Part shown: in pieces, positions 1 through 64,000 of the stretch
Numbering within the stretch: the first letter of the stretch is position 1
Layout of the letters: each line of letters begins with the position of its first letter
Origin: Abditibacterium sp.
GTDB taxonomy: Bacteria; Armatimonadota; Abditibacteriia; Abditibacteriales; Abditibacteriaceae
Length of the DNA stretch: 64,000 bases
Direction of reading: 5' to 3'
Assembly (NCBI GenBank): GCA_965199495.1
Contig: CBDASK010000003.1
Span: 1,376,001 to 1,440,000 of the forward strand
Made by a program: the position numbers and the translations under genes
The notes under the pieces: model-generated
Seen by the model: only the letters and a program-made list of their open reading frames with translations
Told to the model about the DNA's origin: nothing
Database searches by the model: none

Positions 1-14
1 CGGAGGATTTCCCT

Positions 15-392
15 GTGAAAGAACTGAAAATTGAACATGCGACCACGTCTGTCGGCTCCAAAGACATCCATATCTTGCGACTCGAAGGTTATGTCGACGC
101 TCACACCTTCGCCGAATTTGAAGAAGAGCTAACGCGCCTGACCGACCGCGAGCAGCAATACAATTTGCTGCTCGATCTGGAAAAGTTGACCTACATCAAC
201 TCGACCGGTTTGGGTTTGCTGATGGCGACTTTTCGTCAGGTGCGCCAGCACGGCGGCGATTTGGTCATCGCCAAGATGAGCGACAAAATCACCAACATTT
301 TCAATTTGTTGGGCTTTTCTCGCCTGATTCACACTTATCCGGGCGAAGAAGAGGCATTGGCCAAATTCCAGCCCACCGACGCGCCCGTTTAA
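15..392 (+). CDS. STAS-domain anti-sigma-factor antagonist (RsbV/SpoIIAA family)
   Basis: LDLEKLTYINSTGLGLL phospho-Ser motif; GGAGG RBS at 2-6 before GTG start. Confidence 0.9.
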   Translation: MKELKIEHATTSVGSKDIHILRLEGYVDAHTFAEFEEELTRLTDREQQYNLLLDLEKLTYINSTGLGLLMATFRQVRQHGGDLVIAKMSDKITNIFNLLGFSRLIHTYPGEEEALAKFQPTDAPV

Positions 393-565
393 GGCACACG
401 CTGAAAATTTTTCATCGCAGGGCCGGACGCGCGCCCCAAGTGCGCTGACACTGGCTTATTCATCGCTCTTTTCATCGCAAATTTAAGAGAGGTCATGTCA
501 ATTGGAGTCGGGTAAAATTAACTCTGACTTCAGTTCATTGTTTTATTTGTGAAAGCGACAAGCAT

Positions 566-1075
566 TTGTTGTTTTCCCCAATCTTTACTCCTGTGCCCGC
601 CCCCTCGCCTTCTTCCAACGGCACCCCTCCACACGATTCTTCGCAAGCGTCGTGGCACCAAGAGGTGCGCGCCCACGGCTCGCCCTCGGCGCTCCCGCAA
701 ATTCGCCACGCCGTCGTCAAGGCCGCGCAAGAGAGCGGTTTCGGCGAGGAAGATGTCGCCAAAATCGAGATGGCCGTCGGCGAAGCCTGCACTAATATTA
801 TCGAACACGCCTACACCACGCAACCGCTCAAAATGGAAATCGTGGTGATTCTGGCGCGTTTCGAGAACCGGTTGGAAGTCACGATTCAAGATTATTCGAG
901 CATCAACTTCGCCGCCAACGAAGTCGAAACCGTGGGTGAAATCGAAGAGTGGATCGCGGCAGACAAGCGCCGTGGCCTGGGCATTTTCATCATTCAATCG
1001 TTCGTGGATAAAGTCGAACATCGCTTTGTGTGCGGTCAGGGCAACGAACTGATTTTGATCAAATACTTCGCTTGA
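566..1075 (+). CDS. Anti-sigma factor / Ser kinase (RsbW-like HATPase)
   Basis: AVGEACTNIIEHAY and RRGLGIFIIQSFVDKV motifs; next to the STAS gene; start uncertain. Confidence 0.85.
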   Translation: MLFSPIFTPVPAPSPSSNGTPPHDSSQASWHQEVRAHGSPSALPQIRHAVVKAAQESGFGEEDVAKIEMAVGEACTNIIEHAYTTQPLKMEIVVILARFENRLEVTIQDYSSINFAANEVETVGEIEEWIAADKRRGLGIFIIQSFVDKVEHRFVCGQGNELILIKYFA

Positions 1076-1102
1076 AATGGGACAAGAGTTAGGATATGGC
1101 TC

Positions 1103-1250
1103 GCTTCCATTGTCATTCTGAGCGGAGAGAGGAACGAACGGAGTCGAAGAATCCAGAGGTTGCATCTCAGCTTCGTTTTTACGATGCAGCAAGATCATGG
1201 ATTCTTCGACTCCGTTCGTTCCTCTCTCCGCTCAGAATGACAATGGAAGC
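1103..1250. repeat. CGTC/TGTC-type REP doublet (53-bp perfect inverted arms, 42-nt spacer)
   Basis: 1103-1155 is the exact reverse complement of 1198-1250; core TGTCATTCTGAGC...GAAGAATCC shared with 5703-5907. Confidence 0.9.
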
Positions 1251-1292
1251 ATCCTAATTCTCTCTATCCTTCGTCGCTTAGAAACGCTTCAC

Positions 1293-1341
1293 CCCGCGAA
1301 CTGCGTTAAACTTGTGTGTCCCGCAGTTCGCGGGCTTTTTT
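1293..1341 (+). terminator. Intrinsic terminator (possible attenuator) upstream of ilvB
   Basis: 13-bp stem CCCGCGAACTGCG/CGCAGTTCGCGGG followed by CTTTTTT. Confidence 0.75.
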
Positions 1342-1418
1342 GTGCCAAAAATTTGGGCATTTGCCCAATTTTTGGTTGAACAGATAACTCGCAGCGTATT
1401 CGCTGAAAACACACAATT

Positions 1419-3275
1419 ATGGACGGAGCAGAAATTCTCTTGGAAAGCATGAAACGCGAAGGCGTTGATACCTTATTTGGTATTAGCGGCGGCGCGATTC
1501 TGCCGATTTACGACGCGTTGGGCAAACAGCAGGACATTTGGAGCATCCTCACGCGCCACGAACAGGGCGCCGGGCACATGGCCGAAGGCTACGCGCGAGC
1601 CACCGGGCGCGTTGGCACCTGCATCGGCACGTCGGGGCCGGGCGCGACCAACCTCGTCACCGCCATCACCGACGCCTACATGGACTCGACGCCGACGGTT
1701 TTCCTGAGCGGTCAAGTCGCGTCCGCCAACATCGGCAAAGACGCGTTTCAAGAGTGCGATACCTTCGGCATCACGATGCCGATTGTCAAACATTCCTATT
1801 TGCTCAAGCGCGTCGAGGACATTCCGCGCGTGGTCAAAGAGGCGTATCACATCGCGCGCACGGGTCGGCCCGGCCCGGTTTTGATTGATATTCCCAAAGA
1901 TATTTCCGAGGGCCAGTTTCCCGGCGTTTTTGAATATCCCGAAAGCGTGACTTTGCGCGGTTATCATCCCGAAACGCCCGGTGCGCCCGAACAGATCAAA
2001 GCCGCCGTGGCTCTCATCGCGCAAGCCAAACAGCCGGTGATTTACGCGGGCAATGGCGTTAATTCGTCTAACGCCGCCGACGAATTATTGGCGTTCGCCG
2101 AGAAGATTAATTGTCCGGTTACGACCACGCTTTTGGGACGCGGTGCGTTTCCCGGTGGCCACGTTTTGGCGCTCGATATGTTGGGCATGCACGGCACGGC
2201 CTACGCCAACTGGGCGGTTCACGAAAGCGATTTGATTATCGCGTTGGGAGCGCGTTTCGATGACCGCGTGACTGGCAATCCGAAGATGTTCGCGCCCAAC
2301 GCCAAAGTGATTCACGTTGATATTGACCAGGCCGAACTGGGCAAAATCCGCTTCGCGCAGGTGCCGATCTGGGGCGATGTCAAAACCGTTATTAAGCAGT
2401 TGACCGACGCCGTGGCTGCTAAACCTCGCTCGCCGTGGAACGATACGGTCGAGGAATGGAAAGAAAAAGCGCCGCTGATTTACGAAAATACCGGCAGCAA
2501 ACTCAAGCCGCAGTTCGTATTGGAAGAACTCGCCAAAGCCACCAAAGGCGAGGCGATTATGACGACCGATGTCGGCCAGCATCAGATGTGGGCGGCGCAG
2601 TATTACAACCCGAAAAATACGCGCAGCTTCATCACATCTGGCGGTCTGGGCACGATGGGCTACGGTTATCCCGCCGCGATTGGCGCCAAAGTCGGCTGTA
2701 TTATGGGACATAGAAATCCCGATACCGAAGTTTGGTGCATCACGGGCGACGGCTCGTTCCAGATGAACATTCAGGAGCTGGCGACCGGCGTTTTGTATGA
2801 TATTCCGGTTAAAATCGCGGTTTTGAACAACTCGGCGCTGGGCATGGTGCGCCAGTGGCAGAAGCTGTTTTACTCCAAGCGTTGGAGCGGCATTGACTTG
2901 TCGAAGTGTCCCGATTTCGAGAAAATCGCGCAGGCGTATTCGACGACCGGCATGACGATCACCGAACCCGATGAAGTGGCCGATGCGATTCGCGAGGCGC
3001 AGAAAAATCCCGGCACCGTCGTAATGAACTTCATGACCGACACCGAAGAAGACGTTTACCCGATGATTCCCGGCGGCAAAACCGTTCACGAAATGCGGCT
3101 CAACGGCAGTGGCAAATCGGTTCCCGTCGGCGGCTGGTCAATCGAAGATGCGCCGACGGCTTTGGAAAGCACGACCAACGGACACGCGCCCGAAAAAGCC
3201 GTCGAAACCGCCGAAGCAGGCGACTACGCGAGCGAATGGAACGACGATTTGAAATCGGGACAGATTAAAATATAG
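1419..3275 (+). CDS. ilvB: Acetolactate synthase large subunit
   Basis: RHEQGAGHMAEGYAR, TSGPGATN, SGGLGTMGYG and GDGSFQMN TPP motifs. Confidence 0.97.
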   Translation: MDGAEILLESMKREGVDTLFGISGGAILPIYDALGKQQDIWSILTRHEQGAGHMAEGYARATGRVGTCIGTSGPGATNLVTAITDAYMDSTPTVFLSGQVASANIGKDAFQECDTFGITMPIVKHSYLLKRVEDIPRVVKEAYHIARTGRPGPVLIDIPKDISEGQFPGVFEYPESVTLRGYHPETPGAPEQIKAAVALIAQAKQPVIYAGNGVNSSNAADELLAFAEKINCPVTTTLLGRGAFPGGHVLALDMLGMHGTAYANWAVHESDLIIALGARFDDRVTGNPKMFAPNAKVIHVDIDQAELGKIRFAQVPIWGDVKTVIKQLTDAVAAKPRSPWNDTVEEWKEKAPLIYENTGSKLKPQFVLEELAKATKGEAIMTTDVGQHQMWAAQYYNPKNTRSFITSGGLGTMGYGYPAAIGAKVGCIMGHRNPDTEVWCITGDGSFQMNIQELATGVLYDIPVKIAVLNNSALGMVRQWQKLFYSKRWSGIDLSKCPDFEKIAQAYSTTGMTITEPDEVADAIREAQKNPGTVVMNFMTDTEEDVYPMIPGGKTVHEMRLNGSGKSVPVGGWSIEDAPTALESTTNGHAPEKAVETAEAGDYASEWNDDLKSGQIKI

Positions 3276-3366
3276 GAGACAGGAGACGAGGGAGACAGGA
3301 AACAGAATGGCGAAGTATCAAACCAACTTCATGCTGTCTCCCTCGTCTCCTGTTTGCTGTCTCCTG
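3274..3366. repeat. Heptamer-based inverted repeat (AGGAGAC-like units)
   Basis: 3279-3298 is the reverse complement of 3334-3353, built from AGGAGAC-like units. Confidence 0.8.
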
Positions 3367-3372
3367 ATAAAA

Positions 3373-3978
3373 ATGAACAACGGAACGATAAATTCAAATG
3401 TGCCCGCGCAAGACGAAGACGTGATTGTGCAAAACGGCGTGCCGACGATTATTTCGGCGGCGGGCGTCAACGTAATGAGCGGCGACGAAACGCTCCACAC
3501 CATCTCGATTTTGGTCGAGAACCGGCCCGGCGTCTTGGCGCGCGTGTCGCACGTTTTCGCGCGGCGTGGCTTCAACCTCGAATCCCTTGCGGTCTCGCGC
3601 ACCGAAGACCACACGGTTTCGCGCATTACTGTCGTCGTCGCGGGCGATGACGAACAATTTAAACAAATTGGCAATCAATTATTCAAATTGATTGACGTGA
3701 TTAAAGTCATTGACCACACGCGCGACGATTTGGTCGGACGCGAACTGGCGCTAATTAAGATCAAGGTCGCCGATGCAGCCACGCGCGCCGAGGTTTTGCA
3801 AATCGCTGAGATTTATCAGGCTAAAGTCGTCGCCTCCGATCTCGAAACGATGATGCTGGAAGTCACCGGTAAATCGAGCAAAGTGGATGCGCTGCAAAAT
3901 ATGCTGAGCAATCACGAAATTCTCGAATTGGTGCGCACCGGTTTAATTGTGTTGAAACGCGGCGCAAAGCAGACTTGA
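3373..3978 (+). CDS. ilvN: Acetolactate synthase small regulatory subunit
   Basis: ACT domain ISILVENRPGVLARVSHVFARRGFNLESL; ELVRTG; follows ilvB; start uncertain. Confidence 0.95.
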   Translation: MNNGTINSNVPAQDEDVIVQNGVPTIISAAGVNVMSGDETLHTISILVENRPGVLARVSHVFARRGFNLESLAVSRTEDHTVSRITVVVAGDDEQFKQIGNQLFKLIDVIKVIDHTRDDLVGRELALIKIKVADAATRAEVLQIAEIYQAKVVASDLETMMLEVTGKSSKVDALQNMLSNHEILELVRTGLIVLKRGAKQT

Positions 3979-3989
3979 TTTTAAATTGG

Positions 3990-4038
3990 AATAGGACGCC
4001 AGCCGTGGGTGAACCGAAGGTTGGCGTCCTATTTTTTG
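3990..4038 (+). terminator. Intrinsic terminator after ilvN
   Basis: AATAGGACGCCAGCC...GGTTGGCGTCCTATT stem plus T-tract. Confidence 0.75.
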
Positions 4039-4040
4039 TT

Positions 4041-4862
4041 ATGTCCTCCGTTCTCGAATTCAAAGATGCGACAATTAAGTTCGGCGGCCTGACCGCCGTG
4101 GCTCCTCTGTCGTTCGCCATCCCGCAAGGGCAACTGGCGGCGATTATCGGGCCAAATGGCGCGGGCAAAACCACGGTTTTCAACCTCATTACCGGCGTTT
4201 ACGCGCCGACGGGCGGCGAAATCTGGGTCGAAGGCCAAAAGGTTGCTTCCTCTAATCGGACGCTGAAACCGCATCAGTTGGTGCGGCGTGGCATCGCGCG
4301 CACGTTTCAAAATATTCGTTTGTTCGGTGATTTGAGCGTCGCCGATAACGTGCGCGCGGCGTTCGCTTCGCGCGCGCAATATGGTTTGACCGGCAGTTTG
4401 CTGTGTAACGGACGGATGGCGAAGCGCGAAAATTGGATTGACGAAGAGACCGAAAAACTATTGGCAACGTTTGGTTTGGAACATCGCGCCCGCAACGATG
4501 CGCGCAATTTGCCTTACGGCGATCAGCGCAAACTCGAAATCGCGCGCGCCGTCGCAACCGAGCCGAAACTGTTGTTGCTTGATGAACCCACGTCGGGCAT
4601 GAACCCGTCGGAAACCGAGGAAGTTACGCAGACGATTCGGCTGGTGCGCGAGCAGTTGGGCATCACGGTTTTGTTGATCGAGCATCACATGAGTTTGGTG
4701 ATGAGCATTTGCGAGCGCGTGATTGTGTTGGACGGCGGCGTTAAAATCGCCGATGATGTGCCGGTAAATATTCAGAATAATCCGCACGTCATCGCGGCTT
4801 ATCTGGGCCAACCCGACCCGGAAGTGGACGAAGCTATTGAACAGGGCGAAGCGGTGGTTTAG
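4041..4862 (+). CDS. ABC transporter ATP-binding protein, LivG-like
   Basis: GPNGAGKTT Walker A, ARTFQNIRLF, LLLLDEP, VIAAYLG; no permease nearby. Confidence 0.9.
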   Translation: MSSVLEFKDATIKFGGLTAVAPLSFAIPQGQLAAIIGPNGAGKTTVFNLITGVYAPTGGEIWVEGQKVASSNRTLKPHQLVRRGIARTFQNIRLFGDLSVADNVRAAFASRAQYGLTGSLLCNGRMAKRENWIDEETEKLLATFGLEHRARNDARNLPYGDQRKLEIARAVATEPKLLLLDEPTSGMNPSETEEVTQTIRLVREQLGITVLLIEHHMSLVMSICERVIVLDGGVKIADDVPVNIQNNPHVIAAYLGQPDPEVDEAIEQGEAVV

Positions 4863-4917
4863 CGGAATTGGCAAAAGCGGTGATAGTCTCAGTTGCGGTC
4901 TCTTACATTCTATAAAA

Positions 4918-5679
4918 ATGCACGCGGAATTTCTCGGCACGGCTGGTTATCATCCCAGCGAAACCCGTCATACGACGGGGATTTTCGTGCCTGGTGCGGC
5001 ATCGGACGACGCGTTTTTGTTGGATGGCGGTAGCGGAACTTTTCGCCTGAACAATCGCACTTTGCCCGCGCGCCTGCACGTCTTCCTGACGCACGCGCAC
5101 CTCGATCACACGGTGGGCTTGAACTTTCTTTACGACGTGGTTTATATGCAACGCCAGATGCAGGAGCGCGACGTGGAAATCCTATTTCACGGCGACGCCA
5201 AAACGCGCGATGCGGTTTGCGGCAACTTGTTCAATCCGCTAATTTTTCCGCTTTCATTCCAATGGCAGTGGCACGAAATCGAGGCCGCCCAACCGTTTGA
5301 AGTCGCGGGCGTGCGCATCAACACAGCGTTGCTAACCCATCCCGGCGGCAGTTTGGGCTACCGTTTCGATTGGGGCACGAAAGCGCTCGGTTTCATCACC
5401 GATACCGGCGGCGACGAGAATTATTTTTCGCTGATCGAAGGCGTTGATTTACTCATTCACGAGCGCAATTTTCCCGATGAATATGCGGAACTGGCGTGCG
5501 CGTCGGGCCATTGCACTTCCAGAGATTTAATCATCGCCGGACGCGCATCGGGCGCGAGCCAAATCGCGGCGATGCATTTCAATCCATTGACCGTTGGCGA
5601 CCCTTTGGAAGAAGACGACGTTTACGCGCAGTTGCCCAACATCGTGGCGGCGAGCGACGGTTTGCAGCTCGAATTTTAG
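4918..5679 (+). CDS. MBL-fold metallo-hydrolase (RNase Z/BN-like)
   Basis: FLGTAG, THAHLDH, FITDT, LLIHE, GHCT motifs. Confidence 0.85.
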   Translation: MHAEFLGTAGYHPSETRHTTGIFVPGAASDDAFLLDGGSGTFRLNNRTLPARLHVFLTHAHLDHTVGLNFLYDVVYMQRQMQERDVEILFHGDAKTRDAVCGNLFNPLIFPLSFQWQWHEIEAAQPFEVAGVRINTALLTHPGGSLGYRFDWGTKALGFITDTGGDENYFSLIEGVDLLIHERNFPDEYAELACASGHCTSRDLIIAGRASGASQIAAMHFNPLTVGDPLEEDDVYAQLPNIVAASDGLQLEF

Positions 5680-6028
5680 CCACAAAGGGGCACAAAGAAG
5701 TAGGAGTTACACAGTTGGCCGGGCTTGTCATTCTGAGCGTGGGCGCCCTCTGGGCAGAAGGCACGAACGAAGTCGAAGAATCCAAAGGTCGCGCGTTGAC
5801 TTCGCTTTGGTCTCGTCCAGAGTCGTGGATTCTTCGACTTCGTTCGTGCCTTCTGCCCAGAGGGCGCCCACGCTCAGAATGACAAGCCCGGCCAACTGTG
5901 TAACTCCCAAGAGGATCGAAGAAACTAATTTGTAAAAGCAAAATTATGAAAATAGTGCTTCTACTTGTCAGCTTCTCCTCCCTTTCTTTGTGCCCCTTGG
6001 TGTGTTCTTGGTGCCCCTTTGTGGCTAA
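5676..6028. repeat. Outer inverted repeat (TTAGCCACAAAGGGGCAC) interrupted by an inner REP element
   Basis: 5676-5693 is the reverse complement of 6011-6028; further ~9-nt-period repeats at 5982-6010. Confidence 0.75.
5703..5907. repeat. CGTC-type REP doublet / MITE-like element (82-bp perfect arms, 41-nt spacer, GGAGTTACACAG ends)
   Basis: 5703-5784 is the exact reverse complement of 5826-5907. Confidence 0.9.
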
Positions 6029-6040
6029 CTCCATTCCCAG

Positions 6041-6817
<777 letters not shown>

Positions 6818-6833
6818 ATTCCGATTTAGGATA

Positions 6834-6853
6834 AAATTAGTTATGTCTAATTT
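6834..6853. promoter_or_regulatory. Putative DtxR/MntR-family operator (autoregulation)
   Basis: AAATTAG-N6-CTAATTT palindrome 12 nt upstream of the DtxR-family gene. Confidence 0.6.
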
Positions 6854-6865
6854 AGGGTAATCGTC

Positions 6866-7549
6866 ATGGAAAAAACGCTCAGTGCCGCGACCGAAGATTA
6901 TTTGAAAACCATTTTGCATCTGCGCGAAGAGGCGCCTTTGGGCGCGCCATTGGAAGCGATTACCACACAGGCCATTGCCAGTCGCCTCGCCGTGGCTGCA
7001 CCATCAGCCACGGCGATGATCAAGAAATTGGCGACGCTCGGTTTGGTGCGTCACACGCCTTATCATGGAGTCGAACTGACAGGCAAAGGTGAAAAAGTCG
7101 CGCTCGAAGTGACGAGGCACCATCGTTTGAGCGAGAGTTTTCTAACCGAAATTTTGGGTTTGGACTGGGACAAGGCGCACATCGAAGCCGAAAAGTGGGA
7201 GCACATTTTGAGCGAGGAAGTCGAGGCGCGCATGGCGGCGATGCTGGGCAATCCCACGCACGATCCGCACGGCTCGCCGATTCCCACGCTCGATGGCAAA
7301 ATGGCGCGCGAAGGCGGCGAACCGTTGGCGCGCCTATCCGAAGGCGCCCACGTTATCGTGCGCCGCGTGAGCGACGAGGACGCGGCGGTTTTGCGTTATT
7401 TGCACAGCGTCGGTTTGGTTCCGGGCGCCCGCGTCGAAATCGTGCGCGCCGTGCCCGCCGAAGGCGTGCTGCAAATTCGCGTCGGCGACGCGGAATATAC
7501 CGTTGGAATCGCACCTGCGATGGCGGTTGTTGTGGAGCAGTTGGATTAG
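6866..7549 (+). CDS. Metal-dependent repressor, DtxR/MntR family, with C-terminal FeoA domain
   Basis: EDYLKTI, RHHRLSESFL, HIEAEKWEH, DPHGSPIP; FeoA-like tail. Confidence 0.93.
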   Translation: MEKTLSAATEDYLKTILHLREEAPLGAPLEAITTQAIASRLAVAAPSATAMIKKLATLGLVRHTPYHGVELTGKGEKVALEVTRHHRLSESFLTEILGLDWDKAHIEAEKWEHILSEEVEARMAAMLGNPTHDPHGSPIPTLDGKMAREGGEPLARLSEGAHVIVRRVSDEDAAVLRYLHSVGLVPGARVEIVRAVPAEGVLQIRVGDAEYTVGIAPAMAVVVEQLD

Positions 7550-7572
7550 AAAGGCGTGGCTTTCTTCAACAT

Positions 7573-8193
7573 CTATCGTTGCTTACCTTCAATCGCTTCC
7601 AAAAGCATCGCCAGCGCCAGCACCAAACGGCGGTCATAAGCTGGATTGGGTTGATTGAAAGTGATTTCCATGCGCGACGAAAACGGGTTGCGTCCCTGCT
7701 GAAACGTCGCGATTTGCTGGCCGCCAACGGTAATATCATAACGTTGCGGCATGAGCATACTGGCGTGTTCCACAAAGCGTCGGATGATGCCAAAGAGCGC
7801 GCTGTCTTCTTGACACAGCCCGATTTCGGCGTCGTTCCAATCCATAATCGTCCAGGTGTCCTGCATGAAACTCGATTTCATGCCCTGACGCTTGAAGGCG
7901 CCCAACTTTTGGTTGGTCGCCGAATCGTAGACATCATAAGCCGCGCTGAAATCCAAAATCGAGCGCGCGCTGACGCGCAACAGTTCCTGCGATTTATTCT
8001 CGTCCGAGTAAATCCGAAAATCTTCTTTGAGCTTGAAGGCTTTCTGCGAGGCCCATAACACCAAATTTTCCTGCGGATCGTAGAGATAAAAAGTGCCGCC
8101 AAACGCTTGCAAGAATTTTTTGGTGATGACGTATTTTTGATGATTGAAACGCGGGTCTTTGGCGCCTTGGTTGGAAGCGAGGGGATTTTGCAT
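7573..8193 (-). CDS. LURP-one/scramblase-like protein
   Basis: QKAFKLKEDFRIYSDE and ARSILDFSAAYDV pattern typical of Tubby/scramblase-fold proteins. Confidence 0.7.
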   Translation of the reverse strand: MQNPLASNQGAKDPRFNHQKYVITKKFLQAFGGTFYLYDPQENLVLWASQKAFKLKEDFRIYSDENKSQELLRVSARSILDFSAAYDVYDSATNQKLGAFKRQGMKSSFMQDTWTIMDWNDAEIGLCQEDSALFGIIRRFVEHASMLMPQRYDITVGGQQIATFQQGRNPFSSRMEITFNQPNPAYDRRLVLALAMLLEAIEGKQR

Positions 8194-8294
8194 CGTTAGT
8201 ATTTTGACAGAGTTTCCGATTTCACGCAGAGAACAAAAACGGAGCGCACGAAGTTAATTTGCCATCCCGCGCGATTCACGGTGAACTACCGTGC

Positions 8295-9347
8295 GTGACT
8301 CCCATTCGTTTCGCCATCGTCGGGGCGGGCAACATCGCCAATTTCCACGCACAAGCCATTCATTCCGTTGAGGACGCCGAACTCGTCGCCGTTCATTCGC
8401 GCCGCGCCGCGCCGGGCGAGGAATTCGCCCGTAAATATAACGCCGAATTCATCGGCGACTACAATACCCTGCTCGCGCGCGCCGACATTGACGCGATTTG
8501 CATCACGACGCCATCGGGCACGCACACCGAGTTGGGCGTGGCTGCTGCGCGCGCGGGCAAACACGTTTTGACCGAAAAACCGCTCGATATTACGCCGCAA
8601 CGCATTGATGAACTGGTCAAAGTTTGCGCCGAAAACAATGTTCAACTGGGCGGCATTTTTCAGGCACGCTTTGGCAAAGGCGCCCAAGCGCTCAAAGCAG
8701 CCACGGCGGCTGGACGATTCGGCAATTTGGCGTGGGCTTCAGCGTATGTGCCGTGGTATCGCAGCGAAGAATATTACCAATCGGCGGGCTGGCGCGGCAC
8801 TTGGGATTTGGATGGCGGCGGCGCCTTGATGAACCAATCCATTCACGCGATTGATTTATTGTTGTGGCTGGCGGGCGACTGGGACGAAGTTTCGGCGCGT
8901 TGTTCCAACGCGCTACACACCGAATTGGAAGTCGAGGACACCGCGATGGCGTGGATTAAATTCAAAAGTGGCGCGACCGGCGTCATTCAAGGTTCGACGG
9001 CGTGTTATCCCGGTGAACTCAAGCGCGTCGAACTCAAAGGCTCAACCGGCAGCGCGACTTTGGTAGACGATATGCCGACGTTGTGGGAATTTAAAAACGC
9101 GCAACCGGGCGACGACGAAGTGCGCGATTGGGCAAATCAAGCGCAAATCGGCGGCGGTGCCGCCGATCCAATGGCGATTTCAATCGAAGGCCACCGCGCG
9201 CAAATCGAAGATTTCGCCAACGCGATTCGGGAAAATCGCGAACCAGCGATTCCGGGCCGCGACGGGCGCAAAGCCGTCGAGTTGATTTGCGCGATTTATC
9301 AGTCGAGCCGGGAAAACGCGATTGTGCGGAGAGGAGAAACCCGATGA
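8295..9347 (+). CDS. Gfo/Idh/MocA oxidoreductase
   Basis: FAIVGAGNIA, GKHVLTEKP, GGGALMNQSIHAID. Confidence 0.93.
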   Translation: MTPIRFAIVGAGNIANFHAQAIHSVEDAELVAVHSRRAAPGEEFARKYNAEFIGDYNTLLARADIDAICITTPSGTHTELGVAAARAGKHVLTEKPLDITPQRIDELVKVCAENNVQLGGIFQARFGKGAQALKAATAAGRFGNLAWASAYVPWYRSEEYYQSAGWRGTWDLDGGGALMNQSIHAIDLLLWLAGDWDEVSARCSNALHTELEVEDTAMAWIKFKSGATGVIQGSTACYPGELKRVELKGSTGSATLVDDMPTLWEFKNAQPGDDEVRDWANQAQIGGGAADPMAISIEGHRAQIEDFANAIRENREPAIPGRDGRKAVELICAIYQSSRENAIVRRGETR

Positions 9348-10780
9348 ACGATATTTCCCAATTGTCGGTCAACTCGCGTCTGACGTTCGACGTTTTGCAA
9401 TTTGGCGCCATTCCCGAAATATCGGCGCTCTGCTTTTCGCCCGATGGACGCTGGCTGTGCGGCATCTGCAAAGGTTTAGTTCGCATCTGGGCGATGCCGA
9501 GCGGCGAACTGGCACACGAATTTAACTCTGGCGGCCAAATCGCTTTCACGCCCAATAGTGATTTGGTTTGCATTTTCAACGGGCAAGATTTCTCCTTGAT
9601 GCGGATTTTGCGGCTGCCCGATGGTAAGTTAGTGCGCGAATTTGAAATTCACCGCGAGCCGATCTACACAATTACGGTGAGTCCCGACGGCTCGACAATC
9701 GCCGGAGGCGGTTATCAAAAAGCCTATTTATGGGACGTTGGAAGTGGGCAACAAACGCACTCTTTTCCGCTTCATCGTCGTGTGACGAATTTCATCGGTT
9801 TCGCTCCCAACGGCCAAAGTTTGGTAACGCGCAGCTATAATGATGCGGCGATTTGGTCACTCGATGGCGAGCTTCAAACAGCAATCGAACCGCTCGACGA
9901 AGGCTTTGGCGCCGTGGCTGCTTCGCCTCAAGGTGTCTTGGCCGTTACCAACAACAACGCGGTCGAACTGTGGAATTGGAAAGGCGAGAGATTGGCATAT
10001 ACCGAAACCGAGCATCGCTTGTATTCGGCGGCGTTCGATGCAACGGGGGAAGTTTTGGTGGTTGGTTCTTGCGAAAATGACATCACGATTTTCGATGTCG
10101 AAAGTTTGAAGATAACTCGCACTTTGAAAACTCCGCGACCTCATGTGCATAAATTAGCGTGGAGCGCGGATGGAACTTTGGCCGCCGTTTGCTATGGCGC
10201 CATCGAATTGTGGAGCGACCGCGCGATTGGCAAACCTTCGCCCAAAGCCGCCGCGCGCGCCGACGATGCGGAAATGACCGAGCGATTGGAACGCATTCGC
10301 GCCAAAATCGCAAAGCGGGGTTTAGGGCTTCTGCCGCCAGCCGAACTTTCGCAGGTAGAAGCCTTTGAAGCTGAATGGAAAATTACGCTGCCATTGGGGT
10401 TTCGGCGTTTCATCACTGAAATCGGCAACGGCGGCAATGGGCCACCCGCTTATGGTTTGGTTCGACTTCAAGAATCGGCCCAACTTTATAATCAAAGTTT
10501 GCAACCGCAAAAGCCTTTTCCTTTTACTGAAGATTTTATGTGGACAGACGAAGATGCGGCGAAATTCTACCCAGATGAGGGTTACCTCTATCTGGGCACA
10601 GATGGTTGCGCGATGGATTGGATATTGATTATTGAAGGAACTGAGCGGGGTCAAATCTGGCAAGTTACGGAGATGGGCGCGGTTGCGGTTGCGCCGCGCC
10701 GCGATCTTTTGAGTTGGTACGAGTATTGGATAGATGGCGGCGACGATTACTGGGAAATGTTTGGCGATGGCGCTGCATAA
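9344..10780 (+). CDS. WD40 beta-propeller fused to C-terminal SMI1/KNR4 (SUKH) domain
   Basis: Repeated FSPDG..W blades; C-terminal VEAFEAEWKITLPLGFRRFITEIGNGG and GQIW; ATGA overlap with upstream gene. Confidence 0.8.
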   Translation: MNDISQLSVNSRLTFDVLQFGAIPEISALCFSPDGRWLCGICKGLVRIWAMPSGELAHEFNSGGQIAFTPNSDLVCIFNGQDFSLMRILRLPDGKLVREFEIHREPIYTITVSPDGSTIAGGGYQKAYLWDVGSGQQTHSFPLHRRVTNFIGFAPNGQSLVTRSYNDAAIWSLDGELQTAIEPLDEGFGAVAASPQGVLAVTNNNAVELWNWKGERLAYTETEHRLYSAAFDATGEVLVVGSCENDITIFDVESLKITRTLKTPRPHVHKLAWSADGTLAAVCYGAIELWSDRAIGKPSPKAAARADDAEMTERLERIRAKIAKRGLGLLPPAELSQVEAFEAEWKITLPLGFRRFITEIGNGGNGPPAYGLVRLQESAQLYNQSLQPQKPFPFTEDFMWTDEDAAKFYPDEGYLYLGTDGCAMDWILIIEGTERGQIWQVTEMGAVAVAPRRDLLSWYEYWIDGGDDYWEMFGDGAA

Positions 10781-10837
10781 GCTGGGCGACCAGATCGTAT
10801 TATGACCCGTCACAGCGCACCAGCCACGCCGCCCTTC

Positions 10838-11809
10838 TCACTGATGCGCCGCCGAAAACTTCTCGTGCAGGCGTCGCATAAACGCATCCTCAATGCCCAC
10901 GCGCTGTTTTAACAGTGCGCCTTTGGGCGAACCGGCGAACCATTTTAAATTGACGTATTCGCGGTCAACGGCGCCGAAACGATATTTGTATTCTTCGGCG
11001 CCGCGCAGAAAGTCGAACTCGGTCGCGCCTTCGGTTATGGCGTGGGCGAAAACGCGGCTAAATAGACAGGTGCCGACGCTCCATTTCATCAGTTCCGGCT
11101 CGAAGCCGCCGATGAAAAACCAGTATTTGCCACCCCAGAAATAACTCAACAAAACGCACGCCGGACGATTATCGCATTTGAGGCGCCACAAGCGCAGCCA
11201 ATCGTTGGCGAGAAATTTGTGACAAATCGTGCGATGAAAATTGCGGCGCGACGGCAACGCCAACACGCCGGTTTGCCCGCGCGCGCGCCAACGTCTGCCG
11301 TGCAGTTCGACCAATTGATTCCAAAATTCGTCAACTTGCGCGGGCGTTTGCGCCAGTTCATATTCGACTTTAAATTGCTTTTCTAATCTACGCGGGTATC
11401 GTTTAATTTGCTCGCGCATATTCTTGCCCAGCGATTTGACATATTCATCGAATGTATCGGGAAAAGTTAAAACCGGACAGACTTCGGCGGGTTCGATTTG
11501 CCAATCGTCGGCGCGCGCGCGTTCGACGAGGGGCGACGTGGCTGCTATTTGACTCAGAATGGCGCCAGCGCGTAGGCGCGACAATTTGAGCGTTGAATCC
11601 CAGAGTTCATCGAGCGCTTTGGGGTTTTCGATGCACGCGCCGCCGCAATCGGCGATGCCTTGCGCCCAAAACTCCAGACGCCGAATGCCCAAGCCACGCG
11701 TTTGTAACCAAATTCCGTCGCTTGCGGTTTCGATGGCGTGAAAACGCTTGCCGTTGCCGAACAATTTCGCGTAAACCTTGCGATATTCGGCGGTTTGAAA
11801 GACTGTCAT
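10838..11809 (-). CDS. GNAT acetyltransferase (CelD/BcsL-like)
   Basis: FDEYVKSLGKNMREQIKR, SVGTCL, FDFLRGAEEYKYRFG. Confidence 0.85.
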   Translation of the reverse strand: MTVFQTAEYRKVYAKLFGNGKRFHAIETASDGIWLQTRGLGIRRLEFWAQGIADCGGACIENPKALDELWDSTLKLSRLRAGAILSQIAATSPLVERARADDWQIEPAEVCPVLTFPDTFDEYVKSLGKNMREQIKRYPRRLEKQFKVEYELAQTPAQVDEFWNQLVELHGRRWRARGQTGVLALPSRRNFHRTICHKFLANDWLRLWRLKCDNRPACVLLSYFWGGKYWFFIGGFEPELMKWSVGTCLFSRVFAHAITEGATEFDFLRGAEEYKYRFGAVDREYVNLKWFAGSPKGALLKQRVGIEDAFMRRLHEKFSAAHQ

Positions 11810-12753
11810 GCGGCCTCCGTTGCGGCGGCTTTGGCCGCTTGCGCATCGCGAATCGTCGCGCCGACTTCAGCGCCCAACAACACGATCATCGAAGCGTAAT
11901 AAATCCACAGCATCGTGACGACGACGCCAGCCACGCTGCCATAAGCGGCTTCGTAGCGCGTGACGTTGCCCAGAAATCGGCCAAACGCCCATTTGCCGAT
12001 TTCCCAGCCCAACGCGCCGACCAACGACGAAGTCAGCAAAGTGCGACTGCGCGGCGCGACTTTGCGGTTGGGCGTGAAGCGATAAAGCAAATAAAACATC
12101 AGAAAAGTGATGGCGTAACCGGCGAATTTGCCCAGTAAATTGTAGACGACGGGCGCGCGATTGATCCAAAAATCGGGCAAACGTTCGCCCATAGTTTGCA
12201 ACAATGACAAACCAAAAGTGACGCCGGACGAAAGCAAAAAGAGCAGGCCAGCGCCAAAAAGCAAACCCCACAGCGTCAGTTGGTGCGACAAAAACGAGCG
12301 CGGTTGCGCGCCGGGAAAGATGCGATTGAGCACGGTCGCCAAAACATCGAAATAGGCGCGCCCGGCCCACAACAGCGAAATCAGCGCGAAAATCGAAGTG
12401 CGCGTGACGTGCGGATTGGCGGCGATGGAAGTCACGCCGCGCTCGATTTCGCGCGATAAATTGGCGCCCGCCGCGCCCGGAAAAAACGAGGCGACGAAAC
12501 CAGAAAAATCGGCCAAAGCCGTTTTATCACCCGCCAACGAACGCGCCAACAAAGTCACGCCCGCGAGGGCGAGCGGGAACATCGAAAGCAAGCCGAAAAA
12601 CGCGAGGGCCGCCGCCATTAACGGGCAGGCGTCGTCGCCCCAACGATTGGCGAGGCGAAAACCGAAAGTAACGGGCACGCGCAAAAACGGGACTTTATCG
12701 AGAATCGTTTCGACAAAATCGGGCAGTTCGAGCGGCGAAGCGGAAGCAACCAT
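11806..12753 (-). CDS. YihY/BrkB family membrane protein
   Basis: AAALAFFGLLSMFP, AYGSVAGVVVTMLWIYY, LLGAE. Confidence 0.9.
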   Translation of the reverse strand: MVASASPLELPDFVETILDKVPFLRVPVTFGFRLANRWGDDACPLMAAALAFFGLLSMFPLALAGVTLLARSLAGDKTALADFSGFVASFFPGAAGANLSREIERGVTSIAANPHVTRTSIFALISLLWAGRAYFDVLATVLNRIFPGAQPRSFLSHQLTLWGLLFGAGLLFLLSSGVTFGLSLLQTMGERLPDFWINRAPVVYNLLGKFAGYAITFLMFYLLYRFTPNRKVAPRSRTLLTSSLVGALGWEIGKWAFGRFLGNVTRYEAAYGSVAGVVVTMLWIYYASMIVLLGAEVGATIRDAQAAKAAATEAA

Positions 12754-12772
12754 CGCTTTCAGTTTGACTGTT

Positions 12773-12878
12773 CAGGAGCAAGGGACAAGGAGCAGGGAAC
12801 AAGGAGTAGGAACGAGATATTTCACAAATAAACAGAATTGGTGGAAGGTGCTGTCCCTTGTTCCCTGCTCCTTGCTCC
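12773..12878. repeat. Heptamer-based inverted repeat (AGGAGCA/AGGGAAC-like units)
   Basis: 12786-12804 is the reverse complement of 12856-12874. Confidence 0.8.
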
Positions 12879-12882
12879 ACTT

Positions 12883-14103
12883 TTACGGATGAGCCAGATA
12901 ATAATCGCGCGACAAACGAACTTGTTTGCCGTTCACAATTTTATAGGCTTCTGAGCGCATGCCGCCTGTGCGCGATAAAACGCGCGAAGTGACTTTCACT
13001 GCCGGACTGGATTTGGGTTTTTCGCCCCAGATTTTCGCGACGAATTTGCCGCCGCTGACTTTGGTTTCGACTTTGATCGCGCCGCCGGTATCGTTGCGAA
13101 ACTTGAAATCTTTCTGGCCCCACAACAACGCCGCGTCCTGCGACGGCGGCACATACGTCACGCGCATCGAGTGCGGATGGCGCTCGACAATCGGCAAATC
13201 GGCCAACAATGTCGCGTTATAAAGCGTTGAAGACGCCTGACAAATTCCGGAGCCGGTGCCCGAAACGACCTGACCATTCATAAACATTCCGGCCTCGCGC
13301 CAGCCCGCCGCCGCATTGCGCGGGCCGATGGTTTGGTTGGTCGAAAACACCGCGCCCGGCGCCACAATCGTGCCGTTGATATGGCTGGCCGCCATCTTCA
13401 AATTGGTGGTGCGACCGCGCAAACCCGCGTTATAGGAAGTCGAGAAATCAGCCAGTAAATAGGGGAATTTGCCACTGCCCGCCTTCGCCGTGGCTGCTTC
13501 GTCGGGCTTGTCGGTTTTGATGATTGGATCGGGCGCCGATTTGAACGGAATGGTCAACATTTCGGCGAACGGCTTGGGCTGGCCTTCCAAAGCCAAGCGC
13601 ACGCGCACCGCGCTGCCGCCGACGTTGAGCGCTTTGTCCTCGAAATCCTGTTTGACCTGAGAATTGAGCAAATTCAATTCGCGCGTCACTTTTTTGGTAT
13701 CCACGTCCAAACGCAACGCCGCCGCGCCGGTTTTGCGCGCGGCGTCGAACATCGAATCAGTATCAATCGAGGCACCCAATTCGGCGCGCGTGTAGGTGTA
13801 TTGATAATCGCCGATGACCAGACGAATCGGTTCTTTGAGCTGCGGTTCGAGCGCCGCGCGCAATTTAGCCGTCGCCTGCGCCCGCGACAAACCGGCGATG
13901 TCTACGCCCGCCGCCAACAAGGTATTTTGCGAAGCCGAACTTGCGGAAGCTGAAGGCGCGGGCGCGGGCGTGACCGAAGTCGTCTGATGGCGTACCGGTT
14001 CGCCGATAATCAGCGGCGAATCTGTTTGCTGCGCGTGCGCAATGTCGGTGGCCGAAGCCACCGCACCAAGCGCGAAAATTGCCAGAATGAAACGAGAGTT
14101 CAT
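12883..14103 (-). CDS. Secreted VanW-family protein
   Basis: Signal peptide; RTTNLKMAA, GSGICQASSTLYNA, ERHPHS, DFKFRN. Confidence 0.88.
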   Translation of the reverse strand: MNSRFILAIFALGAVASATDIAHAQQTDSPLIIGEPVRHQTTSVTPAPAPSASASSASQNTLLAAGVDIAGLSRAQATAKLRAALEPQLKEPIRLVIGDYQYTYTRAELGASIDTDSMFDAARKTGAAALRLDVDTKKVTRELNLLNSQVKQDFEDKALNVGGSAVRVRLALEGQPKPFAEMLTIPFKSAPDPIIKTDKPDEAATAKAGSGKFPYLLADFSTSYNAGLRGRTTNLKMAASHINGTIVAPGAVFSTNQTIGPRNAAAGWREAGMFMNGQVVSGTGSGICQASSTLYNATLLADLPIVERHPHSMRVTYVPPSQDAALLWGQKDFKFRNDTGGAIKVETKVSGGKFVAKIWGEKPKSSPAVKVTSRVLSRTGGMRSEAYKIVNGKQVRLSRDYYLAHP

Positions 14104-14157
14104 AACGATTAGTGTGACAACCCAACGGCGTTTGGGTTGCTTTGGGCGCGCTATAAC

Positions 14158-14940
14158 TCAACTTTCGACGGCAACTGCGATGTCCAACGCATAAATTTCG
14201 CTCGGCGCCAGCGTGACTGCGTCATCGGCGATGGCGCCGCATTCGACGCAAATATAACGCTCCCAATCGTCGGCGCCCAAATCGTTCATTTGCCCGGCGG
14301 CTTTTTGCCACGGATTCCACACCACCGTCGAGCGCCAACCCGATTGGCCCGTAATGTGAACGGTGCGCGCGCCGTCGCGAATCTGAATCGGGCCGGGCGC
14401 ATCCAGATAAACGCGGTCGGTTTCGCCATGCAAAAGGACGGCACCGTTTTGCGATTTGCGCGCGTAATTTTCGGTTTTATCGAGATAAGTTTTGCCATTT
14501 AATCCCTCGACGATCACGTTTCGCACGTCTTCGACCGCGAAATAAGTGTGCAAAGCGCACTCGAATTTTTGTTCGTAATCGCGCTGGTTTTCGATTTCCA
14601 AACGCATCTGCAATTGCTCGCCAAAACCGAACTTCATCTGCACGCCCCAACCGCGCGATGGCACGGAAAGCGTGACGGCATCGTCCGCGACGTTTTCGAT
14701 TTGCCAGATCGCAGTGCGCGCCCAGCCGTGTTGCGGCAAATTCGCGTCGGTTTGGTTAGGGCCAAACCACGGAAAAATGACCGGCACGCCGCCGCGAATC
14801 GCGCGGCCCGCCGCAAAATTCGAGGTTTTCGACAAAAACAGCCAATCGCGAAAACGCGTCAGGTGCGCGCCCTGCAAATAAATATCGGCATCGGGGCAGC
14901 GCAGCAATTCGAGTCCGCCATGTTGAAGATTTTCAAACAT
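14158..14940 (-). CDS. D-hexose-6-phosphate mutarotase (YeaD-like)
   Basis: AIRGGVPVIFPWFG, QHGWAR, ALHTYF, VVWNPW, ICVE. Confidence 0.92.
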   Translation of the reverse strand: MFENLQHGGLELLRCPDADIYLQGAHLTRFRDWLFLSKTSNFAAGRAIRGGVPVIFPWFGPNQTDANLPQHGWARTAIWQIENVADDAVTLSVPSRGWGVQMKFGFGEQLQMRLEIENQRDYEQKFECALHTYFAVEDVRNVIVEGLNGKTYLDKTENYARKSQNGAVLLHGETDRVYLDAPGPIQIRDGARTVHITGQSGWRSTVVWNPWQKAAGQMNDLGADDWERYICVECGAIADDAVTLAPSEIYALDIAVAVES

Positions 14941-14990
14941 CGGTATTGAGGATAATTCAAACTCACTGCGCCAGTCATTTCCCTTCCATT

Positions 14991-15854
14991 ATGAAAATCG
15001 TATCGCTGATTCCTTCGGGCACCGACATCGCCGCCGCATTGGGTCTGGGCGCGCAAATCGTCGGCGTGTCGCACGAGTGCGATCACGCGTGCGCGGCGGG
15101 TTTACCCGTCGTCACGCGCTCGGTCATTGATTCGACTTTGCCGCCCGCGCAAATTGACGCCGACGTGAATAACGCCGTCGCGGCGGGCGAAAGTTTATAT
15201 CTCACCAATCGGGAATTGCTGCGAAAATTGGCGCCCGACGTGGTTTTGACGCAAACGATTTGCGATGTCTGCGCCGTCAACAGCCAAACCGCGACGCGCG
15301 ATTTGCCGCCGGGCGCCGATTTAATCAATTTGTCGGCGATTTCGATTGACGGTTTATGGGCCGACATCCGCGCCGTGGCAACAGCCACCGGCACCGACGG
15401 CGAACCGTTAATCGCGCAATTGCAGGCGCGATTAGAAAAAGTGCGAGCGCGTGCTGCGGACAAACCGCGCCCGCGCGCCTTGGTTTTGGAATGGAGCGAT
15501 CCGCCATTTCTGGGCGGACACTGGGTGCCCGAAATGATCGAAATCGCCGGAGCGACGCACGTTTTGAGCGGCGCCAGCGAACCGTCAAGGCGCGCGACAT
15601 GGGACGAAATCGCCGCATCGAAACCGGAATTCGTGATATTGGCGCCGTGCGGCTACGATTTAACTCAAACAATGGAACAGGGCCGCGAACTGTTGCCGCG
15701 CCTCAAACAAATCGGCGCGCGCGAAGTGTGGGCGACGAACGCGACGGCGTTGTTCTCGCGTTGCACGCCCGCGACAATTCGCGGCATCGAAGTTTTGGCG
15801 AGCATTTTTCACGGCGCGTTTGAAATTGAGAAATCGGAAGCGCGGCGTTTATAG
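14991..15854 (+). CDS. ABC substrate-binding protein, TroA/BtuF superfamily
   Basis: KIVSLIPSGTDI, VGVSHECD, CDVCAV, GHWVPEMI, PCG; no signal peptide. Confidence 0.85.
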   Translation: MKIVSLIPSGTDIAAALGLGAQIVGVSHECDHACAAGLPVVTRSVIDSTLPPAQIDADVNNAVAAGESLYLTNRELLRKLAPDVVLTQTICDVCAVNSQTATRDLPPGADLINLSAISIDGLWADIRAVATATGTDGEPLIAQLQARLEKVRARAADKPRPRALVLEWSDPPFLGGHWVPEMIEIAGATHVLSGASEPSRRATWDEIAASKPEFVILAPCGYDLTQTMEQGRELLPRLKQIGAREVWATNATALFSRCTPATIRGIEVLASIFHGAFEIEKSEARRL

Positions 15855-15861
15855 TGACGAT

Positions 15862-16416
15862 TCAACTCAAAACTAAGCGCAATTCCAAAGACAAGCCCGG
15901 CAACAACGCGCTTTCCAATTTATCATCGGCGCTCAGGGCGCGTGGCTCGTTGTTAGGCGTGTAAACGGTGAGAATTTGGCGGCGCGGATTCAGTTCCCAG
16001 ACTTCGCGCGCGCCGACTTCGAGCCACAACTCGATTTTGGCGGCGACTTCGCGCGCCGTATCGCCGGGACTACGCGTTTCCAAAACCAAGTCAGGCACGA
16101 CTGGCATGAAGCCTTTGGGAATCGGATAAATCACGCGCGCTTTGGTGATAAACGCGTAATCGGGCGCCAGAATGGTGCGCGGATTTTCTTCGACGATAAA
16201 TCCTGTTTCAGAAGTAAACCCTTTGCCCAAATCGTTGGCCAAAACGTGACCATGAACAAGAGCGACCAAATCGACTGTAACATTGCCGTGATCGGCTCCT
16301 GCTGGTATCATCAGTTTGAGTTCGCCGCGAATCAATTCGTAGCTTTGTCCGTTCGCGTTCAAACGTTCGTAATCGGCATCGCTGTAAAGTTCGGGTTCGA
16401 TAAAAATAGCGCTCAT
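15862..16416 (-). CDS. Uma2 family endonuclease
   Basis: YELIRGEL, APDYAF, PDLVLETRSP, LLPGL. Confidence 0.9.
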   Translation of the reverse strand: MSAIFIEPELYSDADYERLNANGQSYELIRGELKLMIPAGADHGNVTVDLVALVHGHVLANDLGKGFTSETGFIVEENPRTILAPDYAFITKARVIYPIPKGFMPVVPDLVLETRSPGDTAREVAAKIELWLEVGAREVWELNPRRQILTVYTPNNEPRALSADDKLESALLPGLSLELRLVLS

Positions 16417-16444
16417 GCTTCTATTTTGACACAAAACAAAAACC

Positions 16445-16462
16445 GCAGCGAATTCGCTGCGA
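16445..16462. terminator. Hairpin / probable terminator after cpaE-like gene
   Basis: Palindrome CGCAGCGAATTCGCTGCG with flanking A and T tracts. Confidence 0.55.
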
Positions 16463-16483
16463 TTTTCTTGTTTGCTTTGGATT

Positions 16484-17719
16484 TTACTTGAACCACTTTT
16501 TCAACAAGCCGCCTTGCCCGTTGTTCGATTCGTTGAAAACAATTGGCTCGCGGCCCAGCAGTTCGAGCGCCAGATTGTTGATGCGTCTGGCAATCGTGGT
16601 GCTTTCGTTGTGCAAAACGAAAGGTTTGCCTTCGTTGATCGAAGTTACCACGATTTTGCCGTCGGACGGAATGCGCGCGCGCATTTGCACGCCTAAAACG
16701 TTTTCCACATCTTCCAGCGAAATGCCGACATCCGAATTGGCGCGATTGAGCACGACCTGAATTTTTTCGGCCTCGTAAAGTTGGCGCAACATCTCCAACG
16801 CGGTGCGCGTTTTGTGCAGCGCCAGCAAGTCGAGCGAAGTCAAAAGCAGAATCGTTTTGGCGCTGTCCAACACGGCCAACGTGGTGTCTTGCAACTGCGA
16901 GGGCGTGTCCACGATGATATAATCGTAGCTTTCGCGCAACGTTTCCATGACTTGCTCAACCGTGTAAACAGTAATGGATTCGGCGTATTGCGGCGTCGAG
17001 GGCGCGACCAAAATTTTGAGGCCGCTTTCGGGGTGGAGCGTGAGATATTGCTCCAGAAGTTCGCCATCAATGCCGCCGTGGCCCTTCTGCGCCAGACCGG
17101 CGATGGTATTTTTGGGCGCCAGATTCAGCATCAAATCAATGTCGCCGAATTGCAAATTGAGGTCAACTAACACCACGCGCGGCATTTGGCCGTCTTCGCC
17201 CGTCGCGCGCGCCATAGCCACGGCGAGGTTGGCCGACAGCATGGATTTGCCCGCGCCGCCTTGGGGCGAGTAAACCGCGATGATTTCGCCCAGCGCGCGC
17301 TTGGCGTCGAGATTGGGCTGGGCGCTGACTTTGGCTTCGCGCTGTTTGGTGTTGGTCTGGTGAACGCTGCGAATCGTCGAAATCAGATCGTCGGGCGCGA
17401 CCGGGCGCATGATGCAATCGCGCGCGCCCGCCCGCATCAGGCGCCGCATCAGTTCCATGTCAGCGCCTTCGATTAAAACGATGACCGCCGTATCGGGAGA
17501 AGCGGTCGTGATTTGATCTATGACATGCGTCGAATCGGCGCTCAAAATGGCGCTGTCGAGCAAAACGACTTCGGGAGATAATTGGCGCGCTAAATCAACG
17601 GTTTGGCGGCCATCGGAGGCCTCGCCCACAATTTCCAGACCCCGGTCGCGCTCCAGTTGGAGCGCCAACCCTTGGCGCGATGTTGGTTTAGCGTCGGCGA
17701 GGATAATAGAAATAGCCAT
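16484..17719 (-). CDS. CpaE/TadZ-like protein (receiver domain + MinD/ParA ATPase)
   Basis: N-terminal REC-like domain; YSPQGGAGKS, VDLNLQFGD, YIIVDTP, VLNRA. Confidence 0.85.
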   Translation of the reverse strand: MAISIILADAKPTSRQGLALQLERDRGLEIVGEASDGRQTVDLARQLSPEVVLLDSAILSADSTHVIDQITTASPDTAVIVLIEGADMELMRRLMRAGARDCIMRPVAPDDLISTIRSVHQTNTKQREAKVSAQPNLDAKRALGEIIAVYSPQGGAGKSMLSANLAVAMARATGEDGQMPRVVLVDLNLQFGDIDLMLNLAPKNTIAGLAQKGHGGIDGELLEQYLTLHPESGLKILVAPSTPQYAESITVYTVEQVMETLRESYDYIIVDTPSQLQDTTLAVLDSAKTILLLTSLDLLALHKTRTALEMLRQLYEAEKIQVVLNRANSDVGISLEDVENVLGVQMRARIPSDGKIVVTSINEGKPFVLHNESTTIARRINNLALELLGREPIVFNESNNGQGGLLKKWFK

Positions 17720-17945
17720 GCGGAAAGATTTCAACGAACGGTCTTGAGTGACTCGTCCAAAAGAGAATGCCAGAGTTCAAGCAACAAAAATGCCCTTTTA
17801 CTCAAAGGGTTGAGGGTATTGGTAATTTGCCAACTTATAAGTTTAAGCGTTATTGATGATATAGGCGATGATTTATAAGTTGAAATTTGTAATTGGAGTT
17901 GCAAAGCGCCCTCAAACACCGTTCCAGCGGCAAGTTGGCTTCAAC

Positions 17946-17981
17946 AAAAAAGCCCGTTGCAACTTTGCAACGGGCTTTTTT
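17946..17981 (-). terminator. Intrinsic terminator after ndh (bidirectional form)
   Basis: AAAAAAGCCCGTTGCAA/TTGCAACGGGCTTTTTT. Confidence 0.85.
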
Positions 17982-17993
17982 GAAGTCAGCGAT

Positions 17994-19322
17994 TTATTTG
18001 TCGCCGACCAAATCTTTGGTTTTGTGATCGCGGCGCCCGACCAGAACGCGCGCGCCCCGGTCGTGGCCGACGAAGTTCCAAAACCAGCTTCCAATCGCGG
18101 CCAGACGGTTGCGCCAACCGGCCAGAAACATGACGTGAACGGCCAGCCACATCAGCCAACCGGGAAATTTGGTGATGCCGGTTCCCATGCGGATTTTGGC
18201 GGGTTTGTCCGCCGCCACAATCGCCGCGCCGCGCCCGATAATCGCCATCGAACCTTTGTCGTAATACGAAAACTTCGACGGCACGCCGCCACTGGCCAGC
18301 GTCAAAACGTTGGTCGAAGCCTGCGCCGCCATCTGAATCGCCACCTGCGCGACCTGCGGATAAGCCATCACGCGGTCGCCCCATTTGTAACCTTCGAGAT
18401 AGGCCATATCGCCGACCACGAAAACTTCGGGATGATCGGGCAAATTCAATTCTTCGTTGACCGGCACGCGAAAACCGCGCTGCAATTCCAGACCGAGATG
18501 GTCGCTGAGCAAAGCGCCGCGCACGCCCGCCGCCCAGATGACCGTGCCCGCCGCCAGCGTCTTGCCGTCTTTGAACTCGACGACGTTGTTTTCGACGCTA
18601 CCGACCGCCGAGTTGAGCATGATTTCGACGCCGCGCTTTTCCAACTCTTTCGCCGTGGCTTTCACCAGGTCGGGCGTGTTGCTAAAGGGCAACATGATGT
18701 TGCCCATCGCCTCGATAAGACAAACGCGCGCGTCTTTCATGTTGAGGCTGGGATAATCTTTCTGGAAGTTATCCTTGATCAACTCGCGAAAACCGCCCGC
18801 CAACTCGACGCCGGTCGGGCCGCCGCCGACGATGGCGATGGTCATCAACTGTTTGCGCTTTTCCGGGTCGGTTTCGGTCTGCGCCTTCTCGAAGCACTCC
18901 AAAACGTGATTGCGAATCTCTTCGGCCTGATCCACATCTTTCATCGAAAACGTCGTTTCGGCCAGACGGTCGTTGCCAAAGTAAAACTGTGCGCTGCCCG
19001 CCGCCAGAATCAGATAATCGTAATCAATTGGCTTGCCGTTGGCGATGTTGACCTGTTTTTGCGCCCAGTTCACGCCGGTCACGTCGGCCAATTGAAAATC
19101 AATGTTCTTGTAGGGATGAATGACTTTGCGAATCGGATAGGCGATGAGTTCCGAGTTGAGCGCGCCCGTCGCGACTTGATAAAGCAGCGGCCAGAAACCG
19201 TGATAGTTGTTGCGATCAACGACCAAAACGTCAATCGCCTTGTTGCCGAGCGTGCGAATCGCCGATATTCCGCCAAATCCGGCGCCCACAATGACCACTC
19301 TGGGTCGTCCATTTTTTGCCAT
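17994..19322 (-). CDS. ndh: Type II NADH dehydrogenase
   Basis: VIVGAGFGG, PLLYQVATG, IVGGGPTGVELAG, YYDKGSMAIIGR. Confidence 0.92.
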   Translation of the reverse strand: MAKNGRPRVVIVGAGFGGISAIRTLGNKAIDVLVVDRNNYHGFWPLLYQVATGALNSELIAYPIRKVIHPYKNIDFQLADVTGVNWAQKQVNIANGKPIDYDYLILAAGSAQFYFGNDRLAETTFSMKDVDQAEEIRNHVLECFEKAQTETDPEKRKQLMTIAIVGGGPTGVELAGGFRELIKDNFQKDYPSLNMKDARVCLIEAMGNIMLPFSNTPDLVKATAKELEKRGVEIMLNSAVGSVENNVVEFKDGKTLAAGTVIWAAGVRGALLSDHLGLELQRGFRVPVNEELNLPDHPEVFVVGDMAYLEGYKWGDRVMAYPQVAQVAIQMAAQASTNVLTLASGGVPSKFSYYDKGSMAIIGRGAAIVAADKPAKIRMGTGITKFPGWLMWLAVHVMFLAGWRNRLAAIGSWFWNFVGHDRGARVLVGRRDHKTKDLVGDK

Positions 19323-19410
19323 GTTCGTGTTAAATCTCCTGTTTACTATCGCGTCACCAGCTCTCACCGAGGGAAATCGCCGCCATCGCGAACCGCCGAA
19401 TTTTTCGACA

Positions 19411-19428
19411 TTGTGAACTTTATCACAA
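19411..19428. promoter_or_regulatory. Rex operator upstream of ndh
   Basis: TTGTGAA-CTTT-ATCACAA, one mismatch to the Rex consensus TTGTGAA-N4-TTCACAA. Confidence 0.7.
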
Positions 19429-19689
19429 AGTCGGCCTTGTGGCGCGCAAGAAAGTTCAAAGCGGAGTTTGTTATGATAATTCTTTATTTCCACTGACTTA
19501 TAAAGCCTCTCAATGAGCGAGAAATTAAAACGCTTTTCTCGCTTGACCGCGTTAAACTTTCAGTTTCTGCGTGCTGCGTGAAATCTCCGCGCCCTTCTCT
19601 CCTTTCCGCCCTTGGAGTTTGCATCGGCCAAGCTCAAGCACTTTGGCATTTTCCGTGAATTTTAATCTCTGAACCCAAATTTTCTCATT

Positions 19690-22600
19690 ATGATACTTTC
19701 TGGCGGCTCGAAGAATTGGCGGTGGCTGGGCGTGGCGCTGGCGCTTTTGCTGATCGTTAACGCTTTCATTTCCTATCGCAGCGTGCGGCATGTGGTCGAA
19801 AGCAACGCCAAAGTCGCCCTAACTTACCAAGTTTCGTCCGAACTTCAGCGCGTTTTTTCGGCGATGCAGAACGCCGAAACCGGGCAGCGCGGCTATATTA
19901 TTACCGGTCAGGACAACTATCTGGAGCCGTATCGCGACGCCATCAGAAACCTCGCGCCTCATCAAAAGCGGTTGCGCGAATTGGCCGTTGACCCGCAGGT
20001 CGCGGCGCAGTTGCCGGTTTTGGACGAGCAAATCGCGCAACGTTTGAAGCGTTTGGAAGAGACCATCGCAGTGCGGCGCGCGAGCGGTTTCGATGCGGCG
20101 CGCGCGCGCATTTTGACGGGTGAGGGCAAAGCGAAGATGGATCAGATTCGCTCCACGATTGATACAATCGAAGCGCGCGAGCAAGTTTTATTAGAGCAGC
20201 GCCAGCAACAGGCCGCCGAGAGCGTGCGCGACGGTCAAATTACCTTTGGCGTGGCGCTCTTGTGCAATTTGCTGTTTTTGCTGGGACTTTACGCGATTAT
20301 TCAGCGCAACACGGCGCGGCGCGAACTGGCGGCGCAGCAACTGCGCGCAAGCGGCGAACGTTTTCGCGCCATTGTCGCGGCCTCGTCCAACATCGTGTGG
20401 ACGACCGACGCGAGCGGAAAATTTGTCGAAGAACAGCCATCGTGGATGGCGTTTACCGGACAGACGCCCGAAGAAACCCAGCGCGAAAGTTGGTCGGCGG
20501 TTCATCCCGATGACCGCGCATTCGCGGAGCAAAAGTGGGAAGAAGCGCGGCGCGGCGCCAAAATCTATAACGTCGAATATCGCACGCGCCGCGCTGACGG
20601 CCAATGGCGCCTGATGGCAGTCAGAGCCACGCCGATGCTCAACGAAAATGGCACGGTCACCGAATGGGTCGGCACCAGCACCGACATCACAGATATTAAA
20701 CGCACCGAGCGCGCGCTTTTGCAACGCGATCAGCAGATGCAGTTGGTGTTGTCCAACGCGCCGATGATTCTGTTTACCGTGGATCGCGACGGCATTTTCC
20801 TGCTCAGTCGCGGCAAAGCGCTCGAAGCGCTGGGATTTGGGCAGGACGAAGTCGTCGGGCGCTCGCTCTTCGAGGTTTACGCCGGTTTTCCCGATGTCGT
20901 CGCCGATGTGAAAGACGCGCTCGAAGGCCGCGTTTCCAGCAAAGTCGCGACGTATGAATTGGGGCCGGTCACGCTCGAAGGCCGTCTGTCGGCGCTGCTC
21001 GATGAGAGCGGCGAAATCGTCGGTGCCATCGGCATGACGACCGATGTCACGCAGCGTTACCGCGCCGAAGAAGAGCGCGCGCGCTTGAGCCGCTACAATC
21101 AACTGCTGCTCGATTCGACGGGCGAAGGCATTTTCGGCGTGGATTTGGAGGGCCATTGCACTTTCGTCAATGCCGCTGGCGCCGCCATGACCGGCGTCAC
21201 GCCCGACGAAGTGCAATCGCAGATTCTGGGGCGCGATGTGCATCAATTGCTGTTGCCCAAACGCGGCGACGGCAGCGATTATTCCGCCGCGCAAGGCCCC
21301 ATCGCGCGCTGTTTCGCGAGCGGCCACAGCGTCCATAACGAAGAGGCAATTTTGTGGCGCCGCGACGGAACTTCGTTCGATGCGCACCTCGACGTTTATC
21401 CCTTACGAGACGGCGAAAATAGCGATGGCATTCTCAGTGGTGGCGTGTTGACCTTCGAGGATGTCACCGAGAAAAAGCGCGCCGAGGCCGATTTGCGCCA
21501 CAGCCAGCAGCAGTTCAAAAATCTGGCGAACTCGATTCCGCAACTCTCGTGGACGGCGCATCCCGATGGGAAAATCTACTGGTATAACCAGCGTTGGTAT
21601 GATTTCACCGGCACCGATTTCGAGGGGATGCAAACGCCGCGCGGCGACATCGTTCACCCCGAATACGGCGAGGCGATGACCGCGAGTTGGCAAGAAGCCT
21701 TGAGAAATCAGACTTCGTGGGAATATACCTTTCCGTTGCGACGCCACGACGGCGAGTATCGCTGGTTTTTGTCGCGCGCCGAGCCGGAGCGCGACGAACG
21801 GGGCGAAGTCGTACGCTGGTTTGGTACCAACACCGACGTGACCGACGAACGAGAAATCGCCGCCAGTTTGCAGGCGAGCGAAGCCCGCAAAGCCGCGATT
21901 CTGGAAACGGCTTTAGATTGTATCGTCGCCATTGACGAGCAAAGCCACATCACCGAGTGGAACCCGGCGGCGGAAAAAACTTTCGGCTACGCGCGCGCCG
22001 AAGTTCTGGGCCAATCGTTGCCCGAACTGATTATTCCGCCCGCGCTGCGCGAAGCGCATTTTGGCGGCATGGAGCGTTATCTTGCGACCGGCGAAGCGGT
22101 GGTTTTGGGGCAACGCATCGAAGTTCCGGCGCTGCACCGCGACGGACGCGAATTTCCCGTGGAACTTTCGGTCGCGCGCATTGAGGGCGCCGGGCCGCCG
22201 CTTTTCACGGCGTATCTGCGCGATATTTCCGAACGCAAAGGGGCCGAAGCCGAACTGGCGGCGAGCGCGCGTTTGGCGGTTTTGCGCGCGCAAATTGGGT
22301 TATCGCTCAACCGCTCCGACGATCTGGAAGAAATGCTGACCGCGTGCGCGCAGGCGATTGTGGATCACCTCGACGCCAGTTTCGCGCGCATCTGGACGCT
22401 CAACGAAATAGAAAACGTGCTGCATCTGCGCGCGACCGCCGGTTCTTACACGCGCTCGAACCGGCCCGACGATCTGGTTCCGGTGGGCCAGTTCAAAGTT
22501 GGCATTATCGCGCAGGAGCGACGGCCCTATCTCACCAATCAGGTCGTGGGCAACCCGCGCGTGGCCGATCAAGAATGGGCGATACGCGAGGGCATGATCG

Positions 22601-24357
22601 CGTTCGCCGGTTATCCGTTGCTGGTGGAAAATCGTCTGGTCGGCGTGTTGGGAATGTTCGCCAAACACGAACTTTCTGATACCGTTTTGACTTCGCTTTC
22701 GACCGTGGCCGATGCCATCGCGCTGGGCATCGAGCGCAAGCGTTCGCAGGCCGAAATGGAACGCGCCAAGCTCGATGCCGAAGAAGCCTCGCGCACCAAA
22801 AGCCTGTTTCTGGCCAACATGAGCCACGAACTGCGCACGCCGCTCAACGCGATTTTGGGCTACTCGGAAATGTTGGAAGAAGAAGCGCAGGATTTGGAAC
22901 TGGACAATTTCACTTCCGATTTGAGCCGCATTAATTCGGCGGGCAAACATCTTTTGGCGCTGATTAACGATATTCTGGATTTGTCGAAAATCGAGGCGGG
23001 CAAAATGGACTTGTTCGTCGAAGAGTTCGATCTGGCCATGACAATTCACGAAGTTTCGTCGCTGGCAGAGACGCTGATGGAGAAAAATGGCAACGCGCTC
23101 CGCATCGAAATGCCCGACGATTTGGGAACGATGACCGCCGACCAGACCAAGGTGCGCCAGTGTTTGCTCAATTTGCTTTCTAACGCCGCCAAATTCACCA
23201 AAGACGGCGACGTGACGTTGCGCGTTAAACGCGAAACCATTGCGGCGCTCGATGAAGCCACGTCGCGCGACTGGCTGGCTTTCGAGGTGCAGGATTCGGG
23301 CATCGGCATGAGCGAGGAACAGGTTCTGCGCCTGTTTCAGGCGTTCACGCAGGCCGACGCTTCGACGACGCGCAAGTTTGGCGGGACGGGTCTGGGTCTG
23401 GCGCTGACTCGCCGTTTTTGTCAGATGATGGGCGGCGACGTGAACGTGCAATCGGTGCCCGGCGCGGGCAGCACCTTCACCTTTCATCTGCCCGCCGTCG
23501 TCAGCGCCGACGTGGCTGGGAATGGCGGCGAACCGTTTCTCTCGTCCGACGCGGTTATGCGACCAGTCATCGAAACGCTGGCGCCCGGCGCGCAGCGCAT
23601 CAGCGTTCTGGTGATTGACGACGACCCGACGCAGCGCGATTTGATGCAACGCTTTCTGGAAAAAGAGGGCTTTTCGGTGCAAACCGCCAGCAGCGGCGAA
23701 CAGGGTTTGGCCCTCGCGCGCCAGATCAAACCTTTGGTGATTACGCTCGACGTGATGATGCCCGGCATGGATGGTTGGCGCGTGTTAGACGCGCTCAAAA
23801 ACGACGCCGAACTGGGCAAAATCCCGGTGATTTTGCTGACGATGGTGGATGACAAATCGCGCGGCTACGCGCTGGGTGCCGCCGATTACATGACTAAACC
23901 GGTGGATCGCTCGCGGCTGTCGAATGTGTTGCAAAGGTTCATTTGCGCCAATCCGCCGTGTTCGGTTTTGCTGGTCGAAGACGACGAACCCACGCGCGCC
24001 ATGATGCGCCAGATGCTCGAAAAACAGGGCTGGCTCGCCGTCGAAGCCGCCAACGGCGTCGAGGGTTTGGCGAGATTGGCAGAAAACCGGCCCGCATTAA
24101 TTCTGCTCGATTTGATGATGCCCGAAATGGACGGCTTCGAGTTCGCCGAAATCGTTCACCATCACCCGGAGTGGCACAACATTCCCATCGTCGTGCTGAC
24201 GGCCAGAGATTTGTCATCCACAGAGCGCGAAATGTTGGGCCAGCACGTCCATCAAATCCTGCAAAAATCGGGGCAATCGCGCGAAGCACTGCTAAAGCAA
24301 GTGCGCGGATTGGTCGCGAATTACACGACGATTTCACCCGGCACCTGCGAAACGTAA
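19690..24357 (+). CDS. Hybrid sensor kinase: CHASE3, about 5 PAS, GAF, HisKA, HATPase, 2 REC
   Basis: AETGQRGY (CHASE3), PAS/PAC repeats, FLANMSHELRTPLNAILG, GGTGLGL, two receiver domains. Confidence 0.95.
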   Translation: MILSGGSKNWRWLGVALALLLIVNAFISYRSVRHVVESNAKVALTYQVSSELQRVFSAMQNAETGQRGYIITGQDNYLEPYRDAIRNLAPHQKRLRELAVDPQVAAQLPVLDEQIAQRLKRLEETIAVRRASGFDAARARILTGEGKAKMDQIRSTIDTIEAREQVLLEQRQQQAAESVRDGQITFGVALLCNLLFLLGLYAIIQRNTARRELAAQQLRASGERFRAIVAASSNIVWTTDASGKFVEEQPSWMAFTGQTPEETQRESWSAVHPDDRAFAEQKWEEARRGAKIYNVEYRTRRADGQWRLMAVRATPMLNENGTVTEWVGTSTDITDIKRTERALLQRDQQMQLVLSNAPMILFTVDRDGIFLLSRGKALEALGFGQDEVVGRSLFEVYAGFPDVVADVKDALEGRVSSKVATYELGPVTLEGRLSALLDESGEIVGAIGMTTDVTQRYRAEEERARLSRYNQLLLDSTGEGIFGVDLEGHCTFVNAAGAAMTGVTPDEVQSQILGRDVHQLLLPKRGDGSDYSAAQGPIARCFASGHSVHNEEAILWRRDGTSFDAHLDVYPLRDGENSDGILSGGVLTFEDVTEKKRAEADLRHSQQQFKNLANSIPQLSWTAHPDGKIYWYNQRWYDFTGTDFEGMQTPRGDIVHPEYGEAMTASWQEALRNQTSWEYTFPLRRHDGEYRWFLSRAEPERDERGEVVRWFGTNTDVTDEREIAASLQASEARKAAILETALDCIVAIDEQSHITEWNPAAEKTFGYARAEVLGQSLPELIIPPALREAHFGGMERYLATGEAVVLGQRIEVPALHRDGREFPVELSVARIEGAGPPLFTAYLRDISERKGAEAELAASARLAVLRAQIGLSLNRSDDLEEMLTACAQAIVDHLDASFARIWTLNEIENVLHLRATAGSYTRSNRPDDLVPVGQFKVGIIAQERRPYLTNQVVGNPRVADQEWAIREGMIAFAGYPLLVENRLVGVLGMFAKHELSDTVLTSLSTVADAIALGIERKRSQAEMERAKLDAEEASRTKSLFLANMSHELRTPLNAILGYSEMLEEEAQDLELDNFTSDLSRINSAGKHLLALINDILDLSKIEAGKMDLFVEEFDLAMTIHEVSSLAETLMEKNGNALRIEMPDDLGTMTADQTKVRQCLLNLLSNAAKFTKDGDVTLRVKRETIAALDEATSRDWLAFEVQDSGIGMSEEQVLRLFQAFTQADASTTRKFGGTGLGLALTRRFCQMMGGDVNVQSVPGAGSTFTFHLPAVVSADVAGNGGEPFLSSDAVMRPVIETLAPGAQRISVLVIDDDPTQRDLMQRFLEKEGFSVQTASSGEQGLALARQIKPLVITLDVMMPGMDGWRVLDALKNDAELGKIPVILLTMVDDKSRGYALGAADYMTKPVDRSRLSNVLQRFICANPPCSVLLVEDDEPTRAMMRQMLEKQGWLAVEAANGVEGLARLAENRPALILLDLMMPEMDGFEFAEIVHHHPEWHNIPIVVLTARDLSSTEREMLGQHVHQILQKSGQSREALLKQVRGLVANYTTISPGTCET

Positions 24358-24451
24358 ATTAACGTAACTTTCGCGGCCCAACTTTTTCTTATGCTGGCAA
24401 CAGCACAAGTTACACTCTCGCTAAGATAAGACTTGTGTCAATGCTCATTCC

Positions 24452-24853
24452 ATGCCCTTAATTTTGCTCGTCGAAGATAACGAAATGAATCGCGATATGC
24501 TGTCGCGCCGCTTGATTCGCAAAGGTTATGAAGTCGAATTCGCGATTGATGGCGAACAGGGCGTGGAAGTCGCGATGGAAAAGCAGCCCGACCTAATTTT
24601 AATGGACATGAGTCTGCCGGTTCTCGACGGCTGGGAAGCCACCAAAAAGCTCAAGGCACAAGCAGCCACGGCGGCCATCCCGATTATCGCGCTGACCGCC
24701 CACGCCATGAGCGAAGACCGCGAACGCGCGTTGGACGCGGGTTGCGACGATTACGATACCAAACCCGTTGAACTGGCGCGCTTAATCGAGAAAATCGAGG
24801 CGTTGTTGGCCAATAAAACAAGCGAAGATGATGACATCAAAGAGTTAGACTAA
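24452..24853 (+). CDS. Single-domain response regulator (DivK/CheY-like)
   Basis: ILLVEDN, LILMDMSLP, ALTA, TKP. Confidence 0.93.
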   Translation: MPLILLVEDNEMNRDMLSRRLIRKGYEVEFAIDGEQGVEVAMEKQPDLILMDMSLPVLDGWEATKKLKAQAATAAIPIIALTAHAMSEDRERALDAGCDDYDTKPVELARLIEKIEALLANKTSEDDDIKELD

Positions 24854-24867
24854 AGCCGTAAAATTCC

Positions 24868-26313
24868 ATGACCGAACCCACCCTTGAGCCGACGGCGTTG
24901 CCCGCGCAATTGCTGCACGATTTGCGCACGCCCGTCCATCAAATCGTGGGCTACGTCGAGATGTTGCAGGAAGACGCCGCCGACGCCGAAAACGCGGCAT
25001 TGGCGGGCGACCTAAAAAAAGTTAAGGGCGCCGCCGCACAATTGCAACGGATGCTCGAAGAGCGTTTCGTGGCGCGGCGGGAAACGCCGGATCGCGTTGC
25101 CGCGACGGACGCACCAAAAGCCGCCGAAACGGCAGCAACAACGGGCGCAACGGACAAACCGGCGACCGAACAAAATCGGGCGCTGTCATCGGGCGCCGAG
25201 CGCGGATTGTTGCTGGTCGTGGACGACAACGAAACCAATCGCGATATTCTGTCCAAGCGCCTCGAAATGCAGGGCTATGAAGTCGAAACCGCCAACGATG
25301 GCGCGCAGACGTTGCAGATGGTGAACGAGCGCGTTTTCGATTTGGTGTTGCTCGACATCATGATGCCCGAAATGGACGGCTACGAAGTTTTGCGCCGCCT
25401 GAAAGACGACGAGAAAACGCGCGATTTGCCGGTGATTATGATTTCGGCGCTTGGCGATATGGATTCGGTCGTGCGTTGCATCGAATTGGGCGCCGAAGAT
25501 CATCTGCCCAAACCGTTTAATCCGACTTTGCTCAAAGCGCGCATCGGCGCGTGTCTGGAGAAAAAACGCGGACACGACCGCGAAGCGCGCTTGTTGGCGC
25601 AGGTGCAGGAAAACTACAGCAAATTGCAGGAATCGGAAAAGTTGCGCGACGATTTGACGAATATGATCGTGCATGATTTGCGCACGCCGTTGTCTTCGCT
25701 GATGGCCGGTTTGCAAACCATCGAAATGCTGGGGCCGCTGGAACCCGAACAGAAAGAGTGCTGCGACATCGCGGTGCGCGGTGGCTACTCGTTGCTCGAC
25801 ATGATTAACGATTTGCTCGACATCAGCAAACTCGAAGGCGGCGTGCCCGATCTGGAAATTCAAACCATTGAAGTGCCGACACTGATTACCGAATCGTGCG
25901 AGCAGGTGCAGGCCGCCGCCGAAATGCGCCACATCATCTGGGAATTCGATCTCGCGCCCGACCTGCCCACGTTTCCGGGCGACGGGAGCAAACTGCGCCG
26001 CACCCTCGTCAATTTGCTGGGTAACGCCATCAAATTTTCGCCGACCAACGGCAAAATCATCATCGGCGCGCGCGCTGATGAAAACGAATTGACTTTATTG
26101 GTGCGCGATTACGGCGAAGGCATTCCGCGCGAAGCGTTCGAGCGCATCTTCGAGAAATTCGGCCAAGTCGCCGACCGCAAGGCCGGGCGCGTGATGTCCA
26201 CGGGATTGGGACTGGCGCTGTGCAAAATGGTGACGGAAGCGCACGGCGGGCGCATCTGGGTCGAAAGCGAACTGGGACAAGGCAGCACGTTTTACCTCGC
26301 TTTGCCGTTGTGA
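24868..26313 (+). CDS. Hybrid kinase: isolated HisKA, REC, HisKA-HATPase
   Basis: Two HDLRTP boxes, one REC (LLDIMMP), NLLGNAIKF, GLGL. Confidence 0.9.
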   Translation: MTEPTLEPTALPAQLLHDLRTPVHQIVGYVEMLQEDAADAENAALAGDLKKVKGAAAQLQRMLEERFVARRETPDRVAATDAPKAAETAATTGATDKPATEQNRALSSGAERGLLLVVDDNETNRDILSKRLEMQGYEVETANDGAQTLQMVNERVFDLVLLDIMMPEMDGYEVLRRLKDDEKTRDLPVIMISALGDMDSVVRCIELGAEDHLPKPFNPTLLKARIGACLEKKRGHDREARLLAQVQENYSKLQESEKLRDDLTNMIVHDLRTPLSSLMAGLQTIEMLGPLEPEQKECCDIAVRGGYSLLDMINDLLDISKLEGGVPDLEIQTIEVPTLITESCEQVQAAAEMRHIIWEFDLAPDLPTFPGDGSKLRRTLVNLLGNAIKFSPTNGKIIIGARADENELTLLVRDYGEGIPREAFERIFEKFGQVADRKAGRVMSTGLGLALCKMVTEAHGGRIWVESELGQGSTFYLALPL

Positions 26314-26363
26314 ATTGCAGTATGGGCGCAAAATTATGAGTGAGAATGCACCTTATAGACCGT

Positions 26364-26510
26364 CCGTCATTTCGAGCGAGGCACGAGCCGAGAAATCTTG
26401 CGGCCCCGCGCCAGCGGAAATGATGCAAAAGCCTCAACATTAAAAGTCTCTGACTTGCGCTGCCGCGCGGGCAAAAGATTTCTCGGCTCGTGCCTCGCTC
26501 GAAATGACGG
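26364..26510. repeat. CGTC-type REP doublet with conserved inner stem and variable 34-nt core (copy 1 of 3)
   Basis: 36-bp perfect arms; inner CGGCCCCGCGCCAGCGGAA...TGCGCTGCCGCGCGGGC shared with the 30404 and 58299 copies. Confidence 0.9.
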
Positions 26511-26585
26511 GCGCGTGTTTATGTGGCGTTGAATAGCGTTGTAAAACACTTCAAAATGGTGAGGCTAAACAATAGAGAGCGACAT

Positions 26586-27281
26586 CTACAACTCGTAACT
26601 GCAAACCGCCACAACGCTGGCTTTTTTGCTGGCGACGACTTTTCCATCCACTACAATTTCGACGATAATCGGCGTATTGGCGGGCAGTTGGCTTTGCGCC
26701 AGACGCGCGCTCAACTGAATTTGCGCATCGTCGGCCAAAGTCGCGTCAATATACCACGGCGCGATGGTCAGCATATTTTCGCCCGGCGGATTGGCTCCGC
26801 TCATCGCGTAGCCGACTTGCAACATTTCGGGCGGGCCGCTCACGCGCAGTTGCACCTTGTAGGTGCGCGGCGCGGGCACGATGCGCACGCCGTTGAAATA
26901 CAAAGGTTTGTCGGGCGCCTCGATCCAATCGGTGCTGTAACGCTTGTCCGACGCCACCAGTTGGCCGATTTTCAGCAGCGTGCTTTGCTCGCCATCGCGC
27001 ACGATTCCATCCGCCGAAACCAGAGTTAATTCGGTCACGCGCCCGTTGGAAGGCTTGAAGGTCGCCGTCAAAGTCGCGCCGTTTTTCGTCCAAATTTTTT
27101 GATTGGGCGTCGCCGTGGCTGCATTGGTCGCTGGCCCCAACCTTTGCGTGACCTGATCAATGGGCAAACCGATGAGCGCGGGCACATCGAACGGCGGCGG
27201 AACGGGCGCTTTGTGGCAACCGCTCAACGTCGCCAGCGACAAAGCGAAAAGGCAACAGAAAAAAACGCGAAATAGGGTCAT
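26586..27281 (-). CDS. Hypothetical lipoprotein
   Basis: Signal peptide with lipobox LATLSGC. Confidence 0.75.
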   Translation of the reverse strand: MTLFRVFFCCLFALSLATLSGCHKAPVPPPFDVPALIGLPIDQVTQRLGPATNAATATPNQKIWTKNGATLTATFKPSNGRVTELTLVSADGIVRDGEQSTLLKIGQLVASDKRYSTDWIEAPDKPLYFNGVRIVPAPRTYKVQLRVSGPPEMLQVGYAMSGANPPGENMLTIAPWYIDATLADDAQIQLSARLAQSQLPANTPIIVEIVVDGKVVASKKASVVAVCSYEL

Positions 27282-27303
27282 GGCTGGCGGGAGATAAAAT
27301 TTT

Positions 27304-28005
27304 TCAAGAACGCGCGCGCGGCGGTCTTTTGTTGGTCGAGTGAGCCTCGTCAAGGGGATCGAAGGCCGCCCCGGTGCGCGCGGCATTGGACGCGACGCTA
27401 ACGCGAGTTTCGTCTTCGGCGACGCGTCCGTCAATCACGGGTTCTTCGTGGATGACGCCCGACGATTTCTTTAAAATCGTGATGTCGCGCACATCGCGAT
27501 TGCTGAGGACGTGCATGCAATCGGCTTCGTCGCGCAACCAGATGGCGCGCAGCGAAATCTTCTCGATGGTGCCGACGTGGCCGTTAATCGTGACGGCATC
27601 GCCGGGCGCAATCGAATCTTCGGCCAGCAAAAAATAGCCCTGCGCATAATCGCGCAAAACCGGCATCAGCCCGGCGCCAATCATAAACGCGACCGCGCCA
27701 AACGCCAGAGCCAACGGCAAAAGCGGAACGCCGAAAACGCCCAAAACCAAAATGCCCGCGACCGTATAAATCATGAATCGCGCGACGAATTTGGGCACGC
27801 GGCGCAGCGTAGCACGCCGCTCATTGCGCCATTTGGCCTCGCGATGTTGGTCGAGTTTGCTGAAACTATCGGTCAGCGCGGCCAGTCGGCGCCCGGCATA
27901 CCAAGCGATGAACTCGAAAGCCACGGCGATGAGCAAAACGCGCACGCCGATGAAAAGAAGCGTCCCAAAATTGGGAATCAAATCGCGCAGGGTGACAATG
28001 TTCAT
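27304..28005 (-). CDS. Small-conductance mechanosensitive channel (MscS family)
   Basis: TM helices then RDYAQGYFLLAEDSIAPGD..GTIEKISLRAI. Confidence 0.8.
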   Translation of the reverse strand: MNIVTLRDLIPNFGTLLFIGVRVLLIAVAFEFIAWYAGRRLAALTDSFSKLDQHREAKWRNERRATLRRVPKFVARFMIYTVAGILVLGVFGVPLLPLALAFGAVAFMIGAGLMPVLRDYAQGYFLLAEDSIAPGDAVTINGHVGTIEKISLRAIWLRDEADCMHVLSNRDVRDITILKKSSGVIHEEPVIDGRVAEDETRVSVASNAARTGAAFDPLDEAHSTNKRPPRARS

Positions 28006-28047
28006 GGTTGAAAAGGATGTGACAAAGGGAAAGTTGAAGCGCGCAGT

Positions 28048-28629
28048 TTAGCCCGTTTGCCCGCGCACCGTGAGCTTTTCGCGCTCGATCTCGACGCTCT
28101 CGAAACGCACCTTTTGACCGCCACTCAACGCCTCTTCCAAAGCCTTGCTAATCGCGTCCTGCGCTTTATTTTGCCAATCCGAGGGCGCGCTAAAACCGCC
28201 CAAAGTCAGCGATTGAATCTGCAATTGCAAACCGCCGTTTTGGGCTTTCAAATCGCCGTTAATAACGACGGGAACTCTAATGCCGTTGTATTTGGCGCGC
28301 CCGCTCACCACAATCGAGTTGGGTTGCAATTGGGCGCTCAAATCGCGAATCGGCAGGTTTTTGATTTTGACTTTGTCCTGCAACAGCGTGTTCAACTGGT
28401 CTTGCGTCGCCGTCACGTTGAACTCGGAACGCTCGTTTTTGCGCGCCGCGCGCGCGACTTTGTCCACGTCGCGCACCAAATCCTCGGCCTCGGCGCGCCG
28501 CTCGGCCCGCACTTGCGGCGATAAATCGGCCAGACGCGGCGCGATTGGCGGCCCCGTCACTTTGCGGTAGGCGAAGTAGCCACCGGCAATGAATAGAAGT
28601 AAAAAAACGGGAATGAAGATTTTTTTCAT
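28048..28629 (-). CDS. Hypothetical membrane-anchored protein (possibly LmeA/DUF2993-like)
   Basis: N-terminal TM helix; TQDQLNTLL followed by beta-rich region. Confidence 0.65.
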   Translation of the reverse strand: MKKIFIPVFLLLFIAGGYFAYRKVTGPPIAPRLADLSPQVRAERRAEAEDLVRDVDKVARAARKNERSEFNVTATQDQLNTLLQDKVKIKNLPIRDLSAQLQPNSIVVSGRAKYNGIRVPVVINGDLKAQNGGLQLQIQSLTLGGFSAPSDWQNKAQDAISKALEEALSGGQKVRFESVEIEREKLTVRGQTG

Positions 28630-28641
28630 GGGATAAAATTG

Positions 28642-28811
28642 TGGTGAGTGAGGCGTTTTTCCCTCACCCTCTCCCGGAGGGAGAAGGAACACTTGCTTGA
28701 AAGTGTTACCTGCAAGAACTAACTTTTAAGAGAGTTCAAGTAACTTTGACTTTCAAGCGAGTGTTCCTTCTCCCTCCGGGAGAGGGTGAGGGAAAAACGC
28801 CTCGCTCACCA
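28642..28811. repeat. CCCTCACCC/GGGAGAGGG-type REP doublet (63-bp arms, 44-nt spacer)
   Basis: 28642-28704 vs 28749-28811, reverse complementary with 2 mismatches. Confidence 0.88.
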
Positions 28812-28817
28812 TAAACT

Positions 28818-30299
28818 CTACAACGGCACGCCGCGCCGCACGAAACTTTTGGCAAATGGACTGGCTGCGCGCGCCGCCGTTTCGGCGTTTTTAAACGCCT
28901 GACCAATTTCGACACAACCGCTCGCGCTGGGCAGAAGTTTCGACGGATTAAATCGTCCGTTGGGATTGAAAACGTCTTTGAAATCGCGCATTGCCGCGAT
29001 GGTATCAGCGTTGAACGCGTATTCCATCAGGCCGACTTTTTCGATGCCGGTGCCGTGTTCGCCGGTTGCGCTGCCGCCCATGTCAATGCAATGTTTGAGA
29101 ATCTCTTCGCCCGCTTCCAGGACGCGCGGCAGTTGCGAAACGTCGCGTTCGTCGTAGAAAACGCATGGGTGCAAATTGCCGTCGCCCGCGTGAAAAACGT
29201 TGGCGATTGTCACGTTGTGTTTCAGGCCGACTTCTTTGATAATCGCCAAAATCTCGGTCAATTTAGAACGCGGCACCACGCCGTCCTGCGTGACATAACT
29301 CGGCGTGATGCGCCCGACCGCGCCAAATGCGCCTTTGCGCGCGGCCCACAATAATTTGCGCTCTTTGTCATCGCGGGCCAATCGCACTTCGCGCGCTCCG
29401 CAATCGCGGCAAATCTGCGCGGCGCGCTCATATTCTTCGGCAGAGGCCGCTTCCAAACCGTCGGTTTCGATGAGCAAAATCGCTTTGGCGTCGAGCGGCA
29501 AACCAAACTTGTAGGCGGCTTCAATGGCGGGCAAAAACACGTCGTCCAACATTTCGAGCGCGGCGGGCACGATTCCGGCGCCGATAATTTGCGCGACGCA
29601 CTGCGCGCCCGCGTCGAAATCGTCGAAAATCGCCAACATCGTGTGCGCCTTTTGCGGCGCGCGCACCAGTTTCACCCACGCGCGCGTCACGATGCCCAAT
29701 GTGCCCTCGCTGCCAACGACGGCGCCCAATAAATCAAAGCCGGGCGCGCCTTCGAGGCCGCCACCCAACCAGACAATTTCACCATCGGGCGTCACCAATT
29801 CGACGCCCAGCGTGTGATTGACGGTGATACCATATTTGAGCGTGTGCGGCCCGCCCGAATTCGCCGCGATGTTGCCGCCAATCGTGCAAGCCGCCTGACT
29901 CGACGGATCGGGCGCGAAACAGAATCCGAAAGGCGCCGCCGCCTGCGTCAGATGCACGTTGACGACGCCCGCTTCGACCAGAGCGCGCCGGTTAGGAATA
30001 TCCATTTCGACGATTTGGTTCAAACGCGAAGTCGAAATTAAAAGCGAATTGGTTTCGGGCAGAGCGCCGCCCGCCAGCCCGGTTCCCGCCCCGCGCGGCA
30101 CGACGGTGACGTTGTGCTTATTGGCCCACTTCACCGCGCGCGCGACTTTTTCTGTCGTATCGGGAAACGCGACGGCGACGGGCCGATTTTTGGCGGCGAC
30201 AAACGCATCGCATTCGTAAACCATCAAGTCGGCGTGGCTGCTGACGACGGCATTGGCGCCCAGCAAAGTTTCCAGTTCGCGCAAAGCGGCAGAATTCAT
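28818..30299 (-). CDS. glcD: FAD-linked oxidase, glycolate oxidase subunit D-like
   Basis: PRGAGTGLAGG, APDPSSQ, GGPHTLKYG, HAGDGNLHP, GEHGTGIEK. Confidence 0.88.
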   Translation of the reverse strand: MNSAALRELETLLGANAVVSSHADLMVYECDAFVAAKNRPVAVAFPDTTEKVARAVKWANKHNVTVVPRGAGTGLAGGALPETNSLLISTSRLNQIVEMDIPNRRALVEAGVVNVHLTQAAAPFGFCFAPDPSSQAACTIGGNIAANSGGPHTLKYGITVNHTLGVELVTPDGEIVWLGGGLEGAPGFDLLGAVVGSEGTLGIVTRAWVKLVRAPQKAHTMLAIFDDFDAGAQCVAQIIGAGIVPAALEMLDDVFLPAIEAAYKFGLPLDAKAILLIETDGLEAASAEEYERAAQICRDCGAREVRLARDDKERKLLWAARKGAFGAVGRITPSYVTQDGVVPRSKLTEILAIIKEVGLKHNVTIANVFHAGDGNLHPCVFYDERDVSQLPRVLEAGEEILKHCIDMGGSATGEHGTGIEKVGLMEYAFNADTIAAMRDFKDVFNPNGRFNPSKLLPSASGCVEIGQAFKNAETAARAASPFAKSFVRRGVPL

Positions 30300-30403
30300 G
30301 GAATAGAGTGTGATTGATTTCAACTGAACATAATCAACGAATCAGCGATGCAAACCAAAGAACATGACCCGCATTGCAATGTCGAAATTTGGAGCGATAT
30401 AAA

Positions 30404-30586
30404 TAGGATTTACGCAGTTAGCCTGCGTTTGTCATTTCGAGCTTGCCGAGAAATCTTACGGCCCCGCGCCAGCGGAAATGACGCGTGAGTTGAACGTAAA
30501 AATGGCTTTTACTTGCGCTGCCGCGCGGGCGTCGGATTTCTCGGCAAGCTCGAAATGACAGACGCAGGCTAACTGCGTAAATCCTA
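30404..30586. repeat. CGTC-type REP doublet with variable 34-nt core inside TAGGATTTACGCAG ends (copy 2 of 3)
   Basis: TAGGATTTACGCAGTTAGCCTGCGT...ACGCAGGCTAACTGCGTAAATCCTA; same inner stem as 26364. Confidence 0.9.
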
Positions 30587-30764
30587 ATAAATTCGATTGC
30601 GGCGCGTTATACCTCTCGAATTATGGCAGTCGTTTGCCTCCAAATTTCGCTCTATACTGAACGAAGAATTTGTGAGTCAGTAATTTTGCTCGAATGTATA
30701 GGTCAGATGGCTTGGTTTAAACGAGCATGACCAGCGCTAAAGGTGAGTGCGAGTCGCGAAATCA

Positions 30765-31634
30765 ATGATGAAAAAGCAATCCTCAATCCTTTTCGGTCTG
30801 CTGATATTGGGCAGTGCAAATGTTGGTGTGATGCAGGCGCAACCGCTTGATTTACCGCCGCTTTATCCGACACCCGCGAAATCGCAAGCCGAAATGCAAC
30901 GCGCGGAAGCCAGCGCGCAGATCATGGCGTTCGCGACCGAAACTCTGCGTTCGCAGTTGCCGCCAGAAGAATTTGCGCGCTGGCCGTTGGCTTTACGCGA
31001 TGCGTTGCCGTATTGGTTGGAATATCAACCGTTCGAGAACTGGTCGCCGGAATTGCAGCAGTTCGCGCTGGGGAAATTTCAGGCTTTGGCGGACGACACC
31101 AAAGTTGAAACCTTCGCGCCAGCCGCCAAAAACAAAGCGGCTATCCGCGATTGGCTCCAAGAAAAGGCGCCTCTGAAAAACGCGCAATTGCGATTTTTTT
31201 TGAACCTTCGTCTTGGCTTAAAAGTGAAAGATCAAGAGGGAGTCTTGCTTCTCGATACTAGTCAACAAGTCCCAGTGAGCCTTAGTGACAAGGGATGGGA
31301 GGCGTTTGAAATAGTAAAATCTGGACGTTTGATAAACAGTTTGTCGCCGGAGCAAAAAGCCGCATTATTTGCCAACAACATGCTTTTGCCCTTTGCGCGA
31401 TTGAGCGAAGCACAGCGGCAGATTCTCGATGAAATTTTCGATGCCAAAAGGCCGAGATTAGGCGATAAGTCGCTCGACCAGTTTCCCAATCGGGAAATAG
31501 TTATAGATTTCCAGTTCTCCGCTCAAAGCCAACGCCTCACTGCTGGCAAGTTCGCGGATGGCAAGGACAAGAAAGAGGATTTCGAGGTGCAGATCGCTCG
31601 GCCCTTTGATTATTTCGCCGACGAATTTCGATAG
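30765..31634 (+). CDS. Hypothetical secreted protein
   Basis: Signal-peptide-like N-terminus; no recognised domain. Confidence 0.65.
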   Translation: MMKKQSSILFGLLILGSANVGVMQAQPLDLPPLYPTPAKSQAEMQRAEASAQIMAFATETLRSQLPPEEFARWPLALRDALPYWLEYQPFENWSPELQQFALGKFQALADDTKVETFAPAAKNKAAIRDWLQEKAPLKNAQLRFFLNLRLGLKVKDQEGVLLLDTSQQVPVSLSDKGWEAFEIVKSGRLINSLSPEQKAALFANNMLLPFARLSEAQRQILDEIFDAKRPRLGDKSLDQFPNREIVIDFQFSAQSQRLTAGKFADGKDKKEDFEVQIARPFDYFADEFR

Positions 31635-31708
31635 AGATGCGCACCAACTTACAACGGTAATCTAATCTTTGCTGTTTGCTTTACGTCAAAGGTGCGATTC
31701 CAAAAATC

Positions 31709-31737
31709 TTGCGCTGGCTTTTGATGTGCGTTATAAT
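31709..31737 (+). promoter_or_regulatory. Sigma70-type promoter of rpsT
   Basis: TTGCGC-17 bp-TATAAT; GAGGA RBS downstream. Confidence 0.65.
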
Positions 31738-31770
31738 ATGACGGGTCAAAAAGAGGAAAATCTTAAATTC

Positions 31771-32010
31771 ATGCCAAATCTTGCATCAGCCAAAAAGCGT
31801 CTGCGCCAGAACACTGCCAAACAGTTGCGCAATCAGATCGCCAAAACGCGCATCAAAACCGAAGTCAAAAAAGCCATCAGCGGCGAAGAGAACACCGCCG
31901 TCAGCGTCATTGATCGCGCCGCCGCCAAAGGCATCATTCACAAAAACAAAGCCGCGCGCCAGAAAAGTCGCTTGGCCAAACGCCTGTCGAGTGCCGCCAG
32001 CGCCGAATAA
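31771..32010 (+). CDS. rpsT: 30S ribosomal protein S20
   Basis: MPNLASAKKRLRQ...IDRAAAKGIIHKNKAARQKSRL. Confidence 0.97.
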   Translation: MPNLASAKKRLRQNTAKQLRNQIAKTRIKTEVKKAISGEENTAVSVIDRAAAKGIIHKNKAARQKSRLAKRLSSAASAE

Positions 32011-32031
32011 TTGAGGTTTACTTTCCTCGCT

Positions 32032-32062
32032 AAAAACGCCCCGCAAAAAGCGGGGCGTTTTT
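32032..32062. terminator. Bidirectional intrinsic terminator
   Basis: AAAAACGCCCCGC/GCGGGGCGTTTTT between convergent genes. Confidence 0.88.
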
Positions 32063-32082
32063 GGTTTTTCGGTGAACGATTT

Positions 32083-33684
32083 TCAATTCACCCGCATCAC
32101 ATGAGCCACCGGCGCGCCATTGAGCATCAACTCGCCTTCGTCGCTAACTTGATAACGCGCGTTTAACTCCGCATTGAACGCGGCGAGTTTGCCGACATCC
32201 ACGATGATATGGGCCGGGCGCGGCAACGTGCCGTCGCCCAAAGCGCGCTCGATTTCGGGCAAACCATCGCCCGACGGCGTGTTGTAACTTTGGTAATTGT
32301 GCGCCACGAAATTGGCGCCGACGTTATTCGTATCGGTCGTCGCCAGAAATTTGAGCGCATCGGACGGCCAGTTGGCGGCGTAGAGCGCGAATTGCGTGTC
32401 GGGATGCGCGTGCAAATAGCGCCCGACGACAGTCGTTTCGGGATAAAATCCCCACGCGAACGGCTGCTTATCTATGTAAAGTTTCTTCCAGCCCGCGCCC
32501 ATTTGCAGCGCGACGAGCAATGTTAAAGCCGTCGCCAAAACTGGTTTCGTCGCGGGCGATTGCCAGCGTTTTCGCGCCCAGTTTCCCAGAGCGATGAGAA
32601 AGTAGCAAGCCAATAAATAAACAATTGGCAACGTTCCAATCGCGCGGTGAAAGCCCGGTTTGGTGACGACGCTCGGCAACAAAAACAGCGAAAACAAAAG
32701 CAATTCCGGCCAATAATTGCGCAAACGGACGCCCGCGAAAACAATTCCCGCCGCCCATAAAATCAGCATCGGGCCTTCGAGAACCGGAAAGTTAGTGAAA
32801 AAATCGTCGCCACGCGCGGAGAAATCGTAGTAACCCAGCGCGGCTTTGAGGTTATCGAATTTGCCCGCCAATCCACCACCATCGGTCATCAGCGAGGCGG
32901 CGCGCCCGTTCCACTCTTGCGGATGATGAATCGCATAGTTCAGCATCGGCGCGCAGATGGTGAAAAACAAGAGGAGCGACAACGCCGCGTCAATCCAAAC
33001 GCGGCGCGCGCCGCGCATTTGTAAAAGGCGAAATAGCCAGAAAATCGGCACAAACGCCAAAATCGCGCGCCCGCCATTGTAGGTATAAAGCGTGACGCCC
33101 GCGCTTAACCCGATTTGCAGCGCCCAAAATCGCGCCCGCGCCGGTTGGTCGAAATAAAACCGGCACGATGCCGCCACCCACAGCGCGGCGGGAATTAAAG
33201 TCACCAACTGCCAGCCGACGCGGCTAAACAAAACGAACGCCGAACTCGAAATCCACAGGCATGACAGCAGAAACGCCAGCCAAGGGTTGCCGGTTTTACG
33301 TTGCATAATCCAGAAAAATAAGATCGTCGCCAGCCAGCCGAAAAAAGTCGCGGTCAGTTCGATGGTTTCTTTGGAATAGCCGAAAACTCGGAAAACTCCG
33401 GCCATAAAATAAAGGTAAGGCGTTTCGTGGCCATAGGCTTCGGGCGTGTAAATCCCCAACGATTCGCCGCCCAGAATGCGAAACGCCATCAACGCGTGCC
33501 AGCTCGCGTCGTGGTTGAGGCCGGGCGGAAACGCGCCGCCGCGCCCGTAAAAGACGAAGAGCGCGTAGGCGCAACAGGCCAACAAAAATGGCACGATTTC
33601 GAGCAAACGAGAGATGAATTTCGGTCGCGAATCAGACGCCGCGCTCGCCGTGGCTGCATCGCGCGCCGGGGAAGGAGAATTCAC
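32083..33684 (-). CDS. ArnT/PMT-like (GT-C) membrane glycosyltransferase
   Basis: PPGLNHDA acidic loop, multiple TM helices, FSRVGW, YTYNGGR. Confidence 0.75.
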   Translation of the reverse strand: MNSPSPARDAATASAASDSRPKFISRLLEIVPFLLACCAYALFVFYGRGGAFPPGLNHDASWHALMAFRILGGESLGIYTPEAYGHETPYLYFMAGVFRVFGYSKETIELTATFFGWLATILFFWIMQRKTGNPWLAFLLSCLWISSSAFVLFSRVGWQLVTLIPAALWVAASCRFYFDQPARARFWALQIGLSAGVTLYTYNGGRAILAFVPIFWLFRLLQMRGARRVWIDAALSLLLFFTICAPMLNYAIHHPQEWNGRAASLMTDGGGLAGKFDNLKAALGYYDFSARGDDFFTNFPVLEGPMLILWAAGIVFAGVRLRNYWPELLLFSLFLLPSVVTKPGFHRAIGTLPIVYLLACYFLIALGNWARKRWQSPATKPVLATALTLLVALQMGAGWKKLYIDKQPFAWGFYPETTVVGRYLHAHPDTQFALYAANWPSDALKFLATTDTNNVGANFVAHNYQSYNTPSGDGLPEIERALGDGTLPRPAHIIVDVGKLAAFNAELNARYQVSDEGELMLNGAPVAHVMRVN

Positions 33685-33836
33685 GCGTTCAAGGTTATAA
33701 CGCGCGCTGGATGTTGGCGAATGTCGTTGCGCGTTTGTCTGCCAATCTGTTCAGCCAATTAAAATCCGCAACGATTTGAATGGTTCAGTTTCCAAGGTTT
33801 GCGCGTTAAACTGGCGCTCGCATCTTTTTCCAAACC

Positions 33837-34388
33837 ATGAAAATCTCCAACTTTTCTCTGCTCATCCCCGCCGTGGCTGTTATCGGCGCAGCCCTACTTC
33901 CCGCGCGCGCGGCGCACGCGCAGGGCGTCGGACTTTTGCCGCTTCGCGTAAAAATCGGCGCGCTGTTGCCCACGCAAAGCGAAACCAAAGATCGCGCGGG
34001 CAGCGTCATTCCCGCCGCCGAACTCGATTTGCGCATTCCGCGCTTGTTTTCGGGCGGCAATGGCAGCACTTACGCCTCGATTGGCTATCAAGATCGGGGC
34101 GGATTGCGCACCGTTCCGCTCACGCTTTCGCGCACCTTTTCGCCCAAAAACCCGCTCAAAATCGCGACCGGCAATCCCTATTTCGGTCTGGGCGCGGGCG
34201 TCTATTTCTTGCAGGGCGACAACAAAATCGGCAACTCCGAATCGAAGACGACTTTCGGCGGCTTCGCGCAAGTCGGTTACCAGTTCCCCAATCCCTATTT
34301 CATCGAGGCCAAATATCAATTGGTCGCCCAGAAAGCCGACGGCCTGAGCGCCGACGGCCTGATGTTGTTCGTCGGTCGCAAGTTTTAA
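33837..34388 (+). CDS. Small outer-membrane beta-barrel protein
   Basis: Signal peptide, PYFGLGAGVY, FIEAKY, C-terminal Phe. Confidence 0.8.
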   Translation: MKISNFSLLIPAVAVIGAALLPARAAHAQGVGLLPLRVKIGALLPTQSETKDRAGSVIPAAELDLRIPRLFSGGNGSTYASIGYQDRGGLRTVPLTLSRTFSPKNPLKIATGNPYFGLGAGVYFLQGDNKIGNSESKTTFGGFAQVGYQFPNPYFIEAKYQLVAQKADGLSADGLMLFVGRKF

Positions 34389-34494
34389 GGAAAGGATAAA
34401 GGCTGAAGGATAAAGGATAAAATGACGTTATCATGCGTCATTACTTCACGCGATTTCCCCTTTATCCTTCAGCCTTTATCCTTTATCCTTTTCC
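34389..34494. repeat. Heptamer-based inverted repeat (AAGGATA units)
   Basis: 34391-34416 is the reverse complement of 34459-34484. Confidence 0.85.
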
Positions 34495-34495
34495 C

Positions 34496-35827
34496 ATGCT
34501 TCTCAAACCCGGCGAACATATTTCCGGCGCCGCGCACTCTTACGAAATCGTCGAAATTCTCGGCCAGGGCACCTACGGAACCGTGTTTCGCGCGCGCGAC
34601 GAAGACGCCAATTTCGTCGTCATCAAACAATTATTCGATACCGGCTCGGCCTCGGAAGAAGATTTCGAGTATCAGCGTAAGCTGTTCTGGCGCGAAGCCG
34701 AGATTTTGTCGCAGATTAATAATCCCAAAATCGTCAAGTTCGTCGAGCGCATCCCCGATGCAGCCACGCCGCCGCCCGACGAAGATATTTTCCTCGTCAT
34801 GGAACTGGTGCAAGGCATCACGCTACGCAAAGTTTTCGACGATTATCGCATTGCGAACAACTCGCAGCCGTTTCCCGCCGAAACCGTGACCGCCGTCGGC
34901 ATCGAGATTTGCGACGCGCTGCATTATCTGCACACGTTGCCCGGTCAGATTATCTATCGCGACCTCAAGCCCGAAAACGTGATGTGGGACAGCGTCGCCC
35001 AAAAATGCAAATTGATCGATTTCGGCACCGCGCGTTTTTCCGATAAAAGTCGCCGCGCCACGCAGGGTTTGGGAACAGAAGGCTACGCGCCGCCCGAATT
35101 GTATTCGTCGCGCTCCGAACTCAGCTTTTCGACCGACGTTTTCACCATCGGCGCGCTGATGTATGAGCTTTTGACGGGCGAAACGCCCGAACCCAAAAGC
35201 GTGCCGTCGAACTTTCGCGGTTACGACGCCCGCATTCCACCCGCGCTGCAAAAGGTCGTTCTCACCGCGCTGCAACTCGATCCGATGAATCGCTTCCAAA
35301 CCGCCGGAGCGATGGGCGACGCGCTACGCGCCACGCATCTGGCGCCCGAAGAACCGGCTTTGGAAGGCGTCGGCGCGCCCAGAGCCACCAATTTGCATCC
35401 GTTGCTCAGTTGTTTCTGCGCCAACTGCGGCGCGGTGCCGCGCACCGACAAAGCGATTTATTGCGGAAAATGTCGCGGCCTGATTCATACCGTCATGCTG
35501 CGCGTCGTGCCCAAAAACGCGCCGCCAACGCTATTGTATCTCCAAAAATCCGATAGCCTATTGGGTCGCACCGACCCCGACACCGGCATCTTCCCCGACG
35601 TTGATTTAAGCCGCTTCGACGCCGGGAGGTTCGTGAGCCGCAAACACGCCGAAATCAAACGTCAAGGCGTAAAATTCTTCCTAACGCCCGGCAAAACCAT
35701 GAACCCAACGCGCGTCAACGGCTTCGCCGTGGCTGAGGGTGCGACCGTGCCACTCGCCAACGAAGATCGGTTGGAATTCGCCGATTTGGTGTGTAATTTC
35801 GTGGTGAGGCCGGTGGTGAACGAGTAA
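34496..35827 (+). CDS. Ser/Thr protein kinase with zinc ribbon and C-terminal FHA domain
   Basis: LGQGTYG, YRDLKPEN, DFG, GTEGYAPPE; CANCG..CGKC; LGR..VSRKHA FHA. Confidence 0.93.
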   Translation: MLLKPGEHISGAAHSYEIVEILGQGTYGTVFRARDEDANFVVIKQLFDTGSASEEDFEYQRKLFWREAEILSQINNPKIVKFVERIPDAATPPPDEDIFLVMELVQGITLRKVFDDYRIANNSQPFPAETVTAVGIEICDALHYLHTLPGQIIYRDLKPENVMWDSVAQKCKLIDFGTARFSDKSRRATQGLGTEGYAPPELYSSRSELSFSTDVFTIGALMYELLTGETPEPKSVPSNFRGYDARIPPALQKVVLTALQLDPMNRFQTAGAMGDALRATHLAPEEPALEGVGAPRATNLHPLLSCFCANCGAVPRTDKAIYCGKCRGLIHTVMLRVVPKNAPPTLLYLQKSDSLLGRTDPDTGIFPDVDLSRFDAGRFVSRKHAEIKRQGVKFFLTPGKTMNPTRVNGFAVAEGATVPLANEDRLEFADLVCNFVVRPVVNE

Positions 35828-35840
35828 TAGGAGAATCAAA

Positions 35841-36242
35841 ATGTCATTTCAAGTTCGCGTCGTGCTGGGATTTATCGCCGCTTGTCTGGTGATTCCGACG
35901 ATATGGTTGATGATTCCGACGCCTCAAGCCAAAAAAGTCAATCGCATAAAAATCATCATGTCGAGCTTGCCGATGGGCTTGACCAAAGAACAGGTCGCTT
36001 CGCTCTTGAACAAAGAAGAGATAGATTCGCATTACCAAAGCATTGACGAGTTTTCGATCTACGATTCTGATGTGAAAGACTCTGGTTTTAAGCCCACCGA
36101 TTTGAGCGGTTATACCGTCGGTTGGGTTCGCGGCACGCCCAGAGACATCATTGGCGAATGTGGCGTTTATTTCAATTTCTACTTTGATAAAAAAGGCAAG
36201 TTAATCAAGGTCATTGACGAAACGCGTTGTATCGGGTTGTGA
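35841..36242 (+). CDS. Hypothetical membrane-anchored protein (SmpA/BamE-like pattern)
   Basis: AGGAG RBS; TM helix; GLTKEQVASLL...FYFDKKGKL; AT-richer. Confidence 0.65.
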   Translation: MSFQVRVVLGFIAACLVIPTIWLMIPTPQAKKVNRIKIIMSSLPMGLTKEQVASLLNKEEIDSHYQSIDEFSIYDSDVKDSGFKPTDLSGYTVGWVRGTPRDIIGECGVYFNFYFDKKGKLIKVIDETRCIGL

Positions 36243-36293
36243 CTTCGCAGTGAAGTCCGCAGTGAACGAATAAACCGCCATTATACTTCTCCC

Positions 36294-36533
36294 ATGCTCA
36301 CCATCAGCGCCGACGAGATGCAACGCGATTTGCCCGCTTACCTCAAATTGGTGCAAAGCGGCGAAACTTTGCTCATTACACAGGCCGATCAACCCGTCGC
36401 TGAAGTTAAGATGGCGGCGCCGCCGAACAAGCAACCACGTCCATTCGGTTTGGCACAGGGCGAGTTCGTCGTGCCCGACGATTTCGATGCGCCGCTTCCC
36501 GATGATATTTTGGATGGCTTCGAGGGCCGATGA
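36294..36533 (+). CDS. Antitoxin (Phd/YefM-like, with DUF2281-like tail)
   Basis: GETLLITQADQPVAE; RPFGLAQGEFVVPDDFDAPLP; ATGA overlap with toxin. Confidence 0.85.
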   Translation: MLTISADEMQRDLPAYLKLVQSGETLLITQADQPVAEVKMAAPPNKQPRPFGLAQGEFVVPDDFDAPLPDDILDGFEGR

Positions 36534-36916
36534 AACTTCTACTCGACACTCACATTTTCCTGTGGTTCATCAGCGCCGACGCCCGACTTTCTGCGGCGGC
36601 AAAGGCGATGATTGGCGCGCCAGAAAATGAGGTTTATTTGAGCGTTGCTTCTGTTTGGGAAGTTGTCATCAAACATCAGTTGGGCAAATTGCCGTTGCCG
36701 CAAGCGCCCGAAATCTACCTGCCCGCGCAACGCCAGAATCATGGTATCGCAACTCTCGAAATAGACGAAGCAACGATTCGCTTTCTGCCCAAACTTCCGG
36801 CTTTACATCGCGATCCGTTCGACCGCATTCTCATCTGTCAGGCGTTGCAACACGGTTTAACTCTGGTGACGGTAGACGCCGCGATTGTGGCTTATCCCGT
36901 TCCTACAATCGCTTGA
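36530..36916 (+). CDS. VapC/PIN-domain toxin
   Basis: LLLDTHIFLW, SVASVWE, HRDPFDRILICQA, LVTVD. Confidence 0.92.
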   Translation: MKLLLDTHIFLWFISADARLSAAAKAMIGAPENEVYLSVASVWEVVIKHQLGKLPLPQAPEIYLPAQRQNHGIATLEIDEATIRFLPKLPALHRDPFDRILICQALQHGLTLVTVDAAIVAYPVPTIA

Positions 36917-36920
36917 GCCA

Positions 36921-37033
36921 CGTCAACGAAACGCCGCGAGGTTAGGCGCGACCGTCCCGCTCGCCAACGAAAACCGCTCGGAACTCGCCGATTTGGTGTG
37001 CAACTTCGTCATTCGCCCGTTGTGAGCGAGTAA
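36921..37033 (+). pseudogene. Degenerate duplicate of the kinase-FHA gene 3' end
   Basis: Reads GATVPLANENRSELADLVCNFVIRP vs GATVPLANEDRLEFADLVCNFVVRP at 35713-35827; two 1-nt deletions. Confidence 0.88.
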
Positions 37034-37043
37034 GCTAATTTCG

Positions 37044-37988
37044 ATGATGAAAATCAAAGCTTTGCTTTTATCGCTCGCGCTTGGCGCGGGATTGATGGGC
37101 GCGACAACAATCGCCAGCCATGCCCAAACCGAACCTGCCGCCAGAGAAACCGCGCAAGCCCAGCCGCCCGTGGAAATTCTGCTCGCCAAAATAAACCGCG
37201 CGCGGCAAGCGGATGGGTCGCCCAATGCTTTCGTTGTAACCGGCCCTGCGGGTTTAGCGCTCAAAAAAGTCGTCGTTACCACTGAGAAAGATAACCTGTT
37301 CAACGCTGACCTGACAGTGGACGACTTTAAGGAAGAACTGGGCGATTCGTTGGTGGTTCGCGTCGGCGACAAGGTTCTGGTGCCCTACAGTTACGGCGGC
37401 GATAAGGACAGATATTGGTCGCCGGAATTGCGCGATTTGAACAAAGAGAGCGCGGAAATTCTCAACGGCGGGCCGCTTGCGGGCGCGCCCAAAGAAAGTT
37501 TCGAGATCGAATACTCGCCCTATCAAGGAACTTACGCCGTTAATAAAGCCGTTGAAGTTCAACTCGGCGTGCATAACGTGGGCGCGGTTCCGCTCACGAT
37601 TTACTGGGGCACGAACGGCGGCGGTAATTACCCTTGCCGCGACACAAGCCTCGCTTTCACCGCGACTTTGGATGGCAAGCCGATGCCCGCCAATCCCAAG
37701 CCTTTGCCGCCGGGTTTCATCAGTTCACCTTTCGTGAGCAAACCCGATAATACGCTGAAACGAGGCGTGGATTTAAGCGAATGGTTGCAGTTTTCCCAGC
37801 CCGGCGAGTATCTCGTGGATGCGACTTATACTTTGGAAATCAACAACCCGGAAAAGGACGCTTCGCCCGCCAGTTGGAAGGTTGACTATCACAACCAGTT
37901 TTCGGTGCGCGTGGCAAACGAGGCTGCGCCGCTCAATAAAATCGCCGCTCCGCCGCGCATCTCCGCGCCCGCGAAATCGCAAAATTAG
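37044..37988 (+). CDS. Hypothetical secreted protein with Ig-like C-terminal region
   Basis: Signal peptide (ASHA-Q); beta-rich region ending DLSEWLQFSQPGEYLV. Confidence 0.7.
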   Translation: MMKIKALLLSLALGAGLMGATTIASHAQTEPAARETAQAQPPVEILLAKINRARQADGSPNAFVVTGPAGLALKKVVVTTEKDNLFNADLTVDDFKEELGDSLVVRVGDKVLVPYSYGGDKDRYWSPELRDLNKESAEILNGGPLAGAPKESFEIEYSPYQGTYAVNKAVEVQLGVHNVGAVPLTIYWGTNGGGNYPCRDTSLAFTATLDGKPMPANPKPLPPGFISSPFVSKPDNTLKRGVDLSEWLQFSQPGEYLVDATYTLEINNPEKDASPASWKVDYHNQFSVRVANEAAPLNKIAAPPRISAPAKSQN

Positions 37989-38014
37989 ACAGGAGTTACA
38001 CATTTGCGTTGCCC

Positions 38015-38431
38015 CTATTCCCACATCGATTTGTCGGTGACAAAACACATAATTCCCGTGCCCACGACGAGCGTATGCAACATGCCCTGCGCGATTTGCG
38101 CGGCGAAAGTTACGTTGATGAAACGTGGCGAATGCGTGTAGCGCAGACGATAAGGCAGATTGAACGAGAGCAACAGCAACAGCGCGCCCAGCGTGAAAAA
38201 GACGATATAGCGCGTGTGTTTGTCTTTGATGAGCGCGGCCAACAGCGCGTAACCGACGGCGACTAAAATCGAGCCGCCGAACGTTCCGGCGAAAACCTGT
38301 TGCGGCAATAAGGGCGCATAATCGGGCGGCGCGCCCGAAATGCGCAGCAAGACCAAACCCGCAGGAACGCAAATCGAAGTCGAGATGATGATGGCCAGAG
38401 CCAGACGCGAGAACCAATTGGCGAAATTCAT
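38015..38431 (-). CDS. Hypothetical 4-TM membrane protein
   Basis: Four hydrophobic segments; divergent from LuxR gene. Confidence 0.65.
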   Translation of the reverse strand: MNFANWFSRLALAIIISTSICVPAGLVLLRISGAPPDYAPLLPQQVFAGTFGGSILVAVGYALLAALIKDKHTRYIVFFTLGALLLLLSFNLPYRLRYTHSPRFINVTFAAQIAQGMLHTLVVGTGIMCFVTDKSMWE

Positions 38432-38497
38432 AAGCGCAACAAAGCATGGCGTGTAATCGGGCAGCTTCCTATGCCCCATTCGGGTAAAACTGCCGAT

Positions 38498-39100
38498 ATG
38501 CCCGCTCCCACTCTGCTCGAAATCTTGAATCGCGCCGCCGATTTGGATGAACTGCGCGGCGACTTTCTGGCGCGCGCCCAGAAGCATTTCGGCGCCGCGC
38601 GCGCCGCGATTTTCCTAATTGACCAGTTGCCGCCCGGCGTCAGGGATGGCGCGCGCAATCCGCTAATGGATTACGTATTACAGCATCATGCGCCGATGTC
38701 GAGCGACGCTTTGCCCGCGCGCGCTCTCGTGAGGCGCTCCGATCACGGCCATGCGTTGCTTGGGCCGCTGATTTACGAAGGAAAATTGCAGGGCGTGCTG
38801 GCGTTTACGCGCCATTTATCGGACGCGGCGTTTGAAGCCGCCGACATCGCCGACGTGACGGCGCTTTGTCTGCACGTTTCGGCGTTGCTGGCGAGCCAAT
38901 CGGTCGCGCCAAAATTGCCGGATTTAACCGCGCGCGAACGGCAGATTTGCGCGCTGGTGGCGCGCGGCAAGACCAACGCGCAAATCGCCGGGGCATTGTG
39001 CGTTTCGCCCGAAACGGTGAAGGCACATCTCAAAACGATCTTTCGCAAATGCGAAGTTCATTCGCGCGCGGGTTTGGCAGGTTTGTTTTCGCGGCAGTAA
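38498..39100 (+). CDS. LuxR-family regulator with GAF-like input domain
   Basis: LTARERQICALVARGKTNAQIAGALCVSPETVKAHLKTIFRK HTH. Confidence 0.88.
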   Translation: MPAPTLLEILNRAADLDELRGDFLARAQKHFGAARAAIFLIDQLPPGVRDGARNPLMDYVLQHHAPMSSDALPARALVRRSDHGHALLGPLIYEGKLQGVLAFTRHLSDAAFEAADIADVTALCLHVSALLASQSVAPKLPDLTARERQICALVARGKTNAQIAGALCVSPETVKAHLKTIFRKCEVHSRAGLAGLFSRQ

Positions 39101-39139
39101 CGAATTACGCACTTTACGTGCGCTTCGAGCGGAGCTAAC

Positions 39140-39307
39140 GTTCTCACCGGGTAGTTTGATAGGGTTGCCGTAAGCCGTAGAGACGCCGATTTATCGCGTC
39201 TAAAGCGTCCATGTTCCCCTAACTCTGCGAAAATCCTGATGTTTTAGACGCGATAAATCGGCGCCTCTACGGGGCTGTGACACTATACCGAACTATCCGG
39301 TTAGAAC
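39140..39307. repeat. GTAG-type REP doublet with degenerate outer inverted arms
   Basis: CCGTAGAGACGCCGATTTATCGCGTCTAAA (39175-39204) vs 39243-39272; outer imperfect arms GTTCTCACCGGGTAGTTTG/CGAACTATCCGGTTAGAAC. Confidence 0.85.
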
Positions 39308-39387
39308 ACTAACGTCCTGTGCGTAAAGTCCAACCTTGAGATAATTCGCCGCGTTTCAAGACAGGCTTTTAAACTAAAGCCATCGCC

Positions 39388-41055
39388 ATGAGATTCTTTT
39401 CCAAAAACGTGCCCATCCCCGAAGTCCCCGCCGAACCCGCAATTACTCCCGCGCCCGATGCAGCCACGGCGCCCGCGCCCGAACCCGCGCCGGTTGTCGA
39501 AGTTGACCTCGAAACCGCGATTCCCATCGAAAATGATGAGCTGGAAATCATCGAAACCGTTGCAGCTTCGCCGGAATCGGAAACGCAAATCGAGGCCGAT
39601 GTCGCGCAACTCGAACACGCGGCGCCCGAACCGCCGCGACCTTTATCGCCGGGCGCGTTTTTGGGCGGCGATTTAGAAATCATCGAAGTGATGGCGCGAG
39701 GACAAATTAATCTCTATCGCGCCGACGTTGACGAATGGGGCGCGCACGATTATCAATTGGTCGCCGAGCGTTTGGCGCCCGCGAATGTTGCCGAAAACGC
39801 GCCCGAATCGGCGCTGTTTCCCGCCGCGCGGCGTTGGACGCAGGACGAGCGCGAATACGCGGCGTGGCCTTTGGCGCACTTGACGCAATTGGCCGACTGG
39901 AATCCGCCCGCCAACGACGAGGTTTATCTGCAAACTCTGGCGGCTCTGGCCGCAGGTTTGGCCGCGCTCGAAGAGGCCGGACTTGCGCCCGATTTGCCGC
40001 GCGACGCGCTGTGGATTGACCAAAGCGGCGCCATCAAATTTTATGGATTCTTCGATCAAATCGGCGAAAACGCGCCGCCGATGAGCGCGCTCGAACAGTT
40101 ATCGGCACTTTCCAGTCGTCTGGCCAAAAGCAATCTGGCGCGCAGTGCGACGTTGAAATTGGACGACGAATTTAGCGCGTTGCCTTTGTCGGACGAAACC
40201 AAAACTTTCGCCAAACGCCTGGCGGCGGGCGAATGGGAAACCATCGGCGAGGCGGCGGAGTGGCTGCAAATCGCGCCGGTTCATAGCAGCGAGATCGCGT
40301 TGTTGTCCGATGTCGGCTTGTTGCGCGAACTCAACGAAGATTGCGGATTGACTTTGCGCCTCAGTCGCGCCGGGCACGCCACGCATTTCGAGATCGAGGT
40401 CGTCGCCGTGGCTGATGGCATGGGCGGGCACGAAGGCGGCGAAGTCGCCTCGGAACTGGCGCTGACGACGTTGCAAAATCAGTTACTCCAACTCGATTTG
40501 GATTGGAACGACAACGCGGTTTTGATGCAATCGGTCGCGCAGATTTGTGAAAACGTCAACGCCGCCGTCGTCGCGATGAACGAAAATCCGCCTTACGCCG
40601 CGATGCGCAACAAGCCGGGCGCGACGTTGGTTTGGGCGTTGCGTTTGGGCAGTCGCGTTTTCATCGGCAACGTCGGCGATTCTCGCGCCTATCGCTGGAG
40701 CGCGCGCGAAGGTTTGCAACGATTGACGACCGACCATTCGTATGTGCAGGATTTGATTGACAGCGGCAGACTGCGCGAGGAAGAATCGTGGGGCCATCCC
40801 GACGGATCGGTGATTACTTCGCACATCGGCATGGCGCGCGGCATGCAACGCGATGTTTTTCTGCATTTGGTGCGGCCCGGCGACAAACTATTTTTGGTTT
40901 CGGATGGCGTCGTGGATATGCTGCGCGACGAAACCATCGCCGAAATCGCCGCCGAACAGGCCGACCCGCGCGCGCTGTGTGGCGCTCTGGTCGAAGCCGC
41001 CAATGACGCGGGTGGCGCGGATAATATTACCGTGGCGGCGCTGTTTTGCGTTTGA
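39388..41055 (+). CDS. PP2C Ser/Thr phosphatase with N-terminal pseudokinase-like region
   Basis: SDVGLLRELNED, VADGMGGHEGGEVAS, GNVGDSRAY, LVSDG, GGADNIT. Confidence 0.9.
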   Translation: MRFFSKNVPIPEVPAEPAITPAPDAATAPAPEPAPVVEVDLETAIPIENDELEIIETVAASPESETQIEADVAQLEHAAPEPPRPLSPGAFLGGDLEIIEVMARGQINLYRADVDEWGAHDYQLVAERLAPANVAENAPESALFPAARRWTQDEREYAAWPLAHLTQLADWNPPANDEVYLQTLAALAAGLAALEEAGLAPDLPRDALWIDQSGAIKFYGFFDQIGENAPPMSALEQLSALSSRLAKSNLARSATLKLDDEFSALPLSDETKTFAKRLAAGEWETIGEAAEWLQIAPVHSSEIALLSDVGLLRELNEDCGLTLRLSRAGHATHFEIEVVAVADGMGGHEGGEVASELALTTLQNQLLQLDLDWNDNAVLMQSVAQICENVNAAVVAMNENPPYAAMRNKPGATLVWALRLGSRVFIGNVGDSRAYRWSAREGLQRLTTDHSYVQDLIDSGRLREEESWGHPDGSVITSHIGMARGMQRDVFLHLVRPGDKLFLVSDGVVDMLRDETIAEIAAEQADPRALCGALVEAANDAGGADNITVAALFCV

Positions 41056-41081
41056 GTTTGGCGTTATATTGGGGTGACACC

Positions 41082-41371
41082 CAAGGACTTGTGCCCAATG
41101 GCATGAATTGAGTTGGAAGCAACTCTGACTCACACCCCCACTGCCTGCGCACTGCCCTGGTTTCACCGGGCGCCCACCCCCTCCGAGAGGGGAAGAATGC
41201 CTCGGACGTTTCGGAGCTTCCTTAATCCATGCGAAGCAGTCAAAGTAACTGCGGCATCCTCCCCTCTCGGAGGGGGTGGGCGCCCGGTGAAACCAGGGCA
41301 GTGCGCAGGCAATGGGGGTGTGAGTCAGAGTTGCTTCCAACTCAATTCATGCCATTGGGCACAAGTCCTTG
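41082..41371. repeat. Long inverted repeat (~120-bp arms) between convergent genes
   Basis: 41082-41201 vs 41253-41371 near-perfect reverse complement; CCCCCTCCGAGAGGGG REP-like core. Confidence 0.92.
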
Positions 41372-41398
41372 ATATCGCCACTCTATAAAAAGAGAAAC

Positions 41399-43471
41399 TC
41401 ACCGCCCGCTCGCACTCTGCAACGCCAACCACACCATCGCGCCCATCGCGCCCAAGCCAGCCAAAACCCCGAAGATACGCAGAGAAAACCAATCGCCCAC
41501 GCGCCGCAACGCGCCCCAAATCGAGCCAATTGCGGCGCCCGCGACCATCCAGCCACCGGCGGCATAATTGCCGACGTGCGGTTTTAATATCGGCTTGAGA
41601 ATCGTATCGAGTTGAACGATCAAACTCGGCCCGCCAATCGCCGCGAAAATCGCCAGCATCGTTCCGAAAAGGCCGATGCCGATTATCATGCCGCACGAAC
41701 GTTTGCGCGTGGCTTCGACAATTGTCCAAACCGCCGCGCACGCCCACAGCGTCGCGCCGAAAATCGGAGCGATTGGAAGCCATTTAATTTGGCCGGGCTG
41801 CGTAAGCCAACCCGGCACGGCGCCATCATACATCCACGGCACGGTGCGCGACAGCGCGCCCGAAGCCGCGCCCGCCGCGCCGCACCATACGACCGTGAGA
41901 AACGGCGGCCACAAACTCGGCCCGGCGACCTTCGCCGTAAACGGAATGCGCGTCTGACCCGCACTGCCGTCCAACTCGATTTCGCCTTCGTAATGGCCGG
42001 GATGGAGACGCAGTCCGTCGAAACTGACGGGCAGGCGCGCGCGGTTGCCGTCCCAGCCGCCGGGCGTCGCAACCGCGCCCAGCGACGCCCGCACCAAACC
42101 TGACAAATGGCCACGCCCGGCGTTGGAAATTTCCAAATTGATCGTCTTTTTGCCGTCGGCTTTAATGGTTCCGAAATCCAGACGCGCCGGATGAACCTGC
42201 AATTGCGGGAGCGCCAAAAGCCCAGTCGCGGCGATGAACGCTTCCAAACCTTGCTCTTGCCGCGCGCCGAATCGTTGTCGGATTTGCGCGGCTTTGACCG
42301 CCAGTTCTGTTTCGTTTAGCGACACCAAAAACCGTTCGATTTCGCCCGAAAACAAACGCTTGGCGCCTTCGCGCCCGTAAGCGTCCAGCAGCCAAACCAA
42401 TTCGCCGACGGTTGAGGCCGCGTGCCCCGATTTGAACAACAGAGGCACGACAATCGGCGCCGATGATTGCGTTTGTTTCTGCATCGTAAACACAGTCGGC
42501 GATGCAGAAACGGGCGCCGTGGCTACTGGTTCTTCTGCGCCGATTTCGTCCAAACGTTCCAACAACTCGGCGCCATTTTGCGGGCGCTGAATCGGTTCGG
42601 GATCAATGCAATCGCCGATGAGTTCGTCCCAATCTTCGGACAAATCGGGCCGAAATCCGCTCAAGCGATGCACGCGCAGACGGCGCAATTCGTCCGGTTC
42701 GGTCGGGTCTAAACCGCTCAGCAGATGATACCACGTCATGCCCCACGCGTGAATATCGGAGCGCGCGTCGGGATTGCGGCGCTCGGCGGGCGAATCGGGC
42801 GCGTAGCCAACCGTGCCGCCGCCCTGCGTGTGACGTTGCGCGCGCGTGCCGTAGGCGTCGCCAACGGTGCCCTGCCCTTGCGTCGCGATGCCGAAATCCA
42901 ATAAAACCGCTTCGGCGGTTTTGTCGGCGTTGGGGCGCAAGCGAATGTTTTCGGGTTTGATGTCGCGATGCACCAAATCGCGCGCGTGAAGATACGCCAG
43001 CGCCGCCGCGATTTGCTGGCCGTAAAGCAATGCCTCGGCTTCGTCCAAGCGCCCGCCGCGCCGCTCTGCCAATTGCAATAAATCCGGCCCGGCGATGTAC
43101 TCCATCACCAAATAATAACGCGATTTTATTTCGATAAGTTGCGCGCCGTGCTCAGGACACACGGTCTGGTTGGGAAAATCCAGACCGCAAATCGGGCAAA
43201 CGTGCCAGTCGCCCGAAACCGGTTCGTAGTGGCCCGAAACGATATTGGGATGGCGCAGACGCGACAAATGCTGCGCTTCAGCGCGAAACTGCGCGAGCGC
43301 AACGGCGCGTTCGGCTTCGTCCAAAACGTGGAGTTCTTTAACAGCCACCGGCACGTCGAGTTCGGTATCGCGGCAACCGTAAACGGTGCCAAACGCACCC
43401 GAACCCATAATTTTGCGGACTTGATAACGGTTGTCAATCAACTCGTCAATGCGGTGTTTTAGCTCGGCCAT
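41399..43471 (-). CDS. Membrane Ser/Thr kinase with zinc-ribbon insertion, Ig-like domain and C-terminal TM helices
   Basis: MGSGAFG, AVKE, HRDIKPEN, DFG, GTVGYAP; CPICG..CPEHG insert; LDFG..NAGRGHLSG. Confidence 0.9.
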   Translation of the reverse strand: MAELKHRIDELIDNRYQVRKIMGSGAFGTVYGCRDTELDVPVAVKELHVLDEAERAVALAQFRAEAQHLSRLRHPNIVSGHYEPVSGDWHVCPICGLDFPNQTVCPEHGAQLIEIKSRYYLVMEYIAGPDLLQLAERRGGRLDEAEALLYGQQIAAALAYLHARDLVHRDIKPENIRLRPNADKTAEAVLLDFGIATQGQGTVGDAYGTRAQRHTQGGGTVGYAPDSPAERRNPDARSDIHAWGMTWYHLLSGLDPTEPDELRRLRVHRLSGFRPDLSEDWDELIGDCIDPEPIQRPQNGAELLERLDEIGAEEPVATAPVSASPTVFTMQKQTQSSAPIVVPLLFKSGHAASTVGELVWLLDAYGREGAKRLFSGEIERFLVSLNETELAVKAAQIRQRFGARQEQGLEAFIAATGLLALPQLQVHPARLDFGTIKADGKKTINLEISNAGRGHLSGLVRASLGAVATPGGWDGNRARLPVSFDGLRLHPGHYEGEIELDGSAGQTRIPFTAKVAGPSLWPPFLTVVWCGAAGAASGALSRTVPWMYDGAVPGWLTQPGQIKWLPIAPIFGATLWACAAVWTIVEATRKRSCGMIIGIGLFGTMLAIFAAIGGPSLIVQLDTILKPILKPHVGNYAAGGWMVAGAAIGSIWGALRRVGDWFSLRIFGVLAGLGAMGAMVWLALQSASGR

Positions 43472-43541
43472 GAATCGCCTCTTAGTTTGATTGATTCGCG
43501 TGCGCACAACGCGCCCACGAAAACGCGGTCAAACTTCGCTT

Positions 43542-44654
43542 ATGAAATTGTTCCGTCTGCTGGCACTTTCTGTGGCATTGCTCGCTCCGTGCGCCCACGC
43601 GCAAAACCCACCCGAAACGTTGCGCGAAGCCGCGCCCAAAGGTTTGCTCGTCGGCGGCGCCATCGCGACGCAGGATTTGGACAAACCCGAACTCGCGAAT
43701 TTGGCCGCACGACAGTTCAGTGCGATTACGCCCGAATACGAAATGATGCCCGAAAAGTTAGTGGACGACAACGGCAAATTCGATTTTGCGACCGCCGACC
43801 GCGTCGTGGATTTCGCCAAAAAAAATCATCAAAGCGTTTTCGGGCATATGCTGGTTTGGCACTTCGTCACGCGCCGGTGGCTCTTTGAAAGTCCCGATGG
43901 CAAACCGTTGCCGCGCGACAAAGCGTTAGCAAATCTGGAGCTTTATATTTCGACGGTCGTCGGCCATTATAAAGGCCGCGTCAAAGCGTGGGATGTCGTC
44001 AACGAAGGCATCAGCGACGCCGATGGCGAATATCTCAAAGATACGCTAGCATTGCGCGCAATTGGGCCGGATTACATCCAAAAAGCCTTCGAGTTCGCGC
44101 ACGCCGCCGACCCAAACGCCGAGTTGTATTACAACGATTACAACATCGAACAGCCGGGCAAATTGGAAAAAACGATTAAATTGGTGCGCTCGCTACAAGA
44201 CGCGGGCGTACGCTTGGACGCCGTCGGCATTCAGGGCCACTGGCTCATCAATTGGCCGCCGACCGAGATGATCGAAAACGGCATCGAAGCCTTAGCAAAA
44301 ACCGGCGTCAAAGTGATGATTACCGAGTTGGATGTGGACGTTTTACCGCGCGATGTGAGCGGCGCCGACATGGCGCAAACCGAAACCGGCGCCAATCCGT
44401 ATAAAGACGGATTGCCCGCCGCGATGCAACAAAAATTGGCCAATCGTTACAGCGAAATCATGACGGCGATTTTGCGTCATCCCTCCGTCACGTTCATCGG
44501 TTTCTGGGGCACGCACGATGGCCGCTCGTGGCTCAACGATTTCCCGGTCAAAGGCCGCACCAATTATCCGCTTTTGTTCGACCGCAGGTTGCAACCCAAA
44601 CCCGCGTTCGACGCCGTGATTAAAGCGTTGAATTCCGCGCCAAAAACTGATTGA
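43542..44654 (+). CDS. Endo-1,4-beta-xylanase, GH10
   Basis: GHMLVWH, WDVVNE, YYNDYN, GIQGH, ITELD; signal peptide. Confidence 0.93.
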   Translation: MKLFRLLALSVALLAPCAHAQNPPETLREAAPKGLLVGGAIATQDLDKPELANLAARQFSAITPEYEMMPEKLVDDNGKFDFATADRVVDFAKKNHQSVFGHMLVWHFVTRRWLFESPDGKPLPRDKALANLELYISTVVGHYKGRVKAWDVVNEGISDADGEYLKDTLALRAIGPDYIQKAFEFAHAADPNAELYYNDYNIEQPGKLEKTIKLVRSLQDAGVRLDAVGIQGHWLINWPPTEMIENGIEALAKTGVKVMITELDVDVLPRDVSGADMAQTETGANPYKDGLPAAMQQKLANRYSEIMTAILRHPSVTFIGFWGTHDGRSWLNDFPVKGRTNYPLLFDRRLQPKPAFDAVIKALNSAPKTD

Positions 44655-44694
44655 TTTCCGTCAACGCCTCACGCGCGCCCAAATCAATCGCAAT
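44620..44694 (-). pseudogene. Displaced original 3' end of the sirtuin gene
   Basis: Reads IAIDLGAREALTEINQFLARNSTL*, colinear with the sirtuin tail ISITLGARDASD*IDQIV. Confidence 0.8.
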
Positions 44695-45390
44695 TTAGGC
44701 GGCGACTAATTCTTTAGCCCGTTGCTTTCGAGTTGTCGTGCCACTATCCCACATTCGATCAAATTTGGGGCGTTGCTTATAATGAGCCGTATTCTGAGTC
44801 CAACGGAGAGAAGAATACCCTGCCATCAAACGATGGCCTACCCATCGAGTATCAACAAAATTGGGGGCACCAGGAATGTTAAGAAGCAAGATGCGCCCCA
44901 TGAAACGTGTCCATTGCCTTTGTGTCAGCAAAGTCAAACCGTAAAAATGAAAAGAACGTCCTGAATTAAAAATTTCGAATTTATCGCAACCAAAATCACT
45001 GGAGAGTTCGACCAAACGGTTAATGTCCTGATCGTTGATGTCCGATCCAAAATCGATCATTGGAATGTGGTAAAGTCGTTGAGTCCAGCCACGCCGCACC
45101 CACACCCTCGAATGAAAAGCGATTTCCTGATCGTGGCCGAGCGAAGACTGCTCGATTTGAAAACGCGAAATTAAATCTTGAGCGTTGATTCTGAATGTGC
45201 GGCGCTCATCTTCAATCGTTTGAGGCCTATACGAGTAAACGCTCAATTCGAGTTTTTCAATCTCGGAATGACGACGACAAAATTTTTCCAACAAAAGAGC
45301 CGGATGATCGGGCTCTTGAGCGGGAGGCGAAACATCTTTGGAGCGCGCCCACAAAAGCTGGGGCAAGGCGAAATTCTGTGAGCGTAGCAT
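44695..45390 (-). CDS. AEP (archaeo-eukaryotic primase) superfamily-like protein
   Basis: HIPMIDF, SGRSFHFYG and VDTRW match the layout of AEP motifs I-III; AT-richer island. Confidence 0.6.
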   Translation of the reverse strand: MLRSQNFALPQLLWARSKDVSPPAQEPDHPALLLEKFCRRHSEIEKLELSVYSYRPQTIEDERRTFRINAQDLISRFQIEQSSLGHDQEIAFHSRVWVRRGWTQRLYHIPMIDFGSDINDQDINRLVELSSDFGCDKFEIFNSGRSFHFYGLTLLTQRQWTRFMGRILLLNIPGAPNFVDTRWVGHRLMAGYSSLRWTQNTAHYKQRPKFDRMWDSGTTTRKQRAKELVAA

Positions 45391-45429
45391 AGTGCAGAGA
45401 TAGCAACTTTTTGTCCTAAATCTCGGTTT

Positions 45430-46935
45430 CTATGTGGTAATGCCTTTGAGCATATTGAAGGTCTTGACGGCGTGACTGTCTGTCATGCCAGAAACGTAAT
45501 CGACGATGAGATGGGCACGCAAAACTGGCTCCAAATTCGCCGACTCATGCTTTGCTTCGAAATAAGCGTGCAACTGTTTGTTAGACAGCAGAGAATAGAG
45601 TCGTTTCTCCAAATGAAACTTACTGTTTGAAGGCAAGTTCGCGAATTCTTCACTTCTAAGGCGCAGTAAAGGAGAGAAGCCATCTAAAATGCCCTGCACG
45701 ATATGGTATCCGCTGAGTTCAACGTTCATCGCTTCTTTGGACGTAAAGATGTATTTTTTGGCGAACGCTCGCAGAAAATTCAAGATTTTCTCTCTTTCCA
45801 AGTCAAGCAATGTCCGTTGAAATTCTCCAGCCAAAATAGCCGCGTGATTTTCCAAATAGACCTTAGTGGCTCTCTTCACCAGCGCATTGGTCACAGCTAC
45901 TTTGAAACTCACAAAAAGAGCATTGGGTGAACGAATCTCTTCACTGCCATTTTGATACGAAAAAATTGTGGGAGTTTTGCTGCCCCTTTCTGGGCGCGTT
46001 TGGTAACTGCGACACCACTTTTGATAGTCTATAATGCCGTCCAAAAATTTGCTCATTCCCAGAGATTCACACACTCGTTTAACTTCACCAATAGTTCCTA
46101 ACAACTCACCTTCTAATACTTCATAAACGAAAACTTTTTCGGTGATAATCTGCTTTTCCAACGCATCTTCGATGTCGCTCGAACAATATGCGATATCATC
46201 AGCGGCTTCCATCAGAAAAACCAGGGGATGACGTTAAGCTGGCAAGCCACCAGAATTTGTTTTCAGTCCCAGTTGCTTCCATGTTTCTCTAATTATTTCG
46301 TGTTCTGTATGGAAAAACCCCGCTTTTTTGCCGAATGGGGCACCTTCATTCTTGCGCGGCCCCAAATATTTCAAGAGTGCGGCAATTAGCGTATAGGTTG
46401 GGTTCAGGCCAAATTCGTTGTCGAGCCACTGCAAACGAGTGATGATGCGTAAAACTTGGGGATTGCCATCGAAATGCTCGAAGGCCCAAAAATGGGCTTC
46501 GGCATCAGCGATACCGTCCCAAGCGGACTCGATTTCCTGGCGACGTTGCGAAAACCAATCGCCGATAGCGGCTTCGCCCAAATGACCAAACGGCGGATTC
46601 CCAACATCATGCAATAAACACGCGTTTTGCACCGTCAAATAAAAAGGCAAGCGCAAACTTTCTGCGATGAGGTTTCCAGAGAGCAATGCATCGAAAGTAT
46701 ATGTCGCTATGAGTTCTCCAATGAAGGCCACCTCCATCGTATGGGTCAACCGAGAACGCACAGCGGCATTTTGTTCAAGTGAAAAAACTTGGGCTTTAGT
46801 CTGGAGACGCCGGAACGGAGCGGAAGTGATGATACGGCCTTTGTCACTCAACATTTCAGTAGTTAAATCGCGTCCCTCTTGCCGTGTTTTCTTACGCCTT
46901 TCGTGAGTTATTAAATGGTTATAATCATTTGACAT
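45430..46935 (-). pseudogene. dgt: dGTP triphosphohydrolase (HD domain) interrupted by in-frame TAA at 46234-46236
   Basis: FRRLQTKAQVF, RSRLTHTMEV, LLHDVGNPPFGH, then *RHPLVFLMEAADDIAY and VDYVSGMTD in the same frame. Confidence 0.88.
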
Positions 46936-46966
46936 AGAATTTTTGAGCAGAAACAATTTGATCGAT

Positions 46967-47761
46967 TTAATCTGATGCGTCACGCGCGCCAAGTGTAATA
47001 GAAATTGTGCCGCGCGGCCCCTGACTTTCGCGCACGTTGATTCTCACGAGAGTCGCGCCCGCGCGTTGCAGACGTTCGCCGAAATCGCGCACCGTCGGAA
47101 TCGCCGTGCCCGCCCCACATTCGATGATCGTCAATTTCGTTTTGTCAATTTCGCTGAGCCAACGCGTTAGCGATTGTTCTTCTTTCAAACTGCGGCCCAA
47201 AATCCACGCGCCGTCCCAAAACATCAAAATATTGGGCCGCAATAACTCGCCGCAATTGGGGCAACGCGGCAAATCACCAACGGCACGAAACGTTTGCGCA
47301 TCCACTTCGATATTTGTGTTGGCCGCGCTCCAAATCGTATCGCTGCACGGCACGACGCATTGCAAATGATGAATCGAACCGTGAACTTCGCAGACGTTTT
47401 CGATGCCCGCTTTCCTAAATTGTCCGTCCACGTTCGAGGTATAAACGCGCGCCGGTTTTTCGTCGGCCCACTTTTTCAGAATCGCGAAACCCTTATGCGG
47501 CGCGGTTTGGCGATACAAATTTAAGCGGTGGCCGTAGAAACCCCACGCCAATTCGGGATCGCGTTCAAACCACGATGGATTGGCCATCTCCGCGAAACCG
47601 ATGCCCAATTGTGCGAGCGGCGGATAAGCGCGCCAGAAGCCTTCATTGCCCCTGAAATCGGGCAAACCCGAATCAACTCCCATTCCGGCGCCTGCCGTGA
47701 ATAGCAAAAATTCGGCGTTCGAGATGGCACGCGCGGCGGCTTCAATTGAAGAATTGATCAT
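46967..47761 (-). CDS. Sir2-family NAD-dependent deacylase, C-terminus clipped
   Basis: GAGMGVDSGLPDFRG, TSNVDG, EVHGS, CPNCG, RPNILMF, GAGTAIPTVR. Confidence 0.92.
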   Translation of the reverse strand: MINSSIEAAARAISNAEFLLFTAGAGMGVDSGLPDFRGNEGFWRAYPPLAQLGIGFAEMANPSWFERDPELAWGFYGHRLNLYRQTAPHKGFAILKKWADEKPARVYTSNVDGQFRKAGIENVCEVHGSIHHLQCVVPCSDTIWSAANTNIEVDAQTFRAVGDLPRCPNCGELLRPNILMFWDGAWILGRSLKEEQSLTRWLSEIDKTKLTIIECGAGTAIPTVRDFGERLQRAGATLVRINVRESQGPRGTISITLGARDASD

Positions 47762-47762
47762 A

Positions 47763-48221
47763 TTAAAATTTGAGTTTGCCATCATAATCTAAAATGCCCA
47801 CTTCAAACATTTTATTGAAATTATCCGCAGCGAAACGCTTTTCCAAATGTGGAATATAAATTTCGAGCAGTTCTTCGGGCGTGTGACAGAAGCGACCGTT
47901 CAAATCGTGAAATATCGTATTGGGAATCCAACTTAAAACTGCATAAGCCAAATGCGCCACACACAACAGATCAGGCGCACCTCGCGTGCTGTCAGTCGCA
48001 ATCGTCCAGTGGGCGCTCTGGCCCAACAAATGTTTTTGGCGAAACGGATATAAAGAACACCAGACTGCTGCGCCTTTTTCGCGCACCATCCATTCCGCTA
48101 AACAAGGAATAGAAGACGAATGTGGCTCACGAGATTCCGCATCGAAGAGCGTCAATATCTCTTCCCATTGGGCGAACGGAAACTCAGCTTCCGCGAAGTA
48201 AATGGCCGTGTTCGTGCTCAT
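47763..48221 (-). CDS. Hypothetical protein (AT-richer)
   Basis: 152-aa ORF filling the gap, co-oriented and tightly spaced with neighbours. Confidence 0.55.
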   Translation of the reverse strand: MSTNTAIYFAEAEFPFAQWEEILTLFDAESREPHSSSIPCLAEWMVREKGAAVWCSLYPFRQKHLLGQSAHWTIATDSTRGAPDLLCVAHLAYAVLSWIPNTIFHDLNGRFCHTPEELLEIYIPHLEKRFAADNFNKMFEVGILDYDGKLKF

Positions 48222-48244
48222 TGTAAAATATAAATTTGAAGAGA

Positions 48245-50035
48245 TTAACCGCCGCGTTGCGGCAAGACGCCCAACTTTACGCCCGGAACTTCGCCCTGCG
48301 GATAGCATTTCATTTTCAGCGCGAGCGAATCGGCGGGCACGCGCAGATCGAGCGTTGAATAATCGGCGACGGCAAACGGCGCGATGGCGCTGCCGTTTTC
48401 CAGCTTCAATTCGGTTTGCACGCTCGTCAAATCGCGATAATTTTGATGGTGCTTCCAATCGGCGCCCCAGTTGAATAAACCGCCGTTATCGCCGGGCGCG
48501 TAAAGGTTGTTCGAGAACTTCAAATTCAGCTTTTCCAACGATAAATTCGGCGGCGTTTTAGTTTTGTCTGTCGCGACGTAAGCCGCAGCCACGTCGCCGG
48601 GGGCTTTTGCTGCGTCGGCGGATTTTTGTTGCATCGCGCGCGGCCACAATCGTTCGTCGTCCACGTCAAACCAGCCGCCGACGCCCGCGTTGCGGTTGAG
48701 GGCGAACACGTTGTTATGCACGTTTTCGTCGTGATTCCACACCGCTTCTTCGGGCGATTTTTCGGGCGCGTCAATGCGCGGCGTGGTGCGATTGGCCTCG
48801 CGAAACTGGAAACCCTCGCGATTGCCGATCAGCAAATTGCGCTCGATTTCGCAGTTGGGAGACGAACTGACGGCGATGCCACCGCTCGCGCCCCACGCGT
48901 AAGCGTCATCGGTAAAACCGTTGCCGACGATGACGTTATCGCGCGCGTGCAAACCATAGGAAATCTCATAAAAAATCCCGGCGTCCTCGTTGTCGGCGAT
49001 CAGACAATTGGAAACCGTGCAGTTTTCGTTGCCGATGTCGAACCAAATTCCGATGCCGCGATTGGCGATAAACCGCGAATTTTCGATGGTCATATCGCGC
49101 GTCAAAACGATTTTATCGCCGCCCGCTTCCCAGCCACGAGCGAAGTTTTTGGTGTTGTTGTGCGTCGTCAAACAGCCGGTCATCCGCAGCCGATGCGCGC
49201 GTTCGGCGCCCCAGCCCAACTGGCCGTTATCCTGAAAAGTGCAGCGCGTAACAGTGATATCCGTGCCTTTGAACTGCGCGCCAGAACCATTGGAATTCTG
49301 GAAAATGCAATCGGACACGCCGTCGAATTTGCCACTGAAACGCGCCATGCCGTTTTGCGCCGAGTTCGCGCACATCGAAAACGTCAGGCCGCGCACATCC
49401 ACATAATCGCCGCTGCAATCCCACACGTTCTCGCGCGTCGCGGCCTCGATGCGCGGCGCCCACGGCGGCGCTTTACCGATGTCGGCGCTGTTGTTGTCGG
49501 CCTGAATATAGAGCTTTTTATTTTCGACATCGGCGAAAAACGTCCCGCGCGCCAACTTGTCGCGCGAAAGAACCTGACGCAGCGCATAACCATTGAAACT
49601 CACCTGCTCGCCGCGCCCAATCAGCAAATGATAATCGTCGTTGGGATGCGCCATCGTCGGACTCCAATTGATGAAACGATGATCCCAATCGGCGACAAAA
49701 ACGTTATCGGCGCCAGTGTCGGGCACTTTTTCCCATTTGTCCAACTGGTCGGCCCCCGTCACCACGACGCGCGCGCCGGGCACGCTTTGGAAGCGAATCG
49801 GCTGCGCGCGCGTGCCGCTATTTTTGACGACGACTTGCTCGCGATAAGTGCCGCCATGAATCAGCACGACATCGCCCGCCTGAGCGACTTTCGCTGCGTC
49901 GCTAATCGTGCGGAATTGTGCTTCGGCGGCCACATTGGGTAGCGCGGCGGGCGCGACGTGAAGCGTGGCGGCGTGGGTAAGGTTGGCGCTCAACAGCAGA
50001 CCAGCGAGCGCGACAAAACGCGAGGATTGGAGCAT
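48245..50035 (-). CDS. Secreted right-handed parallel beta-helix protein
   Basis: FRTISDAA..AGDVVLIHGGTYRE; GIWFD, GIFYEIS beta-helix repeats. Confidence 0.85.
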   Translation of the reverse strand: MLQSSRFVALAGLLLSANLTHAATLHVAPAALPNVAAEAQFRTISDAAKVAQAGDVVLIHGGTYREQVVVKNSGTRAQPIRFQSVPGARVVVTGADQLDKWEKVPDTGADNVFVADWDHRFINWSPTMAHPNDDYHLLIGRGEQVSFNGYALRQVLSRDKLARGTFFADVENKKLYIQADNNSADIGKAPPWAPRIEAATRENVWDCSGDYVDVRGLTFSMCANSAQNGMARFSGKFDGVSDCIFQNSNGSGAQFKGTDITVTRCTFQDNGQLGWGAERAHRLRMTGCLTTHNNTKNFARGWEAGGDKIVLTRDMTIENSRFIANRGIGIWFDIGNENCTVSNCLIADNEDAGIFYEISYGLHARDNVIVGNGFTDDAYAWGASGGIAVSSSPNCEIERNLLIGNREGFQFREANRTTPRIDAPEKSPEEAVWNHDENVHNNVFALNRNAGVGGWFDVDDERLWPRAMQQKSADAAKAPGDVAAAYVATDKTKTPPNLSLEKLNLKFSNNLYAPGDNGGLFNWGADWKHHQNYRDLTSVQTELKLENGSAIAPFAVADYSTLDLRVPADSLALKMKCYPQGEVPGVKLGVLPQRGG

Positions 50036-50166
50036 GAGACCAAGTTTAACTCGCGCAACGGGCGCTAATTAAAGCCTGAATTTTTCGGTATCGAGATAGA
50101 GTTTGAGCCAAACTCATTGTCACCACAAAACGGACGCATCATCGCAGTGTCCAAAGCCGCCCTTAC

Positions 50167-52368
50167 ATGAAACTCGAAATTCTTTTGCTTGCTCCGCTTT
50201 TGCTCTCTGCCAGCCACGCCGCGTCCGCGCGGGCCGCTGCGATTTTGAAAAATAACGCTTGCCTGTTGAGCGCCGATAAGAAAACGGGTTTGCAACTCGC
50301 TGGGCGTAATTTCAGCTTCGATCAGCGAGCGCCGCTGCAAATCGAAATCGTGGACGCAGACGGCAAAACGCAATGGCTGAATGGCAATTATTCGAGCGTC
50401 AAATCGCGCAACGGCGTTTTGAAATGCGCCGGTCAAATCGTTTCTCCAAACGGAACTCAATTTCAAATCTCCGACGAATTTACGCGCGACGCCGCTGGAT
50501 TTTTGCTGTCGCGCAACGTGCAAATCGCCGCGCCAAATGCCCGCGATGTCGGGTTTGCTTCGCGTTTTGGACTGGCGTGGAGCGCTCCGCAAAGCGCGCG
50601 CGCGGCGGAGATTTTGATGCCGGGCGTCTGGTATGGGCACAACGAATTCGTCAATCCCAGCGCCTTCGGCTCTGACGCCGATTATCAAAGTTTGATGACG
50701 CGCGGCGACCGCTTGGGCTTGCCGCTCGTAGCGGCGCGCGACCCAAAAAGCGGCGTTTCGCTCGAATTGGAACGCGTCGGCGGCACGCCCACGACTTCCG
50801 CGGGCGATAGCGGCGGCCAACGTCTGATTGACGCGCGTTTGCAAGTCGGTTCGCTGGGATTTTTGAATGCGGGCCATTTGCAGCCGACGTTTGTTTTTCC
50901 CGCGACCGAAGACGAGCGCGCGATAATCGGCCCGGACGCGCCAATTGGCCGCCGTTTCGCGCCGCGCTCGCATCCGGTGAAAGTCGGCGTGCAGCACGCG
51001 TACCGGTTGCACTTTGAAATGGAGCAGACGCCCGATTTCGCGAGTTTGGTCGAGAAGACCACGAAATCGGCGATTACGCGCGCTCATTCGCCGCTCTTCA
51101 AAGCCGATTTGAATCAGGTTTATCGCGCCAGTTTAGATTTGCTCGATGCCGTCGTGGCTCCTTACAACGGCACGGTCGCGGTGCCGTTTTTCGCCGCGAT
51201 TCCCAGTGGCGAAGTCAAAGATACCTCAACGCAAATGGGCTTCGTCGGCATGGCGTTGCCCTGCGCGGCGTTCCTATTACGCGATGGTTATGCGCGCCAA
51301 AATCAGAGCGAAATCGAACGCGCCGGGCAGGTCTTAGATTTTTGGGTGAATAAATGCGCGCGACCTTCCGGCGTGCCACAAAACTGGGCCGATTTTCCGG
51401 CGCCCGACAAAGTGACTTTTCGCGGTTTCCCAACGCATCTGCGCGTGGCATGCGACGGCATGAAAGGCGTTTTGGACGCGTGGAACGTGGCGCGCGCCAA
51501 CAAAGTGGATAAACCGGAGTGGCTCGGTTTCGCGCGCAGTTGGGGCGATTTTTTGGTAAAAAACCAGAACGCCGATGGCTCGTGGTTCGGCGCATGGAAC
51601 GGCGACGGCACGCCGAACGCGCGTTACACCAACGCCTCGACGCATCCGCTCGAATTTATGATTGAGCTTTCGCGCGCGACGGGTGACGAAAAATATCAAA
51701 GTGCGGCCTTGCGCGCGGGCGAATTTTGCTATCGGACGGTTCATCAGAATTACGCTTATTCCGGCGGCACGCCCGATAATCCCAACGTCACCGACAAAGA
51801 GGCGGGCGTGATGGCGACCGAAGGTTTTATGGCACTCTACGATGCGACAGGCGACAAAAAATGGTTGGGCGCCGCGAAACAAGCGGCGATTTTCTGCGAA
51901 ACGTGGGTTTATTGGCGCAATTTCCCGATACCGGCGGACACGCCCAAACAGGTTTTTCCAGATAACCGTTCGACGGTAGGCATGAGCCTGATTTCGACGG
52001 GCCATTCGGGCGCCGACGATTACATGGCGATGGCACCGTTTCTGTGGTATCGGATTTATCTGGCGACGGGCGACGCCCATTTTTTGCAAAGCGCGCGCAT
52101 TTTGCAGCACGATACCAAACAAATCATGGATTGGAACGGCACATTGGGCTACAAATATCATGGACTGTTGCCCGAAGCCGTCAGTTTGTCCACCAATCGT
52201 GGAACTGGCGTCGCGGGTTGGTTGCCGTGGCTCACAGTTGTCAACATTCGTCCGATAGTTCAATTGAAAAACGTTTTCGGCACTTTTGATTTGGATGAAA
52301 TTGAAAAAATTCCGCTCGCCAAACGCCGCGAATTAAGCGCGCAATTTGGCGTAACGCGCGGTTTTTGA
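50167..52368 (+). CDS. Secreted hypothetical protein, probable (alpha/alpha)6-barrel glycosidase-like
   Basis: Signal peptide; repeated LSRATGDEKY / LYDATGDKKW / IYLATGDAHF hairpin motifs. Confidence 0.75.
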   Translation: MKLEILLLAPLLLSASHAASARAAAILKNNACLLSADKKTGLQLAGRNFSFDQRAPLQIEIVDADGKTQWLNGNYSSVKSRNGVLKCAGQIVSPNGTQFQISDEFTRDAAGFLLSRNVQIAAPNARDVGFASRFGLAWSAPQSARAAEILMPGVWYGHNEFVNPSAFGSDADYQSLMTRGDRLGLPLVAARDPKSGVSLELERVGGTPTTSAGDSGGQRLIDARLQVGSLGFLNAGHLQPTFVFPATEDERAIIGPDAPIGRRFAPRSHPVKVGVQHAYRLHFEMEQTPDFASLVEKTTKSAITRAHSPLFKADLNQVYRASLDLLDAVVAPYNGTVAVPFFAAIPSGEVKDTSTQMGFVGMALPCAAFLLRDGYARQNQSEIERAGQVLDFWVNKCARPSGVPQNWADFPAPDKVTFRGFPTHLRVACDGMKGVLDAWNVARANKVDKPEWLGFARSWGDFLVKNQNADGSWFGAWNGDGTPNARYTNASTHPLEFMIELSRATGDEKYQSAALRAGEFCYRTVHQNYAYSGGTPDNPNVTDKEAGVMATEGFMALYDATGDKKWLGAAKQAAIFCETWVYWRNFPIPADTPKQVFPDNRSTVGMSLISTGHSGADDYMAMAPFLWYRIYLATGDAHFLQSARILQHDTKQIMDWNGTLGYKYHGLLPEAVSLSTNRGTGVAGWLPWLTVVNIRPIVQLKNVFGTFDLDEIEKIPLAKRRELSAQFGVTRGF

Positions 52369-52387
52369 GCCTGTGAAAAACAAAAAT

Positions 52388-52421
52388 CACCGCGTCAATT
52401 AACTTCCTGACGCGGTGTTTT
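52388..52421. terminator. Bidirectional terminator
   Basis: CACCGCGTCA/TGACGCGGTG with A and T tracts, between convergent genes. Confidence 0.7.
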
Positions 52422-52439
52422 CCGTTGCGATAAATTCGA

Positions 52440-53144
52440 TCAAATGCCCGTGGCTGTGATAATTGGCGATTGCTCGAACGGCTGCATCACGACAAAACCT
52501 TCGCCGCGAAACACCATCTGAAACGTTTCGCCGCCGCCGCGCGCGACCAGACTGCGCAGCGAAGCGTCAATGCGAATATCGGGCGACAAGTTGCCCGACC
52601 ACGCGACCGTTGCGTTCGGGTCGGTCGAAACTGGATCATTGGGCGTGACTTTGAGCGTCAACGGCTGGCCGTGCGACACCATCGCGACCATGCCGCTCCC
52701 GCTTAACTTCACCGAAAACAAACCGCCCGACAAAACACCAGCCACGCGGCGGTGCATATTGATTTCGTAGCTCACGCTGTCCTCGAACGCCAACAAATCG
52801 TTGCCGTTGACGTTGAGGGTTTCGCCCTGCAACCGCAAAATCGTGACGTTCTTGGCGTGGTCGGCCAGATAACAAATGCCCTGGCCTTCGATTCTGGTGA
52901 GCGGCGCCATTTCGCCCGCAACCATTTTGAGCAGTGCCGTGCTCAAACCTTGTTCCATCATCCCTTCGCGTTTAAACGTGAGATTGCCGCGATAAGCGAT
53001 CATCGCGCCCGGTTTGCTCCATATCGCGCCGTTAACGTTCGCTTCGAGCATTTGGGGGCTTTCGAGTTCAAAGACATCGCCGGGCTGGTCGCGCTCGGCG
53101 GTTCCGTTGAGGAAATCTTGGAGTGTATGCGTGGGTTCGTTCAT
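52440..53144 (-). CDS. AIM24 family protein
   Basis: SKPGAMIAYRG, LLAFE, DPNATVAWS, GETFQMVFRGEGFVVMQP. Confidence 0.9.
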   Translation of the reverse strand: MNEPTHTLQDFLNGTAERDQPGDVFELESPQMLEANVNGAIWSKPGAMIAYRGNLTFKREGMMEQGLSTALLKMVAGEMAPLTRIEGQGICYLADHAKNVTILRLQGETLNVNGNDLLAFEDSVSYEINMHRRVAGVLSGGLFSVKLSGSGMVAMVSHGQPLTLKVTPNDPVSTDPNATVAWSGNLSPDIRIDASLRSLVARGGGETFQMVFRGEGFVVMQPFEQSPIITATGI

Positions 53145-53220
53145 AACGGAGTAGGTTTACAATAATTTTTGATAATGGGTGCTGGAATGAGTGAGCGCCA
53201 GTCAATTACGGCTCACAACT

Positions 53221-53258
53221 AAAAATCTCCTGCGACATTGATTTGTCGCAGGAGATTT
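53221..53258 (-). terminator. Intrinsic terminator after small lipoprotein
   Basis: AAATCTCCTGCGACA/TGTCGCAGGAGATTT stem; T-tract on the minus strand. Confidence 0.75.
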
Positions 53259-53297
53259 CGCCGGACGGTTTTCGGTTGTTGCGGTTGCAATTATATT

Positions 53298-53456
53298 TTA
53301 GCCACCATTGGACTGCCCACGCTCAGGCGGCATCGTGGGGGCCGCTTTTCCCGATGTGGGCGGCGGAGTCGTTGGTTCTTCTTCTTTGCTGCCGCATCCG
53401 GTGAGAGCGGTCGCAGCCAGAGCGGAGAGGGTCAGAGCAATTAAGATTGGTTTCAT
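53298..53456 (-). CDS. Small lipoprotein (52 aa, below the ORF-track cutoff)
   Basis: MKPILIALTLSALAATALTGCGSKEEEPTTPPP...: signal peptide with LTGC lipobox, followed by a terminator. Confidence 0.75.
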   Translation of the reverse strand: MKPILIALTLSALAATALTGCGSKEEEPTTPPPTSGKAAPTMPPERGQSNGG

Positions 53457-53487
53457 GGGAATTGAGCACATCGTGCCACGCTAAGTA

Positions 53488-53610
53488 TTACTGAGTGTTG
53501 GGGCTAAAGCTATATCCGGTCGCGTTGGTCGGCGGATTAATTTTGTCCGGCTTGAGCCACTTGACGTGCCCATCGGCAAAAGCGTAATTGGCGCCATCCA
53601 AGTGACGCGT
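53488..53610 (-). pseudogene. C-terminal fragment of a prepilin-type H-X9-DG (DUF1559-like) gene
   Basis: TRHLDGANYAFADGHVKWLKP...; in-frame TAA directly upstream and no start codon. Confidence 0.82.
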
Positions 53611-53711
53611 TTATACCCAATTCTTCTGTTTTTCAAACATTGTCGAACTAAAGACGAAAACATTTCGGTCTCACAAAGCGCGAACGCGCGAAAGTGTTCA
53701 ATTTTAGCGCG

Positions 53712-53763
53712 TTGGCAACACGAAACAACTACGAGCCGAGTCACGGTTGTTTCGTGTTGCCAA
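53712..53763. terminator. 18-bp stem hairpin after the FHA gene
   Basis: TTGGCAACACGAAACAAC/GTTGTTTCGTGTTGCCAA; weak U-tract. Confidence 0.55.
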
Positions 53764-53770
53764 ACAAAAT

Positions 53771-54508
53771 TTAAGCTGGCAACAAGCGCAACACGACTTT
53801 GCCAAACGCGACTTTATCGCCCAATTTCAGCGGCGACGGCTGGTTATCTGGAATTGGTTTATTGTTGATGCGCGTTTTGTTGGCGCCGCCCAGATGCGTA
53901 ACGCTCACGTTGCCGTTATCGAAATTGACGCGCGCGTGCTGGCGATGAACGTAACCGGCATCTTGGTCGGATAAATCAATGTCGGGATAAATATCGGCGT
54001 CTTCATCTTCGCGCCCGACGAGCATTTCGGCGTCGCCCAGCACGAACTGCGCGCCGACCGATTGGCCCTGCTCGACGACCAATTTCACGTTGCCCGGCAT
54101 CAAATCGCCAGCCGTTTGTGATGCAGTGCCAACAGGAGCCACGGCGCCCGTGGAGACGGGCGCGACCAAACCAGCGGTTGCGGTGCTGGCGGCGGGCGCA
54201 TCGCCAATTGACGTTTCGTCGGCGGGCATATCAAACGAGGTGATCGGATCGGCCTGGTTCATCGTATCCATCGGCTCGTCTTCGGGCGAAACTGCGGGAG
54301 CAATCACGGTCGCGGCGCCGGGATGCAAGTCGGCGCCGCAGGCTTCGCAGGCGAGGTTATCGGCGGGATTTTCGGCGCCACAATCGGGGCACTTAATCAT
54401 CGCTTCGGTCGCCGTGGCTGCATTGGCCGAGGGCAACTCTTCGCCACAGTTTTCGCAAAATTGGGTGCCATCCACGTTTTCGTGCTGGCATTCGGGACAG
54501 GTAATCAT
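53771..54508 (-). CDS. Double zinc-ribbon + FHA protein
   Basis: CPEC..CENCG and CPDCG..CEACG; VGRED..PDIDLS..VHRQHA..NKTRIN. Confidence 0.9.
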   Translation of the reverse strand: MITCPECQHENVDGTQFCENCGEELPSANAATATEAMIKCPDCGAENPADNLACEACGADLHPGAATVIAPAVSPEDEPMDTMNQADPITSFDMPADETSIGDAPAASTATAGLVAPVSTGAVAPVGTASQTAGDLMPGNVKLVVEQGQSVGAQFVLGDAEMLVGREDEDADIYPDIDLSDQDAGYVHRQHARVNFDNGNVSVTHLGGANKTRINNKPIPDNQPSPLKLGDKVAFGKVVLRLLPA

Positions 54509-54515
54509 AATATTA

Positions 54516-54591
54516 GGTGACAAGTAACAAGTGGCAAGTGACAAGGAGCGGAGGCGGGAGATAAAAGGGGCGAAACTTGCCACTTGTCACC
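54516..54591. repeat. Heptamer-based inverted repeat (ACAAGTG units)
   Basis: GGTGACAAGTAACAAGTGGCAAGTGACAAG ... ACTTGCCACTTGTCACC. Confidence 0.75.
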
Positions 54592-54597
54592 GTTGCG

Positions 54598-55860
54598 CTA
54601 CGCTAATCGTTTCGTTTTCTTCGTTTCGTTGCTCGAAACCGCCAGATCATCGGCAGAAATCGCGCCACCAGAATCCAAAGTCTCTTCCATCTCTTCCAAA
54701 ACTTTAGTCGCGGCGACTTTGCCCAAACGCTGCGTCATTTTCTTTTTGCGCTCCAAAACTTGCGTCATCTTGCGCTTGTCGCCGCTTTTCACGGCGGCTT
54801 CGAGGTCAACTTGCAATTTGTAATCGTTGGCTTCTTCGATAAGCCGCACCACTTCGCCGTTACGCTGCGCCAGTTCGACATCGTTATCGGAATAGCCCGT
54901 CAAAACATTCGCTTCGGCGCGCGCATTGGGACTGGCGCTGTTCCACGCGGCGATTTGACACAGCAAATCGCGGCTTTTGGCGCCGACTGGCGCGCTCGTC
55001 ACCACATCCAACAGATACGCTTGCGGCTGATCGTTTTGAATCGAGCCAACGGAAATCTTGAACGAATTATCCGAAACCGTCGGCGCATCGAAAACTTTTT
55101 TATCAGGCACCACGCGCCAGAAACGGCGCGGTTTGCCATTGAGTCTCGAAACTTCAATCGTCACGTCCGACATCACCGTTGAGGCGATGCGGCCAAATTC
55201 GTCCTGAAAAACTTCGCTCAGCGCTTCGGGCGTGGCGGCCATCAGGAATTTGCCGGAGCCTTTGTCGGCCAAATCACGCAGAAACGCGGCGTCGTAATCA
55301 GCGGGGTCGCCCAATCCAATCGTCGAAAGCGAGACGCCGTTGCTCTCGAACTCGGTTTTGCCGCGTTCGAGAAACTTCTCCAAATCGCGGTCAATAAAGC
55401 CCTGTGAATCGGTCGGCTGACCGTCGCTCAGCAAAATCACAAACGTCGTCACGGCGGGGCTGGCGTGCGGCGCGATCTCTTTGAAGATGGTATTTAAACC
55501 GGTCAATAATTCGGTCGCGCCTTCGACGCGCACGTCTTGGACGGCACCTTTGGCGCGCATTTTCATGCCTTCGCCGAACTGTGTCGCGGGCACGATGATG
55601 CGCGAACCGCTGGAAAACACGGCGACAGTTGCGCGGTCATCGGGCGAGAGTTTGTCGAGAATCAGCGAACAGGCGCGCTTGGCGTTTTCGAGTTTCGGCC
55701 CTTCCATCGAGCCGGAGTTATCGAGCAAAATGCCCAGATTGAGCGGCAACGTATTCATGCCGCGTCCGGGCGAAAGTTCGAGCAGAATGGTTTGCAGAAA
55801 GTCGCCGCGCGTGGGGCGAAACTCTTTATCTAAAGCGGTGCGAAGACTTAAATCGGGCAT
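54598..55860 (-). CDS. vWA domain protein
   Basis: MIDAS LDNSGSM, GATEL, LLSDGQP, STIGLG. Confidence 0.9.
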   Translation of the reverse strand: MPDLSLRTALDKEFRPTRGDFLQTILLELSPGRGMNTLPLNLGILLDNSGSMEGPKLENAKRACSLILDKLSPDDRATVAVFSSGSRIIVPATQFGEGMKMRAKGAVQDVRVEGATELLTGLNTIFKEIAPHASPAVTTFVILLSDGQPTDSQGFIDRDLEKFLERGKTEFESNGVSLSTIGLGDPADYDAAFLRDLADKGSGKFLMAATPEALSEVFQDEFGRIASTVMSDVTIEVSRLNGKPRRFWRVVPDKKVFDAPTVSDNSFKISVGSIQNDQPQAYLLDVVTSAPVGAKSRDLLCQIAAWNSASPNARAEANVLTGYSDNDVELAQRNGEVVRLIEEANDYKLQVDLEAAVKSGDKRKMTQVLERKKKMTQRLGKVAATKVLEEMEETLDSGGAISADDLAVSSNETKKTKRLA

Positions 55861-55876
55861 TGGGTTTTAGTTTAAG

Positions 55877-56389
55877 TTACGGGCGCACGCGTTGCGGCAA
55901 ATACGCGTCCAAAACGCGATTGAGCCGTTTGTTAAAGCGCGGATTCAGTTTGTAATTCATTGGAGGAGAAGGAAAGGAATATCCATTTTTCCCCCTCACT
56001 TGTTTCACAATTTCGCTCGAAGTTGCGTTTTGGAAGAGAATGATGCCATAGAGATACCGTCCCTTTTTGTAAAACGATAAGTTGATAAAAATTGACTTCT
56101 GATTCTGAGATGGGCTGACTTCTTTGTCAAACACGCGAATTTTGTCAATAACATCGCGCGTTTGTTCGGCGTCCAAGGGGCCAAATTTCAGTTGCTCGTC
56201 GCCAACGCAAGAAGAGTTTTGGCAACGTGCCTGAGTTGCCTTCATGCTGTCGGCGCCCGCGACGAGGGCGCGAAACTCTTTATCCGCTTTCGTCAAAGGC
56301 GGATGATCCAAGCGATAATTGACGCCCCACAGCGCCGCGCCGACGACGAGTAACAGCGTGAGTGCGAGGATTAACGGTTTGCGTTTCAT
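55877..56389 (-). CDS. Hypothetical membrane-anchored protein with AT-rich core
   Basis: N-terminal TM helix; GC-rich termini and AT-rich middle. Confidence 0.7.
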   Translation of the reverse strand: MKRKPLILALTLLLVVGAALWGVNYRLDHPPLTKADKEFRALVAGADSMKATQARCQNSSCVGDEQLKFGPLDAEQTRDVIDKIRVFDKEVSPSQNQKSIFINLSFYKKGRYLYGIILFQNATSSEIVKQVRGKNGYSFPSPPMNYKLNPRFNKRLNRVLDAYLPQRVRP

Positions 56390-56404
56390 AAGTTTAGTGA
56401 AAAC

Positions 56405-56869
56405 TCACGCAGTCCAATTCCCGACATATTTCACCGACGGCATCGCCGCCGAAACGGTGTTGAACAGCTTCTTATCCGCCGTCCATAATTCCACGCCGCG
56501 CGCCTGTGCCAGAGCTAAATACGTCGCGTCATAACAACGCACCATCGCAAAGCGTATCGCCAGTTCGCGCGCGAGTTGGCGGGTTTCGTCGAACACAATT
56601 TCAATTGGGAGCGCATCAATCAACGCGTGGGCGTTCGCCTCATCTTCGGGGGCAAGAGTCTTTTTGATTTGCACGCGCAAACGAATAGAACTACTCGTCT
56701 CACTTTCCCAAAGCGGCGGCGCAATGAAGCGCGCGCCCGCTTTGCCCAAGGACGCCAACAAACCCAGCGCGGATGCTTGCATTGGTTCGTCGGCAAAGCT
56801 CGCCGCGATAGCAACACTTGCGTCTATCGCCACGAAAAGCGGAGTTTGTGAAGTGGGATTAATCTGCAA
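56405..56869 (-). CDS. VapC/PIN-domain toxin
   Basis: VAIDASV, YDATYLALA, LWTADKKL; probable TTG start overlapping the antitoxin end. Confidence 0.88.
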   Translation of the reverse strand: MQINPTSQTPLFVAIDASVAIAASFADEPMQASALGLLASLGKAGARFIAPPLWESETSSSIRLRVQIKKTLAPEDEANAHALIDALPIEIVFDETRQLARELAIRFAMVRCYDATYLALAQARGVELWTADKKLFNTVSAAMPSVKYVGNWTA

Positions 56870-57125
56870 GTTCTTCCATCCTACCCGCGCGCACTTCTTC
56901 CAAGTCCGCTGCCGCATTCATGGGGCCAAGAGATCGGATAGGATTGGCTTTAATATATGCAACGGCGCATTCCATCGGAGACAAAGTGCGCTCCGATTCC
57001 GTCTCAGAGCCAAGCACCCGCCGCGCCGCTTCCAGCAGCCAAGCGCCAGCATCCGTGTTCTGCGCTCTTGCCGCCGCCTGAATCTGCGCTTCTAAATTAT
57101 TAGGGATTTCGATTTTCAATATCAT
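56859..57125 (-). CDS. Putative antitoxin
   Basis: Small gene upstream of and overlapping the PIN gene; RHH-like N-terminus LKIEIPNNLEAQIQAAAR; AGGAG RBS. Confidence 0.75.
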   Translation of the reverse strand: MILKIEIPNNLEAQIQAAARAQNTDAGAWLLEAARRVLGSETESERTLSPMECAVAYIKANPIRSLGPMNAAADLEEVRAGRMEELAD

Positions 57126-57261
57126 TGGTTCGCTCCTTTAGTTTTTACCCCAGCCACGCCGACCAAGTCCAACCGCGCAATGGCGTTATAGCCTTGGATT
57201 GTTTCTCGTGTCATGATTTTAGCTCAGTTTAATTCATGAACAAATTCGATGGGATTTTCGC

Positions 57262-58278
57262 TTACTTTTCGCCCACAAACGCGACGCTATTTTCCGCCAA
57301 TGCATCAATTTGTTCCAACGCGCGGCCCAATCCGTTGGCGACGCACGAGAGCGAATCTTCGGCAACGTGAACGTCCAAACCGGTGACTTCAGCGATTTTT
57401 TTATTCAATCCACGCAACTGGGCGCCGCCGCCCGAAAGCCATAGACCGTTTTGCGCGATGTCGTTGGCCAATTCGGGCGGCGTCTGTTCCAAAACCGCGC
57501 GCACGCACGCGATGATTTGATTGACCGGATCGGCAATCGCCTCGCTCAGTTCGGCGCTCGAAATTTCAATGGATTTGGGCATACCATCGCCCAAATCGCG
57601 CCCACGCACTTCAAATTTGGGTTCGGGCGATTGCGGCCACGCCGAGCCGATGGCGAGTTTGATTTCTTCGGCGCTGCGTTCGCCCAGCAAAATGTTGTGG
57701 GCACGCCGAATCTGCCGGTGAATCGCTTCGTCGAATTTGTCGCCGCCCACGCGAATCGTGGCGTTGACGACCGTGGCGCCCAGCGAAATCACCGCGACAT
57801 CGGACGTGCCACCGCCAATGTCCAACACCAATTGTCCTGACGCTTCGCCGACGCCCAAACCCAAACCCAATGCCGCCGCCATCGGCTCTTCCAAAACCCA
57901 GACTTCGCGCGCGCCCGCCGCACGACACACATCCAAAACCGCCTGCTTTTCAACGCTCGTCACGTCGCAGGGCGCGCTGACGACAACGCGTGGCCGCGTG
58001 ACGTTAAATCGTCCATTGAGGCGCACGAAAAAATGACGCAACATCGCTTCGGTCGCGGTAAAGTTGGCGATGGCACCGTCGCGAATCGGGCGAATAATCT
58101 CGATAGTGCCGGGGCTGCGTCCCGTCATTTCGAGCGCCGCCGTGCCATACGCTTTGGGTTCGCCCGTCGTCTTGACGAGCGCGACAACCGAAGGCTCGCG
58201 CAGCACGATGCCACGGCCTTTCTGGAAAATCACCGTGTTCGAGGTGCCAAGGTCAATACCTAAATCGCGGGAAAACAT
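57262..58278 (-). CDS. mreB: Rod-shape-determining actin-like protein
   Basis: GIDLGTSNT, REPSVVA, EEPMAAA, DIGGGTSDVAVIS, LEQTPPEL. Confidence 0.92.
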   Translation of the reverse strand: MFSRDLGIDLGTSNTVIFQKGRGIVLREPSVVALVKTTGEPKAYGTAALEMTGRSPGTIEIIRPIRDGAIANFTATEAMLRHFFVRLNGRFNVTRPRVVVSAPCDVTSVEKQAVLDVCRAAGAREVWVLEEPMAAALGLGLGVGEASGQLVLDIGGGTSDVAVISLGATVVNATIRVGGDKFDEAIHRQIRRAHNILLGERSAEEIKLAIGSAWPQSPEPKFEVRGRDLGDGMPKSIEISSAELSEAIADPVNQIIACVRAVLEQTPPELANDIAQNGLWLSGGGAQLRGLNKKIAEVTGLDVHVAEDSLSCVANGLGRALEQIDALAENSVAFVGEK

Positions 58279-58298
58279 GGGTCGGATATTTCGGATTG

Positions 58299-58506
58299 CG
58301 GATTTCGGATTTCGGATGGTGGTGCGCTTTGTCATTTCGAGTGAGGCACGAACCGAGAAATCTTGCGGCCCCGCGCCAGCGGAAGTCAGTCGTTCTTTTC
58401 ATTTCGGAAGTCGCTTCAACCTGCGCTGCCGCGCGGGCGTAAGATTTCTCGGTTCGTGCCTCACTCGAAATGACAAAGCGCACCACCATCCGAAATCCGA
58501 AATCCG
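58299..58506. repeat. CGTC-type REP doublet with variable 35-nt core inside (TTTCGGA)n arms (copy 3 of 3)
   Basis: 66-bp perfect arms 58299-58364 / 58441-58506; same inner stem as 26364 and 30404. Confidence 0.9.
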
Positions 58507-58509
58507 AAC

Positions 58510-61314
58510 TTACTTGCCCCGGCTCGGCGGCGGAATAACGAACGGCGGAATTTCAATCGGGCCGGGCGGAAGCGGGCGCAAATTGCCGGGCAATGGGCGC
58601 GTTGTCGGCGGCGGCGGCAAAATGACGGGCGGCGGCAACGGGCTGGGCGTCGCAGGCTGAATTGTCGGCGGCGGCGTAATCAGCGGCGGAAGGGGCGCCA
58701 CGAACGGCGGTTGCGTGGACGGGCCGCTGATAATCGGGGGCGGCGCCGTGGCTCCTGTTCCGCTATCAACGGCGCCCTGCAACGTGAAGCCCAGCGTGCC
58801 GCGCAGGGCCGAAGTTAAACGGCCTTCGGGCAGAAAAGTCGCTGTGTTGTCCCACCACGGGAAATTGCCGTTTTCGCGGCCCCAATCCAAAACTTCGCCC
58901 TCGTCGTTGTGCAAAAGCCAGCCAAATCGCACGATGTCGTCGCGTTGCGCCAACTTCTGCGGGTCAATGCCGGGCAGCGCCGCAAGCGGAATCGCGGCTT
59001 CGTAAAATGTCAAATTGCCGCGCTCGTCGCGCCGGATCGCGCAATTGGAGCCGGGCACTTGGCCGCCCCAACGCACGCGGTCGGTCGCGCGATTGAAACC
59101 AATATCGTTGCCCCACAATTTCAAGACGCGCCCGTCGTATTGGCCCGCGCCCGATTGGCCAAACGGCGCAATCAAAAAGCCCAGATCGCTGTCGCGAAAC
59201 GGCGCGCGCGCGGGCGCGGTTTCGGGCGTATCGGACGTGCCAAACGCCAGTTGAATCGCGTCGTGACCGCGCCAGAAATCATACGAACTTTCTTCAACGC
59301 GGCGCGGCGAAACGGCTGGCTCGTGGACTTCGGCGGCCAGATAAAGCGTCTGCGCGTCCCATTTGAACGCCAATTTTCCTTTGACTTTGGCGGCGTTTGG
59401 CCCGGCGTTCATCCAAATCGCGTCCTTCCAATCGCTCAAATCGCCGTCAACAACCGGGCGCGCGCCCGGCGCCACGTTGAGCGCCGTCGCGACCGGCGGA
59501 TCGAAACGCCAATCGGTGCGATTATCGGCGCGCACGATCACGCGAAATGGGTCGCCGTCGCGCCGGGGCGAAATGCCGCGCGCCGTGGTTTCCAATAAAC
59601 GAAACTCGTAAGTCTTCGATTCGCCCGCAGCCAGATTCACATCGTATTTGTCCTGCGCCGGTTTCCACGAGCGCGGCACGTCGAGTTCGATGGTGCCTTT
59701 TTGCGGGCTGATGCCGATATTTTGCAAACGCACGCGCACCGCCGCGCTGCCCGGCGCCGAAGCGGCGGCGTCGCGGCTGAGCGGCATCATTTGCGCGGCA
59801 ATCGAACGCAAGCCGCTGATTTTGGCGCGATTAAGCGCGAACGTCAAAACGTCGGGCGTGCCGTCGCTGAAAACGTAGATCGGTTGGCCCGCGATGTCGA
59901 ATTTGAGTTTGCCATCGCGCGCCGTGGCTATGGTGTTGCCAAACACGTCAACGGCGCGGCCCTGCGCCAGTTGCAGTTCCATTTGGCCGCGTCCGTCGGG
60001 CGCGTAAACCACACCGACGCCGCCGCGCGGCAACTGAAACAGCGCGCCTTCGAGCATCGGCGATTTGGGGAATAATTCTTCTTTGAACGCCGCGTCTTCG
60101 AGCGTGCGCGACAGCATGGCGAAGGCCGCGCCGCGTGCCATCGCGTCCTGGCCGTTGTTGTCGCCGCGCGGCGGCGCCAGCGATTCGGCCATCGAAGAGG
60201 CGCCAGCCACAATCGCCGACAGATAATCCGCCGTCAGCGAACCCGCAGCCACGTCGGGCGTTTCACCCGCGCCCGCGATGCGCGCGACATCGCGGCGCAG
60301 ATGAAACGAACTCAACCCGGCATTGCGCGCCGCCTGGGCGCGCGAAAGCCACAACCGGCGCAACGCCGCCGGATGCGTGACAGGCGTCGTCGGCCAATTG
60401 AACGTCACGCCATCGAGGGCTTTGATCTTGACGCTGGCGTTGGAAGGCAACGTCGGCAAACCGGTCGGCAACGGCCCCAAAAGTTTCACGTCGGAGCGGC
60501 GCGCGCGCGCGACCTGCGCCCACGCGTCCAAGTCGGTCGGCGCGACTTCGCCCGCCAATTCCCACGTCGAAAGCGCGCCATAACGCGCCAGATTGGTCGG
60601 CACTTGGCGCGACCAAAACGCTTGTGAGCGTCCCGAATCGTCGTCGCCCAGCGGCAACAGCGCGATGCTGGCCAGATTGCGCCGGATGCGTTCGCCCAAC
60701 TGGGTTTCGACGGCGCTCCAGTTGGGGTTAACCGGATCAATTGGGAGCGGCGAGCGCAAAACGCGCGCGCCCATGCGACTATAAAAATCGAGCTGGAGCG
60801 GCGACAAATCGCCCGGCGTGCTTAACACGAAAAACGACTGCGGACGCGCGATGGCGCGCGCGCCCGCCGGGGGCGCGGTGATAATGGCGAAGGGGATTTT
60901 CTGGCGCAATTCAAAGTCGGGACCTTTGACTTTGACTTTGGCCGAAACATCGAGCAAATAAGCGCCGCGCGCGCTGGCATCGAACAGCTCGCGGCGCACC
61001 AGAAGTCCGTTGGCGTCGGCGTTCAATTGCGTGTTGCGCCTGAGAACTTCGTGGCCGCTCGCATCGGTGATGCGCCATTGCAAATCCACGCGCCGGTCTT
61101 CGGTCGCCGGGTTTTCGACGCGCGCGGTAAACAAAATCGGCGTTTGGGTGCCCAAGGTGTCGCGGTCGTAAAAAACGCCGGTCGGTTCTTCGGCGCGCAC
61201 CGTCAAAGTCGGCGCGCCCGACCCCGACTGAGCCAAAGCCAACGGCAGAAGCCGAGGCGCCAAAAGCGGCGTCGCCAGCAGAGCAATAAAAAGAGAAAGC
61301 GAAGAGATTTTCAC
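58510..61314 (-). CDS. Large secreted protein with CBM9/DOMON-like domain and Pro-rich tail
   Basis: Signal peptide; PVVDGDLSDW..WDAQTLYLA..YEAAIP; poly-Pro C-terminus. Confidence 0.75.
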   Translation of the reverse strand: MKISSLSLFIALLATPLLAPRLLPLALAQSGSGAPTLTVRAEEPTGVFYDRDTLGTQTPILFTARVENPATEDRRVDLQWRITDASGHEVLRRNTQLNADANGLLVRRELFDASARGAYLLDVSAKVKVKGPDFELRQKIPFAIITAPPAGARAIARPQSFFVLSTPGDLSPLQLDFYSRMGARVLRSPLPIDPVNPNWSAVETQLGERIRRNLASIALLPLGDDDSGRSQAFWSRQVPTNLARYGALSTWELAGEVAPTDLDAWAQVARARRSDVKLLGPLPTGLPTLPSNASVKIKALDGVTFNWPTTPVTHPAALRRLWLSRAQAARNAGLSSFHLRRDVARIAGAGETPDVAAGSLTADYLSAIVAGASSMAESLAPPRGDNNGQDAMARGAAFAMLSRTLEDAAFKEELFPKSPMLEGALFQLPRGGVGVVYAPDGRGQMELQLAQGRAVDVFGNTIATARDGKLKFDIAGQPIYVFSDGTPDVLTFALNRAKISGLRSIAAQMMPLSRDAAASAPGSAAVRVRLQNIGISPQKGTIELDVPRSWKPAQDKYDVNLAAGESKTYEFRLLETTARGISPRRDGDPFRVIVRADNRTDWRFDPPVATALNVAPGARPVVDGDLSDWKDAIWMNAGPNAAKVKGKLAFKWDAQTLYLAAEVHEPAVSPRRVEESSYDFWRGHDAIQLAFGTSDTPETAPARAPFRDSDLGFLIAPFGQSGAGQYDGRVLKLWGNDIGFNRATDRVRWGGQVPGSNCAIRRDERGNLTFYEAAIPLAALPGIDPQKLAQRDDIVRFGWLLHNDEGEVLDWGRENGNFPWWDNTATFLPEGRLTSALRGTLGFTLQGAVDSGTGATAPPPIISGPSTQPPFVAPLPPLITPPPTIQPATPSPLPPPVILPPPPTTRPLPGNLRPLPPGPIEIPPFVIPPPSRGK

Positions 61315-61456
61315 GCGAAGACCTTGAGTTTGAGGCAAAGTGGTATTTGGAACGCAAAGAAGCGAAGTCGTTGCTGAGATTTTATGCCGGTTACTTATTT
61401 TGCCTCGGCTCTCCTAATTTGTCATGGGTGCAGAATGACAAGGAGAAACTTCTCAC

Positions 61457-61738
61457 CTATAAATCCAACCGCGCCTTCACTTCGTCCGCGCTCAATCCGC
61501 GAACGCGCACACTTTTCTCGCGTCCGCGCGCGCCCCGCACCAATTCAACGCTCGATTTCGGCACACCCAGCGCCTTTGCCAAAACTTTGATCACGCTCGC
61601 ATTGGCCTCGCCATCAGTCGGCGCGGCGCGCACGCTGAGTGTTAAGCGGCCCTCGCGTTCTCCGGTAATTGCGTCTTTGCTCGCGCGCGTCGTCACGCGA
61701 ATGGCGAGCAAAACGTCGGCGTTATCGTCGCGAATCAT
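61457..61738 (-). CDS. DUF167/YggU family protein
   Basis: VRAAPTDGEANASVIKVLAKALGVPKS..GARGREK. Confidence 0.9.
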   Translation of the reverse strand: MIRDDNADVLLAIRVTTRASKDAITGEREGRLTLSVRAAPTDGEANASVIKVLAKALGVPKSSVELVRGARGREKSVRVRGLSADEVKARLDL

Positions 61739-61744
61739 GCCAAT

Positions 61745-62542
61745 TTATGCGCCCAATTCGCGCGAGCGCTCGGCAGCAGCCACGACGGCGTCCATGACAA
61801 CTCCGCGAAAACCGCCGCGCTCCAATTCATGAATGGCGGCGATGGTGGTGCCGCCGGGCGAAGCCACGCGATCTTTCAAAACGCCGGGATGATCGCCGGT
61901 TTCGAGAACCATCTGAGCGGCGCCCAAAACGGTTTGCGCGGCCAACTGCTGCGCCGTTGCGCGTGGCAAACCGGCACAAACGCCGCCATCGGCCAGCGCC
62001 TCAATGAACGCGAAAACATAAGCCGGGCCGCTACCCGAAACGCCGACAACGCCGTCCATCTGGCTTTCGGGAATCGTAACGCACAGTCCGACGGCCTCGA
62101 ACAAGGCGCGCGCTTTGGCCAAATCCGCGTCGCGCGCGTATCGCCCCGCGCAAATCGCCGCCGCGCCCGCCCCGACAAGCGACGGCGTGTTGGGCATCGC
62201 GCGCACGACGGGAACCGGCTGGGCGAAGCACGCCTCGATGCGCGCCGTCGAGGCACCCGCCAAAACCGAAACGACCAATTGATTGGGCGTGATTTGTTCG
62301 CGCAACTCGGCGAGCGCACTTTCGAGTTGGTGCGGCTTCATCGCCAACACGAGGATTTCGGCATCATGCGCGGCCTCGCGGGCCGACGTGGCTGCACGCG
62401 CGCCCAACTCGTCGGCCAACGCACTTGCCCTTGATGGACTGAACAAAACGATGTCGGTCGGCGCCCAAAGTTTGGCGCCCACTAAACCGCGAACTAACGC
62501 CTGCGCCATCGCGCCCGCGCCGAGAAATGCGAGTTTTGCCAT
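61745..62542 (-). CDS. proC: Pyrroline-5-carboxylate reductase
   Basis: FLGAGAMA, RAMPNTP, SGSGPAY, VASPGGTT. Confidence 0.96.
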   Translation of the reverse strand: MAKLAFLGAGAMAQALVRGLVGAKLWAPTDIVLFSPSRASALADELGARAATSAREAAHDAEILVLAMKPHQLESALAELREQITPNQLVVSVLAGASTARIEACFAQPVPVVRAMPNTPSLVGAGAAAICAGRYARDADLAKARALFEAVGLCVTIPESQMDGVVGVSGSGPAYVFAFIEALADGGVCAGLPRATAQQLAAQTVLGAAQMVLETGDHPGVLKDRVASPGGTTIAAIHELERGGFRGVVMDAVVAAAERSRELGA

Positions 62543-62559
62543 GAATTACGGAATTGCTT

Positions 62560-62687
62560 CGGGCGCCGTGGCTTCCGTAGAGACGCCGATTTATCGCGTC
62601 TAAAACGTAACACTTGCCTTTTCATTAAAACAAGCTCAACTTTTTAGACGCGATAAATCGGCGTCTCTACGGAAGCCACGGCGCCCG
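62560..62687. repeat. GTAG-type REP doublet (46-bp perfect arms, 36-nt spacer) with GCCGTGGCT in both arms
   Basis: 62560-62605 is the reverse complement of 62642-62687; same REP core as 39175. Confidence 0.92.
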
Positions 62688-62693
62688 GCGAAA

Positions 62694-63458
62694 CTACCGT
62701 TCCCACGAACGGCGTTCGCTCGCAGCATCGGCAGGGTTCGGCTCTATGGTGATTTGCGCGGCTTTGGCCTGAGCGCGGGCGTCGTCGCGTTCTTGCTGGC
62801 TGACATCTTTGAAGATGATGTCGCGATTTTCGGCGTAATCAATTTCATCGGACGTGATCTCAAAATCGCCCGGCGTGAACAAGAAAATCACGTCGCCCAG
62901 TTTCATGGCGTGGCCTTGATCTTCGAGGCCATAGCAAACGCCGCTCATGAAATCAATGATGCGCACGGCGACCATACGCTCGACCTCTTCCAAGTTGACG
63001 ACGACGGCGCAACCGGTTTTGAGGTAATCGGCGGCCAGACTCGCTTCGTCCATCGTTTTGGGCTTGAGCGTGTAGATGTTTTTATCGCGAGCGCGCAGTG
63101 GCATGGCAACCGAACGCAAATTATGCGCGCCGCCCGAACCGCCGCGTCCGCCGCCCGGCGCGGCTTGACCTTGGCGCGACGACTGAACGCGCGGGTGATT
63201 GCCCGCGTCTTCGCCTTCGGATTGGCGGCCCGAACGCGCGGCGCTCGTCGGTGCGTAAGTGGTGCGGCTCACGGTGCGTTGCTCTTCGATGGCTTCGTAA
63301 TCGGGTTCGATCTCGATTTGCGAGGCGGGTTGTGCGTTTTGGGCTTCGTAGCGGGCGCGGCGCGAGGACGCTTCGGATTCTTCATCCTCATAGTCGTCGT
63401 CCTCTCCCATGCCCCAGACTTTGCGGAATCCCTGCGTGACGTTGCGTAGAGCGTTCAT
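62694..63458 (-). CDS. sepF: Cell division protein SepF
   Basis: ADYLKTGCAVVVNLE..RIIDFMSGVCY..IFLFTP; downstream of yggS. Confidence 0.88.
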   Translation of the reverse strand: MNALRNVTQGFRKVWGMGEDDDYEDEESEASSRRARYEAQNAQPASQIEIEPDYEAIEEQRTVSRTTYAPTSAARSGRQSEGEDAGNHPRVQSSRQGQAAPGGGRGGSGGAHNLRSVAMPLRARDKNIYTLKPKTMDEASLAADYLKTGCAVVVNLEEVERMVAVRIIDFMSGVCYGLEDQGHAMKLGDVIFLFTPGDFEITSDEIDYAENRDIIFKDVSQQERDDARAQAKAAQITIEPNPADAASERRSWER

Positions 63459-63540
63459 GTTATTTGGTGTCTCCTGTGCTGTGTTGAATCTGCGATGATT
63501 GGTGTATTGTGACGTTTCGTGCGAAACGTTGGCGCGCAGT

Positions 63541-64000
63541 TTACACTCTGGCGCCAAAAAGTGCAGTGCCAATTCTAATTTTTGTCGCTCCCTCTTCAAT
63601 CGCCACTTCATAATCGCGGCTCATGCCCATCGAAAGCTCCGGGCCAATTCCCAGTTTCACGCTCAATTCGCGCAATTTCGCATGGAAAACCCGCGTCTTT
63701 TCGGAATCTTCATCATAAGGCGGCAACGACATTAAACCTTCGACCGCTAAATTTTCGAGTTGACCAATTTTTTCAAATAATGCTGCCAACCCATTGGGAG
63801 CCACGCCCGCTTTGGAGGCTTCGTCGCCGACGTTGACCTGAATCAAAACGCGCTGAACCTTGCCAATTTTGCGCGCTTCTTTATCCAATTCTTTGGCCAG
63901 CGACATTCGATCTACCGAATGAATCAACTCGAAATTGGCGACGGCTTCGCGCGCCTTATTCGATTGGAGCGCGCCGATGAAATGCCAGTGCGCGTTTAAA
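63541..64000 (-). CDS. yggS: PLP homeostasis protein YggS (5' end beyond the window)
   Basis: WHFIGALQSNK, IHSVD, LSMGMSRDYEVAIEEGATKIRIGTALFG. Confidence 0.95.
   Translation of the reverse strand, partial: LNAHWHFIGALQSNKAREAVANFELIHSVDRMSLAKELDKEARKIGKVQRVLIQVNVGDEASKAGVAPNGLAALFEKIGQLENLAVEGLMSLPPYDEDSEKTRVFHAKLRELSVKLGIGPELSMGMSRDYEVAIEEGATKIRIGTALFGARV

Follow-up and report, generated by a model that had tools for sequence, protein, structure and literature searches.

According to one account, sequence-specific DNA uptake has been described in no more than two families (10.1101/2025.10.24.684340). DUS and USS are reported to be under-represented in coding sequence (PMC2817400), and USS uptake across the outer membrane is reported to be orientation-independent (PMC1939737), a point that counts against an uptake reading of the word presented here. 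The palindromic HIP1 is reported to raise transformation (10.1101/2024.09.10.611283), and its function is described as having been open for 30 years (PMC13756078). The word of this study was not found described in the literature. A Neisseria or Pasteurellaceae dialect was considered and rejected, as the consensus differs from GCCGTCTGAA and AAGTGCGGT and the names of its homologues assign the host to Abditibacteriaceae.

An 11-letter word in the window

The window, a 64,000-nt stretch of the genome under study (G000), harbors 27 exact copies of GCCGTGGCT (18 on the plus strand and 9 on the minus strand), whereas base composition predicts 0.82, close to the one copy estimated in a preliminary description. 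The enrichment noticed there is real, all 26 listed coordinates being right and a minus-strand copy at 6476 having been missed; the GC content, put at about 58%, is 55.7%. The unit is not the 9-mer proposed earlier but an 11-letter word with the consensus CG[C>G>A]CGTGGCTG(C)(T), and 25 of the 27 exact copies extend to CGCCGTGGCT. The features are as follows.

2003..63805, both strands: dispersed word CG[C>G>A]CGTGGCTG(C)(T); the CGTGGCT core occurs 58 times
Plus strand, full 11-mers starting at 2408, 6988, 9910, 11534, 13486, 23508, 27111, 30230, 33646, 33869, 35725, 40404, 54410, 62384
Minus strand, full 11-mers with leftmost base at 7005, 8698, 10821, 24663, 34761, 39461, 45086, 48586, 50211, 57151, 60246
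2004..62573, plus strand: 18 exact GCCGTGGCT, at 2004, 2409, 4095, 6989, 9911, 13487, 18652, 27112, 33647, 33870, 35726, 40405, 42516, 52224, 54411, 58745, 59921, 62565
6476..62682, minus strand: 9 exact GCCGTGGCT, at 6476, 7006, 8699, 17216, 24664, 27919, 39462, 54137, 62674
6988..7015, both strands: close inverted pair of full 11-mers in an MntR/DtxR-like gene, read Ala-Val-Ala and Ala-Thr-Ala
44001..48000: GC-poor stretch (0.486) with sirtuin and split dGTPase genes; a single variant 11-mer, exact 9-mers absent
62565..62682, both strands: inverted word pair around two inverted GTAG-type repeats (GTAGAGACGC family, 99 genome copies)

The reading frames noted earlier, Ala-Val-Ala (11 copies), Ala-Thr-Ala (11) and Pro-Trp-Leu (1), are joined by one Ser-His-Gly, and three of the 27 copies lie outside the genes called by the simple caller made for this analysis. 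The inverted pairs also hold up, close ones being 2.4-fold above expectation. Two further impressions stood in part. A CpG-poor 3' flank is marginally present, the first 6 positions averaging 0.099 CpG against 0.122, but further out the flank is CpG-richer than background; the AT-rich segment at 44-48 kb lacks exact 9-mers but carries a full-strength variant at 45086. No AT tracts were found beside the word in the G000 flank analysis, and the window has no match in Rfam.

Distribution and origin of the word

The G000 chromosome harbors 2,112 copies of CG[C/G/A]CGTGGCTG (1045+/1067-), with a strand balance tighter than in permutations (range 43 vs 62). Genome-wide counts are 1504 for GCCGTGGCT and 1051 for CGCCGTGGCTG (525+/526-), the word supplying the top 10- and 11-mers of the genome, and any single change at positions 1, 2 or 4-10 of the 12-mer CGCCGTGGCTGC (690 copies) leaves 0-26 copies. 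Genes contain 91% of the copies, at 0.49/kb compared with 0.23/kb between genes. A REP or mobile repeat was rejected, as the flanks of the copies are mutually unrelated and 179 of 2112 copies are intergenic. Likewise, the GTAG-type repeat is not the spreader of the word, because the word stands beside just 3 of 294 GTAGAGAC repeats.

Word counts flanking the dnaA-proximal skew minimum are 382/408 and 503/500, showing no replichore polarity on the G000 chromosome, as for DUS and unlike Chi or KOPS, and no ori or ter bias was found along it. The word is depleted on the small contigs C1 and C2 (1 copy vs 40 expected) and in low-GC islands (0.6 per 10 kb in 5 bins below 50% GC vs 4.5 overall). It is also sparser in 41 highly conserved genes (0.20/kb) than in 45 variable ones (0.57/kb), and slightly richer in repair and competence gene sets (0.67 and 0.61 vs 0.49/kb; 12 and 14 genes). 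Inverted pairs at 25 bp or less are in excess, also within genes; 33 of the 46 close pairs in G000 lie in or overlap genes and 13 are intergenic, so that most are not terminators.

The enrichment survives both amino-acid-preserving and dicodon-preserving nulls. The 961 coding copies of CGCCGTGGCTG compare with 20.1 +/- 3.3 in 10 synonymous shuffles (48-fold) and with 199 +/- 7 in 5 dicodon-given-protein simulations (4.8-fold), the latter null being inflated by the word itself. Relative to transcription, 497 copies are sense and 464 antisense, and two frames account for 830 of the 961. Compared with 179 word-free orthologues, the tripeptide effect is mixed: DVA (8.0 vs 4.2 per 10,000 residues), ATA (8.3 vs 4.4) and SHG (2.0 vs 1.0) are higher, and AVA (11.3 vs 10.2) and GVA (6.5 vs 6.2) change little.

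The word keeps rare codons in the sister genome G011, where, among 49 orthologues, GCT is kept at 21/23 positions inside the word vs 64/132 outside, and GCA at 8/8 vs 26/91. Copies arise by substitution, because the orthologues are colinear at most sites, and turnover is fast, with 16/28 sites kept in G011 and 5/27 in G004. A sequence-specific process has thus written the word by point substitution into permissive codons across the chromosome and maintains it where positions are silent.

Same-strand exclusion

Same-strand word pairs at 40-300 bp number 13 vs 122.9 expected (0.11), whereas opposite-strand pairs number 111 vs 122.8 (0.90). The same-strand exclusion in G000 extends over about 1-1.5 kb and crosses gene borders (4 same-strand pairs vs 21 opposite). 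Within ~1 kb of an existing copy, a further one in the same orientation is redundant, and the two orientations are counted separately. A one-per-gene or RNA-level cause is rejected, because sense and antisense use are equal and the exclusion spans gene borders. Directionality was discarded too, the depletion of weak sites near strong ones being about equal on the 5' and 3' sides.

Five control words show no exclusion. In the USS control genome G307, a small sample (137 sites, 223 kb), the signature is the same (same-strand 0/10.9, opposite 7/10.8), with the exclusion over by about 600 bp. No exclusion was seen in 50 sites of E. coli Chi (3 vs 2.7). In Neisseria DUS, at loci picked by inverted-pair pattern, the asymmetry between strands is only weak (0.60 vs 0.77; for singlets, 0.82 vs 1.29). 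This strand-resolved spacing test is cheap and, among these controls, distinguished USS-like words from Chi, and is therefore applicable to all genomes.

Words in related genomes

Such a word is present in 10 of 27 family genomes, in lineage-specific dialects, some of them palindromic. Independent single sites occur in G000, whose word is not palindromic, and in G011; inverted doublets in intergenic hairpins, resembling DUS terminators, occur in G004 and G017; and RAGTACTY palindromes occur in G014, G018 and G032-G035 at 0.7-1.2 per kb. G000, G004 and G011 form one clade (ComEC tree 100/100), in which GTAC is at 0.02-0.11 of expected. The word is absent from sister clades of similar composition. 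De novo word scans were empty in G002, G006, G009, G010 and G012 (96-100 kb each), G038 (140 kb), G016 and G031 (60 kb), G013 and G007 (40 kb), G036, G003 and G015 (31-38 kb), and G037 and G005 (10-17 kb); those of G001 and G008 covered 3 kb only. The common density and spacing of the family's words suggest that they may belong to one system.

Non-palindromic words, doublets and palindromes all occur in a single small family, together with sister clades that have no word and a pattern of gain and loss against AddAB. A comparison of about 27 genomes should therefore be able to reveal the reader, which could then be tested in a cultured relative.

What the word may do

The word is a candidate self-DNA mark for uptake and natural transformation working like DUS or USS, a reading that we favor over its rivals but hold at even odds. 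A reader on the uptake route, either a pilus-associated protein or the single-stranding step at ComEC/DprA, would favor fragments bearing the word in one orientation, and repeated uptake and recombination would therefore fix new copies until each strand is covered. In relatives, each strand could be covered in three ways: by single sites, by inverted doublets, or by palindromes serving both strands. The uptake-sequence dialect proposed earlier is partly supported, by the nulls, the missing polarity, the depletion on small contigs and in low-GC regions, the lineage dialects, the USS-like spacing and the competence genes: G000 has intact comEC (859 aa), comEA, dprA, recA, secretins and type IV pilus genes, with a pilB-pilT-pilC-pilD-pilin operon. 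Against it stand the equal presence of competence genes in word-free relatives, several HIP1-like palindromes, and a receptor search that found none among the operon pilin-like genes examined, which have N-methyl/DUF1559 matches or none, one tested gene being family-wide. With comEC in 30/31 genomes, comEA in 25/27 and a minor pilin-like gene in 23/27, word or no word, these genes and the secretins were rejected as discriminators. Also counted against uptake are the weak DUS strand asymmetry, the small USS control, the lack of AT-rich flanks and the higher density of the G000 word in genes. The link with AddAB loss, described next, is not predicted by the uptake model. Adding the word could make an untransformed lineage genetically tractable.

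Possible, though doubtful, is an intracellular, orientation-dependent recombination or end-processing mark, that is, a Chi substitute with an AddAB-independent reader of the RecJ/RecQ/UvrD/RecFOR or SbcCD type. A break anywhere would need an oriented site within 1-2 kb each way, and each strand would therefore keep an evenly spaced set; a reader that translocates would by itself make redundancy orientation-specific. AddB occurs in 10 of 13 genus genomes, exactly the word-free ones, and was not found in G000, G004 or G011, each with a single UvrD-family helicase; as these three are 87-95% complete, this is not proof of absence, and as they form one clade, the association within the genus is a single event. 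Across the family, the word occurs in 10 of 17 genomes without AddB, and none of the 10 AddB-bearing genomes carries either pattern tested genome-wide, but 7 AddB-less genomes lack a word in 17-140 kb samples. In the 95% complete G000, a search for AddAB/RecBCD with UvrD-family, AddB and PD-(D/E)XK profiles gave one match, none and two unrelated ones, respectively, so that canonical Chi is disfavored; synteny around addAB of relatives pointed to no replacement gene in G000. Cyanobacteria offer a parallel: recBCD is reported mainly from marine picocyanobacteria (PMC5101192), which are described as lacking HIP1 enrichment (PMC13756078), and the HIP1 effect is said to persist in an addAB deletion. 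Still, no reader was found, the 50 sites of E. coli Chi do not exclude one another, and the palindromic dialects resemble no known Chi.

An unlikely alternative is a one-strand methylation mark for mismatch repair, built up by Elhai's ratchet as proposed for HIP1, in which new sites would be fixed only where no same-strand mark lies within a repair tract of about 1 kb. In the published model, the density of sites levels off at about one per 1000 nt (PMC4390886), comparable with the 0.7-1.2 per kb of the palindromic dialects, and a non-palindromic mark would give same-strand-only exclusion. The genes mutS, mutL and uvrD are present, and G031, the sole word-free g6 genome, has a fragmented mutL (which may be an assembly error), but the MutL C-terminal motif is identical in word-rich and word-free genus members. 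A CcrM-like adenine methylase is a weak lead as the reader: it is intact in G000, G011 (90%) and G004 (88%), G006 carries it split in two, and searches of G003 and G007 gave no match. The N6/N4 methylases of G014 and G035 include no orthologue of it, and the word does not contain GANTC, the CcrM target. Among the C5, beta-class, MmeI-like and CcrM-like methylases examined, none follows every dialect: G014 and G032 yielded no C5 methylase, an orphan beta-class methylase is in 22/27 genomes including word-free ones but not in G004, and G011 and G004 both lack the MmeI-like gene. Other methylase readers were rejected, namely an Eco57I-like gene (just 32-34% in G004) and the methylase adjoining mutS, which belongs to an MjaI-type restriction pair; CAGCCAC and CAAGTAC as MmeI-type sites found no support.

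That the word is bound by a nucleoid protein or another organiser of the chromosome is quite improbable: the spread is even and unpolarised, inverted pairs of 25 bp or less are in excess even in genes, and a structural role has been proposed for HIP1 (PMC5861425), but there is no ori/ter bias, duplex binding gives no obvious reason for same-orientation-only exclusion over 1 kb, and sites turn over fast (16/28 kept in G011, 5/27 in G004). An artefact of codons, dicodons or mobile repeats is scarcely credible, for the two-frame bias (830/961) and the frequent location of G004 and G017 copies within repeated hairpins are outweighed by the 48-fold and 4.8-fold excesses, the equal sense and antisense use, the unrelated flanks, the few GTAG repeats with the word (3/294), and the spacing controls and word-free sister clades of similar composition that, with the null models, refute it.

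Comparison with known systems

Like the word, the USS of Pasteurellaceae (AAGTGCGGT) is reported to be non-palindromic, with thousands of copies on both strands at about 1 per kb (PMC2817400, PMC7811141, PMC1939737), to arise through point mutations that fall mainly in permissive codons and favor certain frames, and to be scarce in recently acquired DNA; it also shows same-strand-only exclusion in G307, under 600 bp compared with about 1-1.5 kb in G000. The two are unrelated in sequence and phylum, and the word has no AT-rich flanks and is not depleted in genes. The DUS of Neisseriaceae is reported to have lineage-specific dialects within one family (PMC3630211, 10.1101/2025.10.24.684340) and inverted doublets in terminator-like hairpins, as in G004 and G017. 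However, its dialects are described as non-palindromic variants of one word, whereas those of Abditibacteriaceae are palindromic and non-palindromic with little shared sequence; its spacing is only weakly strand-specific; and it has a ComP-type receptor, of which none was found among the operon pilin-like genes examined for the Abditibacteriaceae word.

The RAGTACTY palindromes resemble the HIP1 of cyanobacteria in form, density and substitution origin, as reported (PMC4390886, PMC5861425, PMC13756078, 10.1101/2024.09.10.611283). In those accounts, other words replace HIP1 where its core tetramer is avoided, as GTAC is scarce in G000, G004 and G011. HIP1 and the family's words share a tendency to occur without RecBCD/AddAB. 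The G000 word differs in being non-palindromic and in phylum, and no cognate methylase was matched among those examined. The Chi of E. coli (GCTGGTGG; PMC5101192) is described as short, non-palindromic, over-represented and orientation-dependent, like the word, but the G000 word has no replichore polarity, AddAB/RecBCD was not found, and Chi shows no same-strand exclusion.

We tentatively suggest, as an idea still far from likely, that Abditibacteriaceae may be a third family of tagged chromosomes, in which DUS-like and HIP1-like words would be two forms of a mark of which each strand needs one per 1-2 kb, read at a strand-specific DNA-processing step common to transformation and break repair, taking over where AddAB is missing; the reader specificity would have been rewritten at least 3 times in the family, apparently dodging GTAC restriction in the G000 clade. 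If so, same-strand-only exclusion would serve as a diagnostic, not reported until now, for marks of this kind in general, USS among them.

A strongly over-represented word throughout the chromosome

The window contains 27 exact copies of GCCGTGGCT (18 on the forward and 9 on the reverse strand), against 0.82 predicted by base composition, together with 58 CGTGGCT cores. The strong over-representation claimed in the preliminary description is thus confirmed, and the 26 sites that it listed are all present, with a further copy at 6476 having been overlooked. The window spans 1376001-1440000 of contig C3 in its source genome (4.81 Mb, completeness 95%). Across this genome, the top 10-mer is CGCCGTGGCT (n = 1374) and the top 11-mer is CGCCGTGGCTG (n = 1051; 525 forward and 526 reverse). 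A single-mismatch scan gave the consensus CG[C>G>A]CGTGGCTG(C)(T), and the 690 copies of the 12-mer fell to 0-26 after changes at positions 1, 2 and 4-10. In the form CGVCGTGGCTG, hereafter the word, 2112 copies were found on the chromosome, of which 179 are intergenic according to our own gene caller. Contigs C1 and C2, which by eye look plasmid-like and phage-like, carry 1 copy against 40 expected, and low-GC islands account for many of the long word-free gaps.

The two strands are used evenly. Strand counts on either side of the skew minimum near dnaA are 382/408 and 503/500, the cumulative walk over the strands has a narrower range than under permutation (43 vs 62), and strand bias is absent from every stretch of this genome, in which GC skew is weak. 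The replichore polarity that would favour a Chi- or KOPS-like site, alternatives raised in the preliminary description, is therefore not observed.

Enrichment beyond coding constraints

Inside genes, CGCCGTGGCTG occurs 961 times (497 sense and 464 antisense), compared with 20.1 ± 3.3 by synonymous shuffling (10 runs) and 199 ± 7 in 5 runs of a protein-conditioned dicodon model, a null itself raised by the presence of the word. The enrichment thus persists under both nulls. In 49 orthologues from the sister genome G011, of the same genus, the rare codon GCT is retained in 21/23 cases within the word versus 64/132 elsewhere, and GCA in 8/8 versus 26/91. A cruder comparison with frequent control words gave no separation (third-position identity, 103/112 vs 112/126). 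For most word sites the orthologues could be aligned without indels; 16 of 28 sites are retained in G011 and 5 of 27 in G004, also of the same genus, and none of the 16-29 sites each in G006, G009, G010 and G012, where the residues have often changed. The word is sparser in 41 highly conserved genes (0.20/kb) than in 45 variable ones (0.57/kb). It is not a coding artefact.

Strand-specific spacing of the word

Same-strand pairs within 100 bp number 3 versus 47 expected, and their observed/expected ratio rises from 0.13 at 100-300 bp to 0.30 at 400-600 bp, 0.54 at 600-800 bp, 0.71 at 800-1000 bp and ~1 past 1.5 kb. Opposite-strand pairs remain at ~1 of expected, with an excess at ≤25 bp. Across gene borders, same- versus opposite-strand pairs number 4 vs 21 at 40-300 bp and 26 vs 70 at 300-600 bp. 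This kind of pattern is absent for five control words in the genome. When exclusion is taken as the functional read-out, the core is [C/G]GTGGCT, and TGTGGCT, CGTGGCA and CGTGGCG show no repulsion. An orientation-aware DNA-level process saturates each strand, with one strong site per 3-4.5 kb and a redundancy range of ~1 kb.

Known signals were analysed as controls. G307, a USS genome with 1273 copies of AAGTGCGGT (137 sites in the 223 kb analysed), has observed/expected same-strand pairs of 0/10.9 and opposite-strand pairs of 7/10.8 at 40-300 bp, and 9/12.6 and 11/12.5, respectively, at 300-600 bp. The Neisseria DUS control (50 non-overlapping loci of 75 considered, 0.9 Mb, chosen by their inverted-pair pattern) gave 0.60 for same-strand and 0.77 for opposite-strand pairs. 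The E. coli Chi control (first 50 forward sites) gave 3 pairs vs 2.7 expected. USS are already known to be evenly spaced (PMC1939737, PMC2817400); a strand-resolved statement was found neither in the accessible portions of these papers nor by literature search. The same-strand-only exclusion of USS below 300 bp in G307 is an observation for which we found no prior report.

Lineage-specific words in Abditibacteriaceae

Among 27 family genomes, CGVCGTGGCTG reaches 2113 copies in the source genome, 1776 in G011 and 720 in G004, and 12-94 in the others. These three form a single clade in a ComEC tree (support 100/100; one gene, 17 rows). PilC of the source genome shares 81% identity with its Abditibacterium utsteinense counterpart, and the family was assigned as Abditibacteriaceae on this basis. 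The G004 form is lengthened to (T)AGGACGTGGCTGGTGTC and frequently forms intergenic inverted doublets. Other relatives have words of their own. G014, G018 and G032-G035 carry a palindrome, RAGTACTY, with 0.7-1.2 copies per kb, against background level in the other 21 genomes, and G017 carries 2981 copies of GTACGGTCGA, chiefly as hairpin doublets. The three clade members avoid GTAC, which forms the core of the palindromes (0.02-0.11 of expected). Neighbour depletion reaches 0.4-1 kb in small samples from six word-bearing relatives, one G004 stretch among them containing short direct repeats. No word was found in 17 family genomes, in samples of 3-140 kb and with two patterns run genome-wide. 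The word of the source genome is real, constrained at the DNA level and lineage-specific.

In G005, five of only 9 RAGTACTY copies lie inside 5 kb of contig C98; this DNA may come from a relative with the palindrome dialect, or the contig may have been misbinned.

Other features of the window and genome

Features of the window (positions, strand where noted):
1112-1241, 5727-5883, 39177 and 62577-62670, intergenic repeats, of which the genome has at least 4 families
10838-11809 (-), GNAT-like protein, weak BspF match far under curated cut-offs
12883-14103 (-), VanW-domain protein, match far under curated cut-offs
45430-47785 (-), low-GC island with a sirtuin, then a dGTPase

The repeats comprise two GTAG-type families, GTAGAGACGC (n = 99) and GTAGAGACAC (n = 161), and two further intergenic families, GGTCTTGTGAGA (n = 131) and GTCATTCTGAG (n = 121). 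A 168-aa gene at position 1749731 of contig C3, without Pfam match, resembles a RAYT-type transposase by its motif. The dGTPase consists of two ORFs in the same frame with a stop between them, and with the sirtuin resembles an anti-phage pair. Many palindromes are very strongly avoided in the genome (TTCGAA, 176 vs 7515; CGGCCG, 32 vs 4780; CTAG, 194 vs 5227), as are GGWCC and CCWGG, an avoidance partly common to relatives; restriction pairs of MjaI, BsoBI and EcoRV type are present.

Candidate machinery and possible roles

The word may be a self-mark for transformation, a reading that we hold with middling confidence: it would mark self DNA, with an uptake role suggested by likeness to USS. 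This reading draws on the same spacing signature in a USS genome, the existence of dialects and terminator-like doublets, and the scarcity of the word in acquired DNA. The genes comEC, comEA, dprA and recA and those for secretins are intact, as is a pilB-pilT-pilC-pilD-pilin operon, but word-free relatives likewise carry competence and pilus genes.

The type IV pilus operon (contig C3, 861001-881000) ends with two paralogues of 1291 and 1328 aa without Pfam match, and a 597-aa pilin-like protein of this locus has 55% identity in G011 versus 91-96% for housekeeping genes.

A mark for AddAB-independent recombination or end-processing is a possible but rather doubtful alternative. An AddA/RecB-like helicase and its partner are present in 10 of 13 genus genomes, the three without being the three with the word, and the 14 remaining family genomes gave no AddB match; a word is thus carried by 10/17 AddB-less and 0/10 AddB-bearing genomes. 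Apparent absence of AddAB is the clearest correlate of the word, over very few independent events and incomplete assemblies.

A methyl-directed repair ratchet is unlikely. It is predicted to give ~1 site per kb at saturation (PMC4390886, in its accessible part), but a methylase to suit it was not found: not one of those examined follows all words. Each of the three clade members encodes an intact CcrM-like enzyme. In G006 this enzyme is in two pieces, and the N6/N4 methylases of the palindrome-dialect genomes G014 and G035 include no orthologue of it. A nucleoid site is very improbable, and an artefact even more so.

An orphan beta-class adenine methylase, 58-91% conserved, is found in 22/27 family genomes. 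The canonical MutL endonuclease motif is DQHA..E....E; in the 12 genus genomes read, NQHRAHE..LA[D/A] stands at this motif, which may alter the nicking step.

Comparison with known systems

The word is apparently undescribed; a search of the literature, mostly outside subscription journals, yielded neither a description of these words nor an account of sequence-specific uptake in Abditibacteriaceae. Canonical Chi and KOPS failed two tests. At the genome level the word behaves like DUS and USS, consistent with the uptake-sequence dialect proposed earlier, but it is a dialect of neither known word; DUS/USS membership is therefore not claimed, and the uptake role is putative. The palindromes of the relatives behave like HIP1, for which both kinds of role have been argued (10.1101/2024.09.10.611283, in its available part); in the source genome, a self-mark for transformation and an AddAB-independent recombination mark may both be true.
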